From the NCBI GenBank assembly GCA_905178155.1, contig CAJINV010000001.1, positions 2,904,089 through 2,968,088 on the forward strand: a DNA stretch of 64,000 bases, given 5' to 3'. Within the stretch, counting starts at the first letter, position 1; each line of letters starts with the position of its first letter. The DNA is from Amoebophrya sp. A120 (taxonomy: Eukaryota; Protista; Dinoflagellata). This document shows positions 1 to 64,000 of the stretch, piece after piece. The notes under the pieces were generated by a model that did not search any database, was not told the DNA's origin, and saw only the letters and a list, made by a program, of their open reading frames with translations. Both the position numbers and the translations under genes were made by a program.

Positions 1-430
1 CTCGTCCACGACTTCCACGACTTTAGGCTTTGGTGCGGTGTCCCCGCCGATATCGCTGGCGAGGGGGTCGAAGAACTTGGGGAGCCGCTTGTGCGTACCC
101 TGTCGGACGTCCTGGTAGTGCTTGATGCTCGTGCGAATGTCCGAAACATTGTCTTCCAACGACCAGTTGACGCCCTCTTGGGTTGCCTGGGCGCGGAGGG
201 CCTCCAGAGTCTCGCGAGACTCCCTGTGGTGTGCAGGTGGTAGTGGTGTAAGAGTAAGTATGACAAAGGCAGACAACGTAAGTACGTTTCATTATAAAGC
301 AGAAGGACAAACACGATGTTGGGCAATTCAAAACGCCACAAGAGCAGTACTCGGAAACTGATGGTCGCGGTGGCCCGGGCCTTTTGGCGAAAGTCACAGG
401 CAAAGCGTACACTGCCCGACAAGAGGCCAT
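1..430 (-). CDS. Hypothetical protein, 5' part; runs off the window. Exons 430-351 and 223-1
   Basis: ATG in AAAAAATGGC context. A GTACTG...CACAG intron (224-350) joins SVSE to an open frame ESRETLEALRAQATQEGVNWSLEDNVSDIRTSIKHYQDVRQG. Confidence 0.5.
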
Positions 431-963
431 TTTTTGGCTCTACAAAAAAATCTTACACAGTGTCGATTGGTTCGTGCTAAACAACTGTTGTTTGCATTGT
501 GTATAAAATGATGATGAAATGGTTATGGTAGTGCCGACGCAGAGGATGAGGAACAAGTGATGATAACGAGGTAGCGGGTGTGCTGGTGTCAGTCGTGAGT
601 CGTTTCAGATGAGCTCAAAAATTCGATCTCCACACACGAATTCGAGAAACGATGCTCGACTCACTCGACTCTGTGTTGTCCCGCGGCAATAAAGTAAGCT
701 GATGTAACTGAGCGAATCCAATTGGAAGCGACCGAAAAACCTTGCAGGAAAAGTCTTCACAGCAGCAGTGGTTGCCAAGTATCGTTTTATCGATGCCGTC
801 TGAGAGAGAGAAAAATGTGTCACTCATGCAGTCCGAAGAGAGAGAAAGCCAGTTTTAGACTTACGAGGCTTGTTCCAGGTCGAAGGCGAACACAGCTCCC
901 GTTTCGAAGATTTTCTTTTTATTGATTACGCTTACGGTACTTGAAGCAGCGTCCTGCTTTTAC

Positions 964-3900
964 TCAATTATCGCCTCCCCAGAAGTCGTACACCTGTTCT
1001 ACGACGACAGCGACCTCGGCCGTATTCAATAGCCTGCAAGTACGAAGCAATTCCAGGATCGCACAGCACTGCACCTTCAGTGCGACTTGCAGCGGCAGCT
1101 TCACGTCTCCCACTTGTGGGTATTCGTACTCGAAAGCAATCTCGCAACCGGGAATGTCCGCAAGCCGTTCAACACACACCTTTTTCCTCGCAGGAGCATC
1201 ATCTCCCAGCTGCTCGGCAGTGTTTGCGTTGCTCCGCTGTACTGGCTCTTCCTGATTTTTGAGGTCCTGAACCGACACGCGGACTTGCACTTCTTGCTGC
1301 CCACTGATTTCCAGCACTTGGGCGCAGTCCGGTACTCGGAGAGCGATTTTTTCCAAAACCTCCCCCAATGCCTTGAACGGAAGGGTTTCCAGAATGACAA
1401 TTTCCTGACGTTCTTGCGGATTTCGATTCTTACCGCTGTCTACCGCAGTTTCTGGCTGCATGCTGGTGCAGCCCAAGTCGACGACGTCCACAGTCTTGAT
1501 TTGGACCGGATCTATCTCTTTCCAGAAGCGCTCGCTAGCGATTTTTTCCTCTAACAACTGGTCCTGATCTGGGCGAGAACTGAACAACGAGGAAGACGCT
1601 CCTGATACTGTATCAATCTTCGTGCACAGCAGCACGGCTTGTTCGCGGAAGTTTTGCTGGTCAAAGCCTTGGTACCCTTCTTCGGGCGTCAGCATGCGGA
1701 GGGGCTTGGCCAACAAGGCTAGCTGCGCAAAGAGGCCGCCCATGACCACGCCCGGGATCAGGTCTGTGAAAAACGCGGTGGACGTGTAGGCGGTCCAGAA
1801 GCCGTACGACTCCTCGACGATCCCCGCTTCCTTGCTCAACACGTCAAAGTACATCCGCACGAAGTCGGTGAAAGGAAAACGGAACCAGGGCGTGTGGCTC
1901 AGGGAGCTCACCAACACCTCCATCATGTCGACCTGAAGCCATTCGCACAACTTGTACCACGTGTACTCCGGCTGCTTGTGCAGCGTTCGCGCGAGGTTCA
2001 GTGCCCGCAACCTCGCGCACACATCGCGCGCTCGTCGTCCCTGAGATAAAAAAGTAGAAGTTCCTGTGCGTGCAGCAGCCGCTTTGTTCCCATTCTTGCT
2101 GCTATGTTCTTCGTCTTCAATCATCGGAAGATACGTAACAACGAGCTTGTTCTGTCCAGCCTGCCCCAAGGTTATGGCCTGCACAAACATTTTCCGACCA
2201 CTGTCCATGGCCTGCTCCGCCTGCCCCTGCGCGCTGTCTTGCCAGCGCAACCTTTTCAACGTTTCCTTGTCAACAGTCAATGTCCCAAGCTGCAACGGCC
2301 GAGTGTCTTGCACGTTTTGCCCGTTCGTATTTCGCTTCCGATTTGATGCCTGCCCCTGCTCGCGATTGACGTGCACGTTGCTCTGGCTCTGCAGTTGTTG
2401 CTCGTACAACTGCCGTAGCGCCTTTGTAATGTTGGCAGGCCTCGACGTCAAGCTGGTATATCCGAATTCCGCTTGTAAAATGCTTCCGACATTGGCTATC
2501 TGTACCACCTCCGAAGTAGTGCTTGCAGTTCTGCCGGTAGTTGTGCCACCTGTGGCCCCAAAAAGGAACTCCTTAGTGCGCGGCCGTTTCTTTTGCGCAG
2601 TCGCCAGCACCCTGCTGGCTAGCCGTCGCAACTCGTTTCCGCTAGCACTTGCCAACGCGGCAGCCTGCGCAGTCACCTTGCGTTGCGCCTCCAGAACGTC
2701 AGGTGAAATTGGATTCCCGTCCTGCCCCGTGGCCTTTTTTTCTGCTTCTTCGTCTTCGGCCCGCTTTTCCTGCGCAAGCTCCCAGAGCGATACCAGTTCA
2801 GTTAGCCCGACCATTCGCACTCCCATCTTTCCTGTGGCCGTGAAACGCACTTGCGGAGACTTCAGGAAGGCAAAGAGAACCCGGTGCCAGGGATGCACCG
2901 GAACCGTCTCGCCGAACAACCGCTCTTTTGTTGGAACTACGATCGCGTCACAAGATGAGTAATGATCCTGGAGTTGGCAGACCTCGTCAATTGCTTCGAG
3001 CATCTCGTTCCAGACGCTTGGAGTAAGGTACCATGCGAGATTCTCGGCCGCCTGACGCAGGTCCTTGCCTCCGAACTTGGTCACTAGAGCTGTTTGCTGC
3101 CGCACTGTGAACCCCGTCCTGGATAGGGTCTCCGGCTTGAGCAGGCCCGGCTTTTCGGCGTCTAGCCGCAACAGCTCCTGATACACCATCTCAGCGGTAA
3201 CCTCCTCGTCCGGGCCCAACTTTTTCCGTTCGCCTCTCTCGCGTGAGCGGCTCGGCGTATTTTCACCAAGTCCCTTGTCCCCCCACGCCGAGATAGGGCG
3301 TGTCGGATTGATATCGCCCGTGAGTGCGACATGGGGGTTGCGTTGTTCTTCTTGATGTTGTTTTTCCTGCTGCGGCTTTTGTGCCTCTGGTTCTGGTAAA
3401 GGCTGAGGCACGCTTCTTCCATTTGACCGGTCCACCGCTGCGGAAATATCTGCTTCGGGTAGCAGCAGGAACGGAAGGTAGTCACGACAAGCCTGTAATG
3501 CCATGCGCTCCAGATCCCCCAACTGCTGGCCTCCAATCTTATCCCCGACGGCCGAAGGGGAGGGCGGAGACGACGAGCCGTCTGGCGCTGCTGCACCTGC
3601 TTCGGCTTGCAGCGAAGTTTTTTCTCGCCATTGCAGGTACGGCACGATGAGAAACAGCTCATTTGGCAGTACGTCATCCCCGATTTGGAGCACTTCTCGC
3701 ACTTTCACCTTTTCCAGCATCTGGCGCACCCTTTGAATCGCTCTACCGCTGGTGGCCAGAAAATTCGCAAAGGCGGGGCCGGCTTTTTCGGCGAACTGTT
3801 TCGGCAGCACGTCCTTCGCGAGGAGTTTTTCGAAGCTGCGCCCGATAGCAGGCAACACCTCCTCCCCGATGGTCGCCAAAACGCACGCGAGGTTTTTGGC

Positions 3901-6900
3901 AACGGAGGCAGGAACTTGCCCCAGAATTGTCTTGATAATGTCGACCACGGGCGGAGGCGGCAGCTCAGCCGTCGCGACATCGTACGTGGAACAAGCGGTG
4001 TTCAGTTTTGCTTTCGCGTCCGGCTGATCAACTTTTGCATCTGGCTCTTTCTCAAGTTGAGGTTTACAGAAGAGCAGCATTTCGTCCCAGGTGCAGTCGC
4101 CTGGTTCGATCTCGAACAGCATGGCGTCTTCGAACCCGACATTGGTGCAGATATCGCGCCATTCCCTCACCGGTCGAAACGCCCGGATCTCGCGCACCTC
4201 GTGTTCCTCGGCCACCCCCGTCACCGCATTGAATACCGAGTGTGCGAGGTCCAGCATTTCCACGCCCACGCCGGGCGGCTGCTCGAGGCACGGCTCGTTC
4301 TTATTTCGGCGCTTCGCGGTCCTGGAAGTCGTCGTGCAAGATGATGCACGTGGGCGCGGTCCCGAGCCCGACTCCGGAATCAGGACAAGATTGTGCTCCC
4401 GAAAGACGAACCAGCCTCCCGGGCGCAGCACCCGCAGGACCTCCTGGAGGAAGGCCAGCAGACGCTCGTCCGGCGGGATGTGGTGTAGTCCCTGGCTCAT
4501 GGTCACCAGATCCACGCTGGCGTCGGGAATGTCACGCGCCCAGTCGGCTCTTTGAAACAGGTCGAAATGCACCGGCTGCCCGACCAGGGTGAGGCTTCCA
4601 CGCTCGATGATGGCGGGCAGGACCCCACTCCCGGAACACGACGGCATGTTGACCGCGTCGTGGCAAACATACACTCTACCAGTAATGCGAAAATGCTCGC
4701 GCATCTGCAGGACCAACTTCCCATGGTCGCCAATCGACACGTACCCATCGATCTCGATTTTCTCGTCGTTTTTGCGGTTCGAGTTTTTCGAGCGGGACCT
4801 CCGGGACGAGCCGCCGAGGCGGGTGAAAACGCTCGCAAGCTGCCGGACCAACTCCTGCTTCTGCCTTGCGCCTTGCCGCAGCGCTTTCCAATTCTGCAAA
4901 GCCGTTGTGACCGGGTTGCGCGAGGACGTTTCATCGTCGCCTGCGATTGCGCACTGGCGACGCAAGTGGCGAAAGATTTCGATGTCGCTCGCGTTCGCGG
5001 GATCCCAGCACGCCCTCCCCATTTCGCGCATGATTTCCCCGGGATCGCCCACGTTGAAGATACGCACGAGAAATTGCGTCTCAAAGGCGCGGCGCAGCCG
5101 CTTGCTCTGCATCAGTCGTCTGTAGCTGGAATACCGGCGTCGAATCAGGTCGGGCTGCTGCGCTCGTGGAAAATCAGCCGCGCTCCGGAGATACCACGAC
5201 GCGCGGATGGCGGGGAAGAGCAGCGGTGCATCCACATCTCGCAGGAACCCCCCGCCGCCGCATTCAGATTCAGTCCTGCTTCGGTCAACATCATGACCAC
5301 TTCCGATAATTCCGTATTCTTTCTGATACCGTGTCGAACACTCCGGAAGGACATAAGCCTCAAACCAAGCGTTTGCGAACATCGCTTTGGGATCATGCTT
5401 TTCCTTCATCGCGGCGAATTCCGCGGCCCGTGGGTAGGCTTTCTTGAATTCTTCCCGTGAGTAGCACTTCCGGTAGGGAAGATAGAAACTGCCGTGTACG
5501 TTGAGCGTACACGTGAGAAACCGGCGGTGGTATTCGGCCAGTACCTCCGACTCAACGCTGCGCGGCTGTCGCGGCAGCCGGTAGTACAGCACGAACGCGA
5601 AACAGCCGCCGGGAAACCGGCTGTACGCCAGCACAGTGTCCTTATCTTCCTCCACAAACCGGATCGTGCAGTTCAACAGAATCACTCCCGATTCGCTTTC
5701 CCGCGCGTCGATGTCTGCGAAGATCGGGCGGGCGCTGTCGATCCACGCCTGGAAGGCTTGCGCAGGCACGAAAAACTCCTGCAGGATGAACGTGTCGTCG
5801 GCCACGAACAAGGGCTCATACAGCCGGGCCAAATCGTCCGCCGATTCAAACAGCAGGTCGTTTCTGCTCGCCCCCTCATCCAAGGACCAATCTACCGCGG
5901 TGCCCGTTTGACCCTCCAGCAGGTACCGCAGCTCCTTGCCCGCGGGGGCCACCCACTTGTACAAGATTCGTTTCCAGGGCGTCAGCCGCCGCGGCGCAAG
6001 CGGCAGCGACGAAATGGTGGCGCCCGCGTCGCCCCGCCGAAAGATGTAAAGAGACGCCGAGTCACAGTTCAAAATGTTCAGCCGAGCCAGTTTCATTTCA
6101 ACTGCACCAACTCCTGGTGATGGAAAATCAACAGGTAAAAATTCCTGTTCATCACGCGGAGTAGATGCAGGAGATGTTGCTGTTGGCGTCCAGGAGCGCG
6201 TCTCATGGTAGATGCGCTCGAACTCGGAGGCCAGAGCTGTTTGTGTACTGCTAACTGCCGAAGAAGCTCTGGTCGAAAGTTGCATTGCGTCCATTTCCAG
6301 CGTAGCGTTCTCCACGACCTTTAGCGTCACTTCCGTAATTACGCCGAACAGTCCGAACCCGCCCAATGCGAGGGAGAACAGGTCCCGGGAACGAGAATCA
6401 CTAGACTCGCGCGCGCACGTCAGCACCTCAACACTGTCGTCGCCGTTCACGACGACCAGTCGGAACGAAGTCACGCTCTCGGCAAAGCAGAAGTCCGTCG
6501 TGATTCCGTGGGCGTTCACCGCCAACGTGCCGCCCACGGAAAACGAGCAGTACGACTGCATGGTGCGCGGCGACCGCCCGACCTGATTCAAGAAGAAGAT
6601 GAGGTCACTCCACCGACACCCCGGGCCGCACGTCGCGCGTGACGCGGTGCTGTCGAGCCGCATCAGGTGTAAACACTTGGTGTCAATCAGGATTCCATTT
6701 TTTGCCATGCAGTGTCCGCCCATGCTGTGCTGCGTGCCGCGGACGGCAATTTGTGACCGCGTTTTGACCGCGAACTCCAAAATCGCGACGACATCTTCCT
6801 CGCTGCGAGGGAAAAAGACGCGCTGCACGGGCGTAGCGGAAAGGCGCGAAACATCGTCCACGCGGAGCGGATGCTGATGCGGGATCCGCCTTTCGGCAAC

Positions 6901-7005
6901 GGCGGCGGCTGTTTCGGACCGCTCCCCTGTGTCGACGTCCTCGTCATGACCATAAGGATCCGGCCAAACGGCGTCTCGCAGCTGAGAAGATTGCGCCACC
7001 GTCAT
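964..7005 (-). CDS. Intronless ~2010-aa protein: FAD-linked oxidase (FAD_binding_4 / VAO-type) + class I SAM methyltransferase + uncharacterised C-terminal domain
   Basis: FAD-oxidase motifs VRGTQHSMGGH, FSVGGTLAVNAHG, ALGGFGLFGVITEVTL and GSFYLPY...KHDPKAMFAN. Methyltransferase motifs SVDLVTMSQGLHHIP and EVLRVLRPGGWFVFREH. First ATG at 7005; the frame is open from 7071. Confidence 0.85.
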   Translation of the reverse strand: MTVAQSSQLRDAVWPDPYGHDEDVDTGERSETAAAVAERRIPHQHPLRVDDVSRLSATPVQRVFFPRSEEDVVAILEFAVKTRSQIAVRGTQHSMGGHCMAKNGILIDTKCLHLMRLDSTASRATCGPGCRWSDLIFFLNQVGRSPRTMQSYCSFSVGGTLAVNAHGITTDFCFAESVTSFRLVVVNGDDSVEVLTCARESSDSRSRDLFSLALGGFGLFGVITEVTLKVVENATLEMDAMQLSTRASSAVSSTQTALASEFERIYHETRSWTPTATSPASTPRDEQEFLPVDFPSPGVGAVEMKLARLNILNCDSASLYIFRRGDAGATISSLPLAPRRLTPWKRILYKWVAPAGKELRYLLEGQTGTAVDWSLDEGASRNDLLFESADDLARLYEPLFVADDTFILQEFFVPAQAFQAWIDSARPIFADIDARESESGVILLNCTIRFVEEDKDTVLAYSRFPGGCFAFVLYYRLPRQPRSVESEVLAEYHRRFLTCTLNVHGSFYLPYRKCYSREEFKKAYPRAAEFAAMKEKHDPKAMFANAWFEAYVLPECSTRYQKEYGIIGSGHDVDRSRTESECGGGGFLRDVDAPLLFPAIRASWYLRSAADFPRAQQPDLIRRRYSSYRRLMQSKRLRRAFETQFLVRIFNVGDPGEIMREMGRACWDPANASDIEIFRHLRRQCAIAGDDETSSRNPVTTALQNWKALRQGARQKQELVRQLASVFTRLGGSSRRSRSKNSNRKNDEKIEIDGYVSIGDHGKLVLQMREHFRITGRVYVCHDAVNMPSCSGSGVLPAIIERGSLTLVGQPVHFDLFQRADWARDIPDASVDLVTMSQGLHHIPPDERLLAFLQEVLRVLRPGGWFVFREHNLVLIPESGSGPRPRASSCTTTSRTAKRRNKNEPCLEQPPGVGVEMLDLAHSVFNAVTGVAEEHEVREIRAFRPVREWRDICTNVGFEDAMLFEIEPGDCTWDEMLLFCKPQLEKEPDAKVDQPDAKAKLNTACSTYDVATAELPPPPVVDIIKTILGQVPASVAKNLACVLATIGEEVLPAIGRSFEKLLAKDVLPKQFAEKAGPAFANFLATSGRAIQRVRQMLEKVKVREVLQIGDDVLPNELFLIVPYLQWREKTSLQAEAGAAAPDGSSSPPSPSAVGDKIGGQQLGDLERMALQACRDYLPFLLLPEADISAAVDRSNGRSVPQPLPEPEAQKPQQEKQHQEEQRNPHVALTGDINPTRPISAWGDKGLGENTPSRSRERGERKKLGPDEEVTAEMVYQELLRLDAEKPGLLKPETLSRTGFTVRQQTALVTKFGGKDLRQAAENLAWYLTPSVWNEMLEAIDEVCQLQDHYSSCDAIVVPTKERLFGETVPVHPWHRVLFAFLKSPQVRFTATGKMGVRMVGLTELVSLWELAQEKRAEDEEAEKKATGQDGNPISPDVLEAQRKVTAQAAALASASGNELRRLASRVLATAQKKRPRTKEFLFGATGGTTTGRTASTTSEVVQIANVGSILQAEFGYTSLTSRPANITKALRQLYEQQLQSQSNVHVNREQGQASNRKRNTNGQNVQDTRPLQLGTLTVDKETLKRLRWQDSAQGQAEQAMDSGRKMFVQAITLGQAGQNKLVVTYLPMIEDEEHSSKNGNKAAAARTGTSTFLSQGRRARDVCARLRALNLARTLHKQPEYTWYKLCEWLQVDMMEVLVSSLSHTPWFRFPFTDFVRMYFDVLSKEAGIVEESYGFWTAYTSTAFFTDLIPGVVMGGLFAQLALLAKPLRMLTPEEGYQGFDQQNFREQAVLLCTKIDTVSGASSSLFSSRPDQDQLLEEKIASERFWKEIDPVQIKTVDVVDLGCTSMQPETAVDSGKNRNPQERQEIVILETLPFKALGEVLEKIALRVPDCAQVLEISGQQEVQVRVSVQDLKNQEEPVQRSNANTAEQLGDDAPARKKVCVERLADIPGCEIAFEYEYPQVGDVKLPLQVALKVQCCAILELLRTCRLLNTAEVAVVVEQVYDFWGGDN

Positions 7006-8459
7006 GTTCGCATCTTCTTCTTGTTTGTCAGGTCGCACAGGAAAAGTATCACTATCACAGGAGACGTCCAATTATATTGAAAATATAGTTCTGTTCTTAC
7101 ATCCTGAAAGCTCAACGAAAGAGATCGAAAGAACATCAGCCGCACAATCTTAGCACGTCCTTCAGCTGCTTCGTTTTCATCTTCGCTCTTTACCTTTCAT
7201 CTTTATGCGAATTCAGATAAGCACCTTGGTTTCTGTTGGACGAGAAAACTCTCGTTCTCGAATTTCATCGCTTCGCATCGAAATTTGACCTCGCTTGCTG
7301 TGTCGCTCATCTCGTGAGCGATCAGTATAAGTGCAGGCCGACCCTATCATCGGTCGGTTTGTCTTGTAGCGAGGATCTGGGTAAGGTGATGACATCGCAC
7401 AGCGAAAAGGTATCGCATGGCTAGCTTCTGGCTCCGCCGGCCTAAAGTAGGCGGTAGCTCTTGGCTAGCTTCTTCTACCGACCTGAAACGAGGTCGAGTA
7501 GGCTATAATTTACACAAAGAAAGATTTGCATGAAGGGCATCTTAATCGCACACCCTGCGATACCAGTCGCTTTTGACTTGGTTTTCGCATGTGTGAGGCA
7601 ATCATCACCCTTTACTTCAGTCGCCCTTACCTCCATTGCAAAACACGCTCCATCGCAACGATGAAGCGCTATGGCGACTGAATCAACGCGCAGAACTGCA
7701 GGCCTGTCGTGGCGCCCTAATTTCATTTTGTTCAATTTAGGACCTTTCCTCGCCACTCATTTGGGCGACATGATGGGTCTGTGGTTTGAGCACGAAAAAA
7801 CTAAAATGTCTTCAGTTTCATCATCTCCTTTTTCTCTTTGATTTAAATGATTTGAAAGGAGGACCAGGGGAGGGTTGGAGTTGGTCAGTAGCTCCATCAA
7901 GCGATATGTTTTCATATCGACCCCTTCATTTGAGTCCGGAAAAAATTTTTAAGTGGCGCAAATTGCGCCCAGTACTTTCAGCATCAACTTATAGTGATGA
8001 TCGCTTTCCTTACCCATAACATACAAACAGGTTGACTTTCAAGATCTCTTCACAGCGGCTATACAAGGTAGTGTGTACAACCGAAGAACCTTGCAGTAAA
8101 CATTTTGATACATCAAAATCAATAGCATGGAATTTCGACGTTTCCAGGGCGAATACAGCTTCACTGTAGCAAATCTCATTGCTCATGTGTTCGCTTCTTG
8201 TCTATCTGATTTTTTTCAAGCTCACAGAATTCGAACTTGAGGAGAAAAAAATATCCGGAAAATATCTTGTTGCGCCAGTGCGTAGAGGTAGATGACAACT
8301 ACTCACCAAATCACGATAGTAATCCAAGCCGTTGCACTTGTTGCAGGTGAAAAAAAGGTAGGTGCTTCGCGTGGAGTTCTGCTTATTTGGGCTCGTGCCA
8401 ACTACAACTTCGTTACCGCTTTTGCATAGACAATGCAAGAAAGCCTGAGTGTTTCTGTA

Positions 8460-11400
8460 TCATCGTTTCTGTTTCACCTGTCGGGCCCTTGCTGCGAAGC
8501 GCAAGCTCATCAAACTCTCATCTAGCATCGTCGAACAGGGGCTCAGGTTGACGAACATCAATGTTTTCGCACTGCCGCCCAGACTGTCCTGCATCAGCTG
8601 CGTGAGTTTGTGATTCCTGTACGGGATCGGGATCGTAAAAGAATTTCCACCGCCGTTTTGCTGCAGCTCCCCAGTTGTACTAGATAGAATTTCTCGCTGC
8701 TCCCCGCCAACAGTAATTTGTTCCTGCGAATCCACGGAACTCAGTGTGGCGGTGCTGTGCTGTGTCTGCAACATTTTCTGTCCGGCAACAATCGCTTGTA
8801 AAACATCCCCGAGTGCGGAAAGAGATTTGTTGATCTCCACTGCTTCGCGCATTGCAGCCCCGGTAGCCCCGGTCTTCTTCAACCGCTCGGAACCCGCAAG
8901 ATCGCAAAACGTGATCTTGCTGCTCTTTCCCGAATATCAAATGTAAAAATGTCTGGGTCGTCTGGAAGATTGCAACTTGTCATGCTAAATCTGCAGCATG
9001 CAAAAATCTGTGTTGCATGATTGCCAAAAGTCGCCCAGTTTTGAACAAGTCGGGAGGTAGTTTCTCATGCAGGATAGGCATTAGAAAGGTCTCGCAGAAT
9101 CTGTCATGCTAGGTCCGGCATTCCAGACCTCATGGGTCATGGCAAACCTGCATGACAAGTCCTACATTCTTCCAGACCCAGACATTTTTGCAATCCATAC
9201 TGAAAATCGGCTGTTCTCTTCGGACGAGTCGCGGAAGTGCACGGAGAGGACCAAGTGACTGCGACTGCTGGCGTATCCTGAGTAAAAACGTACCCACACC
9301 AGAGTCAGGATGGGGATTTTGCAACACAAACCGAGGAGTTCTGTGAGTCACGCATGACAAGTTGCACTCTGCAGTGTAGTGCAGGTTAGCAAGCGCAGCC
9401 GCATCACAGATTCGTCTGCTTATCCTGTTCACAGCATCACAAATTCCAAAACACGATTGGAAATGGCTCTCATGGGGATGCGCGGTACAAGTCTTCCTGT
9501 CTTTGCAAATCTGCATTACAACTCTGGTCTGGGGACGTTTTTGCTCAGGATATGGTGCTGTTCACCGCCGTGGCCGCGGTTTTCCGCAGTTTCACACCGA
9601 GATTCAAAATTTCGAGCAGCTCTTCCCGGGATTTCACTCGCCTCTCCGTCGCGCCCGGAACGCGGACCTGCCCAGACCGCGGGGACAGTTTCACGACCAA
9701 ATTGCTGTCCTGTTGGAGTTTTCCGACATCGTTGGCAGTCGAAGCGGTGCGGCTCGCGAGAAAGGAGGAAAAGCTGTCACCGCTAGCCCCTGCCGGTGCA
9801 GCAGCTGCTCCGGTCACGGATCCCGCACGGGAATGTGCCGGGCTGCTGCCGCGACTGTGATTGAGGTTCTGCTGCTGCGCTGCCCCCCCGTTGGAGCTGC
9901 TTCTGCGGCGCAATCGAGACACGTTTTGCGTGGAGAGGCGTCCGCGGGTTGGTTCTTGGTCATTATTCGCTGCAGCTGTTTCGGCTGCGGAACTTGTGGT
10001 TCCGAGTGCGCTGCGTGCTGACAGGGAGCGGCGCAGCTCGCCAGAGCCCCCTGGCCGAAGTTCTGGCACGAAGTCGTGGTCCACAAGCAAATCGCGAAGC
10101 TTTGTGTTGTGGAGTTCGCACATGGTGACGAATACCTGGCGCGTCGCGTACCGCTGGTTTTGCTCCAATAGGTTGAAAATGTGGTTTATCGTCCGCGGAG
10201 CCACGCCGGCATCACGATTCAGTGCCGTCGGCTTTTTACCAGTTACTTCGCCTCCAGCAGATATGCTGCTCCTTGGCGTGTTTTTTGCGCTGTTATTTGC
10301 AAGTCCGCCTGAAATTGTCCCCGCTGCCACCGTGGTTCTTGCCGGTGGATTGAACGAGCCTGATTCCGCTACCCCGACTCGCCGCGGTGATGTTGAAGGC
10401 ATTCTGGTAGCATGACCTGAAGTAGACGACGAAGAAGTGGGCTCAGTTGTTGTAATTCCGTTTTGCACCCCCGTTCCACCAGTCATTGTTCCGTTCGACC
10501 ACGTCGCAGCGCCGCCCTTAGAAGTACTACTCTTCTCCGTGACCGCCCCCGATCCGAGCAAGGTGTACGTTTTCCCCGCGCCAGTCTGCCCGTAGGTGAA
10601 AATGCAGACGTTGTAGCCGTCCAACGCGCTTTGTACCAGGTCCGCGCGCTATCAAATGTAAAAATGTCTGGGTCTGGAAGATTCTAAACTTGTAATGCTG
10701 TCTCTGGATTCGAAAAAAATTTGTATTGCATGACCTTCTTTACCCCTCAACCACTGTACCCCCTTTACGATCGCTGCCTCTGGGCAGGACCTCGGGGGGA
10801 TAGGGTCAAGCTCTAACGGGGGTCGGACCCGAGTGAAACCGTTAGAGTGGCAGCATGTCCTGGTCGATTCCGGAAATTCCATGAGCACGGTTACGTTTCC
10901 AATGGTGAAACCAAGCAAAACACGAGGAACAGACAAAGACGAAGGTCAAGGGTGGAGCAGATAAAACGCTGGGGTCTCCTGCAGCTGAAGAAAAGCGTCG
11001 CTGAGCGACTGGACTGGGGTCTCCTGCAGCCCAACAAAAGCCCTATTACAGTGGCCGCGATAGGGACCCCTCCTAGGACTACAAAAAAACACGACCAGCA
11101 GCGAGGAGACGAATGTATGACCAACAAAAGGACTCCAGTTTGTGCTACGTGGAGAGGGCATTTCTCATGCGGTAGAGGCATCACAAAGTCCCCTAAAAAT
11201 CTGTGCTGCTAGGGCATGCATCACAGACATCATGTTCATATCATGGGTCATTCAAAATATGCATGACAAACCTGGCAATCTTCCAGACCCAGATGACATT
11301 TTTGCAGTTGATACGCACTCCTCAAAAATGTCCGTCTGCGTCGACGACGGACCGAATACGGAATCGAATTCGAAAGTTTCCGCCTCTCGGTGCCGACGAA

Positions 11401-14400
11401 CGTCCGACGTGCTGGTGCCAATGGTGACGTCAGACTGCGAAAATTGCAGCCCTTCGTCGGTACTTTGATCCTTTTTGGCGAGTGCAGAATTATTGCCGTT
11501 TGTCAAGGGAGACCGCTGCGCAAGTTTTTCGCGTTGCGACATCGGACGAATGCGGGCGTAAACGCGGACCGCGCCCTTCAAGTCCTGGATTTCGTTGTGC
11601 AGCCTCCGTCGGACGGCGTGCGCTTGCCGCAGAACGTCGGGGGGTGCAGAGGTGGTATTCGCCGACGAGTGGTCTTCCAGTAGCCCAATATGTTTGCTCA
11701 AAAGCCGCGTCACCGCAGGCAGAAATCGTAGAGCATAGAGATTGTGGTGCTGGAAGAAATTCCGTGTCGCGGAAACGCAACTGTTCATACCCCGGGCGTA
11801 GTCGAGGATTGTTGGCAAGTGCGACAGGATCTTTTCCAGGCCGCGCAGGTGCTCGAAGATGGACAAAACGGATAGGGGAGAGCAGTGGAATTCCATGGCA
11901 GTCTTGCACAGCGCTTGCAGCTCCGGATCCTTCGTGCTGCCTTGATAGCCCGAATTTGGAGCGTAAATAGCTGTTGCCTGTGCAAGCAGGTCCGCTTCCT
12001 TCTGCAACACCCTCCTCAACTCTGCTAGCCTCTCTTCACCGACTCTCGTGTCTGCTTTCGCAACTGTTTTTGCTCTTTCCAAGGCGTTTTCCAACAGAGT
12101 TGTATCCCTCGTCGTTTCCCACAATTCATCGAGTTGTGCCTGCGCGTCTTGCAATCCCTGAATTCGTTTTCGGAACTCCATGCCCTTGTCGCGACAAGCA
12201 CTCTCCAAGGAGGTTCTCTTCGTCGTACGAGAGGCACTACTAGTTCCACTGCTGCTGCCTAGGACCGTACCAGCGGAACCAGCGGCAGAGGGTCGTCGCG
12301 AGGATCCACCAGGTTGCGAAGAAGACGAGGCGCTGCTGGACGAGGATCCGCTCGCGTTGTTCGTTGGTGCAAGCTGCTGCAACTGGGTCAGGAGGAATTC
12401 GACCTGAGCGGTTGGTAAAGGTTTGGAGATGTCCACGTTGGTTACCAAGTCTTCCAGCTGTGAAACCAATTCCGCACAACGGGACTTCGATGCTTGGTGT
12501 TTTGCCTGCTTTTCCCGCTCCGCTCGTTTCTCCTGCAAAGTCCTTGTCCGCTCGCGCGACGCGCGCTGGATGGTAAGTGGGTGCACGCCGGCCTCTCGCG
12601 CTTTTTCCACGGCGTTTTGAAACTCAGCATTGTCCTCTGTGCTCGTGGCAGCGAAAAGCGCGACCTTCGCGGCGTCCTCCAGCAGCTGTGCTTTGCGACG
12701 TTCCGCCTTCTGCAGCTGTGAACCGGAGGCGCCAAGCTGTTTGGCTTTGTCAATCAAATCTGCGATTTGATCGGCGGAGGCCTTGGTTGCGGTTCCGCGG
12801 GTCTGTGGCTGCGAGCCACTTCTTGTTTCCACCAAGTGCGGTGGCTTTATTTCGCTTGTTGGGTGCGCGGAGAGCGCGTCTTCAAGAGCACGCAAAGCTT
12901 CTGCCAGCGGTGTGACAGCGACACCTGGAGCGTTTTGCCCAGCCAGTCCGATTGTTTTGTTCGCACTAGACGAGGTTGCCCGCTCGAGCGGCGATGGGTG
13001 TCTCTTTAGAATCCCGGCCAAAACAGGCTTGTTTGCCGCGTTTGGAGGTGCAGCAGTTGATGAGGCGGGCCTCGTTGCCGTAGTAGTTCTGTAGCGCGAT
13101 GACCCTACCTCTCCCGCTGCACCAGATGGTCGCGTGCGAAGCAGGCCGCTGGCGGAGGGCCGCCGAGTCTGAAGAGACGGGCGAGGAGGTTGGTTTGCAT
13201 TCGACTCATGATGTCCAGGAGGTCCTGCCGGCGGCACGCTCGTCGTGCCTGTAGTTGGTGCGAGCTTCGTCGAGTGCGTTTGCTGATAGTTGCCCGGTTT
13301 CTTCTTGCTTTTTTCTGCTTTCAGCTGTTGCAGGCGCTCTTTGAATCCACGAAACGCAAGCCCGGACGAGGCGACCGAGGATTTCGTTTCGGCGTTCGGG
13401 GGCAGAGAGCCCGTCTCATCTACTTGATCATGATGGTGTTGCTCTTGGTTGTAGGGAGCCGTACCCGTAGTTGCTGTTCCTGCATGATCAATCCTTTGAT
13501 CATCTAACTGCGGGGAAGATTTCAACAATAGTGCAGCGTTTTTCTCTTCGGGAACTGATCCCTTTTCAACATCTTCCTGGTAGTTCCTCTCCTGCTCTAA
13601 CCCACTTCCGGTCTCAAGTTCCAGGCCTGAGCGCGGGGTCTTGTCGTCGTTTGCAACTCCGACTAGCGACGAGGACAAAATGCTGCTGTGAGTGGCACCA
13701 CCAGTCGACCGATTCGCCTTTAGCCGCTCGCGAAGCGCTGCCAGTCGTTGTCCCGGGCCGCTTTTTGGTTTTGCGAAAGAAGAGGTCCTTGTAGCAGCTT
13801 CGTCGTCTTTTGTGGGAACGTTCATCGCCGCTGCTGGGAGCGCGGGGGTTTGGGCACTTTCGACAGTTGTAGACTGCATCGCAGGTGTGGGTGTTGGTGC
13901 AAAATGCAGCGTGACTTCTTCCAATTTGCTTTTCTGTTCTGCTACCAACACCTCCGGCGCATCCGCATTCTGCTTGTTGCTTTCATCATCGACGGCAAGT
14001 GGTAGAGGCGATGGTGGTCCTAACTCTGCGTTCAATGCGGCAGCGGGATTAGCAGAAGAGTATGGCTCGCCAGGTTTTTCTGTTGTGTTCACAGCACTGG
14101 TTTCAACTTCATCTATCTTGCTTGCTAGCTCCGGAATTACGGACAAATCTGGTACGGACAAATCCGGATCGTCCTCGTCGAAAAGCACCGCTTCGTCGTC
14201 TGCTTTGCGTAAATCGGACAGACTTCCCCGTTCCGCAACATTCGTAGAGCCCCGCTTTTTCCGTGTGGTTCGCTTGCGACTGCGGGCGCTCTCCGCGAGT
14301 TGATGCTCTGTCGGGATGGGGTGGTGCGGATTCTGCACATGGAGGTGCTCGGGCTGTCGAGCTGCCGTGGCAGCGACGGCTTCGCTTAGAAATGATTCCA

Positions 14401-16579
14401 GCGGTGACGACTTGATGTGTGCGTTGATCATTTTTCCGGCAGGTGCTACTATTTTCGGGGATTGTTCTAGCTGTATCGGAGAAAGAGCATGATCGTCATC
14501 GGCTCCAAGATTTCCCAAGCCAGGCGAAGTCACTTCGATGGCGGAAAGGTTGGCAAAAGACAGCTGCGGAGATTGGTGCTGCTGCTGCGCAGTGTCGTTT
14601 CTTATCGCTGCTGATGAGTCATCAACACCTGCAGGAGCAGTAGCAGGGGCAGCTGCCGGCGCTAGCCTTGTCGGCGATGCCGACCTACTGTTCGCAGCCC
14701 CTGCCCCCGCGGGCTTCGCTACTGTTCCGAGCGACGGTGGCTTATTTCTCGGCGTGCTTTTGCGATGCTCCGAGGAGCGAGCAGAAATTGACGACAGCGA
14801 CATACGCGTCAAGTGGCCGATGCCGTTTCCGTCGTCGTGACCACGTTCAGATAGCGGCACTACTAGACCCGGTTCCTTACTTGGTCGTTTCTCGAGCGAA
14901 TGCCGCAGGGCCATGCTTCTCACATCATTCTGCTCGGGTTTTTTTCGCTCGTCACTGCTACTCCTCCTCGTCTCTTTCGCAGGTCCTCCGCCTGTTGCCC
15001 ATGCCGGCTTCTTTACTACAGAAGGTGCTGCGGTTTTTGCTTTTTCTGCCAGCTGTGCTGGTATTGCTGCTGCTGCAGCTGCGACAGGCTCAGTTCGCCC
15101 CGCAGGTTCTGTTGCCCACCCTTTCTTACGCTGCTGCGCCTTTTCTTGCAGCTTCGCGAAAACACCTTTAGGCTTGCGAGACGCGACGAGAGCAGTGTTC
15201 TTGCTAGTTGCGTCCTGTTTCTTCTGGGCAGACGGCGCTAGTACTGTCTCCTGGGCCTGCTTAGACGCCGGCGCTGAGACAACTTTCGCGTTGCTGGCGG
15301 ACGCACTTCTTCTAATTACTCCGGAAGACTTAGACTGCCCTTTATTGCCTTTCCGCTCCACGCCGCGAGAAACCTCCGGGCGTTTATTGCGCGGCTGCCC
15401 CCCGGACGAGTGGCTGCGAGGTGGATGGACCGGCTGTCCCCGCAATTCGTAACTTCCGTCTCGCTTCCGCACAACATGGCGTCCAGTAGACGAAACCACT
15501 TCACGCCCCCTCGCGGTCGTCAGCTCCGCCTCCGCAACCTTTGATGTTAGTTGCAGTTGCCGACCTCTGCCCGGGCTTTCTCGCCTCGGCTCCGCGGCGG
15601 CGGGTGAGGTGTAAGGAGGAGGCTCAACATGCAACTCTGCCTGCGCGAGCAGGTCCACACCCGTTCCCGTTGGTGATGGCATCACCACAACAGACGGGCT
15701 GCTCATTTTTGAAGTCTCTTCTTCGGAGGTAAAGTCGAGGTCTTTCTTGAAAACCAGCGTCTTCGCACCTGCTCCGGTCGGCAGCTGCCGCTTTTGGGTA
15801 GATGACGTTGACGTTGAGTTCATTTGCTCCTTTGCAGCCACCAGGCTTGCCGGCGCACCACCGAACTTCGCCAACTGCGGAACCACGGTGCCAAACGGGA
15901 CCACTGCGTCTGCCAGAATTTCACAGCCATCACCCAAAACGCAGTTCGACGAGATGACGACGTTATTGCCGATCACAACCCTTTCCCCGATCCGGCTCCC
16001 GATCAGGACACAGCCTTTGCCGACCCTCGTACCGGTGCCTACCGATACTGGCTGCGCTTGTTGCACAGCAGCGGATTCTACTTGGCGAGAACTGACGCCT
16101 ACTGCTGCAGCGCTTTTGCCACCAATCGTGTTCATCGCCCAGTTCGCATTACTGCTCGAGCTCGCTGAAGACGTGCCCGTCAGCACGCCGCTCGTAGAAG
16201 TTCCCGGTCGCAAAATCGTGTTTTCGCCGATGCGGACCTTGTTGCCGATTACCAGCTTGGCGTCCAGGTCCCCGCGTAGGTGGACATTTTTCTCGATAAC
16301 CACGTCCGTGCCAATCACGATATTCCGGCTGCCCCAGATCTTCACAGACTCGTGAATCTTGCTGGTCGCGTAGTGCGACGCGCGAAACTGGTCTGTCGCA
16401 TTGACGCTGGACCGGTGCGACCGCTTTTTACTCGTCGATGTTGGTGCGGGAGGGGCTCTGTGTTGAAGGCTCGACGAAGTAGTTGTTGTGCCTCGTTGTT
16501 GTGCTTGCGGAACAGCACGCGCGCTGGCACTGCCGCTGTCCGCGTTGTTCCCAGAGGCTGATTTGGTACTCCGTCGCAT
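8460..16579 (-). CDS. Kinesin-14 (C-terminal motor) with N-terminal dynactin p25 (DCTN5)-like left-handed beta-helix. Exons 16579-11314, 10644-9553, 9268-9200, 8929-8460
   Basis: Neck [24 protein letters not shown]-loop GQTGAGKT, switch I NSTSSRSH, switch II DLAGSER and [18 protein letters not shown]. These motifs join in frame only after three TIR elements are removed. Confidence 0.9.
8935..9199. mobile_element. TIR introner, family A (kinesin intron 3)
   Basis: Left end TATCAAATGTAAAAATGTCTGGGTC..TGGAAGA is inverted at the right end as TCTTCCAGACCCAGACATTTTTGCAATCCATA. 5-bp flanks on the gene strand are TTCAG/TTCGG. Confidence 0.9.
9274..9552. mobile_element. TIR introner, family B (kinesin intron 2)
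   Basis: 32-bp TIR TATCCTGAGTAAAAACGTACCCACACCAGAGT versus TATCCTGAGCAAAAACGTCCCCAGACCAGAGT (3 mismatches). Flanks CACCA/CGCCA. It splits NST|SSRSH, and no GT-AG is available at the junction. Confidence 0.9.
10650..11313. mobile_element. TIR introner, family A (kinesin intron 1), carrying a nested insertion
   Basis: TIR TATCAAATGTAAAAATGTCTGGGTCTGGAAGATT at the left and its inverse at the right. Flanks GTGCG/GCGCG. Interior is homologous to 30298-30540. Confidence 0.9.
10736..11116. mobile_element. Nested ~380-bp insertion inside a family A introner
   Basis: Absent from sister copy 30298-30540 (TGCATGACC|AGCAAGAGG). Flanked by an ATGACC duplication at 10730-10735 and 11117-11122. Confidence 0.75.
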
Positions 16580-18045
16580 GATTCCACTGCCACTGGCTCA
16601 GAGATAGTGCGCTGGTGCCGTTGTACGTATTTCACATAAATTTCAAGCTATCAAGTCCAAATTTACAGGCTTTCTGAATCTGTTACTCTTTAGCTTTGGG
16701 CGAAATCTACGCTTTTCCTATTTCTGTTCTAGAATCCAGCTGCAATGTTGTCGTGATTTTGGCCACAGATTTGCAAACGAAAAACGATGAAAAAAAGCAC
16801 GAAGCGAGTTCGCCTTTGTTCACTTCTCACACCGTTGCACTTTTACGTTCACTACGATTTGCGTCAGTTGGAATTTGTGTATCTCACATTGACTTCGATC
16901 CTGCATCAACTCTTGACAAACAACGATAATCTGAATAAAAAGACTTGTTGGTCGTGTGTGTCTTCGTACGTCAACACTTGCGTTGCCTTCGTACATACGT
17001 TCACATACACGAACATGGCACAAGCAAAACTGAAACAAGAAACGCGACAGCAACTCGCAGACGCCGATTGAAATCAGTGCGCGCTCTCCGGTTGACGGCT
17101 CGGACACCCTGCAGCGTCTGCTCTGACGGGTCGTAGTTTTGTTGTACTATAGAAGGTTTCATTTTTCATAGTTTCGATTGTTCAGCAAATTTTGAATACA
17201 ATGCATATCATCGTTAAGTGTGATCTCCTTGTCCGTGTTTACTTCCGGTGATTGCCTCCGGAATCGAAAGTTACGGTGCTGTTTTGAGTTCCCGCGGACC
17301 CGGTGTTGTACGTGTGATGTTCGTCGTCTCAAACTCAATCTCCTACTCTCAATTCGTGCGGCTGTGGGCCGTGGTATTTGCTTCACCCACCAGGACACTC
17401 TCGATTTCGAGGATTCCACCCAACAAATCTGTCATCCTCGTCCTCCTCGCTTTGCACACAGTAAAAAATGCAAACTAAAGGCAATTCAACAAGCGTGGCA
17501 TTAAACAATAAATTCAAGGGAGCTGAAACCGTACTAAAACCGAAACAGTGAAAACCTAAGAAAAGCTCATTAACAGTGAACGAGTGCAGCGAAAACTCAT
17601 TTTGCACTCTTGACGTTCTGGTACTAGGACATAATACCGCAATTTCTGATATGATACCGGTAAAATTTTGCGTTGAACTAGGAACTTCTCGATGGACGTG
17701 AGAAGCTCCTGTTCTTTTTTGTAAACTATTGCTAAATTAACAGATTCGAGTTGTTTTTTGTCGAATTAAACGAATTAAAACAGAGGTTTGGTCTTTCAGG
17801 ATGCGTAAACTTTAAGGAAACAGGTGAAAAGTATAAACTTGACGTTTTCATCTTTTTTCAGGCTCGATTCACATGGTGTCAGTTTTCGTTTTGATGTCAT
17901 CATCAAAGGACTTCGTCTACATGAATTGGAAGCCTTCGACGAAAACGAGCACTGATGCATTTTTTCTACAACAGCTTGTTGTCTCAAAAGAACTCGTTGA
18001 TTGCTCGAGCAGAAAGCTGCTGCAACTAGTACACCACTTCGCTGC

Positions 18046-19396
18046 TTAGTGCGCTACCGGCACAGAGCTGGGAGTCGGCAGCTTGTTGCGCTCGTGCTCC
18101 TCCTCCAGCTGCTTCACGAACAGCAGTGGTGGCTTGCCTTGCAGTTTCGCCAGTGGCTCCAAATCAACGTGCTTCAAATACCTGAAAAGTTCGTGTTGCG
18201 ATCGTTCGTTGGTATGTTCCTGATTCGGAAGTAGATGAACGAAAAAGTTGACCTTCATACCGAAGTACAAACACATCAAAAACAAAAGCTGTACTTGATT
18301 TCATCGAGTTCTGATTTGACCGCGCAGAAAAGTTCGGAGATGGCCGGCACGGGTACCAGGGACTTCACGAGGTCGTTCATGGTTACTTTCGTTTGTATGC
18401 CCTGTTCCACGCACTCAAGTTTGTACTCGAGTTCTTCCTCCACCTCCTGCTTGAGGTCGTCTATTCTTACAAGCTCCGCTGCATTTCTCTTCATCTCCTT
18501 CTTCTGCAATGTCTCTGTGCGGACCTGGAGGGTGAAATTTGGGGTGGATAACTTTCTGTATGCGAATGAGTTGAAACCGAGACCAAAACCATGTTCGTTG
18601 TACCTCGTGTTCGGTCAGTCTGGCCACATTCGGTGTGGTTGTGGAACTCGAAATTTTGTTATTGTTGCCTGTTCATCACTACTGGTATCAAGAAACAAAA
18701 ACACGCAGACTTGATGGTACCTCTTCCAGCTGTTCCTGTGATGCCTTAGAGTCTGCTCTTTGTTTTGCTTCGAGTTTCCAGCCGAGCAGAACTTTTGTTT
18801 TTGCTTCCTTTTTCTTCTCGAGCTCCTGGTTTTCCTGCTCTTGCGCCTCGTCGAGGAGGTTCATGATGTACTCGTGTGCTCTGGCCTGCCATTTCTCCTC
18901 TCGCCTAATTATCGCGGCTTCTCGATTCCTTTCCCGATACTCGTCCTCGATATCTGGGTTTCAGGAAGTTGCACATGAAAAGTGTAAGCGATTGAAAATA
19001 AAAATACATCAGATTGCATGCGGCACCATCACCAACCACTGTCATGGTTCTGGTTGTTCTTATTGGTTGCGTTGAATTTTCCATATTAGTGACGATAGAT
19101 CCGGGCAAGAAATTCAAAAAATCATCAAAAGCAGTACTGTTTTGTTTTTTATTGATTCCGCTCCTGAGCTCTGTTTGCCTTTTCATGGCTTCGAGCTGCT
19201 TCCGCTGCTGCCTGTTTTCGGCCTCATATTCCTTCTTTAGCCTTCTCTGGTCCGCCAGCTCTGCCTGTTTTCGCTCGTACCGTTCCTCCCGCAACTTGAT
19301 ATTGTATTCCCGCTTGGCATCCAGCGCCTCTTGCTCCGCGGTCGGGGTGCGCTTCCCGAAAATGTTCGCCTCGCCCGGCTTCACCGGAGGCGCCAT
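18046..19396 (-). CDS. Hypothetical E/K/R-rich coiled-coil protein. Exons 19396-19138, 18953-18721, 18524-18295, 18181-18046
   Basis: Three GTAC...AG introns join four charged helical segments with compatible phases (1, 0, 2). Confidence 0.7.
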
Positions 19397-20320
19397 CTTA
19401 TCGCCGGTTATCAATCACTACTACTGGATTTTTGGGTTCTACAAGTTCCTGAGTGGGAAAGGTACAAAAAAAATCCGCAGTTCTACATGGAATTCATTGG
19501 GGGGTATTCGCGTCGTTTTGCAATGTCGTGACAAAGCAACGAAAAATGGAGTCTGACCGAGAAGTTGTAGTTCTTCAGGTTGACATGATCATGTGGCGTC
19601 CCTTCAATTATTTCCTACTCCGAGAGCGAGACACATCGACGTCGTTATCATCTCCATTGCAGAAAAACAATGAGGAATTTTTGGGTCTAAACGACGATAG
19701 TATATTTCGTGCACGTTGACCCCAGCTGGATACAGATGATGACACAAACATACACGACAAATCCCGGTACGTTGAGTTAACGAATATGGATTCCAGCATA
19801 ACCACACCACGAATCTATCTAGTCGCAGCCAAAACTCTCACTCACGGCTCGCTCTCGCGACCCCTCGCTCAGATCTCGGTGTCAGTCTCACTCACTCAGC
19901 AACAATTCCGATGGAGCTCTTCGTCAGAAACAGAATGAAGTGAAAAACTTTATTAATTACAAGAACTGCTACTGCTCTGTGCGTGTGCTGTATCACACCC
20001 AACAGACGATCAAGCAAACAAATCTCTCAGTAAATTTGCTGCAGCTCTAGATGCGGTAGTAGGACTTCCTAGCACGATATTTGTACAAGTATCGCTCTCT
20101 TCTATCCACTTCTCAGCTTATTTGCTTAGGATCTACTCTTTCTGACATAGTGCAGAAGGTCTCACGTATGTTATTCTGTCTGGAAAAATGGGAAGCAGCA
20201 CGCACCAGCAGCTGCAGTTGTAACACACTGGTATGCTGTGGAATAGCAGAAATACTGCTGACCTTTGGCTTTACAAACAAAGAAAGCCTTACTCCAAGGA
20301 GCTTGAAACTGAAAGTAGTA

Positions 20321-21433
20321 TTACTTAGCCGGCACAGCACTTTCTTCCGGTACGTACATCGCATGAAGACAGACTGGAAGTGGATCACGATTTTGAAACA
20401 AGAGACCAAAAGGTCCTTTGATTGTGAAACCCATCGTGGGCTGTTCTTTCGACAACTTGCTCAACAGGGAATATCCGTGTGACAGACCGTCGTGCAATGC
20501 ATCAACATCTCGAGCATTTACGGGATAGGACTCGCCACTGGGAAGTTTTGGTCCTTGGTCTAGTAGTTCGCGTGTAATCTCCAGTTGTGGAATCCCTTTT
20601 GCAACAGCGGCAGAGAAGAGGTCGAGCAAGTATTTTACCACCTCGTCTCCAATGCGGCCGATTGTCTCTTGAAACTCCACCCAGATTTTTCCAGTTCTAC
20701 CCGCAGGAGCGTCCGCGGATGCGGCGCCTCCTGGTGTCAAATTGCGGGCTGCATGAGCGGCGATGATCTGAGCCGGCATCTCGGTGTGAGACCAATGATA
20801 GACCAGAACGCGTACCGGCAGCGGTACCGTATCTATGAGGTACGAATTAGATCGGTCGATTGCCACCTCGTGGCCCTCCATGCGCAAGCGGAAGCCTTGG
20901 AACACAAGGAGGCGCACGACGACCTCGATTCGTGGTCGCTCTCCGTTCGCCAGCGCTGGCGCCCCGTCAAGAAGGTCCCTATCGATTTCAAAGGATTCCA
21001 TGTTTCCTTTTTCGACGCTAGCGTGGATCTTGTCCAGGAAGTACGGAAGGACAGAGCGTGCGTAATACTGTTCAACGACGGAGCAACCGAGCTGTTGCAT
21101 CTGCTTGCAGCTCGGGAGTAGAGACGATGCTGACGCGTCTCCAATGAATTCCACAATCTTTGCGCGGACCGGGGGCGGAAGGGGCGGCTTGTCGGCGCGG
21201 GCTTTGTTGCGCATTGCCAGAACGTACCAGATGTTAATCTGTCCGTGCAAAACTTTCCGAAAATTTCGCGGCTCGACGGTCCGCAATTTCGTGGTAAGTT
21301 GTTCCTTGTCTAGCTCCGTCGCCTTCTTTACCCACTTATCGAAGGAGCCTCGGAACTTTGTCATCACGTTCTCAGAATTGAGGCCGACGTCGCGTGCCGG
21401 GGCGCCGGCTACTAGTGCGGGTTGAGGCGGCAT
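20321..21433 (-). CDS. Hypothetical protein, tandem paralog 1
   Basis: 370-aa ORF clearly homologous to 22269-23486 (GQINIWYVLA, PPPVRAKI, GDEVVKYLL, PKLPSGESYP). Confidence 0.85.
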   Translation of the reverse strand: MPPQPALVAGAPARDVGLNSENVMTKFRGSFDKWVKKATELDKEQLTTKLRTVEPRNFRKVLHGQINIWYVLAMRNKARADKPPLPPPVRAKIVEFIGDASASSLLPSCKQMQQLGCSVVEQYYARSVLPYFLDKIHASVEKGNMESFEIDRDLLDGAPALANGERPRIEVVVRLLVFQGFRLRMEGHEVAIDRSNSYLIDTVPLPVRVLVYHWSHTEMPAQIIAAHAARNLTPGGAASADAPAGRTGKIWVEFQETIGRIGDEVVKYLLDLFSAAVAKGIPQLEITRELLDQGPKLPSGESYPVNARDVDALHDGLSHGYSLLSKLSKEQPTMGFTIKGPFGLLFQNRDPLPVCLHAMYVPEESAVPAK

Positions 21434-22268
21434 AGTGTTGTGCGAAGCTTCTAGCTTCTTTTGCGTTCTTGTGTATTCAAGTATCTATACTACGCAGCTT
21501 CGATCACGACGACGACAATTTCAATGACAACCTTTTTGACGTCTGAAGGAGCACAGATACGCTTATCTTTGCTTGTTTTGCTCGTCGCTACGGACTTTGT
21601 ATTGTCAACAGGTCGAGCTCGACAACGTAGAAATCTAAGATGCTGCTTTGCCACTGTGTGCTCGCAAAATCTAAAACAAAACTTAAAGCCACTCAATGAT
21701 CCTTACGTCGTTATCGTCATGCTGCTTTGTTCGTCACTAACACTATGGAAAGACTACTTTTGGAAAGAACAAATGAATCCTCGCTGCAAGGGCAAGATGA
21801 ATATTGTCGTCATATCATACCAAATTCAACTATCAAAACATCACTGATACATGTTGACATGAGCAGATCAAGGTCAAGGGGAGGGACGCGTCCTCGTGTT
21901 TTAGGTCTAGCAACGAACGCCAGTGTCCCCGCACTGCTTTTGTCATCGTGGTTGGCTTTCACTTTATTTGGGAATGTATAAACATGCTGGTGGACCCGGC
22001 TTTCATCTTGAACAACAGAAAGATATCGCTTATCTTCGCCTCGTCCCGGAAGCCGGGAATAACGTCGCGCGTCATTATTTGTTCTTCGGTCATTTGTTCC
22101 TCAGCTCGCCCCAGTCCTAGGAGACAGCAGCACAGAAATATCGAGGGCGTAATCGCAATGCTCATCAGTGCGAATTTCAGCAACAATTAATAGGAATGCT
22201 TATTGCGTTTTTTGCATAAGCGAGAGGGTCGGAGGTGGATCGCGGACGAAGCGCAAGAGGCATCGCGA

Positions 22269-23486
22269 CTATATCGCGAGTTTATCTACATTGAACTGCG
22301 CATGGAGAAAGAAAGGAAGTGGGTCAGCGTCGTGCTGCATCGGCTCCGCCTCATCTTCCGGCGCATCATCAACGCGGTTGCCATGGACCCGGTTTGGTGG
22401 AACTATCGTGAATCCCTTCGCTTCCTGTTCGTCTGACAGTTTGAAGAGCAGGCACAGAGAAGACGGAAGTTCTCTATGTAGTGCATGCAACTGCGGAATG
22501 CCGAGAGGGTAGGACTCGCCGCTCGGGAGCTTTGGCGCCTGCTCCATCACTTCGCGGCTGATCTCCAGCAGCGGGATGCCCTTGGAGAGGGTGGCAGAAA
22601 AAAGGTTCAGCAGGTACTTCACCACCTCGTCGCCACTGCGGCTGATGGTCTGCTTGAAATCCGACCAAAATGGTGCAGGTTTCCGGGCTTCGCCTTGTGA
22701 AAGATGATGACCCGCCCTCCCCGCCAAGTTGTTGTTGAAACAGTCGACAACTTTCTTTGCAAAGAAAAGTCTCGGTATAGTGGCGTGGCCCCAGTGATTT
22801 ATCCTGACGCGCAAGGGGAGCGGCAGGTGCTGGTCCCAACCGGTGTGCTGGTTTGGCATCTCGATCAGGTTCCACTTGTTCCAGGTCTTCGTAGCGTCGT
22901 CGCCCTCACCGGTTTTTGCAATGATTTCAAAGCCCTTCTTGATGAGGATTACCACGATAATGTCAATACGCGGCCGCTCGTTGTTCGGGAGGCTTGGAGC
23001 GCCATCGAGGATTTGCTGCGTGAGATCGAAGAGGTCGACGGTTCCGGTTTCGACGCTCGCCCGGATTTTTTCAAGAAAATACGGAATCACATCGCGGGCG
23101 TCGTACTGTTCGAGCACGGACGACCCGAGGGTGCTCATTCCTCCGCAATCGGAAGCAACGCGGCCTAGCCCTGCCGGGTCGGTAATGAATTCCAAGATCT
23201 TCGCGCGCACCGGGGGCGGGACCGGCGCCTTGTCTGCACGCGTCTTGTTGCGCACCGCAAGCACATACCAAATGTTGATTTGTCCGTTTAGCACCCGAAG
23301 GTGGGAGCGCTTTTCGAGGCTTACAAGCCGTGACTCGAGATCGTGCTTGTCGAGGTCTGTCACTTTCGCTACCCACTTGTCAAAAGTGCCCCGGAATCGC
23401 GTCATCACACTTTCTGTGTTCAGTGGACGGGGCTGTGTGATGGCGTCCACGGCAGCTCCTGCGGCGGCGCCTGCGTGTGGTGGCAT
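22269..23486 (-). CDS. Hypothetical protein, tandem paralog 2
   Basis: 405-aa ORF homologous to 20321-21433, conserved at protein level with divergent DNA. Confidence 0.85.
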   Translation of the reverse strand: MPPHAGAAAGAAVDAITQPRPLNTESVMTRFRGTFDKWVAKVTDLDKHDLESRLVSLEKRSHLRVLNGQINIWYVLAVRNKTRADKAPVPPPVRAKILEFITDPAGLGRVASDCGGMSTLGSSVLEQYDARDVIPYFLEKIRASVETGTVDLFDLTQQILDGAPSLPNNERPRIDIIVVILIKKGFEIIAKTGEGDDATKTWNKWNLIEMPNQHTGWDQHLPLPLRVRINHWGHATIPRLFFAKKVVDCFNNNLAGRAGHHLSQGEARKPAPFWSDFKQTISRSGDEVVKYLLNLFSATLSKGIPLLEISREVMEQAPKLPSGESYPLGIPQLHALHRELPSSLCLLFKLSDEQEAKGFTIVPPNRVHGNRVDDAPEDEAEPMQHDADPLPFFLHAQFNVDKLAI

Positions 23487-24224
23487 CTTGTAGCTTCTCA
23501 GTGAGTCTGAGTTCTTGTTTTTGTCCTAGTATAATAGCGCTCCCTCTGCATCCTTTTCCTAATGCTATCTTCACTTCGCTTTACAGTTCTAGCATGTTTT
23601 ACTTGCAACAAGTGGAAATCCTCAAAAATGAAACGTCAACGTATGGAGAATCATAACTGCTCACTATTCTGAGCAATGGCAGTGGTATCTTCACGTTTTG
23701 ATTGATAGATAGCGTGCCGCAACGATGGATGAACACCAGTATGACAGAAAGAGCACCAGCAGGTAGACTTCGTACTTGTCTGCTTAGTGTAGAGACCAGA
23801 TGACTGGTACTGGTTTATCAAGATAAAAATTTTGAATCACATTACTGAAAACAAGAGCCACCACGATCTGCTCCTGCCTGGCAATGTTCTGTCTTTATTC
23901 GTAGCACACATCAGCACAGTCTATACTATTGTGGGCGTTCCACCACAATCCACGGCTGTGCACACCTTCCTCAGCCTCTGCCTCCGGGTCGTCTCTTCTC
24001 ACATCGCATGACGCTCCGCAGAATGTTCGCTTTGGAAAGGGTCCGTGAAGGAGAGGGCTGTAGCCCGGCCCAGGATTTCGTAATCGGCGCGTGTGCTGTG
24101 GCTCGGCTTGTTTGACGGTCGCAACACTGCAGCCGCCGCGACGAGACTGAACTGAAGTATCTGGACACGCCCATATTGGCCTTGTCGCGTTGCTCGGTCT
24201 CTACCTGCTGTCGCAAAGTTTCTT

Positions 24225-26207
24225 CTAGATCGTCGCCCCGAATTCCGCCATCCAATCCTGGAACCTTTGTAAATCATCATTCCCGACTGAGCGACTCACG
24301 TTCTTCAGACTGGCCAGAAAATCGTCAAAGGTGATTGGCACTTCATCGAATTGCCTTGCCATCTCGGCCACGTTGGCTTTCTCCTTCCGCGCTTTGCGCA
24401 GCGCCTCGCGGTGCTGCCGCATCTGCATCATGGCAGCTTCGCGACACACGTTGGTGATATCCGCTCCGGAGTAACTCTCGGTAAGCGCCGTGAGCCGGTC
24501 AAAGTCGACGTCGGGCGCCACGCGAATGTCGTTGCACATCAGGTCAAAAATCTGCCGTCGGCCCGCCGCTTCCGGCAGAGGGATGTAGATGCGTTTTTCC
24601 AAGCGCCGCCGCAAAGCCTCGTCTAAATCCCAGGGGCGGTTGGTGGCGGCCAGTACCATCACCAATTTCGTCTGCGATTGTTGTTGCGACACGCCACCAG
24701 AACCGGATCCTGCGGAAGCCGTTGCCGCTTGCTGGTCTGCTCCACCTCCCGAATTACTACTTCCGGGCGGATTACTGTTGATTCCGTCCATTTGCACGAG
24801 CAACTCCGACTTGACGCGGCGGCTCGCTTCGTGCTCCGAGGCCTCGCCCCGCTTGGAACCCAGCGCGTCGACTTCATCGAGAAAGATGACCGTCGGAGCG
24901 TAGTACCGAGCCATTTCGAAGAGCAGGCGAACAAGTTTTTCGGAGTCGCCCCGGTATTTGGAAGCCATGGTGGACGCGGAGACGTTCATAAAGGTTGTTT
25001 CGCACTCGGTGGCGACGGCTTTCGCGAGCATGGTCTTCCCGGTTCCCGGCGGGCCAAAGAGCAGCACCCCACGCCACGGCCGTCGGATGCCTTGAAAGTA
25101 GTCGGGCATCGCTAAGGGCATGACGACCGCTTCGTCCAGCAAGTCCTTCGCGGTTTCGCAGCCCGCAATGGCGTCCCAGGAAACCTGCGGGTCGGACTCC
25201 ACACAGTCGCGCTCCAACATCTGAATCAGTTCCGCGTCGGGTCCGTCCATGCGGTCACCATACACGTGCTCCAGGTAGGACACCCGGCCCGAAACAACCT
25301 GCTGATGGGGACCACCTGCACCTGGTGCATGCCCGTGCGACGTGCCGGCTGGCTGCCGCGCAGGGTTGTGGTTTGCGTTTTGTTGCTGAGCCGCCAGTTG
25401 GGAACCTGATGAACCTGTTGCGCCGCTGCCCCCAGTGCTCGCAGATCTTTTTGTTCCTAGTCCAGTTGCCGAGTGTAGTTCGGGTTGCTGTGCAGCCGTC
25501 CAGGGCTTCGCATAGTTTCGCGAACCCCGTCGAGCGGGTTGGGCAGCAGTAGTAGGTGCGCCACCGGCCGTCATGGAGGGCATGGCGTTAGCAGATGATA
25601 AACCGGAAGCAGCAGCTGCGCCGCCGCCAACGGCCCCGCCGGCTGTTCCGGTTGCCACCCGCGGTCCCCGGCTTGCCCACGGAGCAGCGCCTCCACGCTT
25701 CTTCGCCGGTGGCGGGGACCAAATGTCGCCGCCGGACTGCTGGGCCGCGTCATCACTGTTGTTGAGAAATTCGCTCAGAAGCGCGGAGGTGGAGGAGTTT
25801 TTTTCTCCAGCAGCTGGGGCTTGGGCCATGTTTATTTCTCCTTGTTCAGCGCCTTGCGGAAAATTGTGACCGCTACTGGTCACTGCTGTTTTGACGCCCG
25901 TGCCGGTCGCGCCAGGACCGCCCGGCTCACTTTCAAGCGTTTTCCATACGCTCTCTAAATTCTGGACCAGCCTCATCTCTTCGCGCAGCTGCGAGCGGCA
26001 TTGCACCCAGGTTTCGCTGCGACCCCCGAAGTTCTCGACCGTCTGCGCTAGCATTTCGTACACGGCTAGTGCCTCTGAGTAGTTTCCCAGTACTGCTTGC
26101 TCGCGAGCTTGCTGCACTGTCTGCAGCACACTGACGCCCGTCGAGTTGTCCCCGGAGAAGTTGTGCTGGCCCTGCTCGCGAAGCAACACGCTTGCGGGCC
26201 CCGCCAT
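24225..26207 (-). CDS. KATNA1: Katanin p60 ATPase subunit (MIT + AAA), intronless
   Basis: MIT AREQAVLGNYSEA; YFQGIRRPWRGVLLFGPPGTGKTMLAKAVATEC; IFLDEVD; SEHEASRRVKSELLVQMDG; ATNRPWDLDEALRRRLEKRIYIPLP; C-terminal WMAEFG. Confidence 0.95.
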   Translation of the reverse strand: MAGPASVLLREQGQHNFSGDNSTGVSVLQTVQQAREQAVLGNYSEALAVYEMLAQTVENFGGRSETWVQCRSQLREEMRLVQNLESVWKTLESEPGGPGATGTGVKTAVTSSGHNFPQGAEQGEINMAQAPAAGEKNSSTSALLSEFLNNSDDAAQQSGGDIWSPPPAKKRGGAAPWASRGPRVATGTAGGAVGGGAAAASGLSSANAMPSMTAGGAPTTAAQPARRGSRNYAKPWTAAQQPELHSATGLGTKRSASTGGSGATGSSGSQLAAQQQNANHNPARQPAGTSHGHAPGAGGPHQQVVSGRVSYLEHVYGDRMDGPDAELIQMLERDCVESDPQVSWDAIAGCETAKDLLDEAVVMPLAMPDYFQGIRRPWRGVLLFGPPGTGKTMLAKAVATECETTFMNVSASTMASKYRGDSEKLVRLLFEMARYYAPTVIFLDEVDALGSKRGEASEHEASRRVKSELLVQMDGINSNPPGSSNSGGGADQQAATASAGSGSGGVSQQQSQTKLVMVLAATNRPWDLDEALRRRLEKRIYIPLPEAAGRRQIFDLMCNDIRVAPDVDFDRLTALTESYSGADITNVCREAAMMQMRQHREALRKARKEKANVAEMARQFDEVPITFDDFLASLKNVSRSVGNDDLQRFQDWMAEFGATI

Positions 26208-26349
26208 GATGCTGGTGTCGTAACGCAACAGATCTCTAAACTTTGACTTGCATTTACTTCTTCATCTTCACCAAGTACATTAGCTTTACAAATGCCTTGG
26301 CCCACGCTGTCTTGATGAAGATTTAGAGGCGCACTCATTTTCAGCTCTT

Positions 26350-26371
26350 GTTGAGCCACAATGGCTGCAGT
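26350..26371 (-). other. Degenerate dinoflagellate spliced-leader relic
   Basis: Minus strand ACTGCAGCCATTGTGGCTCAAC versus DinoSL DCCGTAGCCATTTTGGCTCAAG (18/22). It lies in sense orientation about 140 bp upstream of the katanin ATG. Confidence 0.6.
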
Positions 26372-26849
26372 CGCTTTTGAACGCAGTCACACGCTCGGGA
26401 AATTGAGATTTGCGATCACTGCAATCGGCAAAAAACAACATAACGCAGAAGCTTTGCCATCCTCATCTAGCTTTTCGTTTTCAACTTTAGCACGGTTTTG
26501 TTTTTCTTGCTATCATAGTTCAGCTCCCTGATTACTCGAATCGAAGTTTGATTGTGTTTGGAAGGAACACCGCCGTATTTAGGAGAGAAAAAGACACGAG
26601 AACGAGCGAACAGAATGACTGCTTCGTACTTGGTTGCCGTTAGCGTTACTCAGATGAGTCGAGCTTTGTTATCAAGATCTACTTGTGTCGCTTGTGGTTC
26701 TTTTCCAGCATAGAGAGGCACCGCAGCTGAGGCACGGCAGCTGACTTGCGGCTACCACGCAAAATGAGAATCTCGGCAGAGATGCCATTATCATCTTCAT
26801 CACGAAGACGAAGAGAGATTTCAATTGACATCTACTATCCAAATTAGTA

Positions 26850-27914
26850 CTATCTCCACCCGTACTTTGACCCCGCCTCCTGGCGAATTCCGCGGCCGGC
26901 GGAGAGTTGCGCGTTGATCTCGCCCTGCGCACTCCTCGCCATCGCCGCCAGGTAGGTGATCTGGTGCTTTTGCTTCTGCTTTTGGGTAACCTGGGTCGTG
27001 GACCCGGCCTCGACCTGGAAGCCGACGATCGCCTCGTCCTGGGTCTGCGCGTTGGCCCGATCCGCCTTCTCGTGTAGACTGGCCATGTAGGACGGGTTTT
27101 GCTCCAGCCATTTTTCATTGAACAATTCTGTACTTGCGAGCGTGTTCAGCTGCTGCGACTCGAACGCCTCGCTGAGGTCCTTCAAATCCTGCTTGGACAA
27201 AGCATTCGCGCCGCCGTACTGCGCCAGAAAAGCGTCTTTCGCCTGCTGCTTCTGGAGTTCGCTCTGCAAGACCGGGTTCTGTTTCTGTGCTTGCTGGATC
27301 TGCTGCTCCTCCTCGTCAGAGTCCCAGTTGTCGATACTTACAGGAGTCGGTTTGGCCTTGTCTCCACCAGCGGAAGTGGTGCTGGTGCCTGTCGCTTTAT
27401 TCGAGCCAGCCGTACTATCTACAAAACCGCCACCGTAGTCCACGTCGTTTGTCGTAAATGCAAGGCCGCTTTCGGCGTTGTTGTTACCCGCATCTACTCC
27501 GTCGTCATCCGAGCTGTCGTAGCCTGATGCTATCTTGCCTTGATTTATCTTGAATCTGCTCCCCATGCTGCTGCCATTCGTGTTCGCCGCAGCGGACGAG
27601 TTTGCGATCTGCTTTTCCAACTTGAGTTCAACATCGTCCGCAAGGTTAGAAGCCGCTTCCGGAACGTTTTTCGGCGGAGGAAGGAAGCCGAGAATCCCCA
27701 CCGACTTTGGCCTGTTGTCCACGGCGCTGATGAAGGGCTTCGCCTTCTTCGTTTTTTTGTCCTCCTCCGAGTCCTCGTCGTCGCTGCCGATTATTTTCTT
27801 GTTCCGCGCCTGCTGCTCTGCTTTTCGCTTCAGCGAGAGCTGCGCCACTTTGGACTGGAAGGGCCTTGTGGAGCCCTTTTCATCTTCGTCAGAGGACCAG
27901 GCGCCGAAACCCAT
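26850..27914 (-). CDS. PRCC: PRCC-like protein
   Basis: C-terminal QKQKHQITYLAAMA...QEAGSKYGW matches the PRCC signature KHQITYL...KYG[FW]. The LPPPKN motif is also present. Confidence 0.8.
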   Translation of the reverse strand: MGFGAWSSDEDEKGSTRPFQSKVAQLSLKRKAEQQARNKKIIGSDDEDSEEDKKTKKAKPFISAVDNRPKSVGILGFLPPPKNVPEAASNLADDVELKLEKQIANSSAAANTNGSSMGSRFKINQGKIASGYDSSDDDGVDAGNNNAESGLAFTTNDVDYGGGFVDSTAGSNKATGTSTTSAGGDKAKPTPVSIDNWDSDEEEQQIQQAQKQNPVLQSELQKQQAKDAFLAQYGGANALSKQDLKDLSEAFESQQLNTLASTELFNEKWLEQNPSYMASLHEKADRANAQTQDEAIVGFQVEAGSTTQVTQKQKQKHQITYLAAMARSAQGEINAQLSAGRGIRQEAGSKYGWR

Positions 27915-28460
27915 TTTGATGCTGGTGCGAAAAGGACAACTGCGGGTTATTGAGTCTACGCGATATTCATGGAAAAGAATCAAACTTCAAGCTAAAAGGT
28001 CCTCTTTTTTTTATCCTGACGCACAGAATCTAAAAGTCAGCTTTTTGATTTTTTCATGTTTGAGTTGTGTAGTCGCTAGGGGTCCTGGAAGTTATCCGAC
28101 ATTCGAAAGGAAGATCAATGTTTTTTTGCAAGTTCCTACTAAGGCACCCCGTTGATCGGATGATTTTGTTTTTGTCGACATGTTTTTTGAATTTGCGTGC
28201 TTGGCCCATTTTTGTGGAGAGTGCGATTTCAAGACTCACCGTTTAGATCTAGATCTCATTCAGCGTGTGTGTGAGACTGTATACGAAATATCTTCTGCCG
28301 AACATCAAGGTTACACCTGTGGAGGCCTTACTCTCCAAGGCACATTTTGACAGGAGGGCACTGTCAAAATTCATCCGTTCATTTTTTCGCTTTCGCTTTG
28401 TCGCACTTGGTGTAGTAAGTAAACCAAAATCTTTTTTATTTCGAGCCGGAAAATATCGTC

Positions 28461-31277
28461 TCAACTGGCCATGACCACCTCGATCTTTTTCCTCGTTTTG
28501 AGCTTTGGTGCCACGGATTGGTTGCTGACCGCTTGAATGGTGTTCTCCTCAGCCTCCTGTTCTCTTTGTCGCTTCAAACTACCCGTCTTCGCCCCGTCCT
28601 TGATTTCTGTTTCCAGAGGCGCTTCCTGTGCCATTTCCGCTTCGAAATCCTTCAATTTCAGTTCATCTGGGAGCGTTTCCCGGGTGCACTGCGTGATGAA
28701 GAGGTCCTGCAAGGATTCGGAGTAGTTCTCTTGCTTCATCATCATCTGGATTCCCTCGCAAAATTTCTCGACCGCGGGCCGCAAGTCTGGCGGGTTGCTC
28801 TTGGTTTCCTCAAGGTCGAAAGTCTCTTTCGGAAAACTGACGCCGACAAACATCTGCTTCCCTTGCGGGAACGTCCTCGTGATGTTCTCCGAGTCGGGAC
28901 CAAGCGGGAACTTGTCCGGGCACGGATGGAGTTCAACTCCGGGAACCATCTGCTCGATCGTGCTAAAAAGGCGACGGAGTTTACTCTCGACGAAGCCCTG
29001 TTTGAATGGATTCATCCATTTCTTGATGTGATGTTTTTCCCTATGAGCCTGCTTGTAGATGTAGATCAGATAAAACAGAATGAGACGCAAAACTTTTTTC
29101 ATAGCGTATGAAAGAATGTATCCACAACTGTACCTCCCATCTATTGAACGCGGTCGGATTTCTCGCGAGGAGCTGCACTCGCAAGTACTGCCGGTGCATG
29201 CCGAAAAAAGGCGCTTTGGCGTACACATCGCTCCACTCCTTGCTGCCCTCGAAGACCGCCTGTGTGTAGGCCCGTGCGCGCTTGATTTCCGCCTGGATGA
29301 CGCGTTTTGTCGCGGGGAAGACGTTGTGGGTGGAGTTCATTGCGGGAAAGGCGGGCGTGATGATGGGCATCAGGTGCTGTCGGTCGTGCGGGCTGTTGTG
29401 CGGGTTCCACACACGCAGGTGGTTCAACCCTGCTTTTTCGCCAATCTGGTCAATGGTCTGGAGCAACACTGGTCGCTCGTAACCCCAGTTCCACTGGTCA
29501 TACACCTGGATTTTTTATGAAGTGATCAATTGTTTCTGCACAAGCCCAGCCACAAGCTCAAACTCAGTTGCAATTCAGAAGTAACTACTTGAATTGTCTT
29601 ACATGTGCTACGAGGCTCTCGCTTTAGGTTTAGTTTCAGCCGTCAACGTCAGCACGCGAAGAAAAAAAAGTTTGTTCTGTACCATGAAAAACCGGTGGAC
29701 GATCCCTGCGGCGTTGTAATTGGGGTAGAGCTGGCATATTCTGGCGACCAGAATCGCCCACACGATACCGCCGAAATAGCCCAGCATGTTGTTGGACACC
29801 CCTCGTCGCTTGCTCCAGTGCTTGATGAAGCGCAGGGCAATGCGGAAGACCTCCACATTCGGCACCAGCCGCAAGATCATTTCGTTCACACGGTTTCCGT
29901 TGATCCCGCGGGCACTCTTCTCGTCGAGCCCGACCAGGAGGGTGTCATCCTGTGGGGAGGGATTGGTTTTGTCTCAGTCACAGGCACCAGAAGTACACAT
30001 AGCGGATCAAAGACACAAGTGAAATGAAGAGAATGCGGCGCTCTGACTTCAGAGCATGATGAAAAAGCAAACAGACAGAACAAAAAGTACCAGTAGTGAA
30101 TCCACGTCCCGCAGGTGCGGCAAGTTCAGCCTCGCGAACCCCAGATCGACCGCTTGGCCTTCGATCATCATTTCGATGAGAGGCGTGTGCGCGGTCTCGA
30201 CCGGGTTGATTTCGGACATTTTGAATTTGTCCTTCACCTCTTCCAGTTTCGCGACCAAATTGTTGAAAAAATGCTCCCGGGTGATGTGTTTGGGCACTAT
30301 CAAATGTAAAAGTGTCTGGGTCTGGAAGACTTTGAACTCTAGAAAAATCTGTATTGCATGACCAGCAAGAGGAGTCTAGTTTGTGCTACGCGGGGAGGGC
30401 GTTTGTCATGCGGAGTAGGCATCAGGAAGCCCGCTGAAAATCTGTGATGCGCGGTCGTGCATTATAGACATCCTGGGTCATGCAAAACATGCATGACAAA
30501 TCTCAGAATCTTCCAGACCCAGACACTTTTACATTCGATAGGCACCACGCAAACGCAATCGATATCGCTGTTCGGTGCCATCACGCCGAGCTTCATACTT
30601 CCGAAGAGAAAAATATGGCGTTCTCAACTGTTACATTCTCAAGTGTTACATGGATTTGTCATGCAAGAATGGGAAAAGTGAAAGGGGGGAGGTTGCATCT
30701 GTAGCATTACAAATTCCGAACAGATTTGGGCGCTGTTTAGCCATTCGCAAATTTGTCATGCGAAGCAGCTTGATCGTGTGGATCTTGATGATCATTTTGC
30801 ATGACAAATCATGTAACAGCTGAGAATGTAACGTTTGAGAACGCCATAAAAAATCTTCGCGCTCGCGAATCGTGCGTCGGACTCATCCAGCTGGGCGGCT
30901 TGCATGCCGATCTGCAAAATTGTTTGATTTTTCACATGAGTTTGCGCTAGGTATTCTGATACATAGATTGGAATCCAATTCCAAAGTCGCTATCAGCAGA
31001 CAAAAGCCATTGAACTGTTTGACGAGTCAACCTCAACATTAGAAGCTTTTCTTACCTCCATGGCCCATTCTCTGACCACTCCTTCTAAGCTCTTCAATAT
31101 TCTGGCTCGCTTTGCCTCCCCCTCTTTCGTTTCCGCCGGTGCGTCCCGGTCCAGCGCTTCCACCATGGGTTCCAGCTGGGATCGGGTTTCCACCGGCGTC
31201 GCGCCCGCGTCGATGGGATCGGAGACACCCAGCGCCACATGGGGCTGGGTGCCGTCGGTGTTGGTGCGCGTGTTCAT
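28461..31277 (-). CDS. PAP: Canonical poly(A) polymerase. Exons 31277-31056, 30911-30849, 30608-30541, 30292-30091, 29949-29683, 29505-29134, 28997-28461
   Basis: FGSMKLGV..SDIDCVCVVP, AVDLGFARL, INGNRVN, LRFIKHWSKRRG, LGYFGGIVWAILVARICQLYPN, MPIITPAFPAMNSTHNV and WEGFVESKLR. Four GT-AG introns and two TIR introns. Confidence 0.93.
30298..30540. mobile_element. TIR introner, family A (PAP intron 3)
   Basis: TIR TATCAAATGTAAAAGTGTCTGGGTCTGGAAGA and its inverse. Perfect TSD GTGCC/GTGCC. Removal gives VVP|KHITREHFF. Confidence 0.92.
30614..30848. mobile_element. TIR introner, family C (PAP intron 2)
   Basis: ~50-bp TIR TATGGCGTTCTCAA..GTTACATTCTCA..TGTTACATG.ATTTGTCATGCAA. TSD TTTTT/TTTTT. Removal gives AKIF|LFGS. 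Confidence 0.92.
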
Positions 31278-32104
31278 CGGTGTCGTTCTAGCTACTCCCG
31301 TGGATGCCGAAAACGCTTCATTATTCGTGAATAAGCATGATCACGGTAAGGGTAACGCTAGCGAAGAGGAATGAGTTTCAAGTGAAATAAGGTTAAACTT
31401 CATGGACATGGTCATGGAGGACTTCTTGTTGCTTTACCTTGTTTTGAAACAGCGCTGTGCAAAAACGTTTAAGTGTATTCAGGATTTTACTTTTAGTTTT
31501 AGTTATAGCTCAGAGTTGAAAAACAAAAACTCGTCATCGACGTACATAATCGAGGATGCAGCCACCTCTTTGTCTGATCCTACAAACGCGATCGCCATCA
31601 AGATCAACTACAAGTTCGTCTTTACTTGGATCTCAAGGACAAAGACCAGCGCGAGCTTTGAGTGCTTGAGTATCACTGGGAACCTTTTGGTCGTCGTGGT
31701 AGGAAGATCGCGGTTTTGCAAAATGGTCGTGCTTGCACTCTGCATCTTTTACCTGAAACATCTACTGCCCAAAATCATGAAGATCTACTACGTGTATCGC
31801 AGTCGGTACAGTACTAGCAAGGAGCGATCATCAAATCAGGTCTCATCTCAGCAGCAATGGAGAACATGAAAAGCCGCATCCTTAGCCAGCATGGAGGCTG
31901 CGACGGAGCCGTGATTTAGGGGCGTCTCAGTCTTACGCTGGAGTCTACTACATGGATGGGTCTTCAATCAGAACTGATTGAGCAAAAAAATCTCGAGCGT
32001 AAATGTTACATCTGAATGTGATGAGTCATGCTATTCGTTTTTGTATTTGTTTTCCGCATTCCTTTGTTTCCTAGATATTGATATTCTGTAGTGCCTATGC
32101 ATGG

Positions 32105-33838
32105 TCAAAAAAGTAGCTGCGCGCCCACAGCGGGTTTTTCGACGACGAAAAACTCCGCTGCGTCTTTTCGTTGTGGAAAACTCTCGTAGTAGTCCTCTTC
32201 CCAGGCCGCTAGAAAGCTGTCCGCCACACTCCGCCTTACCACTGCGAAAACCGACCCGCCGAAACCGGCGCCAAACGCGCTTGAAGCGACGGCGCCCAGG
32301 TCCAGCGCGGCCGCGGGGAGATACGCCGTTTCGGCAATAATGTTGTGGAGGCCGATGTCCGATCCGTCCTGCGATTCCTGGAAACACGTGCGCAGGGTGT
32401 TTTCGAACTTGTTCGCTTTCTCCTTTTCCTGCTGCGCTTCGGAACTACCGGCGAGAGGAGCGGGTGCAGAACTCTTGTAATCTCGCAAAGCGCGCGCCAG
32501 GTGGCGAATGAGCTCCATCTCGTTGGCAAATTGCACCGCCCGTTCGCAGATTGCGGCAGCCAAGGTCTGGTCGACTTCACGGTCGGTATGGCTCATCTCC
32601 ACCAGCGCCGCCTGCAAAACATCTATGGTCGCGTCGTGCGCCACGCTACGACTCTGAGATCCGTCAGTGCTGTCCATCTCTTCAACATTAGGAATAATCG
32701 CACGAAGAGATTGCACCGCGGCTTGCAGAGTAGATGAAGTCGACGGTAGTATATCGATGAGATTTGCAGTTTCAGCTTCCCCCTGCTCTTTCTTCACGTA
32801 TCGGTCTATCCCCTCGATGGCTTTCCGAGCCAAAAAAACCGCGTTGTTGTAATCCTGCATGACTCCGCCGGCTTTTTCCGCCAGCACGCCAGAGCTTGCA
32901 ATGATGAAGACGTAGTCCTCCGTCGGCCAGGGCAACGTCTCGACCACTTTCGCCGGACAGAAGGACAGCCGGGTCAAAACGGAGCTGCTGTTTATTGTTG
33001 CGCCGTCCTCGCTAGCTTGATCTAATTGCTCTACTCTGCCGACCCCCAGAATGGCCGCATGGTCCTCCGAGCCGCCGAAGGTTCCAACCCCAGAGCTCCC
33101 AGCAAGCTGGGTGGAACCGTCGCTAGACGCAAACGGAGCGCCATTTTCGCAGCAACCAAGGTAGGCAGCCAGGTCGGCGGGGTTTTCGCGGAGTTTCTCG
33201 CGAGTGAGAGAGAAGTTTCGGAGTGGTTTTTCTGGTCCTTCTGTATCACAAAGCTCTCCAATTTTCGACAGATTTTCGGCGAAGAGAAAGGCGGCGACCA
33301 CGAGAGCGGAACTGCTGCTCAGACCGGAGGCGCGCGGGAGGTCCGACGCGAAGTAGATTGTCCACGAGCTACGCAAGTGCAGACCGAAGTTAAGGAACAA
33401 CCGGCTCCACGTAGCTGCGAAGTACTTTGCGTAGGACGGCTCCGGTGCGGCCCCCGTAGAACCCTCGTCTTTGGTGCTGCTCGTCCTCCCAGGCGGTAGA
33501 TATATCCAGGACTCTTGTTTTCCCGATGACTTTTTGTCGGTCACACAGTGAACTACAGTGATGGTACAACCGGGCGAATCGTCTGTAGGAGCTTGCTCAT
33601 CTCTGGTTGCGGCGAGCAGAAACCCTTTTGGAACCGCAAAAACGATGGACTCGCCTCCACAATAGTCAGTGTGCTTGCCCGCGAACTCCACCCGCCCAGG
33701 GACCCAGAACCAAGTCGCATTGGTGGTGCTAGTGCTAGAAGAGAGATGTTTCGTCACTTGCGCCACCAACGCTGACTTGTCGCCAAGGCCCAGCTGCTGC
33801 AGCTTTTCTTTTACATCAAATGACTGGAGCGGAGACAT
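32105..33838 (-). CDS. galK: Galactokinase-family GHMP kinase, intronless
   Basis: VPGRVEFAGKHTDY, LPRASGLSSSSALVVA and SAFGAGFGGSVFAVV. Confidence 0.85.
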   Translation of the reverse strand: MSPLQSFDVKEKLQQLGLGDKSALVAQVTKHLSSSTSTTNATWFWVPGRVEFAGKHTDYCGGESIVFAVPKGFLLAATRDEQAPTDDSPGCTITVVHCVTDKKSSGKQESWIYLPPGRTSSTKDEGSTGAAPEPSYAKYFAATWSRLFLNFGLHLRSSWTIYFASDLPRASGLSSSSALVVAAFLFAENLSKIGELCDTEGPEKPLRNFSLTREKLRENPADLAAYLGCCENGAPFASSDGSTQLAGSSGVGTFGGSEDHAAILGVGRVEQLDQASEDGATINSSSVLTRLSFCPAKVVETLPWPTEDYVFIIASSGVLAEKAGGVMQDYNNAVFLARKAIEGIDRYVKKEQGEAETANLIDILPSTSSTLQAAVQSLRAIIPNVEEMDSTDGSQSRSVAHDATIDVLQAALVEMSHTDREVDQTLAAAICERAVQFANEMELIRHLARALRDYKSSAPAPLAGSSEAQQEKEKANKFENTLRTCFQESQDGSDIGLHNIIAETAYLPAAALDLGAVASSAFGAGFGGSVFAVVRRSVADSFLAAWEEDYYESFPQRKDAAEFFVVEKPAVGAQLLF

Positions 33839-34273
33839 GATGTGCTTGGTTAATAATCGCCGCCTTTGCCTGGCGATCAAGGATACGGAAAAGACAACCA
33901 CGAACGACAAAGAGCAGCTGTGACAGAAAAGCAAAAGACAAAGAGCATATCAACTAGAAGCAGCTTGAATTTGGATCGAGGAAAGGTGTCCATACAATAT
34001 ACAAGATCGAATTATTGGCGTTTCGATGTAACACCAGAGGGACGCATGATCTTCGCTGACGCGACTCAACTACTTGCCTTACAGCTTCATCAGGATCGAC
34101 AACTTTAATTTTTTTTGCTGAACAAAAGAAGATGCTGCTCAGAATAGTGAAGCTCACGCCACTCCATCCCTTGCTCGACTAAGAACCACATTCACAATAA
34201 GAATAAACGTTCGTAAATATTGATGGCAGTCATTCTCGCGGTCCGAGCAAGGCGCATCTTGTGCTTGCTCCTT

Positions 34274-37200
34274 CTATTCGCCGGCAATTTCAACGATATT
34301 CTCCATGCTTCGCACAAAAGCTTTATCAGTTAGCTCAGGTGTGTGTTTGTGCGGACGGACAAGCGTTGTCGCGCCTGCAGGTCCGTGCAGCACTTTGTGA
34401 GACCCCTTGCAATTCAGTCGAATTTGCGGTCTCGTTGCACCACCGCCGTTGCTGTCCGACTGTGTAGACGAGTCAAGGCTGACCAGCCCAGCGCGGCACA
34501 GCAGCCGGAGGCCTTTCTTCGTTTGGCGCCATCTCATGCGCTTTTGCACAACCGCCCCCAGAACTGCTCGCGCCCGCGCCAGCCGGCCGACTTTGGTTTG
34601 GTCCGTCGGCCATGTGGCGCCAGCGTTCACTGCTGACTGGCGGACTGCATCTTCCGAGGCGACGCCCGCTTCGTCTTCCCACCGCTGCCGAAATTGTTCT
34701 GCGCGCGCCATTGCAGATTCCAAGAATTTGGATTTCCTGGACGAAGATTTCGCGTCACTCCCGCCACGGGTTTTGACTTTGACCCCTTTAGTTGTACAAG
34801 ATAGGAGCAGCACTCTATCGCCTGCATCTGCCGCCCCGGAGTCTTCACTAATCCTAGGGCTCTTGTTCCTCGAAGAAGCTGCAGATGAACACTGGTCACG
34901 TTTACGTTCAGCACCACCAAGTAGCACTGCTGCTTCAGCGCGGACACCTTCGCCGAAGGCGGCGTCATAGCTTGGATCTGACATGACCTCTCCAAGCGCC
35001 TCTGCATCTGGACATCCAATTAGCGCGGCTTCGAGGACCTGTTCGGCACTGAGATCCGTTGGGTCATTACTGGCGCTTGAGGAGTCGCTGGGCGACGGGT
35101 CCCAGAACTGGTTTTCAAGGAACAGGTCGATCGGGTCTTCCGGTTGTGGCAAGGCGAAGGGCACGCGTCCCGTGATACAGCGACGATTAGGCTCCACCGC
35201 TCCCACGCACCCGCTCTCAAGCAGAAAGTGCTCGAGTGAGTCAATCATTTGCTGGTCTCCCGGTGCACTATCGCCCCGTGTTATCCAGTGTTGACACCCA
35301 TGCGGGAAGCCTCCGCTCAGGATTTCCGGGCGCGAGCCGTGGAAAACTGCACCGAAGCACGCACGCATGCGACGCTCACCCAGCCGAGTCAGCCAATGCA
35401 TGCGCCTCGCGTTCCACCATTTGTTGTGACCAACCATACCATAGAAATCCTTGTTCTCCCAGGTGTCGGCTTTCGAGAGGAAGCGACTCCGCAAGCCGTT
35501 GTTTTGAACAATGACGAGGCGCTTTTGAACTAGGAAGGTGGCCATGGTGTCCTCTTCGCCACACTTTTCGCGGCGAGAAAACTCGCGGAAATCAAGGATC
35601 TCAAAGGAAATGAAAGGCGCTGACTCCACCTGAATCTGTGAAGGTGACACAGGCTTTCGGGAAACCCAAAATCCGCGAGCCACAGTGTCGCTGTCTGCTC
35701 GGAGACATTTCGTTGTCGCTCCGGCAGATGGGCATGAATCTTGTTCCGCGGTGAAGCGGTCCTCTTTTCCTGTTCTAGAAGCGCGGCTGCTGCACGTCCC
35801 TCCCGGCGCTGGCTTTGTTTTATCCTTGTTTCTCTTGCCATGGGGCTGCTCTGTCGGTGTTTTCTTCTTGCTGGGCGAGGGGGTACTACACTTGTTCTGC
35901 TGCATGTTCGCAGCTGCATCATCTTCAGCACGGTGCGCTGTTTCCTCTGTGTCTGCCAGCACGTCGTGAAATGGAACGACTTGGGAGACCAGGAAGGCCT
36001 GCTGTGGTGTGTCGGTCGAAGCGAGATAGGCTACGATTGGGCGGCTTTTTTCCCAGAAAAGATAAAGCCACCGCTCCGGGGTCGTCGCGCTCTGAAACGG
36101 CGGGCACAATGACGGAAGGCAGATCGACTGGCGCGCCCGAACGATATCCGGAACAGCTTGCGCGAAGAACGAAGCTGCCAGTTTTTGCAGCTCCGGAATA
36201 CGTTGCTTTTTTTCGTCTTCCCGTGTGGCAAAAAGCTCTCCGACATGATAGAGGGCAACACGTGTGGATGGATCTTCGCTGGTCCAATCTTCGAGCGGTG
36301 CGGTCGGCGACCAAGCGCTTTTGAGGGGCTGGATTCGCCGCTTCCTAATTTTCTTCATCGAGGTGTGGACGGAACGCTGGCAAGAAAGCTTGCCCAAGTA
36401 TTCATCCCAGAAAGGATCTTCCTCCCCACAATGCTTGCACGGTTGCGGCGAGCATTTGTCCACCTCGTCACCCTCCAGAATGGCCTGCAACGCAGCATGA
36501 CATTTCGACGTGAAACATTTTGCGATGGTTTCTGCGAAATCATCCTCGCTCACCTTTGTCGCCGTGGCCTTTTTATGACCTTGTGACGTTTTTTTCGGTC
36601 TCTGATCATCTGCGCTTTCTTTCTTTGCCTGCTTGACGGCATTCATCAGCTGCCTCCGCACTTTTCCCTGAAGCGCGTTGTCGCAAGCTCCCTCGGAAGG
36701 ATCTCCGAGACCCGATCCACAACTGGTTCCACTCGTACTCGGTTTAGACGAAGTAGAAGAAGATGAAGAACTCTCGGGCATCCATTTCTTGGCTCCGAGC
36801 AAAATTTCAGCCGCCCGCACAATCTCCGTCATCGCTCTGATATCGTGCACCGCTCGCGCAGCCCGGAGTCGACTGAGCGTCTCCTCAGCGTGCTGTACAA
36901 AAAAAGCCTCTTCCTCAGCTGCTGCCGGTTCGCTCCCCCCGGGGCCATTGGAAGCATCTTTTGCTGCATCATCCGGCTCATCCGGATCCTGTGAAACTAA
37001 ACGTAGATTCCCGGGCCAAATGTCCATGACTTTTTTGTTTTTCTGTCCAGGAAAGCGAATCACCACTTTGCCCGGAATTTCTGGGTGGTGGGCATCTTCG
37101 ACAAAGGCACGCTTCCCGTTCAGCTCCGCCGCTTTGCTGTTCGTTTTTGGGCAAAGTGAGTGAATTTCTACCAGGTCGAATCTAAAAAAGGGACAGGCCA

Positions 37201-37975
37201 GCGAGCGCTCAGACACCGGTCGACCACTGCCGCCGGCACCACCAGTAGACGCACAAATGGCAACGCTGTTTCCCCCCGCCTCGCCAGTCTTCCTCTTCTC
37301 GTCTTCGTCAACATCTTGGGTCCAATAATGTTTCGGAAGCGAAGGAGAACCTAACGCGTCCTCCATCAAAAAGTCGCCTCCGAACATGACGCGTCGGTCA
37401 AATTGGAACCGGATGTCGATCACTGCGACGACAACCATGTGTGTTTGCCTGTCAAAGCCGAGGTCTTTGAAGGTAACGTGATCATTTGTTCTCCCCAGGG
37501 ACAGTCGAGGTCTCGGTGGCACCGGCGCGTCTAAGTAGGGTTCGTATCCGAAGTCAGGCTCGTCAAGTCGGACTATGTCATACCGCGACGTCTTCACCAT
37601 CTCAGCATGCTCCTTGTGCGGCAGCTTCGCTGTTCGGTACCACGCATCGAGATTGTGGGCGGTAAGAGCCTCAAATTTACTGAGCACTCCACCTTCGTAC
37701 TTCCTCCCTGCGATCGGCACGAGCTCGAGCCCATGAGGGGTAAACAGAGCGAAGTAGTCCTTCATAATTGGTCTTTGAAACAACGCGGAGAGATTTTTGT
37801 TTGCGTTTGGTCCCTTATCGCGACAGGCTGTGTGCAGCAACTTTTCGTCATCGGAGGTCACTTCCTTTGGCCTCGTCTCCGGGCGGGCACTGCCCTTACT
37901 ATCGTCATCTTCCGAATCTTCGGAATCTGTAAGCAGGCTGTCCCATTTTTTGTAGGAGAACGCCAACGAGGCCAT
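34274..37975 (-). CDS. 1233-aa hypothetical protein with an SH3-like segment and a C-terminal HicA-like domain
   Basis: Long ORF. N-terminal YKKWDSL-acidic motif, VEIHSL..ELNGKRAFV...IWPGNL, and C-terminal KGSHKVLHG...LVRPH. Confidence 0.75.
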   Translation of the reverse strand: MASLAFSYKKWDSLLTDSEDSEDDDSKGSARPETRPKEVTSDDEKLLHTACRDKGPNANKNLSALFQRPIMKDYFALFTPHGLELVPIAGRKYEGGVLSKFEALTAHNLDAWYRTAKLPHKEHAEMVKTSRYDIVRLDEPDFGYEPYLDAPVPPRPRLSLGRTNDHVTFKDLGFDRQTHMVVVAVIDIRFQFDRRVMFGGDFLMEDALGSPSLPKHYWTQDVDEDEKRKTGEAGGNSVAICASTGGAGGSGRPVSERSLACPFFRFDLVEIHSLCPKTNSKAAELNGKRAFVEDAHHPEIPGKVVIRFPGQKNKKVMDIWPGNLRLVSQDPDEPDDAAKDASNGPGGSEPAAAEEEAFFVQHAEETLSRLRAARAVHDIRAMTEIVRAAEILLGAKKWMPESSSSSSTSSKPSTSGTSCGSGLGDPSEGACDNALQGKVRRQLMNAVKQAKKESADDQRPKKTSQGHKKATATKVSEDDFAETIAKCFTSKCHAALQAILEGDEVDKCSPQPCKHCGEEDPFWDEYLGKLSCQRSVHTSMKKIRKRRIQPLKSAWSPTAPLEDWTSEDPSTRVALYHVGELFATREDEKKQRIPELQKLAASFFAQAVPDIVRARQSICLPSLCPPFQSATTPERWLYLFWEKSRPIVAYLASTDTPQQAFLVSQVVPFHDVLADTEETAHRAEDDAAANMQQNKCSTPSPSKKKTPTEQPHGKRNKDKTKPAPGGTCSSRASRTGKEDRFTAEQDSCPSAGATTKCLRADSDTVARGFWVSRKPVSPSQIQVESAPFISFEILDFREFSRREKCGEEDTMATFLVQKRLVIVQNNGLRSRFLSKADTWENKDFYGMVGHNKWWNARRMHWLTRLGERRMRACFGAVFHGSRPEILSGGFPHGCQHWITRGDSAPGDQQMIDSLEHFLLESGCVGAVEPNRRCITGRVPFALPQPEDPIDLFLENQFWDPSPSDSSSASNDPTDLSAEQVLEAALIGCPDAEALGEVMSDPSYDAAFGEGVRAEAAVLLGGAERKRDQCSSAASSRNKSPRISEDSGAADAGDRVLLLSCTTKGVKVKTRGGSDAKSSSRKSKFLESAMARAEQFRQRWEDEAGVASEDAVRQSAVNAGATWPTDQTKVGRLARARAVLGAVVQKRMRWRQTKKGLRLLCRAGLVSLDSSTQSDSNGGGATRPQIRLNCKGSHKVLHGPAGATTLVRPHKHTPELTDKAFVRSMENIVEIAGE

Positions 37976-38603
37976 TGTGTATGATATTCAGAATCAAGTA
38001 CTACATTTTACAGTTTAGAAGTACGCGGAGATGTTTCGGCTGACTTGTCGCGGAGTCGGAGTCCTACCAGCTGCAGCTCTTCTTTTACATATAAACGCCT
38101 TAATCGGCGACACGCAGGGCTTCTTGTTCTAATTATGCACTGATGAACCGCGTACGTGCACGTACTGCTACAAAAGACGATAGCTATGCAAGAAGACATC
38201 TAACACAGCAAAATGAACAGGAAGCTGGTGTAGGACTTGGCCACGCATTATTTGGGGTAGCATGTTGCGGTCCGCGAGATCATTTCAAATAAAAGCAAAA
38301 ACCTGAAGATCTTCGTACGATAGTTGTGAAGAAACACCGAGTGATATTCACTCTTGGTACTGGTGAAGTGCGGTGACCACGACGCTGACTTCTACAGAAC
38401 ATACAACGGCAACATGGCACCAAGTGACACATTAAACGTTAAGGCTAGGAATAAGGTTTCTGCTTGAGATATTAAGATGCGCTTTTATGGCTCCTTGTAT
38501 GTTGTTCAATGAAGTTTGAGTTGTTTGCATCGGTCGTCGGCATTGGGATCGGTTTTGATATTTGCAATGCTGTAAAGTTACAAATACGACCAAAATGAGG
38601 TCG

Positions 38604-40733
38604 TCATCTGTGGAACTGGTGTCTCGAGCCTCGTATACGTTTTTCATCAGACTTCTTGCGCGTCGCGCCACCCCTGCTTGCGTTGCGTTTCCTGGTGCTG
38701 CTCCTCGGCGCGTCCCGGGACGCAGCTGCGCTCTCATGCTTTGAGACCAAGGTAGCCTGCTTGTCCGCTTCCGCTCTCATCTTTTCGCGCCACTCGGTGT
38801 CCATCCGCGTTTGTGGCAGGCTTTCCTCGTGTGTGTCGTCGTACTCGGTCTGTTTCAAATTTTCCGGAAGTCCAGCCCAGGCACATGGCATGATGATCAC
38901 GTCTTGCTCGGGTAGTTCTGGCGAATTCGGATCGTTTTCAAGCCACTCCCAATATGCGTGGTCCTGCCATTGTATCTGCAACCACTCGCAGAAGTCACGA
39001 AACACTTCGGCAAGCAGGACGGGTCGGTTTATGTCGCTCAAAACTCGTCGTGTACCTACTGTGCTCACAACTCGAATAAACATCTGCACGCCACACCGAT
39101 AGTAGTTGCGACGCAAGGCCGCCGCCCTGTGGTCGTCCCCGAGCGGAAACATCTGGGGCCAGGGACGCAGCACAACCTTGTTCGCAAAGGTGTGCTCCGC
39201 CATGGAGAAGAGACGACGCAACTTACTTTCCACGAAGCCCTCCCACTGGGCGAAGCGTTCCTCCGTTCTCGCAACGATCATGATGCGAACATAGTCATCC
39301 GCGAAGAGGGGACCCTTTTCGTTCTCAGAGGTTACACGTGGCAAAATTTCAGCACTTCCTCCTTGGTCTGCCGGTGCTGCATGTGGTAAAGCCGGTTTGG
39401 GTTTTGCAAAAAAGGGCGCTGGCGCATATACGTCGCTCCATTGTTTCGAGCCTTCAAACACCAGCTGCGTGCATTGCCGAGCCCTCCTGAACTCCGCTAC
39501 CAGCGCGGCCCGCGTCGTTTGTGTCACATTAAAAGTAGTGTTCATCGCGGGAAAGGCTGGTGTTATCACTGGCATCAACTCTGCTGACCCTTCCGGATCC
39601 CACACGCGAAACGCGTCTTCATTAACCGCCCGCAGTGGCCGACGCAACCGCCAGCCAGTGCTACGTGGGGGAATAGCGGTTGCCTCGCGGATCGGTGACA
39701 GCAGTGCTGGCGCTTGCGGGCCCCAGTTTTGCCTTTTCCTGTCGCAAAACACGAAGAAGCGATGAACGATACCCGCCGCGTTGTGATTTGGGTAAAGCTG
39801 GCATACTTTTGCCACCAAGATCGCCCACGTGATGCCCCCGAAAAAACCGAGCTTGTTGCTGGAAAGGCCGCGGCATTTCGCCCAGTGTTTGACGAAGCGC
39901 AGCGCCGTACGGAAAACGAGTTTATTCTCACCTGGTACGCATGCTAAGATCGCAGCGTTGGTACGATATCCGTTCAGACTCCGCACACTCTCTTCCTCGA
40001 GGCCAATCAGCACAGAATCGTCAAGAAGATTTGTCTCTGCAGCTGTGAAATCGAGAGCGTCGACGTCTAGCCTAGCAAAGCTAAGATCGATCGCTTGGCC
40101 CTCGATGCGCATGGATATAATGGGCGTGTATGCGTGCTCCGCGGAGACAATGTCGGAAATCCTGTACTTTTCGCTATACTGCTTCAACCTTTTGACCAGG
40201 TCCCGGAAAAAATGCTCCCGCGTGATGTGCCTCGGCACCACACAGACGCAGTCAATGTCACTGGACTTTGTTACGACGCCCAACTGCATGCCGCCAAACA
40301 CGAAGAGTCGAACCAGGTCGGATTTCGTAGTTCGCGCTGAACAAGAACTTCTTGTCATCTCTGGGTTCTTGTCACTTATCCTCGGGATATCCCTCGCCCA
40401 CTTCTGCAGAACGCGGGTGAGCGACTGGCTGAGGATTCTGTACCGATTCGTTATTCGCGCTGGCGCCTCGCTGGGGGCGTCGCGGTCCAGGGCCTCAAGA
40501 AGACCAGGTAGATGGAGATTGTCTACAGGTGGAGAGTCGCCGACAGTGCACGGCTCAGGTTCTGAGCGATTTTTCCTTGCATATCTAGAATGATCATCGC
40601 GGCCCCCGTGAGTAGAACTGGTGTACCGCGTGGTCGGGTTGAAGCGGTGGACCGGCGTTGCGGTGGAAGTAGCGGCAGGCACGTCGTGCTTGCCCGCACG
40701 TCTACTCGGTGTCGGGCTCAGCTCAGCCTGCAT
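38604..40733 (-). CDS. PAP: Second poly(A) polymerase, intronless paralog
   Basis: FGGMQLGV..SDIDCVCVVPRHITREHFF, AIDLSFARL, SLNGYRTN, LGFFGGITWAILVAKVCQLYPN, MPVITPAFPAMNTTFNV and WEGFVESKLRR in one 709-aa ORF. Confidence 0.93.
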   Translation of the reverse strand: MQAELSPTPSRRAGKHDVPAATSTATPVHRFNPTTRYTSSTHGGRDDHSRYARKNRSEPEPCTVGDSPPVDNLHLPGLLEALDRDAPSEAPARITNRYRILSQSLTRVLQKWARDIPRISDKNPEMTRSSCSARTTKSDLVRLFVFGGMQLGVVTKSSDIDCVCVVPRHITREHFFRDLVKRLKQYSEKYRISDIVSAEHAYTPIISMRIEGQAIDLSFARLDVDALDFTAAETNLLDDSVLIGLEEESVRSLNGYRTNAAILACVPGENKLVFRTALRFVKHWAKCRGLSSNKLGFFGGITWAILVAKVCQLYPNHNAAGIVHRFFVFCDRKRQNWGPQAPALLSPIREATAIPPRSTGWRLRRPLRAVNEDAFRVWDPEGSAELMPVITPAFPAMNTTFNVTQTTRAALVAEFRRARQCTQLVFEGSKQWSDVYAPAPFFAKPKPALPHAAPADQGGSAEILPRVTSENEKGPLFADDYVRIMIVARTEERFAQWEGFVESKLRRLFSMAEHTFANKVVLRPWPQMFPLGDDHRAAALRRNYYRCGVQMFIRVVSTVGTRRVLSDINRPVLLAEVFRDFCEWLQIQWQDHAYWEWLENDPNSPELPEQDVIIMPCAWAGLPENLKQTEYDDTHEESLPQTRMDTEWREKMRAEADKQATLVSKHESAAASRDAPRSSTRKRNASRGGATRKKSDEKRIRGSRHQFHR

Positions 40734-41342
40734 TAGGTTTATTAGGATGTTGTGCTGGAAATCTACATGGGATCGCTGTATTATTTTACAAACCTATTAT
40801 ATTAAGGAGCCAAAGTACTTAGTTTGAGTTTCAACTCCACCCTCATATTAATTGAGACGCAACTTCCACTCCTTCGTTTCCCATGGGCAACACGAAGTGC
40901 GAGTTCTTACTGAATAAAACACGATAAAATACTCAAACGGCTCTCACTGTATTTGACTTGAATGACAATGACGACCACGACTGAAAAATGAAGACGACAG
41001 CTCGGCTGACTTTGTGTACGGCTGAGCCTGCAATATATAATGGATCCTGTGACCACCATGTATGACCTCCTCGTTTCTGGTTACTAGACATCGATCTGTA
41101 GTTCGCCAGCGGCTGAACAAGAACGAAATGCGATGGTGCGCTGCATGCATGAAAATGAAGAACAACAATAAATGAATTTGAAAGGTCCCATTTGAAAACA
41201 TAATTGCATCGAGGGTTTACCTTTAGGCTTTTTAGCTGGCTTAAAAAAATCATCCAGAAGTGGTGAAAGTGTTTTCCCCTCGACAAACGGAAGTGCTTGT
41301 TGTGCCTCGCTTTTTATTCTTCACAACTTTATTCACATCAAT

Positions 41343-42267
41343 TTACAGCTTGTAGTAGGCTTTGATTTGCGGCACTTCGAGCATTTTCGCAATGTACTCG
41401 ATTATCCACGGGAATGCGTCCAGAGAGTCCGTCGGCACGTGGTCCGCGATGCCGCCCTGGTAGTAGCGTAATTGCGGAAGCCACTGCAAGTCCGCGATGG
41501 TGACGTCTTTGCCGCAGAGAAAGGGCCCTCCGTTTTCCTCCAAAAGCTTCTTGAGGTAGCCCATGAACCGTGGTAATTCTTCCGCAAGAAACGTGGTCCG
41601 AAGCTTCTGGACCGTCGCGTCTCGCTCCGGCCACTCCTCGGGGTGCCCGAAATTCACGTGCCGGTTACTCATGCCAATGTACAAAGCCGGTGTCCAGGAC
41701 CGGAACATATCATCGGAGAGGCCGCGGACCTGATAAAAGTGTATAATAGTGATGTTGATGTAGTGACATAGACGATTTGCAATCCACATCCAATAATTCT
41801 ACGTCGTGTATCCTTTGACGACTCGCCCTGGAGACTGCGCGGGTTTGGAGAAAACATCACACGCTGCAGCTCGAAAAACATAAACATTCGTTTATATTGT
41901 TCACATCGCACGTTGGAAGCTGCGCCTCAGAAAATAGTTGTACGTCATCCACTAAAGCGCACTTGACGGGGTCGTGTTCCGGGTAGAGAGTCTTGGTCGT
42001 GTCGAACTGCCGGGCGACGTAGGTCATGAGCCCGATGCTCTGGCAGAACCTCTTCGTCGAGCCGTCTTCGAAGGTAAGATCCAGAAGCGGCATCTGTCCA
42101 TACGGCGTCGTGGGTTTCAAAGCCTGCCAGTCCGGAAATTTCACGCGGTTATCCTCAAACTCCTTCCCGGTCATGACGAAAGCGAGCCGCACCCGCTCCC
42201 CCGCGCCAGCGATCGGAAAATAGGTGAACTTGCATTTCGGGTACTCCGGTGGAATAGCAGCAGCCAT
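41343..42267 (-). CDS. GST: Glutathione S-transferase (sigma-like). Exons 42267-41944 and 41729-41343
   Basis: FTYFPIAGAGERVRLAF, TPYGQMPLL, FCQSIG and GPFLCGKDVTIADL. One GTACAA...TCAG intron. Confidence 0.92.
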
Positions 42268-42785
42268 CGTGGAAAAGTCTTGATGAATGAAGTAGGAAAG
42301 CGTGCGCTTCAAAACAGGTGAGAAAAACGACAACGTGCCTCTACTATGGAGATGCCGGCAATTTTTGTACGGGCTGTGACAATGATACCGAGATGATTTT
42401 TCCGAGTTATCTTTTGTTGAAGAAACCGAAGCAAGAAATCCCGGACCTGAAGATCTAAAAGCGCTTTTTCTTCCAAGTAAGCGTTGCATGTACTAGATCT
42501 GGAAAAGGCAAAATGGTCTGAACAACTATACAACAAGTCGGAACCCATACGCCAGAAAACTGCGGGAGCAGGGGGGTCTCTGTTATTCTCTTTTTGCATC
42601 TTCAGTGCGATAGCACCTGCCATCATTTTGTTTCTTTTGCGTTTCACACTTCTCGTTTGCATACATTTGCAGTAGGCCTTCATGTCTTTGTTTCTGAGAC
42701 ACATCATCTTTACACCACTCGTAACATCTACATCGCTCGGTGAAAGCAACCTTTATTTGCATCGTATGCGTCCTGCCACATTTTC

Positions 42786-44726
42786 TCATGCCGTTCCACC
42801 GGTCCCCGCGTCGACAAAGTGGACAAACTGATTGCTTGCGGAACTCGGTTGGCCGACTCGTCCTCCGGAAGCGCTACTCACTGAACTACCACCAACAGTG
42901 CCTCGCCGCCGAGATGTTGAAGCGGATCGGGGGTTTGTTGATAGGGCTGCACGACTGGACGAGGACGAAGGATTGTTCAGTGCCGGAGCTGGATCGGCGG
43001 TCGTACTGGACGAAGCAGCCGCCGCACTTGGAGTATTCGGAGGCGCCTGCGCCTGCCGCGTTCTTCCCCCTTCATCTGCCCCAGTCTGCTGTTCTCGGCT
43101 TCGGTACGCCAGCGGTGAACTCGAACTCTGTAAGAAAGCGGGCGGAAAGCAGAGAAAGCTCCCCGGCGAGCCAGCGGCGGTGTTGCACGACAACGTCCAG
43201 ACGACCCTACCGTCCGGGAGACAGTGCATCACGAAGTTCTGCTGTCGCCGAGCCTCGTCCTCCTCTTCACCAACGAGCGCGCGACGGAGGCGCGGCCCGA
43301 CAACGCGCACGCGGCGGGTGTTGTGTGGCGTCTGCAATCGGTGACCACTGGTCGGTATTTCCTCTAGTTCATGGCCGCCTTGTTGACCGAAGAACGGCAG
43401 TGCGCCGGTTGTCCGGAATACATTGTCAAGATTAGAAGTAGTTCCCGTATGCATGTAGTTGCCGGTCGTTTCGGCGCCGCCACCTGGTGCGCCGACGACT
43501 CTTGTGGAAGCTCCTAACACGCCATCCACGTCCAACGAAATGGAATTGCCTACTGCGGTATTGTTTGTTGGGGTGGGAAACGGCGTTGGGGGCAGGGCCT
43601 CGCAAGGATGGCGATACGTTCCTGATAAAGCCGCGACCTCATAGTCCTCCAAACCGACTCCTTCTTGGCGAGACCTGAACCTTCCCCCTGGTGGTACAAA
43701 GCCTGAGTCGACCTCTCTCGGTAAAATCGTACTCATCGTCCCGAGGTTCACCTCTGCTGGTGGTGCTGGGTCTACTTGCACAAGTTCTGGACCAGCTCCG
43801 GCGTCCGCGGAAGGAGCAGCGGTTGCACTTGTTCCTGCCATGCTTTGTCCTGAAGAGAATGCAGCTGGGAGAGTGGCCCTGGACGATATCTGTTGCGCAG
43901 CCCATCTGCCAGCCAGGCCCATCCACCCTAATGGAAAACTCGACGACCCGGCGCTTAGGTTGTAGTCTTGTTGCGCGAAGATTCTATTACTGCTCGACGG
44001 CGCGGCACCACGTCGCGCTGCGGACACTGCTTGCCCATTGTTCAGGGATAATCCCAATCCCCCCGCACGACCCCCGCCGTCACGAGAGTCTGGATTGCGG
44101 GTTGGCAACAGTGTCGGGCTGGTCGTCCGTTTCAGGGTGGGATAGGACACAGCGAAGTACGTGCCCCCACTTCCGGGGGCAGGATGGCGAGTTTCCGAAG
44201 TCCATCGCGTTCGCGCAGGGAGTGTGCTGCGGGAATTGAGGTTTTGGCCACGCGGCTGGACGGGCGGCGGTGGGCCAGCACCGCTGCGATGGCCAGTTGT
44301 TGGGGCGGGAGAAGACGATGGTGCGGAAGAACTACTGTGACCTCTATCAGCGCGCGAAGCCGCTGCAGTGGGGTAGCCTAGACCCTGCTGGAGATTCTTA
44401 TGCGCCTGCTCCTGCCGGCGTCGTATGTCCTGCCGCATCCGCAACAAAAAAGGCGACTCCGCGGGGCTGGAGGGTGGCGGTTGGGGCATGTGCGAAGGGG
44501 ACGCCCCCGTGGACCCGGCCTGCGCTTCATCGTATCGCGGCGAGGCAGAACTGGCGGAGGACGTGCTGGAGCGGGCGGAGTCCTCCTGCGAGCTGCGCGT
44601 ACTGCTGGGCGTTTGCAGCTCAGGGGGAGGAAATCTCGCCGATTGGGCCTTGTGCCGTAAGCGGACACCCCGACAGGACGGCACACTCCAACCAAAAAGG
44701 ATGGCGAGGAAGTGCAGGGTGATCAT
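42786..44726 (-). CDS. Putative secreted low-complexity S/P/G/A-rich protein
   Basis: 646-aa ORF with a hydrophobic N-terminus MITLHFLAILFGWSVPSCRG. No recognisable domain. Confidence 0.6.
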   Translation of the reverse strand: MITLHFLAILFGWSVPSCRGVRLRHKAQSARFPPPELQTPSSTRSSQEDSARSSTSSASSASPRYDEAQAGSTGASPSHMPQPPPSSPAESPFLLRMRQDIRRRQEQAHKNLQQGLGYPTAAASRADRGHSSSSAPSSSPAPTTGHRSGAGPPPPVQPRGQNLNSRSTLPARTRWTSETRHPAPGSGGTYFAVSYPTLKRTTSPTLLPTRNPDSRDGGGRAGGLGLSLNNGQAVSAARRGAAPSSSNRIFAQQDYNLSAGSSSFPLGWMGLAGRWAAQQISSRATLPAAFSSGQSMAGTSATAAPSADAGAGPELVQVDPAPPAEVNLGTMSTILPREVDSGFVPPGGRFRSRQEGVGLEDYEVAALSGTYRHPCEALPPTPFPTPTNNTAVGNSISLDVDGVLGASTRVVGAPGGGAETTGNYMHTGTTSNLDNVFRTTGALPFFGQQGGHELEEIPTSGHRLQTPHNTRRVRVVGPRLRRALVGEEEDEARRQQNFVMHCLPDGRVVWTLSCNTAAGSPGSFLCFPPAFLQSSSSPLAYRSREQQTGADEGGRTRQAQAPPNTPSAAAASSSTTADPAPALNNPSSSSSRAALSTNPRSASTSRRRGTVGGSSVSSASGGRVGQPSSASNQFVHFVDAGTGGTA

Positions 44727-45357
44727 TCTGGTATCAAGACAAGGAAAAAGATTTCGATACAGAAAATTTCAAGGATGCGGCAAAGAGTCCAAATGCTGGA
44801 ACTGCAAAATCACGAAAAAAAGCTTCTGCGCCAAGGCCTGGATCGATGACAGGAAATTAAAAGTACAAAAATGTTGCGATTGCTACTAAACAAAGATCAT
44901 GCCCTCCATGTAGAAGCGTGATCGTGTGCTCGTGCCACAAAAGCAAAACATAGATACTGACGTATTATAGTAATTCGAAGATCGCTTTTCCTTTTTTTAC
45001 AGAAGGTCAAGACTAACAAGGGTGATCCAAACTGCCAAAAAGTCCACACGATCCTCTAGATCTACGTCTTGAAAAACATGCGGAACGAAGGCATTGGAAA
45101 AAGACTCTAGAAAATTGCACTTCCCCTTCCTTTTGCCAGGCACTGACACTGCAATAGGGGACACTGCTCTTCTTGTCTGTTGGTGTTGCTGTAAACTAAC
45201 ATTCCATGTATTAGGTAAGCCTATAATGCCAACACCATGATGATGATGCTGGAAAAGAAAACGGAATCGATTCATGTGTCTCTTTCTATGTGGGAAAAGA
45301 AAATAGTTTTGGCTCGCCGCGTTTGCCATTTTTGACATCGACATCACAGCTTCAACA

Positions 45358-48300
45358 TCACCGTGTGCTGACGTCCTTCGGTTCTCGGGCACTGCAGACG
45401 AAAAAGCGGTCTCCACTCTTGATATTCTGACAATTGTCGTCGTTCCAGGTGTTGTCCTTGCGCAGTACGGCGCAGTCCTCCTTGCCGCCCCAGTCGTTGG
45501 GCTCGCCGGGGGCCCAGTTGGCCTTGTGGTATTTTTTCAGCAACTGATTCTTATCCGCCGTGAACCACGCACCCTCGGTGTACTTGTCGTGCGCCCCGAT
45601 GAACACGTCTTCGCGGCCGGCGAGCATTTTTACGAACCGTTGCTGTCTGCTGCTCTCCACGATTGCAAGGGTCGTGCCCGCCGGGCATTTCCCCTTCCCG
45701 TCTTGGTTCGTACCGTACTGGTACGCAACGGTGCCGGCGCACTTCCACTGTTTCTTCCCACATTCGGACTTCGGGTCAGAGGCGGCGTACTTGTAGACGG
45801 AAAGAGCCGACTCACCCCCGCACATCCACTCGTCCGCGGTTTTCACGGCCGACTTGTCGGCGGACAAGCAGGCGGACTCCATGCACCGGTCATCGGAGAT
45901 CTTCGAGTAGCCGTCCGTTCGGTCGGTGCAAGCGCATTTCCTCCCGTCTAGGAGGGCGAAGAACGTGGTGGTTGCGCACTTTTCGCTGCAAGCCGCAAAA
46001 GTGTAGTCCTTGTCAGAGTGGATCTGCAGGCTCTTCGCGCTGTCCTTGCTGAAGCAACCGGCAAAGGAAACGTCGGCTGAAGTTGTGACTCGATATCGAT
46101 TTCCAAGAAAATGAAGCGTGATTGGCAGGCAATCAAAAGGCAATACGAACAATAAGCTCGTGAAAAGCATGTGGTGATAGCGATACATGAAGATTGATTT
46201 ATAGCAATTTACCTTGGTGCTTGTACACACTGTTTCGCCAGCCACTGCCACACATCAAGCTCTCGTCGTGCTTACACGGTTGGCACTCGTGTTTCGGCTT
46301 TTTCGCAAAGTCGACCGCGTTACCGCACCAACACTCCCCGCCCGCCTGCACTGCGAAGAACTCGTAGTTGTGACACCACACGTTGCAGGCTTCCGGGGTC
46401 GCTTTCGCCCACCGCTTTCTCCTCTTGCCGCCGACCCAGGGGCCGAGCCGCGCTGGGAGATCGCGGTCGCCGTTATCCTCGTAGCACCCCTGGTACTCGG
46501 GTATGAAGTTGGAGCAGAGCTTTTTTTTACTGTCAAAGCTGAACCCGTAGTCGCACCCGTTCGGCGCGCACTGCTGCGCGCCGTGCTCCGTGCACATGGC
46601 TCCCTTCGCGGGCTCGCCGTGCTTCGGGCAGAAACATTCGTTCTTCTCGCACTTGCCGTTTTCGAAGTGGTATCCGACCGAGCACCCCTCGGGGAGGCAG
46701 ACGTCCGCCCCGTCCTTCGGACAGTTTTTCCCGGTCGGTCCCTTCCCGTGCGCGCAATTGCAGGTGTTCTCGACGCAGGCGTCGCGATCCAGGTGAAACC
46801 CGGCGTGGCACGAAGCGCACACGTCGTCCCCGTTGTGCGGGCAGTGCATGCCCTCCGCGCCGTTCCCGTTCTCGCACCCGCACACTTTCGGCTTGCAGGT
46901 GTGGGTCTTCTTGTCCAGCGCGAACCCGTATCCAGGGAAAAACACCCATCCCCAGCCATTTTTTGCATGACAAGTAGTGAATTTTATGCATGTTTTGCAT
47001 GACAAATTGGATGCGGATGGGTGTTTTTTCCTGGATAATCCGCCGTCGCAAGAGCTGCACTTCGCGGTTCCGTGCTCCTCGCACTCCGCGCCCATCGCTC
47101 CAAGCCCGTTTTCGCAAGTGCACTTCTTCTGCTCGCAGGTCTTCTCGTCGGTCAGCGCGTAACCCTCTTCCTCGTTGCACGCAGCGCAGACATGCGCGTC
47201 GAAGTGGGGGCAGCCCACGCCAGTCGCCGGCTCCCCGCCGTTGCAGTAGCACTCGTTCTGCACACAGAAGCCCGGGGGGCCCATCCCGAACATGAACTCC
47301 GCGCCCGGGTTGCACTTCGCGCACATTTCCGTCCCGTTCGCGTGGCAGTCGGTGCCAGTGGCGCCCTTTCCAAATTGGCACGTGCACTGCTTCAAGTCGC
47401 ACTTCTGCGTCTTGTTGTTCAGAATGTACCCCTCCTTCGTGTCGCAGCTCGCGCAAACCTCCGCACCGTCCAACGGGCAATTCACCCCCTTGGTGCCGAC
47501 CCCGTGGTTGCAGATGCACTCCCGGACTTCGCACTTGTCACCGACCAGGTGGTAGCCGGCCGTGACGTTGCAGCTTTTACAAGTTTCCGTTTTCGCGGTA
47601 AAGGCCTCCTTCGGACACTCCGTCAACTTTTTCGGCACGCCGTTCGGACAGCTGCAAACGCGCTCGACGCATTTTCCGTCTTCCAGTTCGTAGCCCGGGT
47701 CGCAGGAGGCGCAGAGCGGCTCCTTGTGGACCGGGCACTTCGTGTTCTTCTCCCCGGCGCCGTGTTCGCAAGTGCACTGTTTTTCCACGCACTTGTCGTC
47801 GATTAGAACGTACCCGTCCTGGCAGCTCATGCACTTCGGGGCGAGGTGTTCGGTACAGTTCGCGCCACTCGCGCCGGCGCCGTTGTTGCACGTGCACTCG
47901 TTCAAGTCGCATTTGTGCGTCGTCGTGTTCAAATGATACCCTTTTGTTGTGCACTTCACGCACTTTTCGTCCCCCGCCTTCGGACAGGTCGTCCCAACCG
48001 CCGGTTCCCCGAGGTCGCAGACGCACTTCCGCTTCTTACAGTCCCCCTGCTCCAGGTCGAAACCCGGGTCGCAGGTTGCACAAAGCGGGGACTTATGCTT
48101 GCCGCAGGCTTTTCCCTCCGCGCCATGTCCATTCTCACACGTGCACTGGTTTTTCACGCACTCGTCGCCGATCAGCGTGTGGCCCGGCTTGCAACTGGTA
48201 CATTTCGGCTTCCCGTGCTCCGGGCACAAAGCCCCTGTCGCCGCCTTCCCCTTGTCGCAGGTGCACTCGTTCACGACGCAGATGTCCTGCTTGTTCATGT

Positions 48301-50641
48301 GAAAACCCTCTTCCGTGCACCGCAAACATTTCTCCTGTCCCGCCTTTGGACACGTTTTGCCAAACGCATTATCGCCGAATTCGCACTTGCAGTGCCTCAG
48401 ATTGCAGCTGTTCTGCGCGTCCATGTCGTAGCCTTCGTTGCAGCTGCTGCAGAACGCGGACTCGTGTTTCGGGCACCCGGTGTTCACCGCCGCCGTTCCG
48501 TTGCCGCAGGTGCACGTGTTCTCGACGCAGCTGTGCGTGTCGTTCAGCAGTGTGTGTCCGGCGTGGCACGCGATGCACTTCGGGGTGTTGTGCTTCTCGC
48601 AGGCGACACCCTCCGCGGGACTTCCCATGTCGCAGGTGCACTTGTTCACGTCGCAGGTGAAGGCTTCCTTGTTGTGGTGGAACCCTTCCTGCGTGCACTT
48701 CATGCATTTCAGTTCCCCCATGACCGGGCAATCCGTCCCGATTGCCTCCTCGCCTTGCGGACAGGTGCACCGCCGCTCAATGCACTGCCCGTCGTCGGTC
48801 AAATCGAAACCGGGTTTGCACTTCGTGCACATCGTGGAGTTCGTCGACGGACAGTCTGCGCCGATTGCTGCCGTGCCGTTCCCACAAACGCACTGTTTCA
48901 GCTGACACGTGTTCAAATCTTCTTCCTTCTTGTGGTTCGGGTTCTGCTTCGTGTGCAGAATCAACTCATACCCTTCGTTCTCCTCGCATGCCAAACAGTA
49001 CTCCGAGCCGTGCGTTTTGCACTGTTGGCCACTCGCGGCCTCTCCGTTTTTGCAGGTGCACTGGTTGACCTCGCAGATGTCGGTTTCTTTGTTCATGTGG
49101 AAGCCCCGGTCCTCAAAACACGAGGAGCAAAACTCCCTTTCCCCCGCATCCGCGTCCTTCGGGCACTCCTTCCCGGTGGGCGCCTCGCCGTTGGCGCATT
49201 TGCACTCCCGGGGCACGCACTCGTCGCCGTTGAGTTTGAACCCATTTTCCTCGTCACAACTGGCACAAGATTCCCCACCGTGTGTTGGGCATTCCACGCC
49301 CCGTGCGCCTTTGCCGTTTTCGCACGTGCACACGCGCTCGATGCAGGTGCCGTTCGTGTCCTTCTCGGTTGACATGACGAAGCCCGCCTCGTGGGTACAG
49401 GAGGCGCAAATGTGGTCCTCTGCGTGGTTCGGACAGTCCGTTCCACTGGTGCCCACTCCGCCGGGACAGACACATTGGTTCACTGTTTTGCAGAATTTTC
49501 GAAGGAATTGGACCAACCATGACATGGTGCGACAAAGTAGCACACGTTATCAAAAAGATGGCAGCGAGAAACTGAAACGAGAACTTGAAATAACCATCTC
49601 TTTCTCTTCATTTTTACCGTCGCACTTGTTCGTCGTGGTATTCAAGTGAAAGCCCTCGTCCTCAAAGCAGGCCTTGCAGTGGTGCGCACCGTGCTTGGGG
49701 CAGTCCATTTGCTCGGTGGCGATTCCGGACTTGCACACACACTCCACCGGTTCGCAGGTTTCGCCGTTCAGCTCGAATCCGCGGTCGCAGTGCAAGCAGC
49801 TGAGCGCGCCGTCCTCCGGGCACTCCCCGCCCGTCGGCGCTTCCCCGTGGGGGCACTTACACCGGTTGTTCAACGGGTCGTCATCCGGGCACCGGTGCCA
49901 CCAGTACACAGTTGAATACCCCGCGTTCCCCCCACACTCACTGCCATCGGAGCAGTCCAGATCACACTTTTCGCTCCAGCCAATGTCGGACCAGTCTAGC
50001 TCGTGCGCGCACTTGCAGGACTTGCCCCCGTCGCCAATCACCGCATACGTGGGCAGATTTCTCGCGGATTCGCACGCTTCGCCGCACTCCTTCGGGGACT
50101 GCACCGGTTTTGGCAATGAGTAAACCACATCGGTCTCGTTGGTGAGTTTGTAGCAGCCCTTTTTGTTCACCCCTAGCGGGTTCGGATCCTGCTGCAGCAA
50201 GGATTGGATCCAGCTCACTTTCTGCTTTCTCTGGTTGTTCAGAACTTTGCTCTGTTCTTGCGCCTGTTGAAACGAAGCTGCGGCCGTTTGCCCACCACAA
50301 GTCAGCTCCGTACTCGCGACCAAACGCTGCCGTCTTGGTCTGGTAGCGTTGTGCTGATTGTGATTCTTGTTGCTCTCTATCGTGTCAACGGAGGAGAAAG
50401 CTAGCTTCAGCCGGGCGGAGCGCAGACGCTGCTCAAAGTCATCAAAGTCGAGGGACGCCTGCAGGGAAATGTCGACGCCGCCCCCACCGAGCGAGCCCGG
50501 AATGCGAACGGCGCTGGTCGTGGTGCTGATGGCAAGAAGCAAAAGCCCAGTCAAGGCGGGTCGAGAAGTAGATAACCGAGACGAGTGGAAACGACCTCCT
50601 GCTTGCGCAGGCGACGTCGCCAACATCCGAGGCTCCAACAT
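45358..50641 (-). CDS. Surface/secreted lectin-like protein: WSC, 24 six-Cys repeats, 2 WSC, C-type lectin. Introns 49483-49617, 46924-47037, 46077-46212
   Basis: Hydrophobic LTGLLLLAIS leader. WSC motifs (YQGCYED, CGSGWRNSVY). Repeats CxC..G....G..C...G...C..C..G[FY].L....C. CTL motif WAPGEPNDWGGKEDCAVL..WNDDNC. The start and 3' end are less certain. Confidence 0.85.
46929..47037. mobile_element. Minimal TIR introner, family D (109 bp)
   Basis: TIR TATCCAGGGAAAAACACCCATCC / GGATGGGTGTTTTTTCCTGGATA. Flanks CGGAT/CGGGT. Removal restores the repeat CDGGFALDKKTHTC. Confidence 0.9.
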
Positions 50642-51044
50642 GTTCTGGCACCAGGTCAGGGAGTGTATTGTCATACAGGTTTTTTCCGCGGCCACAGAAT
50701 GTACGTTGCCATTTTGCTCCGCCCGCTGGCAGAAGGGACCGAAGAGATGCCTCTTCGAGCTCCGCCAACGGATCTAAGAAAAAGAGTGCATGTGCTGGAG
50801 TCAAGCAATAGATCGTTAAAGTAAGACCACCGGAACAAGTGCTGGATGGACAAGATCGTGTTGAGACAAGTCCCTCGTCGCTCATCGCTCTTGGGATCTT
50901 TTCCAGCTCTTGCGTTCGGATCAATAAACTGAACACTACGTGCACGTCGCTCGTCGTTCTCATGGCGACCAAGACATCAAGTTCAAGATCAAACGTACTT
51001 TTTACGTAGTTAGCACTACCGCAAACTACAGGGATTCTTCATCG

Positions 51045-52502
51045 TTACAACGCTTTACACTGAAATAGCTCTTTGTGTGTGGGGATCCATAGCTTGTCAT
51101 CAAAATCCTTCACGTGGAGGTCATCCTTTTCGATAGTCACCCCCTCTGCAGCCAATTTCGCCTTCTGTCCCGGAATATGCCGCTCCATGATCGCACCTTG
51201 CGAATCAAGCAAGCGGTGCAGCGGCCAACCGTTACTCAAAACCGATTTTAGCATCGCCGGGACCGCGCGTGCGTAGGAGGATTGCGCACCGACGTAGTGA
51301 AGAATGTGGCGAATGGTGGTAACGCGTCCGGAGGGCACTTTGTGCTGCAACAGATGCAAAATCCTCCCCTTCACTTCGTTCGGAAACGGTTCGTAGAGCG
51401 GCCCGCCAACAAGGTCTTCCACCCCAGAAGTCGCACCTTCACCGGTTCTTCGTCGCACAATGAGCGTCACGTCGTCACCTCTGTTCACCTGTCCACCACG
51501 TACACATGTTGCCAGGATCCCGCGATACCCAACGAGATGCGGCACTTCGGGTTTTTCTACGGTAGTTTTCCGCTCTTCTGGCAGCATATCCAAGACCGTT
51601 CCGCAGGGCTCGCATTCAAATGTGAGTCGGAAGACACAACTTTCGCCTACTTGCAAACACATTCCGGATTTCGCTAACGTATGCAGTGCGCTGGTCGTTT
51701 TCCTCGTCTTGCCTCTGCTGCTCGAAGAGGAGGGCTGTTTTGGCGGATGTTTCAAAACCTCTTCAGCTTTTCTCATCGCATCGTCGGAAATGTCGAGGCA
51801 TATGTTTTCCCGAAAATCGCCCGGCTGAAAGGAAAAGCGGTCCAAGTCTTGCCGGCTGGCAAACAGAACTTGCCTCGATGACAGTGAATTGGAAATAAGT
51901 CCGCGGTGGAGATCGCCTTGCTGGTCGTGCTGGGTTGTCTTCATTGTCACACAGGACAGAACTTTCTGAAAGGCTTTTGCAATGAAACTTTTGCTCGTCC
52001 CGTGGGCATTCTCGGACGAGACCTGCTTTGTTTTCTCGTGTTGGTGCGCGCCGCGTGGTCCTGCTCCTGCATCCGTTCGTGCTATCTTTGCCAGTGGGCT
52101 ACTACCCTGCCCCGACCGGTGCTTTTTGTTTTTCGCTTCGCTGCTTTCAAGGCCTTCACCAAGACCACCATCCGCGCAGTCATTTTCTTCCCAACTCAGA
52201 TATCCGTCTTCTTCGTCGTAAGTCAAAAAAACGCTGTCGCTGCCTGCGGGGGCTTTCTTTCTTTGCGCCACATCACTGATAGTCCCCACTCTCCCTGTGA
52301 AGTACAGGCGATCGCAGTGCTTCATCGGCCTTCCCTTGATGCTGGGTTGCTTCATTGCCAAGCCACAGACTTTGGCAAGGCAGATGCGATCGACGCATTT
52401 GTGATTTGTACTATCGTTGCGCGATCTCTTCATCTTGCTCGTTTCCGCTTCTGCATTTGGAGGACTGACCACCGGCCGCTTGTCCGATTTCGCTTCTGGC
52501 AT
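51045..52502 (-). CDS. MOSC-domain protein fused to an alkyltransferase-like (ATL/MGMT) DNA-binding domain
   Basis: MOSC: PGDFRENI, RLTFECEPC, RGILATCVRGGQVNRGD. ATL: VPSGRVTT..I...VG....ARAV...PLHRLLDSQG...QKAKLAAEGV. Confidence 0.8.
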   Translation of the reverse strand: MPEAKSDKRPVVSPPNAEAETSKMKRSRNDSTNHKCVDRICLAKVCGLAMKQPSIKGRPMKHCDRLYFTGRVGTISDVAQRKKAPAGSDSVFLTYDEEDGYLSWEENDCADGGLGEGLESSEAKNKKHRSGQGSSPLAKIARTDAGAGPRGAHQHEKTKQVSSENAHGTSKSFIAKAFQKVLSCVTMKTTQHDQQGDLHRGLISNSLSSRQVLFASRQDLDRFSFQPGDFRENICLDISDDAMRKAEEVLKHPPKQPSSSSSRGKTRKTTSALHTLAKSGMCLQVGESCVFRLTFECEPCGTVLDMLPEERKTTVEKPEVPHLVGYRGILATCVRGGQVNRGDDVTLIVRRRTGEGATSGVEDLVGGPLYEPFPNEVKGRILHLLQHKVPSGRVTTIRHILHYVGAQSSYARAVPAMLKSVLSNGWPLHRLLDSQGAIMERHIPGQKAKLAAEGVTIEKDDLHVKDFDDKLWIPTHKELFQCKAL

Positions 52503-53202
52503 GGTGATTGCGTTTGCGACGTCCTACGCGTTTGCTTAAAAACAAGATACGTACTGTACAGGCAGGGCGAGCAAAAATTACCCCTTCTAGGCAGTGTCAC
52601 ATTCAACATCCAGGCTGAGAAAGCGAAAAACTATCCTGCAACAAGCATGAAAATTCAGTTGGAGTTGCGTCCTCGAGTCCCTCGTGGTTTTGGGTACAGC
52701 ATGTTACATCCAGCTGGCACAGAGAATATTAACGTGCCATCGGCAACATGCTTTGAGCGGGAATTGCGACGAGACGGGTAGTACACACGACAGCAACGAC
52801 ATTAAGATCCAGGTATAGTTAACACTTTTTCCTCCAAATCATGTGGACAGGATCTTTTTCGTCGCTTGGGGGCCAGTGCTGGCTCCCGCCAAATATGTTG
52901 AGACTTTTTTGTTCGATCTGATTTCGAAAGTCGTGTAAACTTGATTCGTTAAACTGTACCCAAATAATAGGCGTAGAAGTTGTCGTGTCCGTGCGCGAGA
53001 AAGTATCCATCGTTATGTTTGTACCTGAACTGCGACTGCTTTTGAGCTCGAAGAGGGTACTAAGGAAATCAAAAGGGCCCAAATAGCGGCCGAAGCTGGC
53101 TCGGTAATGAGTGGTAAGACGTGGTACTATCATCAATCTGAGTTCGTATATCTGATATCAACACTTTACCCGGAGCGGCATTTACCCTTACCCTATTAAA
53201 AG

Positions 53203-54489
53203 TCACGCACCACCCGCCGCTCTGTTCCGGTTCCGGATCTCCTCGATGGTGAGATCGCAATCGTCCAGCTCGATGTTGTTTAGCTTGATGATTTTCTGCA
53301 CCCGGCGCAGTTCCGTGATCGAGGGGATGGCGAGTTTGCCGATGTCCTCCGTCGGAATGTGTTCGTGCATCGACCGCATAATCTCCACGTTTGTCGGTTC
53401 CTTCTCGTACTGCTCATCCCCGATGCGTCGCCCGGCCGCGATTTTGATATCCGTCAAACGGTTGTTCAGGTCCAGAAACACCGCGGGTAATAAGTTGTCA
53501 AACTCGATGTCCCGCCGGGGCGCGCACATGAGCAAGGTCGTTTGAAACTTGAAGAACAAATACGGAACCGGTTGCATCCGGACCACTTTGCCGCCCGGCG
53601 ACTCTTCCGGCAGGTCGCCCCAAAAGTTGTCCGGGCCATCTTCGAAAAACACCGGGGTCCACGGTCCGCCGTTCACGCGCTCTTGGCGGCAGTTGTTCCG
53701 GAACTCCTCCTTGAAAGCGGTGATCAGTTGCGTCCCGTGCAGGTAGCCTAAATTCAGCCAGTTCGCACAAGCGGAATTCTTGTCCTCCCACAAGTTGTTC
53801 TTGTTCGTTTTCCGTTCGTACGCGAGCAATTTCGCCGCCAAGACGGCTTCGTTGATGTCGTTCTGCGTTTGCTCCCGGCTCAAATGGCACTCCGGATCCC
53901 CGGGGCCGATGGATTTCCCGTAAATCTCGATCTTGTCCTTCTTCACCTCCTTGAACAAGCGGTACCCGAGCGGCCGCTTGTTCTCCCCCGCTTGCACATC
54001 GTGTCCGATGTACAGGCAGAAATTTTCAAAGTCGTAATCCGCCACATCTGTGTCAACTTCATTCGCGCACAAGGCTTTCAGATTTTTCCACAAATCCTCA
54101 TTGTGCCGTCCCGCGAAGTACAGCCAGAGAGTTTTGGGAAACGTCGCGAAAAGATGTTTTTGCTTTTCCTGCTCGACGCTGGAGGGTTTCATCTGTTGTG
54201 CTGGATTGCTACCATCACTTTCTTGGCGCTCCACTGCTCGTGCTGTGGATTTTTGCTTGTTCTTTGCCGGTGGAACACCAGCTCCCAAGTGCGGATTGGT
54301 ATTCTTGTTCTGTTGAAGATGAAGATCTACGCCATTTTTCAGTCGTTCCTTGTCACTGCTCCTTCCGGTGTCGTCTGTTTGTCCAGGTCCTCCCGGGGAC
54401 TCCGCTTCCTCGTCCGCAATGTCTTTTCCGTGCTTCAGTTTGTGCCGGAAAGCCTCCAGCTGCTTCTTGTTGATACGCTTCGGCGCCAT
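53203..54489 (-). CDS. Hypothetical protein X (full-length, intronless copy)
   Basis: ~428-aa ORF from MAPKRINKK. Its 5' half is duplicated at 57296-58136. Confidence 0.8.
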   Translation of the reverse strand: MAPKRINKKQLEAFRHKLKHGKDIADEEAESPGGPGQTDDTGRSSDKERLKNGVDLHLQQNKNTNPHLGAGVPPAKNKQKSTARAVERQESDGSNPAQQMKPSSVEQEKQKHLFATFPKTLWLYFAGRHNEDLWKNLKALCANEVDTDVADYDFENFCLYIGHDVQAGENKRPLGYRLFKEVKKDKIEIYGKSIGPGDPECHLSREQTQNDINEAVLAAKLLAYERKTNKNNLWEDKNSACANWLNLGYLHGTQLITAFKEEFRNNCRQERVNGGPWTPVFFEDGPDNFWGDLPEESPGGKVVRMQPVPYLFFKFQTTLLMCAPRRDIEFDNLLPAVFLDLNNRLTDIKIAAGRRIGDEQYEKEPTNVEIMRSMHEHIPTEDIGKLAIPSITELRRVQKIIKLNNIELDDCDLTIEEIRNRNRAAGGA

Positions 54490-56111
54490 GGTGAGCGACA
54501 AATTGCTGGGGGGGAAATATACGTTTTTCTCTTCACAATCACAATGTTAAGAGGTTGATCATGATGTTCCCATGATTAATATCGAATCATCACTTCCTAC
54601 TTGCCTCGCTATGCTGGCCAGCAAATAAATTAGGTAAAGCTATACGTGGTTGGAGTTGGTTTACTTTTACTTTTTCGGTCACAACAACCCACTACTTGTA
54701 CTTACTTAAACTTATAATGTCCATCTGCAGCAGAAACTGCAAGATCTTGTTCTTCATCGGCAACAGCACATTCCAAACACGAATAGTCACGAGGTAGGGT
54801 CGTCATGCTGTTAGCAGCCCCACGTCTAACTGTGACATCAGATCGCTGTGGTCCTCGCTGCTCAACTTCTTCAAAATGCTGTTGCAATATGTTGAACCAG
54901 GATGCTTGTCCGCGTCTGCGATCCGTTGGTCGAGAAGAAAAAGCGCATGCAGTTGCAAGTTAGTAGATCTTGTTGGATAGCCGCCACAAGGAAGTAAAGT
55001 AGACCATCAAAACGTAGTTGGTGTGTTGAAGACGTTGAAAAGCACTGAAAAGCGGATCGCTTCTAATCTACACTTCTCCTCAACTAGAACTCATCATGAC
55101 GCACTGGATGGATCCTGTTAATGCCGAGATTGATCTTCTTAATCCCGCGGTCTAAGACACATCACACCGATCTTCTGTGTCACTAGTCGTGTGGCGTGTG
55201 CCATGTTGATCTGTCGCGTCCATCATGGTGTAGCTCGACTGAATCACGGTAGACCTCTTTTGCTGCATCAAATTCATCCTGCTCGCGAACAACGACAAAA
55301 TGCGTCTGAACACTTGCAACCCGAGCGCAACAACGGCGAATCGTCTGGCCGTGGTGAAGCTGGAGGTGGAGAATATTCTGAAAAGAAATCATAATCATGA
55401 AAAACAAAGAGCAAAAAGTCAAATCGTTCAAATAAAGTTGTCGTGTGTAAGTTTAAAAACTACAGAAGTGCAGGGGCATTTAGATGCCGTAGATATGAGA
55501 GCTTCGGTGGGGTAATTTCTGAACCGTCTAGTAATCGCCGGTTAGTCTGTGCATCCATTTTTCACATTGATATCCTAAATGCCATTTAGCTATGATGTCG
55601 GTTTAATTTTAGAAAAAGCAAGCGACTTTCTATTCATCTATACGGCTGATAGATTCCACTAGTATTGATCTTGATGTCACAGCACTCCAGGGAATTTCTA
55701 TAGTTTTTCGCGTGACTCAAGGCTTTGAATACAGTCCGTAAAAGAGAAAGAACGTAAGGCTGATGATTCGGTGTGTTTACGTTTAGAGTTTGAGTTTTAT
55801 TTCGGTTTTTCATCCTACACGATGTTGGGCTAGGGCAAATTAAAGATGATCATAAGATCGTAGACATTGACATGATCTGAAAGAGTAAGACAGGAGGTGT
55901 GCTCTAGTGCTTCAATCAGGACGGTTACTGTACTTACAGCAACCACAGGACAAGAGATTATCTCATAAGGGTGGTAGAGAGAAACGAATTTCAAAGCCAT
56001 CGATACAGCACTTGTTCATTTAGTCTTGATGTAGCTACGCCGTGAAGGTAAAGGATCCGCGCCCTTCTTGAGCGTGTGCGTCCATGCCAAAGTGTTCGGC
56101 GAAGGCTTCAT
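53936..56111. repeat. Tandem duplication copy 1 (5' half of gene X + intergenic DNA + 3' tip of gene Y)
   Basis: Collinear with 57296-59685. For example, 55600-55740 is near-identical to 59165-59305. Confidence 0.93.
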
Positions 56112-58136
56112 CTTCTTCACCTCCTTGATTCCGTGTTTCCTTCTTCACCTCCTTGAACAAGCGGTACCCGATATTCTGCGAAAATTTGTCACCGTCACCG
56201 TTTTGCCATGTTCATTTTTCAACCCAAAAAATTTGATTTTTTCCTGGTATCCCACGCATGCTCATGTCGATCAGTTGTTGCAAATGTGGCATGCGAGGCA
56301 TTACACTTGGAGCATGGTCGTGGCCCGGGTAGTTGAACGCAATCCAGAAGCGCCCCGGAATGGCTTCGCCGCCGTACAGACCGAAGACGCGGCGCGGGAG
56401 GGTGCGTTGCGAGGAGGCTGTCTTCTGGCGCGTAGGGGCCCGACCCTTGCTGGGGCGGGCTTCTGCATGGTGCGGCTTGCGATGTTGGGTTGCTCCTGGG
56501 AATGTCGGGCTCTTGTTACTCCTTGGCCAAAGGCCTCCGGCAAACGACCTCCACAACCCAGGAAAAAACAGCAAAATTTCGAGCAAATTTAACGACCACC
56601 CGGTGACACATCCCGGAAATTTTGCATTTTGCACGGTATGGTGGACTTTGAGAGCCCAAAATGGGAACCGGTGACAAATCCCGAATTATTTACATTTTGC
56701 AGGGTATGGTGGACGATTGCGCACGAGCCAAAAATTCTTGCGCTGCAAGAAATTTTGGGCAACGCGCAATCGTCCACCATACCGCCCAAAATGTAAAAAT
56801 ATCAGGATTTGTCACCGGTCGCGAATTTGGCTTGGAAACGTCCACCATACCGTGCAAAATGCAAAATTTCTGGGATTTGTCACCGGGTCATCGTCAAATT
56901 TGCTCAAAATTTCGCAGTTTTTTCTTGGGTTTTCGAGACCCTTTGCCGGAGGCCTTTGGTCCAGGAGTGATAGTCTCAAGAGATTCCCAGAAGCAACTCA
57001 GCATGACGCGCCGCACTATTCCGATCCTTCGCGGCCGGAACTCTGGTCGCTGAAGTGTCAGGAGACAGCCTCCCAGCTAGGGACCTTCTGGGGCCGCGGT
57101 TTTGGCTTGTATAACGGCAGCGCCGTTCTTGGATATGTCTGGACGGCCTTCAGCATGCTGGGTCAACATGCTTGGAATGCAGTCGTTGGATTGCCGCACC
57201 CGCAGCATTTGACAGAAATGGACACATATAGGAAATCAGGTAAAAGTCAAATTTTTTTGCTCAAAAAATGAACACGCCAAAACGGTGACGGTGACCTCCT
57301 TGAACAAGCGGTACCCCAGCGGCCGCTTGTTCTCCCCCGCTTGCACATCGTGTCCAATGTACAGGCAGAAATTATGGGAGTGTCAGGATTGAAATCGACA
57401 AAGTTGAAATAACTTGCAATGCATAAAATCGATACCAGTTGGAAGCGCAATTTCCAAGCGGCGCATGACAAATTTAGGCACCATCTAAATCCGGTTTGTC
57501 ATGCTGTTTACGGACAGAGGGCGTCTTTTGTCATGCTGCTTTAGCAGCTCTATCGCAGACCCCAACCACGCTGGCGGTCGGCTTCGCTTGCCATCCCTGC
57601 AAGAGAGGCACCTCAACATGCCTTGCAATTTATGTATGAGAAATTATTTCAACTTTGTCGATTTCGATCATGACGCTTCCATAGAAATTTTCAAAGTCGT
57701 AATCCGCCACATCCGTGTCAACTTCGTTCGCGCACAAGGCTTTCAGATTTTTCCACAAGTCCTCGTTGTGCCGCCCCGCGAAGTACAGCCAGAGGGTTTT
57801 GGGGAAAGTCGCGAAAAGATGCTTTTGCTTCTCCTCAACGCCGGACGGTTTCTGCTGTACTGCATTGCTGCCATCACTTTCTTGGCGCTCCACTGCTCGT
57901 GCTGTGGCTTTTTGCTTGTTCTTTGCCGGTGGAACACCTCCTGCCAGGAGATGCGGATTCGAATTTTTTTCAGCTGCGTCTTTTCCTCCTTCCCTGTCAC
58001 TGTTCCTTCCGGAGGTGTCGTCTGCTTGTCCAGGTCCTCCCGGGGAATCCGCTTCCTCGTCCGCAATGTCTTTTCCGTGCTTCAATTTGTGCCGGAAAGC
58101 CTCCAGCTGCTTCTTGTTGATACGCTTCGGCGCCAT
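56035..58136 (-). CDS. Chimeric X::Y gene (predicted 221 aa). Exons 58136-57684, 57367-57296, 56175-56035
   Basis: Removing the family E introner and a GT...AG intron (56176-57295) gives ...GYRLFKE|NIGYRLFKEVKKETRNQGGEEDEAFAEHFGMDAHAQEGRGSFTFTA-stop. Confidence 0.6.
56188..57295. mobile_element. 1.1-kb foldback (whole-length imperfect palindrome) element
   Basis: Ends GTCACCGTCACCGTTTTG / CAAAACGGTGACGGTGAC. Arms pair inward (GTATGGTGGACGATTGCGC / GCGCAATCGTCCACCATAC) to an apex TTCTTGC-GCT-GCAAGAA near 56742. Confidence 0.92.
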
Positions 58137-59685
58137 GGTGGGCCACAGATTTCTGGGCGGAAATGTGAGTGAGGTATTCGATATCTATTCGTCTTTCTCC
58201 TCACAGGAGCGTGAAGAGGTTGATCATGATGTTTCAGCTTATCGAGTCATCACTTCCTTGCGTTGCTACGCTTTCTGGCCAGCAGAAAATACATTCATTA
58301 CTATAGATACGTTGGTTTACAACTTTTATTTTCAGTCACAATAACCTCCCACTACTTGTTGTACTTACGTCTATCTGCAGTGGAGCTGGAAGCTGCAGAA
58401 TCTTCATCGGCAACACATTCCAAACACGAATAGTCACGAGGTAGGATCGTCGTGCTGTTAGCAGCCCCACGAACTGTGACATCAGATCGCTGTGGTCCTC
58501 GTTGCTTAACTCTTTCAAAATGATGTCGCAATATGTTGAACCAGCATGCTCGTCCGCGTCTGCGATCCGTTTGTCGAGAAGAAAAAACTAAAACGTAGTT
58601 AGTAGATCTTGTTGGATAGCCGCCACAAGGAAGTATACCAAGAGCAAGACGTTGTAAAGACGCTGAAGTAATGAAGCAATAGAAAGCGGATCTTTGCACT
58701 TTTCATCATGAAAAATATAGAACTCGTTTTACACAGTAATTATAGGATCCCTTCGCGGCCGAGATCTTCTTGACCATGCGGACTAAGACTGCCACCGATC
58801 TTCTGTACAACAGCGGGTCTCGTGATCCTTCGCGTGCATCACACTGCATCAAATAATTCATCCCCGCGAACAACGAAAAAACGCGTCCGAACACTTGCAA
58901 CCAGAGCGCAACAACGGCGAATCGTCTGGCCGGGGTGAAAATAACTGGACGTGGAGAATATAATTCTGAAAAGAAATCTATGAAAAACACAAAGAGCAAA
59001 AAGTCAAATCGTTCAAATAAAGTTGTCGTGTCAGCGGCATTTAGATGCCGTAGATATGAGAGTTTTGTTGGGGTAATTTCTGAACCGTCCAGTAATCGCC
59101 GGTTAATCTGTGCATCCATTTTTGGCATTGATATTCTAAATGCCTATGCCATTTGGCTATGTCAGTTTAATTTTAGAAAAAGCAAGCGACTTTCTATTCA
59201 TCTATACGGCTGATAGATTCCACTAGTATTGATCTTGATGTCACAGCACTCCAGGGAATTTCTATAGTTTTTCGCGTGACTCAAGGCTTTGAATACAGTC
59301 CGTCAAAGAAAAAGAAGAAGAGAATAAGGCTGATGATTCGGTGTGTTTAGAGTTTGAGTTTTATTTCGGTTTTTCATTCTACACGATGGCGATGGGCTAG
59401 GGCAAATTAAAGATCAAGATGATCATAAGATCATAAACATTGACATGTTCTGATTCTGAAAGAGTAAGACAGGAGGTGTGCTCTAGTGCTTCAATCAGGA
59501 CGGTTACTGTACTTACAGCAACCACAGGACAAGAGATTATCTGATAAGGGTGGTAGAGAGAAACGACTTTCAAAGCCATCGATACAGCACTTGTTCATTT
59601 CGTCTTGACTACGCCGTGAAGGTAAACGATCCGTGGCCTTCTTGAGCGTGTGCGTCCATGCCAAAGTGTTCGGCGAACGCTTCAT
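57296..59685. repeat. Tandem duplication copy 2
   Basis: Collinear with 53936-56111 apart from the extra introner at 57373-57683. Confidence 0.93.
57373..57683. mobile_element. TIR introner, family E
   Basis: ~40-bp TIR TATGGGAGTGTCAGGATTGAAATCGACAAAGTTGAAATAA and its inverse. Perfect TSD GAAAT. The paralogous site near 54020 has a single GAAAT. Confidence 0.95.
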
Positions 59686-62600
59686 GCATGGCGTCCAGGT
59701 CTAGCTCGGTCGAACTTCTTCCAACATCTTCTAGCGTAAAATTCACGTCGGAAATAGTGCCTGGCGCCGGTTCATCTGTGCCGGTCGTGTACGGAACATG
59801 AGCTCCTGTGGTGGAGATCCTCTGCGGTGCCGGGGGAAGCCGGTCGCGGCGCAGAGTGCTTCTCGAAGATGCAGCTGGAGCTGGAGCAGAAGTCGTCCCC
59901 CCAATTTCATCCGTCAGTATCACGGTTTCTCCATCTCCGTCCGATGGAGGATCGACGGTGGTATTAATGTCCGGAAGAGTTTGAAAGGCGCGGCGCTCGC
60001 CCGCGCTGGATAATGTGAAGCTTCCTTCGTAAGCGTAGGCCGGTGTAGTGGACGAAGATGATGACGCCGCCGCTGCGGCGGGTGCGGCGCTGGGTGTCGC
60101 GGCTCTCCTCTGGCTCGCCGTCCGCGTCGCAGAGCGTGAAGACCAGCGGCGGGCGCGCCGCTTGGAGGAGCTCGTGGTCGACGTGGTGCCGCCGCTTGCA
60201 TCAGAACGGTTCGTCAGAGGTGTTTCCCTTTCGACGATTCTGGGAGGTGGAATTTCGTGAAAGATTTGCCTGACTTCCCTACCACCGCTAGTACGTGGGT
60301 ATGGAGGGGTTTGTGAAGCTTGTGCACGACCCCACCTGTTGGGAACCACACTGGTGTTCGTACCAGCGTGTTGCCCCGGCGGCAGTTCGAATTCTCGCAG
60401 TGCGCTTTCGGGAACAATGGGATAGCCGGTATAAGCCGCGACTGGCGTCATCGCTTGTTGTGCCTCTTGCTCCCCGGTGATGTGTTGAACTCCGGTCGTC
60501 CCTTCTCCACCTTCGGCAACCGCTCGCGCCAGCAGCGCTCCGAAATAAGATGGGCCGCCGCGGCCGCTCGGGTGCGGCTGCCGCGTTGCCGGCGGACTTG
60601 GTCCTCTGGGTGGTGCAGCCGTGTCTCCCACAGAAAGCCCCCCGGATACGTCGCTCAGAGAGGGCGACGCTGCAGAGGAGCGCGAAGCGTCGGACCGCGT
60701 CGTCAACGCCGGTCCGACGGAGAACGTGGTCGTATCCACTGCCCCTTCCTCTCGAAGATGATCTTCCCCGGCCGCCGCGGCGGCGGAACAGGACATATCC
60801 GCGTCGACCTTGCTTCGCTGCCTCCTCGGCGAAGAGCAACGGGACCGCGCCGGCGAGGACGAGGGCACGGGCGAAGCCACGGACGACTCCGTCTCGGTGG
60901 GCGTTTCTGCCTGAGAGAGCGGCTGCCGCCGCAGCAGCAGCACTGGAAGATGATCCTTGCTGCATCAAGAAGGTCGGCGGGCCGAGGCCAAATTTCGAGG
61001 GCTTCTTCCTTTCCTCCACCTCCGCAAGCTGCACGGCGAACGGGTAGTGTTCTTGTTTCTGCGTTTTGAAGAACTCGTAGGAGATAGACGCGGTGGGGAC
61101 TAAAGCTTGTCCAGCAGAAGCTTCAGCCGTAGATTTGTTTCCCATCAAAACGTCGGCGGCGAAATTCTCGCTGTGCACGAAGGAACTGTGCGGCACCCGG
61201 AGACGCGCGTGGTGCAGCTCTTGCGTTACCGACACACCGGTCTCGCGCAAGTCGTAAAAATACGGGTCGTAGTCGTTGTCGTAAAACATGACGTGGTACA
61301 GTTCTTTCCCCTTTTTGTGCTTCCTGGTTGCATTCACCTCCTCCGCGATCCTCAAGACCCGGCAGGGCCGGAGGGTGTCGGTATCGGTAGGGATTGAGCC
61401 AGCACGGACTTTTTTGTGAACGCAGTACGGTGCAGCTGCTGCAAAAGGACCAGATGAAGATGAGGAGCTTGTTGCGCCACTAGTACTTCCATGAGCTCGA
61501 CACGACGCCGCCCGTCTGCGCGCGGCCTTGCTTGGCTTGCCCTGGGCGGCCTTCGCAACCATCTTCGCGGCCGTTTTCACGGCTTTAAACGCTTTCATTG
61601 GGGAACTGGTGACGGCTTTCTGAATTTTCGTCAGAGTAGACTTCTTTTTATCGTTTTCCAAATCCACGGCCTTGCACATGTACAGGGGCTCCACGTGAGC
61701 TTTCGGAAGCTTTCGCTTTTCCATCGCGTCACGCTGGAAAGCGACGAGCGTGTGCGTCAGCGGGAGTCGATCGTCGCGGAACACCATGCGCCGGGAGCAC
61801 TTCACCCAGTCGTGGTGCTCGCGCAAAATGTGTTCTTCAGCCCGCCAGCACCAAGAATCCATCGAAAGCTGCGCTTCCAGGGACAGAACCTGCAGCTCAA
61901 TTTCCCACGCCGCGCGCATAGCGTTCATGTGCATCGGCAGCACCCGCATGGTCAAATCCCACTCGGATTTTGGCGCGGCGGTCTCAGTGGCCGCTAGCTT
62001 TTTGCTCTTCTTTGCCGCGGTGCCTTTCTTGCCTTTACTGCTGGTTTTAAGAGCGCCAGATGTTGTAGGTGCGACGGGAGGCACGAAGGGAAGCGTTGCA
62101 TTGATGGGCTTTTTTGTGATTGGGTGCAGCTTCAGGCCGGGGTTACTGGTGCTTTCCAGCGTTCCCTCCGTGTTCATGATGGACTCCACGCATTCCTCGC
62201 AAAAGAGGGTCGGGTTCTGCTGGACGTTCAAGCCTTGGAACGGAATCTTCATGCTGGTTTGCACAGAACAAGCTTGATGCGGCTTGTTTTGTGCCTCAGC
62301 CTCTTGCGCAGTTCTCACGAGCTGCGCCGGCGCGCGATCCACGTCCTGCGACGGGTGCTGGAGCCAGGTTCTCGGAACGCCGTGATTGAGGTAAATGTCT
62401 CGCTCGGTGGACGGGGAGTTTCCGGATAGCCGCGCCCTGCTGTTGTCTTGCGTCGTGAGCAAAATGTGCATGAAGCGCTTGTGCGACATGCAGACCCCGC
62501 ACTGCGGCGTCTTGACGTGGCCGGACCTCGTGGTCAGCGCCACTAGCTCCTTGTGCTTGCGAATCATCTGCTGGCGCACCCACCACCGGAGCCAGGCCTG

Positions 62601-63923
62601 CGACATTTCGCTTTTAGTACCCTGCAGGGCCGGCTGGTCTTGAAATCTGATCCAGCGCATCGCCTCGTCTTTGGTTGGTAGTGCCCCCGAAGCTTCTTCT
62701 TCTTCCGTGACTGCGAAGGGAGCAAGACGGAGCCTGACCTGTCGCGGCATCATCATGCACGCGGTCGCAGGCTCGAAGTCACCGGGCAGCTTCGGGTAGT
62801 TTCCACCCTGGTCGAGGCGCCCCGTGGGATCGTAGAAAGGGATCGCCTGAACGAAAAAATTCCCCTCCGTCGCATCGAAAGCGGTTCTCCGCGTATAGAC
62901 ATCCCCTCCGGAAGATGCAGCCGCTGTTGCCCCTGATGTCGGAGCAACGGGCGACCCCGCTTTTGGCGGCATCGACGTGGTCCCGAAGCTGTGCTGTCTA
63001 CTACTAGGTGCACTGCCCCTTGAGCCGATCCGCGCGGGCGGTAGTGATCGAGCACGCGGCCTACTAGTCGTTACAGCTCTTCTCGCGGAGCTTCCACCAG
63101 CGTCAAAGGCCGTGCCACCTGCCCCGAGTGCAAATGCTTCCTCACCGGGCTCCCACACCCCTGCGCCGGCTTCAAGTTCCAAGCTTGCTGTTTCCGCTTC
63201 GGTAAATGGCAAAGTCTGCTTCTTGCGGTCACCGTTTTCCGGTTTCCGGAGCGGGTAGTAGGTCGTCAGAATTTCGGCGGCATCGTGGCCGTCGAGCAGT
63301 GTATACGCATCCCTCAGTCCCGGGTCGCTGGCCCGTCTCCGCGGAGTCAGAAGCCCAGCGCGGGCGGCTTGACGGGGCGGTGTTCGCTTGGTTGGAACCT
63401 GAACGGGCACTCGACCCACACCGTAGATCTCTGTGCACACGACACTGACAGAGAACCTGATCACCACCTCCTGTGCGTAATTCCTGCGGGCATTTTCCAG
63501 AGCCTGGAGTTTGTCTTTGTTTTTCTGATCCCGAGCCATTAGCACTTTATTCTGCACCGCCGCGACGTAATGCTCGCCCCCGGGAATGCCGTCAAAGCTA
63601 GGGGTAAAGCTGCTGTGGTCCGACGTCTCGAAAACGGATTTGCGTCCCTTCTGCAGCACGGCTGATTTGTTCATGATTCTCGTCGTTGTCCCTCCTGTAG
63701 AGAAATATTCATCTGTCGGTGCGTGGGAGAAAACTTTGAAGGTGTTCGCGACAGATTCCGTGTCAAGATTCGCGGCGAAGGGCTTCGTACGATAGAGCAA
63801 TTCCTGCCCCGGCCTGTTGTCCTTGTTCCGACCAGAATTTTTGTTCAAGTAGAGTTCCGCGTGATACCATAACGACAGAGAACTTCCGTTGGGAAACAAA
63901 AGGCAACGGCGGCCGGTAGTCAT
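59609..63923 (-). CDS. Large protein Y with an interrupted RING-like motif. Apparent frame change near 60910-60945; may begin upstream of the window
   Basis: Overlapping ORFs 60288-63923 and 59609-60943. CGVC...HQAC...FCEEC...HPITKKPI pattern and an S/P/T-rich tail. Confidence 0.6.
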
Positions 63924-64000
63924 CCAAAATGCTGCGGCTCGGCGCCTCGACGTTGTAACAGAGAGGAGGATTGTGCAGGAACAGGCTTTTCCAAGTGAAT

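What the first reader, a model, noticed from the sequence alone, without database searches (positions are those of the whole stretch)
8930..57688. One rule for seven non-canonical introns from five families: TAT...ATA inverted repeats, 5-bp TSD, removal of element plus one TSD
Seen: elements at 8935, 9274, 10650, 30298, 30614, 46929 and 57373 interrupt coding sequence, including the kinesin switch I and PAP catalytic motifs. Their TIRs belong to five otherwise dissimilar families, yet all begin TAT and end ATA. All sit between 5-bp direct repeats (gene strand: TTCAG/TTCGG, CACCA/CGCCA, GTGCG/GCGCG, GTGCC/GTGCC, TTTTT/TTTTT, CGGAT/CGGGT, ATTTC/ATTTC). In 7/7 cases, deleting the element plus one repeat restores the frame, and most junctions offer no GT-AG. 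Known: inverted-repeat introners and abundant non-canonical introns are reported for Amoebophrya, but to my knowledge the excision machinery is unresolved. Inference: one transposase superfamily seeds MITEs that are removed without a scar by a hairpin-guided, dinucleotide-independent mechanism.
Basis: partly seen in the sequence, partly recalled or inferred. Interest (0 to 1): 0.92.

Follow-up and report, generated by a model that had tools for sequence, protein, structure and literature searches.

The report
Amoebophrya introners share one hidden motif
These are the already described hairpin-ended mobile introns of the marine parasite Amoebophrya A120: they share TAT ends, a 5-base target duplication and a repeated 9-base internal motif, and three are cleanly missing from a likely RNA sample, which would give handles for finding the still unknown machinery that removes them.

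Summary
All seven elements sit at the stated places with TAT...ATA inverted ends and 5-bp direct repeats (31 of 35 bases match), and removing element plus five bases gives an open frame in 7 of 7. The genome is Amoebophrya A120 by a database label. Its introners, TAT starts and 3-5-nt repeats are published (PMC7789003), and one family is filed as Ginger-like with a 5-bp duplication (PMC12130899, supplement), so the system is known.

Added here:
- One contig of a probable RNA run lacks elements 1-3 exactly and keeps the upstream repeat copy, while a DNA-like run holds them at exon depth.
- A 9-bp motif (TTGTVATGC) has 19 of 19 window hits inside the elements.
- In a second assembly, 330 of 332 members of 14 families carry the motif within one mismatch.
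- There the elements lie in either orientation and cluster 26-119 bases apart.

Corrections: element 7 lies in a partial gene duplicate; elements 4-7 have no read evidence; an eighth foldback breaks the rule; no transposase was found. 'Hairpin-guided' is unproven. A protein reading the motif fits at least as well.

The parts
8935..9199 (.). E1, family-1 element (265 nt) in the kinesin gene (- strand); repeats at 8930-8934 and 9200-9204
   Evidence: absent with five more bases from X3 record 9 by piece lengths
9274..9552 (.). E2 (279 nt), inside the kinesin switch I motif (label recalled); repeats at 9269-9273 and 9553-9557
   Evidence: upstream copy 9553-9557 kept with no other letters in X3 record 9
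10650..11313 (.). E3, family-1 element (664 nt) with a unique interior; repeats at 10645-10649 and 11314-11318
   Evidence: skipped 10645-11313 in X3; interior depth 0 in X3, 41.7 in X1 against exon depth 41.7-43.5
30298..30540 (.). E4, family-1 element (243 nt) in a poly(A) polymerase gene; repeats at 30293-30297 and 30541-30545
   Evidence: no read evidence
30614..30848 (.). E5 (235 nt) in the same gene, 73 nt from E4; repeats at 30609-30613 and 30849-30853
   Evidence: no read evidence
46929..47037 (.). E6 (109 nt) in a cysteine-rich WSC-domain gene; in frame and stop-free if retained; repeats at 46924-46928 and 47038-47042
   Evidence: public model P0122 skips 114 nt here; A25 orthologue P0123 is collinear without it
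57373..57683 (.). E7 (311 nt) in a 5'-partial duplicate gene; repeats at 57368-57372 and 57684-57688
   Evidence: removal not shown
54019..54023 (-). Empty target site of E7 (one copy of the 5-mer) in the intact, intron-free paralogue 53206-54489
8977..8985 (+). First of 19 copies of the motif TTGTVATGC (last at 57528-57536); all 19 lie inside E1-E7, on both strands
9200..9273 (-). 74-nt spacer between E2 and E1, giving a 69-nt exon
   Evidence: 69 record letters between the shown pieces of X3 record 9
8460..16597 (-). Kinesin gene carrying E1-E3 in its motor domain (upper limit is the stop-to-stop frame)
56172..57295 (.). 1.12-kb foldback: one end starts TAT with an A-run seven bases later, the other end is shortened; flanked by a 23-bp repeat; no TTGTVATGC. 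An exception to the rule

Best explanation
These are non-coding, inverted-repeat mobile elements of Amoebophrya A120 that insert with a 5-base target duplication and are likely cut out of the RNA together with the downstream repeat copy, probably by a modified host spliceosome guided by the element's symmetry and its repeated 9-base motif rather than by GT-AG. Step 1, insertion with a 5-bp duplication and no target preference: shown. Step 2, mobilisation in trans by one DDE transposase, probably integrase-related, reading TAT ends, an A-run at positions 11-15 and the motif: inferred (one enzyme about 0.6; integrase-like about 0.4). Step 3, exact removal of element plus five bases from the transcript and not from bulk DNA: shown for E1-E3 in one contig of a run only guessed to be RNA, inferred for the rest (about 0.9). 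Step 4, cut after base 4 or 5 of the upstream repeat: shown past base 2 at E2 and E3, indirect past base 4 at E1. Step 5, a U2-type spliceosome without U1 snRNA, with ends brought together by the fold and marked by a factor bound at the motif: inferred (about 0.45).
For:: X3 record 9 maps as 11314-11700, 9553-10644 and 8400-8929 with no other letters and 69 letters unshown; depth 0 in E3's interior against 13.2 in exons. X1 contigs run from exon into element and cover E3's interior at 41.7 against 41.7-43.5. Empty site; A25 orthologue without E6 and A120 model skipping 114 nt. Second assembly, JACKZZ01 loci, 491,862 nt: of 17,302 inverted pairs only TAT-ended ones carry 5-bp repeats (307 of 594 at 4 of 5 or better; next CAA 31 of 569). 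Of 321 pairs chosen without the repeat, 205 are perfect at 5 bp against 3, 2 and 1 at 3, 4 and 6 bp. 55 of 56 independently framed flanks need one repeat copy. Only 14 of 251 offer GT/GC-AG in any register; both orientations occur in all 8 families tested, none p<0.1. Motif: 19 window hits against 1.83 +/- 1.29 expected, all inside the elements; 330 of 332 family members within one mismatch; starts peak at 32-33 and 40-42 nt from the end. No target preference. PMC7789003 passages: nearly all spliceosomal proteins found, U1 snRNA not detected. A canonical GT-AG intron coexists in the PAP gene.
Against: Removal rests on one contig of one run whose RNA nature is a guess; the raw RNA runs X9 and X10 had no exon coverage. 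No transposase: the longest frame in the 14 longest elements is 149 aa and 0 of 16 frames match Pfam; PMC7789003 found none in A120. TAT is not invariant: 178, 180 and 176 of 187 unselected ends keep T, A, T, and 7 of 146 family-1 pairs have a deviant end. 55 of 350 elements lack the motif near either end and 119 have it at one end only. On RNA the two terminal motifs would pair with each other, which hides them from a single-strand reader; their spacing from the end suits a DNA-binding protein better. 27 of 43 repeat mismatches are synonymous against at most 44% expected if one copy were free (p=0.009, post hoc; third-position test p=0.14), which does not fit one fixed cut well. Exceptions exist: the window's foldback, roughly ten TAT elements without a 5-bp match (by eye), and a Mutator-type A120 family with 8-9-bp duplication.
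Confidence: 0.6

Rival explanations
1. Same elements, but removed by a non-spliceosomal endonuclease-ligase that reads the stem, as proposed for euglenid nonconventional introns; the motif serves transposition only.
For: No dinucleotide rule, both orientations tolerated; strong folds, z -8.3, -13.6 and -7.2. Euglenid introns pair at their ends and are excised as circles without a lariat (PMC11282704, passages). U1 snRNA not detected (PMC7789003).
Against: End pairing is loose and shows little co-variation. The spliceosome is nearly complete and 35% of A120 introns are GT-AG. No such enzyme was sought or found here.
Confidence: 0.22
2. The element is skipped during transcription: a protein bound at the motifs loops the element out of the DNA, and RNA polymerase realigns the nascent 3' end from the upstream repeat onto the downstream repeat.
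For: It would explain orientation independence, the kept upstream copy, DNA-like motif spacing, a junction that can slide and so favours synonymous mismatches, and weak selection on TAT.
Against: Element sequence is present in X3 (summed depth up to 3723), although DNA or untranslated copies could supply it. 60 of 350 elements have a mismatched repeat. Five bases is a short hybrid. No precedent at this scale is known to me.
Confidence: 0.08
3. The elements are excised from DNA in the growing stage, like ciliate eliminated sequences, and the X3 contig is rearranged DNA or its transcript.
For: X3 is only guessed to be RNA; DNA-transposon anatomy; exact loss of one repeat.
Against: X1 holds the element junctions as unbranched contigs at exon depth. 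PMC7789003 validated 66,565 A120 introns by RNA-seq against the genome. The stage of X1 is unknown and contigs drop rare variants.
Confidence: 0.05
4. The apparent splicing is a reverse-transcriptase jump across a hairpin between direct repeats.
For: Hairpin plus short direct repeats is the known setting (PMC8240250, seen in the search listing only).
Against: Removal looks complete (depth 0 in E3's interior). Six of seven retained elements would stop the protein. A jump copies the downstream repeat first and should keep it, whereas the upstream copy is kept (reasoning mine).
Confidence: 0.05

Closest known systems
Introner elements (IEs) of Amoebophrya A120 (Farhat et al. 2021, PMC7789003)
   Same: Same organism label. 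Inverted repeats start TAT, seven variable bases, then an A-run; direct repeats at the borders; non-canonical ends; hairpin; no internal transposase.
   Different: That paper gives 3-5-nt repeats of varied position and calls the border unknown. Here the repeat is 5 bp outside TAT in 14 families and the upstream copy is kept. A shared internal motif, orientation independence and close clustering were not in the text, legends or table that I read; figures were not visible.
A120 introner family 38, filed as Ginger (Gozashti et al. 2025, PMC12130899, supplement file 8)
   Same: Row reads '5-bp TSD, TA/TA Termini', TIR DNA element.
   Different: One family of 5 copies, about 810 bp. Most of the 50 of 58 A120 rows I saw are 'Unknown', with automatic duplication lengths of 2-6 or none given. 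The main text says it lacks the termini and duplications expected for Ginger. I could not compare sequences.
Ginger1 and Ginger2/Tdd transposons (PMC2836005)
   Same: Inverted repeats of some tens of bases or more; 5-bp duplication in TDD-4 and TDD-5.
   Different: Ginger ends are TGTNR, most make 4-bp duplications with target preference and encode an integrase-like transposase. Here ends are TAT, there is no target preference and no coding frame.
Euglenid nonconventional introns (PMC12501133 abstract; PMC11282704 passages)
   Same: Majority class of non-GT-AG introns, paired ends, duplication-like repeats, unknown machinery.
   Different: They need a short paired motif at asymmetric distances and a purine starting the 3' exon. 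Here the structure is symmetric, works in both orientations and shows no exon base preference.
Micromonas and Aureococcus introners; Fritillaria non-canonical introns (review PMC11282704, passages)
   Same: MITE origin, duplication at the borders, one copy lost on splicing.
   Different: Those use GT/GC-AG taken from element and duplication, or favoured AG-AC/AG-AT ends. Only 14 of 251 elements here offer GT/GC-AG.

Membership tests
Amoebophrya A120 introner elements | Host genome is A120 | tested here: met
   P0122, named Amoebophrya sp. A120 by its sources, is 99% identical to a window protein and maps exon by exon to the window
Amoebophrya A120 introner elements | Inverted repeats starting TAT, seven variable bases, then three or more A | tested here: met
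   TAT in 7 of 7; A-run at 11-13 in E1-E4 and E6, not in E5 and E7; 0.89-0.94 A at positions 11-13 in 305 elements
Amoebophrya A120 introner elements | Direct repeats of 3-5 nt at the borders | tested here: met
   5 bp, 31 of 35 bases
Amoebophrya A120 introner elements | Removed from transcripts at non-canonical ends | tested here: met
   E1-E3 in X3 record 9 (RNA status guessed); E6 in the public model only; E4, E5, E7 not shown
Amoebophrya A120 introner elements | Repeated in the genome | tested here: met
   element ends far above exon depth in X1 (not a copy number); each of the seven has relatives in 5-107 of 135 loci
MITE (non-autonomous TIR transposon) | Terminal inverted repeats, true target duplication, no coding frame | tested here: met
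   empty site with one copy; no Pfam match in 16 of 16 frames
MITE (non-autonomous TIR transposon) | Cognate autonomous element with transposase | tested here: inconclusive
   none within the 60-2500-nt range scanned in 492 kb; no whole genome held
Ginger transposons | TGTNR termini | tested here: not met
   termini are TAT(C/G) against PMC2836005
Ginger transposons | 4-bp (5-bp in TDD) duplication with target preference | tested here: inconclusive
   5 bp fits TDD-4/5 only; no target preference over 290 perfect sites
Ginger transposons | Integrase-like DDE transposase | not testable with these tools
U2-type spliceosomal introns | GT/GC-AG ends | tested here: not met
   0 of 7, 14 of 251
U2-type spliceosomal introns | Lariat with a branch point, U2/U6 dependence | not testable with these tools
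   needs lariat sequencing or snRNP pull-down
Euglenid nonconventional introns | Purine at the start of the 3' exon and asymmetric paired motif | tested here: not met
   no base preference at repeat position 5 or the next base; ends are symmetric
Euglenid nonconventional introns | Excised as full-length circles | not testable with these tools
   needs RNase R and back-junction reads

The most novel reading that the evidence does not exclude
One 9-base motif is a universal tag for these introners. A single protein (a transposase or its domesticated DNA-binding part) bound there mobilises the families, draws new insertions to within 26-119 bases of a resident element, and marks both ends for removal. 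The element is dropped either by a U1-less spliceosome or by polymerase realignment between the two 5-base repeats. That would be a transposon-derived intron-definition system that has replaced GT-AG.
Probability: 0.17. Interest if true: 0.88.

Novelty: already known. Interest (0 to 1): 0.5.

Why it matters
About 65% of A120 introns are non-canonical and how they are removed is open in the papers I read. The elements themselves are not new. What makes the question testable:
- A fixed anatomy across 14 families.
- A short motif to use as bait in pull-downs.
- Natural mismatches between the two repeat copies, in 60 of 350 elements, that mark the cut position in any RNA data set and so address the border that PMC7789003 calls unknown.

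Orientation independence argues against a strand-specific branch or pyrimidine signal, unless it is the symmetric motif itself. If one protein reads the motif for both jumping and removal, it would show how a transposon can make itself harmless in thousands of genes without splice sites.

Tried and rejected
- Whole-genome scan: no genome held.
- No RNA holder on record was listed. Raw RNA runs X9 and X10 laid 5 and 3 reads, none on exons: no evidence either way.
- Reads were not obtained for E4-E7, which leaves their removal and the cut register at E6 open.
- Table S4 of PMC7789003 (top A120 ends all NT-nn) first looked like support for a cut after repeat base 4. Rejected: an aligner choosing among six equal registers would give the same pattern.
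- TA as a Tc1/mariner-type duplication: rejected, since 2-bp repeats match at chance level and frames need a gap of 2 mod 3.
- P0121 looked like a spliced model of the E7 gene but maps wholly to the paralogue 53206-54489.
- Transposase: 0 of 16 frames from long elements match Pfam at E 0.5. The family-1 end pattern gave 0 hits in viral contigs and 1 in prokaryote genomes (about 0.14 expected by my estimate, not followed up).
- Rfam: 0 matches. Earlier findings: none.
- The motif as a branch point: not favoured, since it occurs 80 to 65 on the two strands and pairs with its mirror copy.
- A third-position excess of repeat mismatches (15 of 19) weakened to 26 of 43 with more elements.
- Rows dropped: 99 of 350 elements could not be framed; 87 were left out of each frame test or lay too near a locus end (263 of 305 used there); 55 motif clusters near locus ends were not examined.
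Full report
1. Observation. Five is the only repeat length above chance (31 of 35 bases; 19-43% for lengths 2-4 and 6-10), and seven pairs at 4 of 5 or better have a chance of about 5e-13. A scan of the window blind to the terminal letters gave these seven and one 1.1-kb foldback as the only extended inverted pairs. Removing element plus five bases opens the frame in 7 of 7. The kinesin exons around E3 match Pfam Kinesin positions 1-62 and 66-96; the exon between E5 and E4 matches NTP_transf_2 and the next one PAP_NTPase. Retained, six elements stop the protein within 2-26 codons and E6 does not. No cut register gives GT-AG or GC-AG in any of the seven, but frame-keeping GT/GC-AG pairs lie within 30 nt in six.

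2. Organism. The window's katanin has its nearest named relative in Amoebophrya sp. A25 (59%). A record named Amoebophrya sp. A120 is 99% identical to the E6 gene product and maps to the window in four exons.

3. They are insertions. The gene holding E7 is an 80%-identical 5'-partial copy of an intact gene at 53206-54489, which has one copy of the 5-mer at the same site. The A25 orthologue of the E6 gene aligns across the site without the insert, and the A120 model skips 114 bases, element plus five; whether that model's junction has read support is not known to me. E7's copy loses similarity 34 bases after the foldback, so it may be a pseudogene.

4. Removal. Four runs were laid on 8400-11700. 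In X3, guessed to be RNA, one 7043-nt contig maps as 11314-11700, 9553-10644 and 8400-8929 with no other letters. The 69 letters between the last two pieces are not shown but equal the 74-nt spacer minus five. Depth in the unique interior of E3 is 0 against 13.2 in exons. In X1, which behaves as DNA, contigs run from exons into the elements and E3's interior has depth 41.7 against 41.7-43.5 in exons. So E1-E3 are in bulk DNA and absent from the assembled transcript. X9 and X10 had no exon reads. E4-E7 have no read evidence.

5. Which repeat copy is kept. The copies differ at position 2 in E2 and E3 and at position 4 in E1. The contig carries the upstream copy at E2 and E3 directly. At E1 the last piece starts at 8929, which fits the upstream copy through position 4, but the deciding piece was not displayed. 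The cut therefore lies after position 2 for certain, and probably after 4 or 5. A reverse-transcriptase jump would keep the downstream copy, so this also argues against the artefact (my reasoning).

6. Generality. Its relation to the window's strain was not determined; the longest matches to the seven elements are 69-89% identical. Among 17,302 inverted pairs of any terminus, only TAT carries 5-bp repeats: 307 of 594 at 4 of 5 or better, next CAA 31 of 569. The loci were fetched with a TAT pattern, which favours family 1 but not the other families in the flanks. Of 321 TAT pairs chosen without the repeat, 205 are perfect and 37 match 4 of 5; of the other 79 most are inner TATs or cross-pairs, and roughly ten look like real exceptions by eye. 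Where both flanks could be framed on their own, 55 of 56 need one repeat copy. The 350 elements fall into 14 multi-member families (332 elements) and 18 singletons. Of 251 framed elements 14 offer GT/GC-AG in any register, and both orientations occur in all 8 families tested (28 to 38). Target sites show no base preference.

7. The motif. All 14 exact TTGTCATGC hits in the window lie in the elements, which cover 3.3% of it. The wider form TTGTVATGC, taken from the second assembly, has 19 hits, all inside, against 1.83 +/- 1.29 expected. It is within one mismatch in 330 of 332 family members, 3.3 times per element. Inward-facing copies start mostly 32-33 or 40-42 bases from the end. Of 350 elements 176 have it near both ends, 119 near one and 55 near neither. 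Of 625 exact hits in the loci, 252 fell outside the first element set; 53 of 114 inner clusters were further TAT elements, and most of the other 61 sit in element-like sequence with damaged ends. Repeated sites at set distances from the end are what transposases of several superfamilies bind (recalled). No paper listed holds the motif together with Amoebophrya; figures, such as the logos of Fig. S25, could not be seen.

8. Clustering. 95 of 241 neighbour gaps are under 120 nt against 36.9 expected (maximum 54 in 1000 placements); only 1 is under 26; 81 of the 95 join different families. The window's two pairs are 74 and 73 nt apart. Linker insertion is reported for other introners (PMC9860276, passages); attraction to a protein-bound resident element is an alternative. 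Neither was tested.

9. Results against the simple model. The ends of one element are barely more alike than shuffled partners (28.46 vs 28.20 +/- 0.10 of 32, n=139), so there is little sign of selection on pairing, although the folds are strong. TAT is about as variable as other end positions, and 7 of 146 family-1 pairs deviate. Of 43 repeat mismatches 27 are synonymous, above the 44% ceiling for one free copy (p=0.009, post hoc; third-position test p=0.14). A sliding junction, or conversion from empty alleles, could explain this; it stays unexplained. No transposase was found. The foldback at 56172-57295 has one TAT end, one shortened end, a 23-bp repeat and no motif.

10. Mechanism. Most likely one transposase acting in trans makes 5-base staggered cuts and moves any element with TAT ends, an A-run and the motif (inferred). 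The host removes element plus downstream repeat from the transcript (shown for three, in one contig). I favour a modified spliceosome, since nearly all its proteins are present and U1 snRNA was not detected (PMC7789003), a canonical intron sits in the same PAP gene, and a tunicate spliceosome is reported to have adapted to MITE-derived introns (PMC11282704). A stem-reading nuclease-ligase, skipping during transcription, DNA excision and an artefact are the rivals, in that order.

11. What is known. PMC7789003 (read: abstract, passages, sections 11, 12 and 16, supplement part 3 and legend passages) describes these elements in A120: inverted repeats starting TAT, 3-5-nt direct repeats, a 5-bp example, 29,850 repeated introns in 1954 families, hairpins, no transposase, border unknown. 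PMC12130899 (passages; supplement file 8, 50 of 58 A120 rows) files family 38 as Ginger with '5-bp TSD, TA/TA Termini' and family 65 as Mutator with 8-9 bp. PMC2836005 (passages) gives Ginger ends as TGTNR, which these fail. PMC12501133 (abstract and outline), PMC11282704, PMC12005148 and PMC9860276 (passages) give the comparisons. PMC8240250 was seen in a listing only. Roy 2023, Henriet 2019 and Huff 2016 were not read. Figures, the 8 unseen rows, supplement file 14 and closed bioRxiv supplements may already hold the motif or the uniform 5-bp rule.

12. Verdict. Real, and already known as a system. The uniform anatomy, the motif, the kept upstream copy, orientation independence and clustering were not found in what I could read, and they turn an open question into specific experiments. 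Interest 0.5; novel case 0.17 at 0.88.

Noticed in passing
window 56172-57295: 1.12-kb foldback, 71.6% self-complementary over 1115 nt, with one TAT end, one end replaced by duplicated exon sequence (23-bp repeat), GT and AG available, and no match in the 135 loci. Looks like a damaged or partly converted element of another family.
   Followed up: partly
window 53206-54489 and 57294-58635: Intact intron-free gene of unknown family (428 aa, P0121) and a 5'-partial duplicate about 3 kb upstream that took two insertions.
   Followed up: partly
window 38604-40793 and 28461-31300: Two poly(A) polymerase genes 7 kb apart: one in a single open frame, the other with two elements and a canonical GT-AG intron at about 29950-30091.
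   Followed up: no
window 1-64000: Most of the longest frames, and every one that matched Pfam, lie on the - strand (FAD/methyltransferase, kinesin, katanin p60, PRCC, GHMP kinase, PAP, WSC, MOSC), as in the co-oriented clusters reported for this genus.
   Followed up: no
JACKZZ01 loci, 251 framed elements: First base of the duplication falls on codon position 3 in 110 cases against 71 and 70 (p=0.002) although targets show no base preference. Unexplained.
   Followed up: partly
L040:5329-5608: TAT...ATA element with perfect ends flanked by an 8-bp instead of a 5-bp repeat.
   Followed up: no
window 10731-11140; L050, L044, L079, L031: Long elements (630-1150 nt) carry unique interiors with no Pfam match; part of E3's interior is repeated in X1 and part single-copy. 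Possible captured DNA or remnants of larger elements.
   Followed up: partly
window 49484-49618 and 46078-46213: Two canonical-looking introns of 135-136 nt in the E6 gene, from the public model P0122.
   Followed up: no

Follow-up and report, generated by a model that had tools for sequence, protein, structure and literature searches.

The TAT...ATA introner families of Amoebophrya sp. A120 share one short internal motif kept at set distances from their ends, and it is rather likely that this motif is read on double-stranded DNA by one transposition factor common to all families, most probably an integrase-type transposase or a helper. About 30,000 introners in about 2,000 families are described in the text of Farhat et al. 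(2021, PMC7789003), where it is left open what mobilizes them and by what means they are spliced when end dinucleotides vary and no U1 is detected.

Seven insertions, six of them spliced out of RNA-like contigs

The window, the whole 64,000-nt stretch of DNA that was analyzed, holds seven elements that match published Amoebophrya A120-type introners. Co-oriented genes and GC content likewise agree with Amoebophrya as described in PMC7789003 and PMC12005148. The elements are non-autonomous (MITE-like) TAT...ATA transposons, six of them seen spliced out as introns, and all seven have inverted repeats at both ends. Coordinates are window positions.

8935..9199: introner A1 (family 0), 265 bp, TAT...ATA, TSD ccgaa/ctgaa, inside a minus-strand kinesin gene
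8977..8985, minus strand: A1 end-facing motif, 42 bp from the left end (further weight-matrix sites of A1 at offsets 73, 127 and 166)
9150..9158, plus strand: A1 end-facing motif, 41 bp from the right end
9274..9552: introner B (family 4), 279 bp, TSD tggcg/tggtg, five matrix sites, all on the plus strand
9352..9360, plus strand: exact motif of B, with a variant site 31 bp upstream of it, at 9321
9513..9521, plus strand: B end-facing variant GCATTACAA, 31 bp from the right end
10650..11313: introner A2 (family 0), 664 bp, TSD cgcgc/cgcac, holding a low-copy insert of about 400 bp
10690..10698, minus strand: A2 end-facing variant site, 40 bp from the left end, with a tandem partner 31 bp further inward
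11261..11269, plus strand: A2 end-facing exact motif, 44 bp from the right end
30298..30540: introner A3 (family 0), 243 bp, lying within a gene for poly(A) polymerase, perfect TSD GGCAC
30403..30411, minus strand: A3 internal exact motif
30491..30499, plus strand: A3 end-facing exact motif, 41 bp from the right end
30614..30848: introner C (family 7), 235 bp, TSD AAAAA
30656 (minus strand, offset 42), 30704 (plus strand, variant), 30753 (minus strand) and 30799 (plus strand, offset 41): C sites
46929..47037: introner D (family 9), 109 bp, TSD acccg/atccg
46965 and 46997: two exact motifs of D in tandem at a spacing of 32 bp, lying 64 and 32 bp, respectively, from the right end
57373..57683: introner E (family 8), 311 bp, perfect TSD GAAAT
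41 bp from the left end: E variant site
57463 (plus strand), 57496 and 57528 (both minus strand, a 32-bp tandem): E exact motifs

The elements are insertions with 5-bp TSDs. A3 is absent from a paralog near 40235 and E from a duplicate near 54020, each of which has one copy of the respective duplicated sequence, GGCAC or GAAAT. Among 425 strong TIR pairs the duplication is flush, with a mean match of 0.75 at length 5 versus 0.24-0.30 at other lengths; a 4-bp duplication with one extra base was considered and dropped in favor of the flush 5-bp TSD. An A-rich patch occupies positions 11-15 (family-weighted A share 0.69-0.83), clear in A, B and D and weak in C and E.

Six of the seven elements (A1, A2, A3, B, C and D) have been removed from RNA-like contigs, these X runs being taken as RNA from an automated guess and from the absence of six GT-AG introns from the contigs, while none of the runs listed as containing the sequence is annotated as RNA; E lies outside contig coverage. 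A2 is spliced out as 10645-11313 (shift 0-3), 248 nt are skipped at A3 and 240 nt at C, and 114 nt are skipped at D in X6. For A1 and B, contigs of X3 and X6 have 69 nt between the flanking pieces, matching exon 9200-9268. The splice ends, established for A2, A3, C and D by direct joints or adjacent pieces and for A1 and B from record coordinates, are GT-AG under no allowed shift. In the raw RNA runs X9 and X10 the relevant exons are without coverage. Summed contig depth is about 1e5-9e5 for elements versus about 44 in exons, although depth is not equivalent to copy number.

Farhat et al. describe in their text a TAT start followed by about seven variable bases and a stretch of A, direct repeats at the borders, a hairpin, non-canonical splice ends, a mean length of about 240 nt and many families, all of which resemble the elements here. 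Unlike those described there, which have only terminal inverted-repeat and direct-repeat motifs and direct repeats of 3-5 nt with an offset, the window elements have a flush 5-bp TSD and an internal spaced motif. The motif string is absent from the main text and the supplement text of that paper, and the literature consulted gave no description of the motif.

The internal motif and its spacing

Fourteen exact matches to GCATGACAA occur in the window, against an average of 0.73 and a maximum of 4 over 100 dinucleotide shuffles, and all 14 fall inside the seven TIR elements. Every one of the 14 motif coordinates in an earlier note on this DNA is an exact match. Its description of several copies in both orientations holds overall; however, B has one exact copy only (five by weight matrix, on one strand), and the two copies that the note saw kept in the 109-bp element D are tandem, not inverted. 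A long foldback at 56188-57295 is a different kind of element, with no exact motif copy. Allowing three bases at the fifth position, GCAT[GCT]ACAA is found 19 times in the 2,106 bases of the seven elements and nowhere in the other 61,894, intergenic DNA included. That absence argues against a captured host chromatin or transcription-factor site that keeps elements open or unsilenced and has no part in cutting or splicing.

The wider test set was 679 kb from one related assembly, in loci fetched with the family-A TIR pattern (17 of 64 parts), well under 1% of the ~115-Mb genome and with families 0, 1 and 11 over-represented. Eight redundant loci were removed and five trimmed before counting. 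A motif-blind scan, of which a TAT start was a premise in the fetched loci, gave at least 406 elements, window included, with a median length of 258 bp. Coverage-based Louvain clustering assigned them to 27 families, two of them chance-looking singletons retained in the denominators; single-linkage clustering was rejected because it chained most elements into one group. Exact GCATGACAA occurs 472 times in 101,839 element bases (4.6/kb) versus 54 times in 517,675 unrelated bases (0.10/kb), and no weight-matrix site is present in any of six RNA-supported GT-AG introns (948 nt). Many of the matches outside called elements resemble decayed introns by eye, and four of seven close pairs among them are spaced at 31-33 bp.

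De novo, GCATGACAA is the top 9-mer across families, present in at least half of the members of 14 of the 27, and its core GCATGAC occurs in 21; of 300 shuffled 9-mers, 288 reach no family and the best reaches four. The consensus site is GCAT[GCT]ACA[AG]. At least two matrix sites are found in 399 of the 406 elements, and most copies have four to six, in both orientations. Motif core columns are 0.86-0.96 identical to consensus versus 0.70-0.86 for other internal columns, and are the higher in 10 of 10 families. With this excess conservation and with the motif rare in unrelated DNA and absent from the six GT-AG introns, neither refuting condition set in the earlier note holds, and the common cis-site proposed there is upheld.

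Might the motif simply be a functionless relic of the common ancestry of all families? The families do have their terminal signature and TSD length in common, and 4 of 45 family pairs still align once the motif is masked, A and C retaining some similarity (z 5.5). However, the other 41 pairs do not (z <4), spacers differ in sequence from family to family yet hold their lengths, and the excess conservation of the motif largely refutes a relic, which we regard as most improbable. That the families share little else, as had been claimed, is correct for the bulk of their sequence but not for the TAT ends, the usual A-rich patch and the 5-bp TSD.

Across the 406 elements the motif is repeated inward of the ends, inverted between them, with its spacing kept. 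The first end-facing copy lies 30-33 or 39-43 bp from the element end. A modal end-facing site is present at 34 of 54 family ends: 13 at 30-33, 14 at 39-43, 4 at 51-55 and 3 elsewhere. Without the three families related to the fetching pattern, the plain pattern places 46% of the weight at 30-33, 4% at 34-38 and 39% at 39-43. One or both ends have an end-facing site at 28-46 bp in 313 of the 406 elements; the 93 without one include most of family 2. Tandem copies are 29-33 bp apart in 19 of 36 pairs and in 9 of 10 families (in 3,000 random trials the best window never exceeds 13), and 69 pairs fit a 16-bp lattice with R 0.60 (null maximum 0.38). Families being related by descent, these spacings do not count as independent trials. 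A captured host site, though compatible with double-stranded, orientation-free, multi-copy sites, does not predict set distances to the TAT end, and we consider it very improbable indeed.

The DNA helix has 10.5 bp per turn. Offsets of 31-32, 41-42 and 51-52 bp would correspond to three, four and five turns and, being whole turns, would place putative bound proteins on the same side of the helix as the TAT end. A Rayleigh test on the end offsets is equally strong at periods of 9 to 11.5; the offsets are therefore two clusters about 10 apart, and a period of 10.5 is not fixed by them. The 16-bp lattice amounts to 1.5 turns and gives no simple same-face pattern.

Strand, RNA and possible host selection

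Elements insert and splice in either orientation. Family 0 has 40 elements with and 43 against transcription, matrix sites number 413 sense and 459 antisense, and the check for strand bias suggested in the earlier note found no strand need. Two spliced introns, B and D, have the motif on one strand only and yield RNA without a sense-strand matrix site; all five sites of B being on the plus strand, its RNA holds only UUGUCAUGC-like copies. The two end copies show no covariation in five of five informative families and are the same variant in only 2 of 51 family-1 elements and 0 of 11 family-6 elements, so they are not a paired stem. Use in either orientation, the one-strand spliced introns and the lack of end-copy covariation together point to a protein reading double-stranded DNA.

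These observations bear on an RNA-level splicing signal, in which GCAU-N-ACAA would contain a branch-point-like UNAC, or a splicing protein or small RNA would recognize UUGUCAUGC close to the 5' end. The branch-point consensus is UNAC, the variable base would be its N, and many elements have a sense copy about 35-50 nt before the 3' cut. Contrasting GCAUGACAA-only with UUGUCAUGC-only elements, the RNA of a stricter 173-element set leans to the latter (17 versus 6, p 0.035), and the same set has a weak lean to a 5' UUGUCAUGC (33 versus 19, p 0.07; family 9, 7 versus 1). In the 291-element set, however, the strand classes number 22 and 13 (p 0.18) and the end lean is 49 versus 39 (p 0.34). B and D are spliced without the sense-strand site that a branch point near the 3' end would need, GCA[A]NACAA variants lose the U, end copies do not covary and the motif is absent from GT-AG introns. 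We consider an RNA signal very unlikely. Of the two roles offered in the earlier note, transposase-type DNA binding would fit the spacing and the absence of a strand need, whereas a strand-specific RNA splicing signal fits poorly. UGCAUG, which we take to be an RBFOX-like site, was ruled out, as the fifth base varies and both strands are used.

Could the DNA-level reader instead serve the host? A host protein may read the array and mark the element for co-transcriptional, U1-independent splicing, each copy being selected to keep its array. This would explain the same double-stranded, orientation-free grammar, and in the text of Farhat et al. U1 is undetected in both A25 and A120 (PMC7789003). 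Private changes are about half as frequent at motif cores as at other positions (ratio 0.45, CI 0.36-0.55), a deficit compatible both with selection on copies already inserted and with selection among lineages that move. In coding insertions the rates are 2.9% at cores versus 6.5% at other sites, whereas the non-coding comparison has only four usable elements. How these rates are read depends on the neutral clock. The two copies of the TSD disagree at 31 of 311 third positions of codons (10%) versus 13 of 554 first and second positions (2.4%): if 10% measures neutral divergence after insertion, motif cores are slower than neutral to decay, but if the clock is 2.4%, the cores (3.0-3.6%) decay at about the neutral rate. 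The decayed-intron-like matches outside called elements, with their kept spacing, also favor host use. Against it, sites are slightly scarcer in elements whose TSDs are imperfect (0.956 +/- 0.027 versus 1.01 +/- 0.011), and the TIR hairpin (fold z -7.8 for D and -5.3 for B) would by itself draw the splice ends together. TSD class failed as an age proxy, mismatch counts being near Poisson. Host use at the DNA level is thus possible, though unlikely.

It is distinctly unlikely that one DNA-binding protein has two jobs, reading the helically phased GCAT[GCT]ACA array in essentially all TAT-type families, assembling the mobility complex and also marking the inserted element on chromatin for a U1-less spliceosome that cuts at the TAT...ATA ends in either orientation. 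If this were true, intron definition would be written in a DNA-bound protein rather than in RNA splice signals.

The candidate mobility factor

For a shared transposition factor, the preferred explanation, one protein would bind the GCAT[GCT]ACA[AG] array on double-stranded DNA, and every family would need that protein to move. Proteins aligned along the helix may help to pair the element ends. The middles of the TIRs and the spacers would drift freely, and lineages losing sites or phase would stop spreading.

The candidate enzyme class is suggested by the TA..TA ends and the 5-bp TSD alone. Ginger2/TDD elements have TGT..ACA termini, unlike the TAT...ATA of the window elements. Their TSD of 4-5 bp is similar (PMC10045372). 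IS3EU/GingerRoot elements (PMC10045372, PMC12730594) share TA..TA termini, and the fungal IS3EU ends TAYGG..CCRTA approximate the TATGG ends of families C and E, but their TSD is 6 bp, a length at which the match here is 0.26. Similar ends are found in A120 introner family 38 of Gozashti et al. (2025, PMC12130899), with a 5-bp TSD, TA/TA termini and TIRs of about 50 bp, filed in the supplement as Ginger, '5-bp TSD, TA/TA Termini'; unlike the window elements, it is 808 bp long with ORFs homologous to Copia/Gypsy elements.

The matches listed from a search of the 679 kb for long elements with orphan ends were all short uncalled copies or chance pairs; no autonomous element with ends like these was among them. 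Among 21 ORFs taken from long elements, Pfam recognized no transposase domain and gave a single weak DUF match, below its cut-off. Rfam gave no match in the window, and a pattern search of viral_contigs gave none. A match in a bacterial MAG among genome_contigs was taken as chance, there being no matching second end within 3 kb. For A25 the text of Farhat et al. reports two putative transposases, for A120 none, and it argues against general mobilization by transposases (PMC7789003).

The arrangement is reminiscent of subterminal transposase-binding arrays, in piggyBat and, as cited in the same text, Ac, Tol2 and Tn7 (PMC11707139), in which short repeated motifs lie inward of both ends and are described there as usually being read as end-pairing aids. 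Unlike the arrays described in that text, one motif and one spacing rule are here common to many families with differing TIR middles, the elements double as non-canonical introns, and binding is putative.

A single internal site under a strict rule of spacing suggests that the families depend on one factor rather than on many transposons. The motif array could serve as bait in pull-downs, help to find the autonomous element by its signature and be mutated in minigenes; it also helps to recognize these introns in annotation.

The seven introners of the window and their shared motif

The window contains fourteen exact copies of the introner 9-mer; 0.73 were expected, and none of 100 shuffles gave more than 4. 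Every position listed in the earlier note was reproduced exactly. All lie within the seven elements below, and when the centre base was freed, 19 matches fell in the 2,106 element bases and none in the other 61,894.

Introners of the window and the genes they interrupt (the window's long ORFs are on the minus strand)
8935-9199: A1, family 0 (A), kinesin gene (Pfam)
9274-9552: B, family 4, kinesin gene (Pfam)
10650-11313: A2, family 0, kinesin gene (Pfam)
30298-30540: A3, family 0, poly(A) polymerase gene (Pfam)
30614-30848: C, family 7, poly(A) polymerase gene (Pfam)
46929-47037: D, family 9, gene without Pfam match
57373-57683: E, family 8, another gene without Pfam match

Each element starts with TAT, ends with ATA and has inverted repeats (TIRs) of 25-55 bp, with a flush direct repeat of 5 bp (TSD) on either side in which 4 or 5 of 5 bases match. 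The A120-type introners described by Farhat et al. (PMC7789003) have this anatomy, and an Amoebophrya is on that basis the likely host. A3 and E are absent from paralogs inside the window, which hold one repeat copy there, and insertion with duplication is thereby shown. One poly(A) polymerase paralog (28500-31450) has A3 and C in addition to four GT-AG introns; the other (38607-40793) is a single 729-codon frame without any of these, possibly a retrocopy. The empty site for E is supplied by a local duplicate (53936-56111 and 57294-59685), ~79% alike overall and >90% in parts. A 1,108-bp foldback element (56188-57295) has GTCACC ends, no exact motif and no Pfam match; a direct repeat of 23 bp (56147-56169 and 57294-57316) lies close to its two ends.

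RNA-like contigs lack A3 (248 nt omitted), C (240 nt) and D (114 nt), in each case the element plus 5 nt, together with six GT-AG introns; the RNA nature of these runs is a guess, contig sets X3 and X5 are one sample, and the D omission is in set X6 only. One X3 contig omits A2; splicing of A1 and B is deduced from a 69-nt gap in X3 and X6, the length of the exon that separates them. For B, A2 and D, whose repeat copies differ, the transcript retains the upstream one, and the 5' cut, if one rule holds, lies 0 or 1 base ahead of TAT. The spliced elements have no GT-AG ends under any allowed shift (E is outside contig coverage). A2 also contains a ~400-bp insert (~10735-11120), related to sequence in an X6 contig and regarded as a low-copy repeat because contig depth is ~300 vs 44 in exons.

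Enrichment and conservation across families

At least 139 loci were retrieved from one related assembly with a TIR pattern of family A that is free of the motif, giving 679,023 bases in 131 segments after redundancy removal, and elements were called blind to the motif from TAT...ATA ends plus the repeat. This yielded 406 elements, including the window's seven, vs 1 call in locally shuffled sequence; the 5-bp repeat is perfect in 326, and a repeat length of 5 alone stands out when 425 strong TIR pairs picked regardless of repeat are compared. They form 27 families, including the window's five; families 0, 1 and 11 are over-represented. A ~880-bp insert (87% identical in part), shared by two different introner families (L014 ~465-1248 and L072 ~11690-12548, both related-assembly loci), explains the joint clustering of families B and E; it lacks a TIR, its minus strand opens with a TA-rich run and closes with a GC hairpin then GTAG, and we presume it to be Helitron-like.

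The motif observation is real and general. Called elements have 4.6 exact matches per kb, homologous DNA without a call has 3.1, and the remainder has 0.10, still ~9x the shuffle rate of the window test; by eye, many of the 54 matches in the remainder resemble decayed elements or ones that were not called. GCATGACAA was the top de novo 9-mer across families (14/27) and a GCATGAC core was present in 21/27, whereas shuffled 9-mers reached no family in 288 of 300 cases and never more than 4. The weight matrix reads GCA, mostly T, then G/C/T, ACA and purines; 399 of 406 elements have at least two matrix sites and three have none, in-element counts that lean high because the matrix was trained on elements, while exact-word counts are unaffected. 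The six RNA-supported GT-AG introns (948 nt) have no matrix site. In this set, the enrichment over canonical introns and other DNA that the earlier note proposed as a check was borne out.

Consensus match is 0.86-0.96 in motif core columns vs 0.70-0.86 in other internal columns in 10/10 families with at least nine members (17 smaller ones left out), with a slight bias from choosing motif columns on the consensus. When motifs and the outermost 16 bases are masked, z is at least 4 for 4 of 45 family pairs; within the window's five families this holds for A with C alone. The motif is very unlikely to be a shared relic, and the alternative raised earlier, alignable families with no excess conservation at the motif, does not describe these data. 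The claim that the families share little else stands for the 41 masked pairs below z 4, but A and C retain some similarity and all share TAT/ATA ends and a repeat length of 5 bp.

Spacing, strand and selection

Is the motif read as DNA or as RNA? Of 54 family ends, 34 have an end-facing site, TTGTCATGC when read inward, and the first such site has an offset of 30-33 bp in 13, 39-43 in 14, 51-55 in 4 and 34-38 in none; leaving out families 0, 1 and 11 as well as the matrix preserves both main offset clusters. The spacing of tandem sites is 29-33 bp in 19/36 consensus pairs and in 9/10 families, with differing spacer sequences (best window under random placement never >13), and a 15.75-bp period fits all site pairs (R 0.60, compared with at most 0.38 under the null); the families behind these statistics are related. 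Three helical turns span 31.5 bp, four 42 bp and five 52.5 bp; for the end offsets, periods of 9-11.5 fit alike and 10.5 is not singled out. An end-facing site at 28-46 bp is missing in 93/406 elements. Family 2 (54 copies of ~150 bp, e.g. L004 15182-15336) mostly lacks a site at that distance from either end; in its consensus, sites lie at 33, 51, 67 and 98 and the terminal TATGCATTGCAA contains a motif variant.

Orientation relative to transcription goes both ways (family 0, 40/43; family 4, 13/11), strand being assigned for 291/406 elements by two methods that agree in 114/115 shared cases. In the 173 elements that, once removed, leave the coding frame open again, matrix sites number 413 sense vs 459 antisense, and there is no G preference just before TAT. 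B and D are spliced though their RNA copies are only UUGUCAUGC-like, and 13 elements, spliced judging from frames, carry only the opposite strand. In 5/5 informative families, variation in the copy at one end is independent of that at the other, so pairing of the end copies is not needed. Counting against a strand-free reading are a stricter set leaning to UUGUCAUGC-only elements (17 vs 6, p 0.035), orientations of 7 to 1 in family 9 (window D) and 14 to 28 in family 1 (no multiple-test correction), and covariation of TIR positions 4-10 within elements in 4/9 families, possibly from subfamily structure or from pairing. The strong hairpin of the TIRs is a likelier RNA feature for splicing than the motif. 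The earlier note had offered transposase binding or splicing-factor recruitment: spacing and occurrence on both strands favour the DNA-binding side, a shared transposition factor is the more probable reading, and the independent end copies disfavour the splicing signal.

Motif cores show private changes at ~3% of positions, TIRs at 4% and other sequence at 6.5-7%. Between repeat copies, 2.4% of first/second codon positions differ vs 10% of third positions; the motif rate falls between these two clocks, so conservation through transposition and after insertion fit alike. Because of this bracketing, and with four elements as non-coding control, host use of the motif after insertion is retained as an explanation, though an improbable one. 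Third positions of TSD copies in the 173 coding insertions differ 4x more than first/second, where twofold is expected if the intron copy is free; that copy may be constrained.

The putative mobilising protein

No autonomous element was found among the matches listed in 679 kb of related-assembly loci, or by pattern search in viral_contigs (a genome_contigs match was taken as chance), and no transposase domain in 21 ORFs of long elements (Pfam). Farhat et al. (PMC7789003) likewise report no transposase in A120, which counts against a shared transposase unless the enzyme diverged or was lost. IS3EU/GingerRoot elements (PMC10045372, PMC12730594) have similar TA..TA ends, but their TSD is 6 bp and here it is 5 bp, so membership fails on this feature. 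Introners were already known; their common internal site and its rules of spacing appear to be undescribed in the searchable literature, where no description of the motif string was found (figures, supplements and subscription papers may carry it) and one text match was an oligo-dT adapter. A120 introner family 38 (PMC12130899) has TA/TA ends and a 5-bp TSD, as here, with Copia/Gypsy-like ORFs, and is the best lead to the missing protein. On balance, we favour reading the motif as a putative phased array that would bind a transposition factor common to the families.
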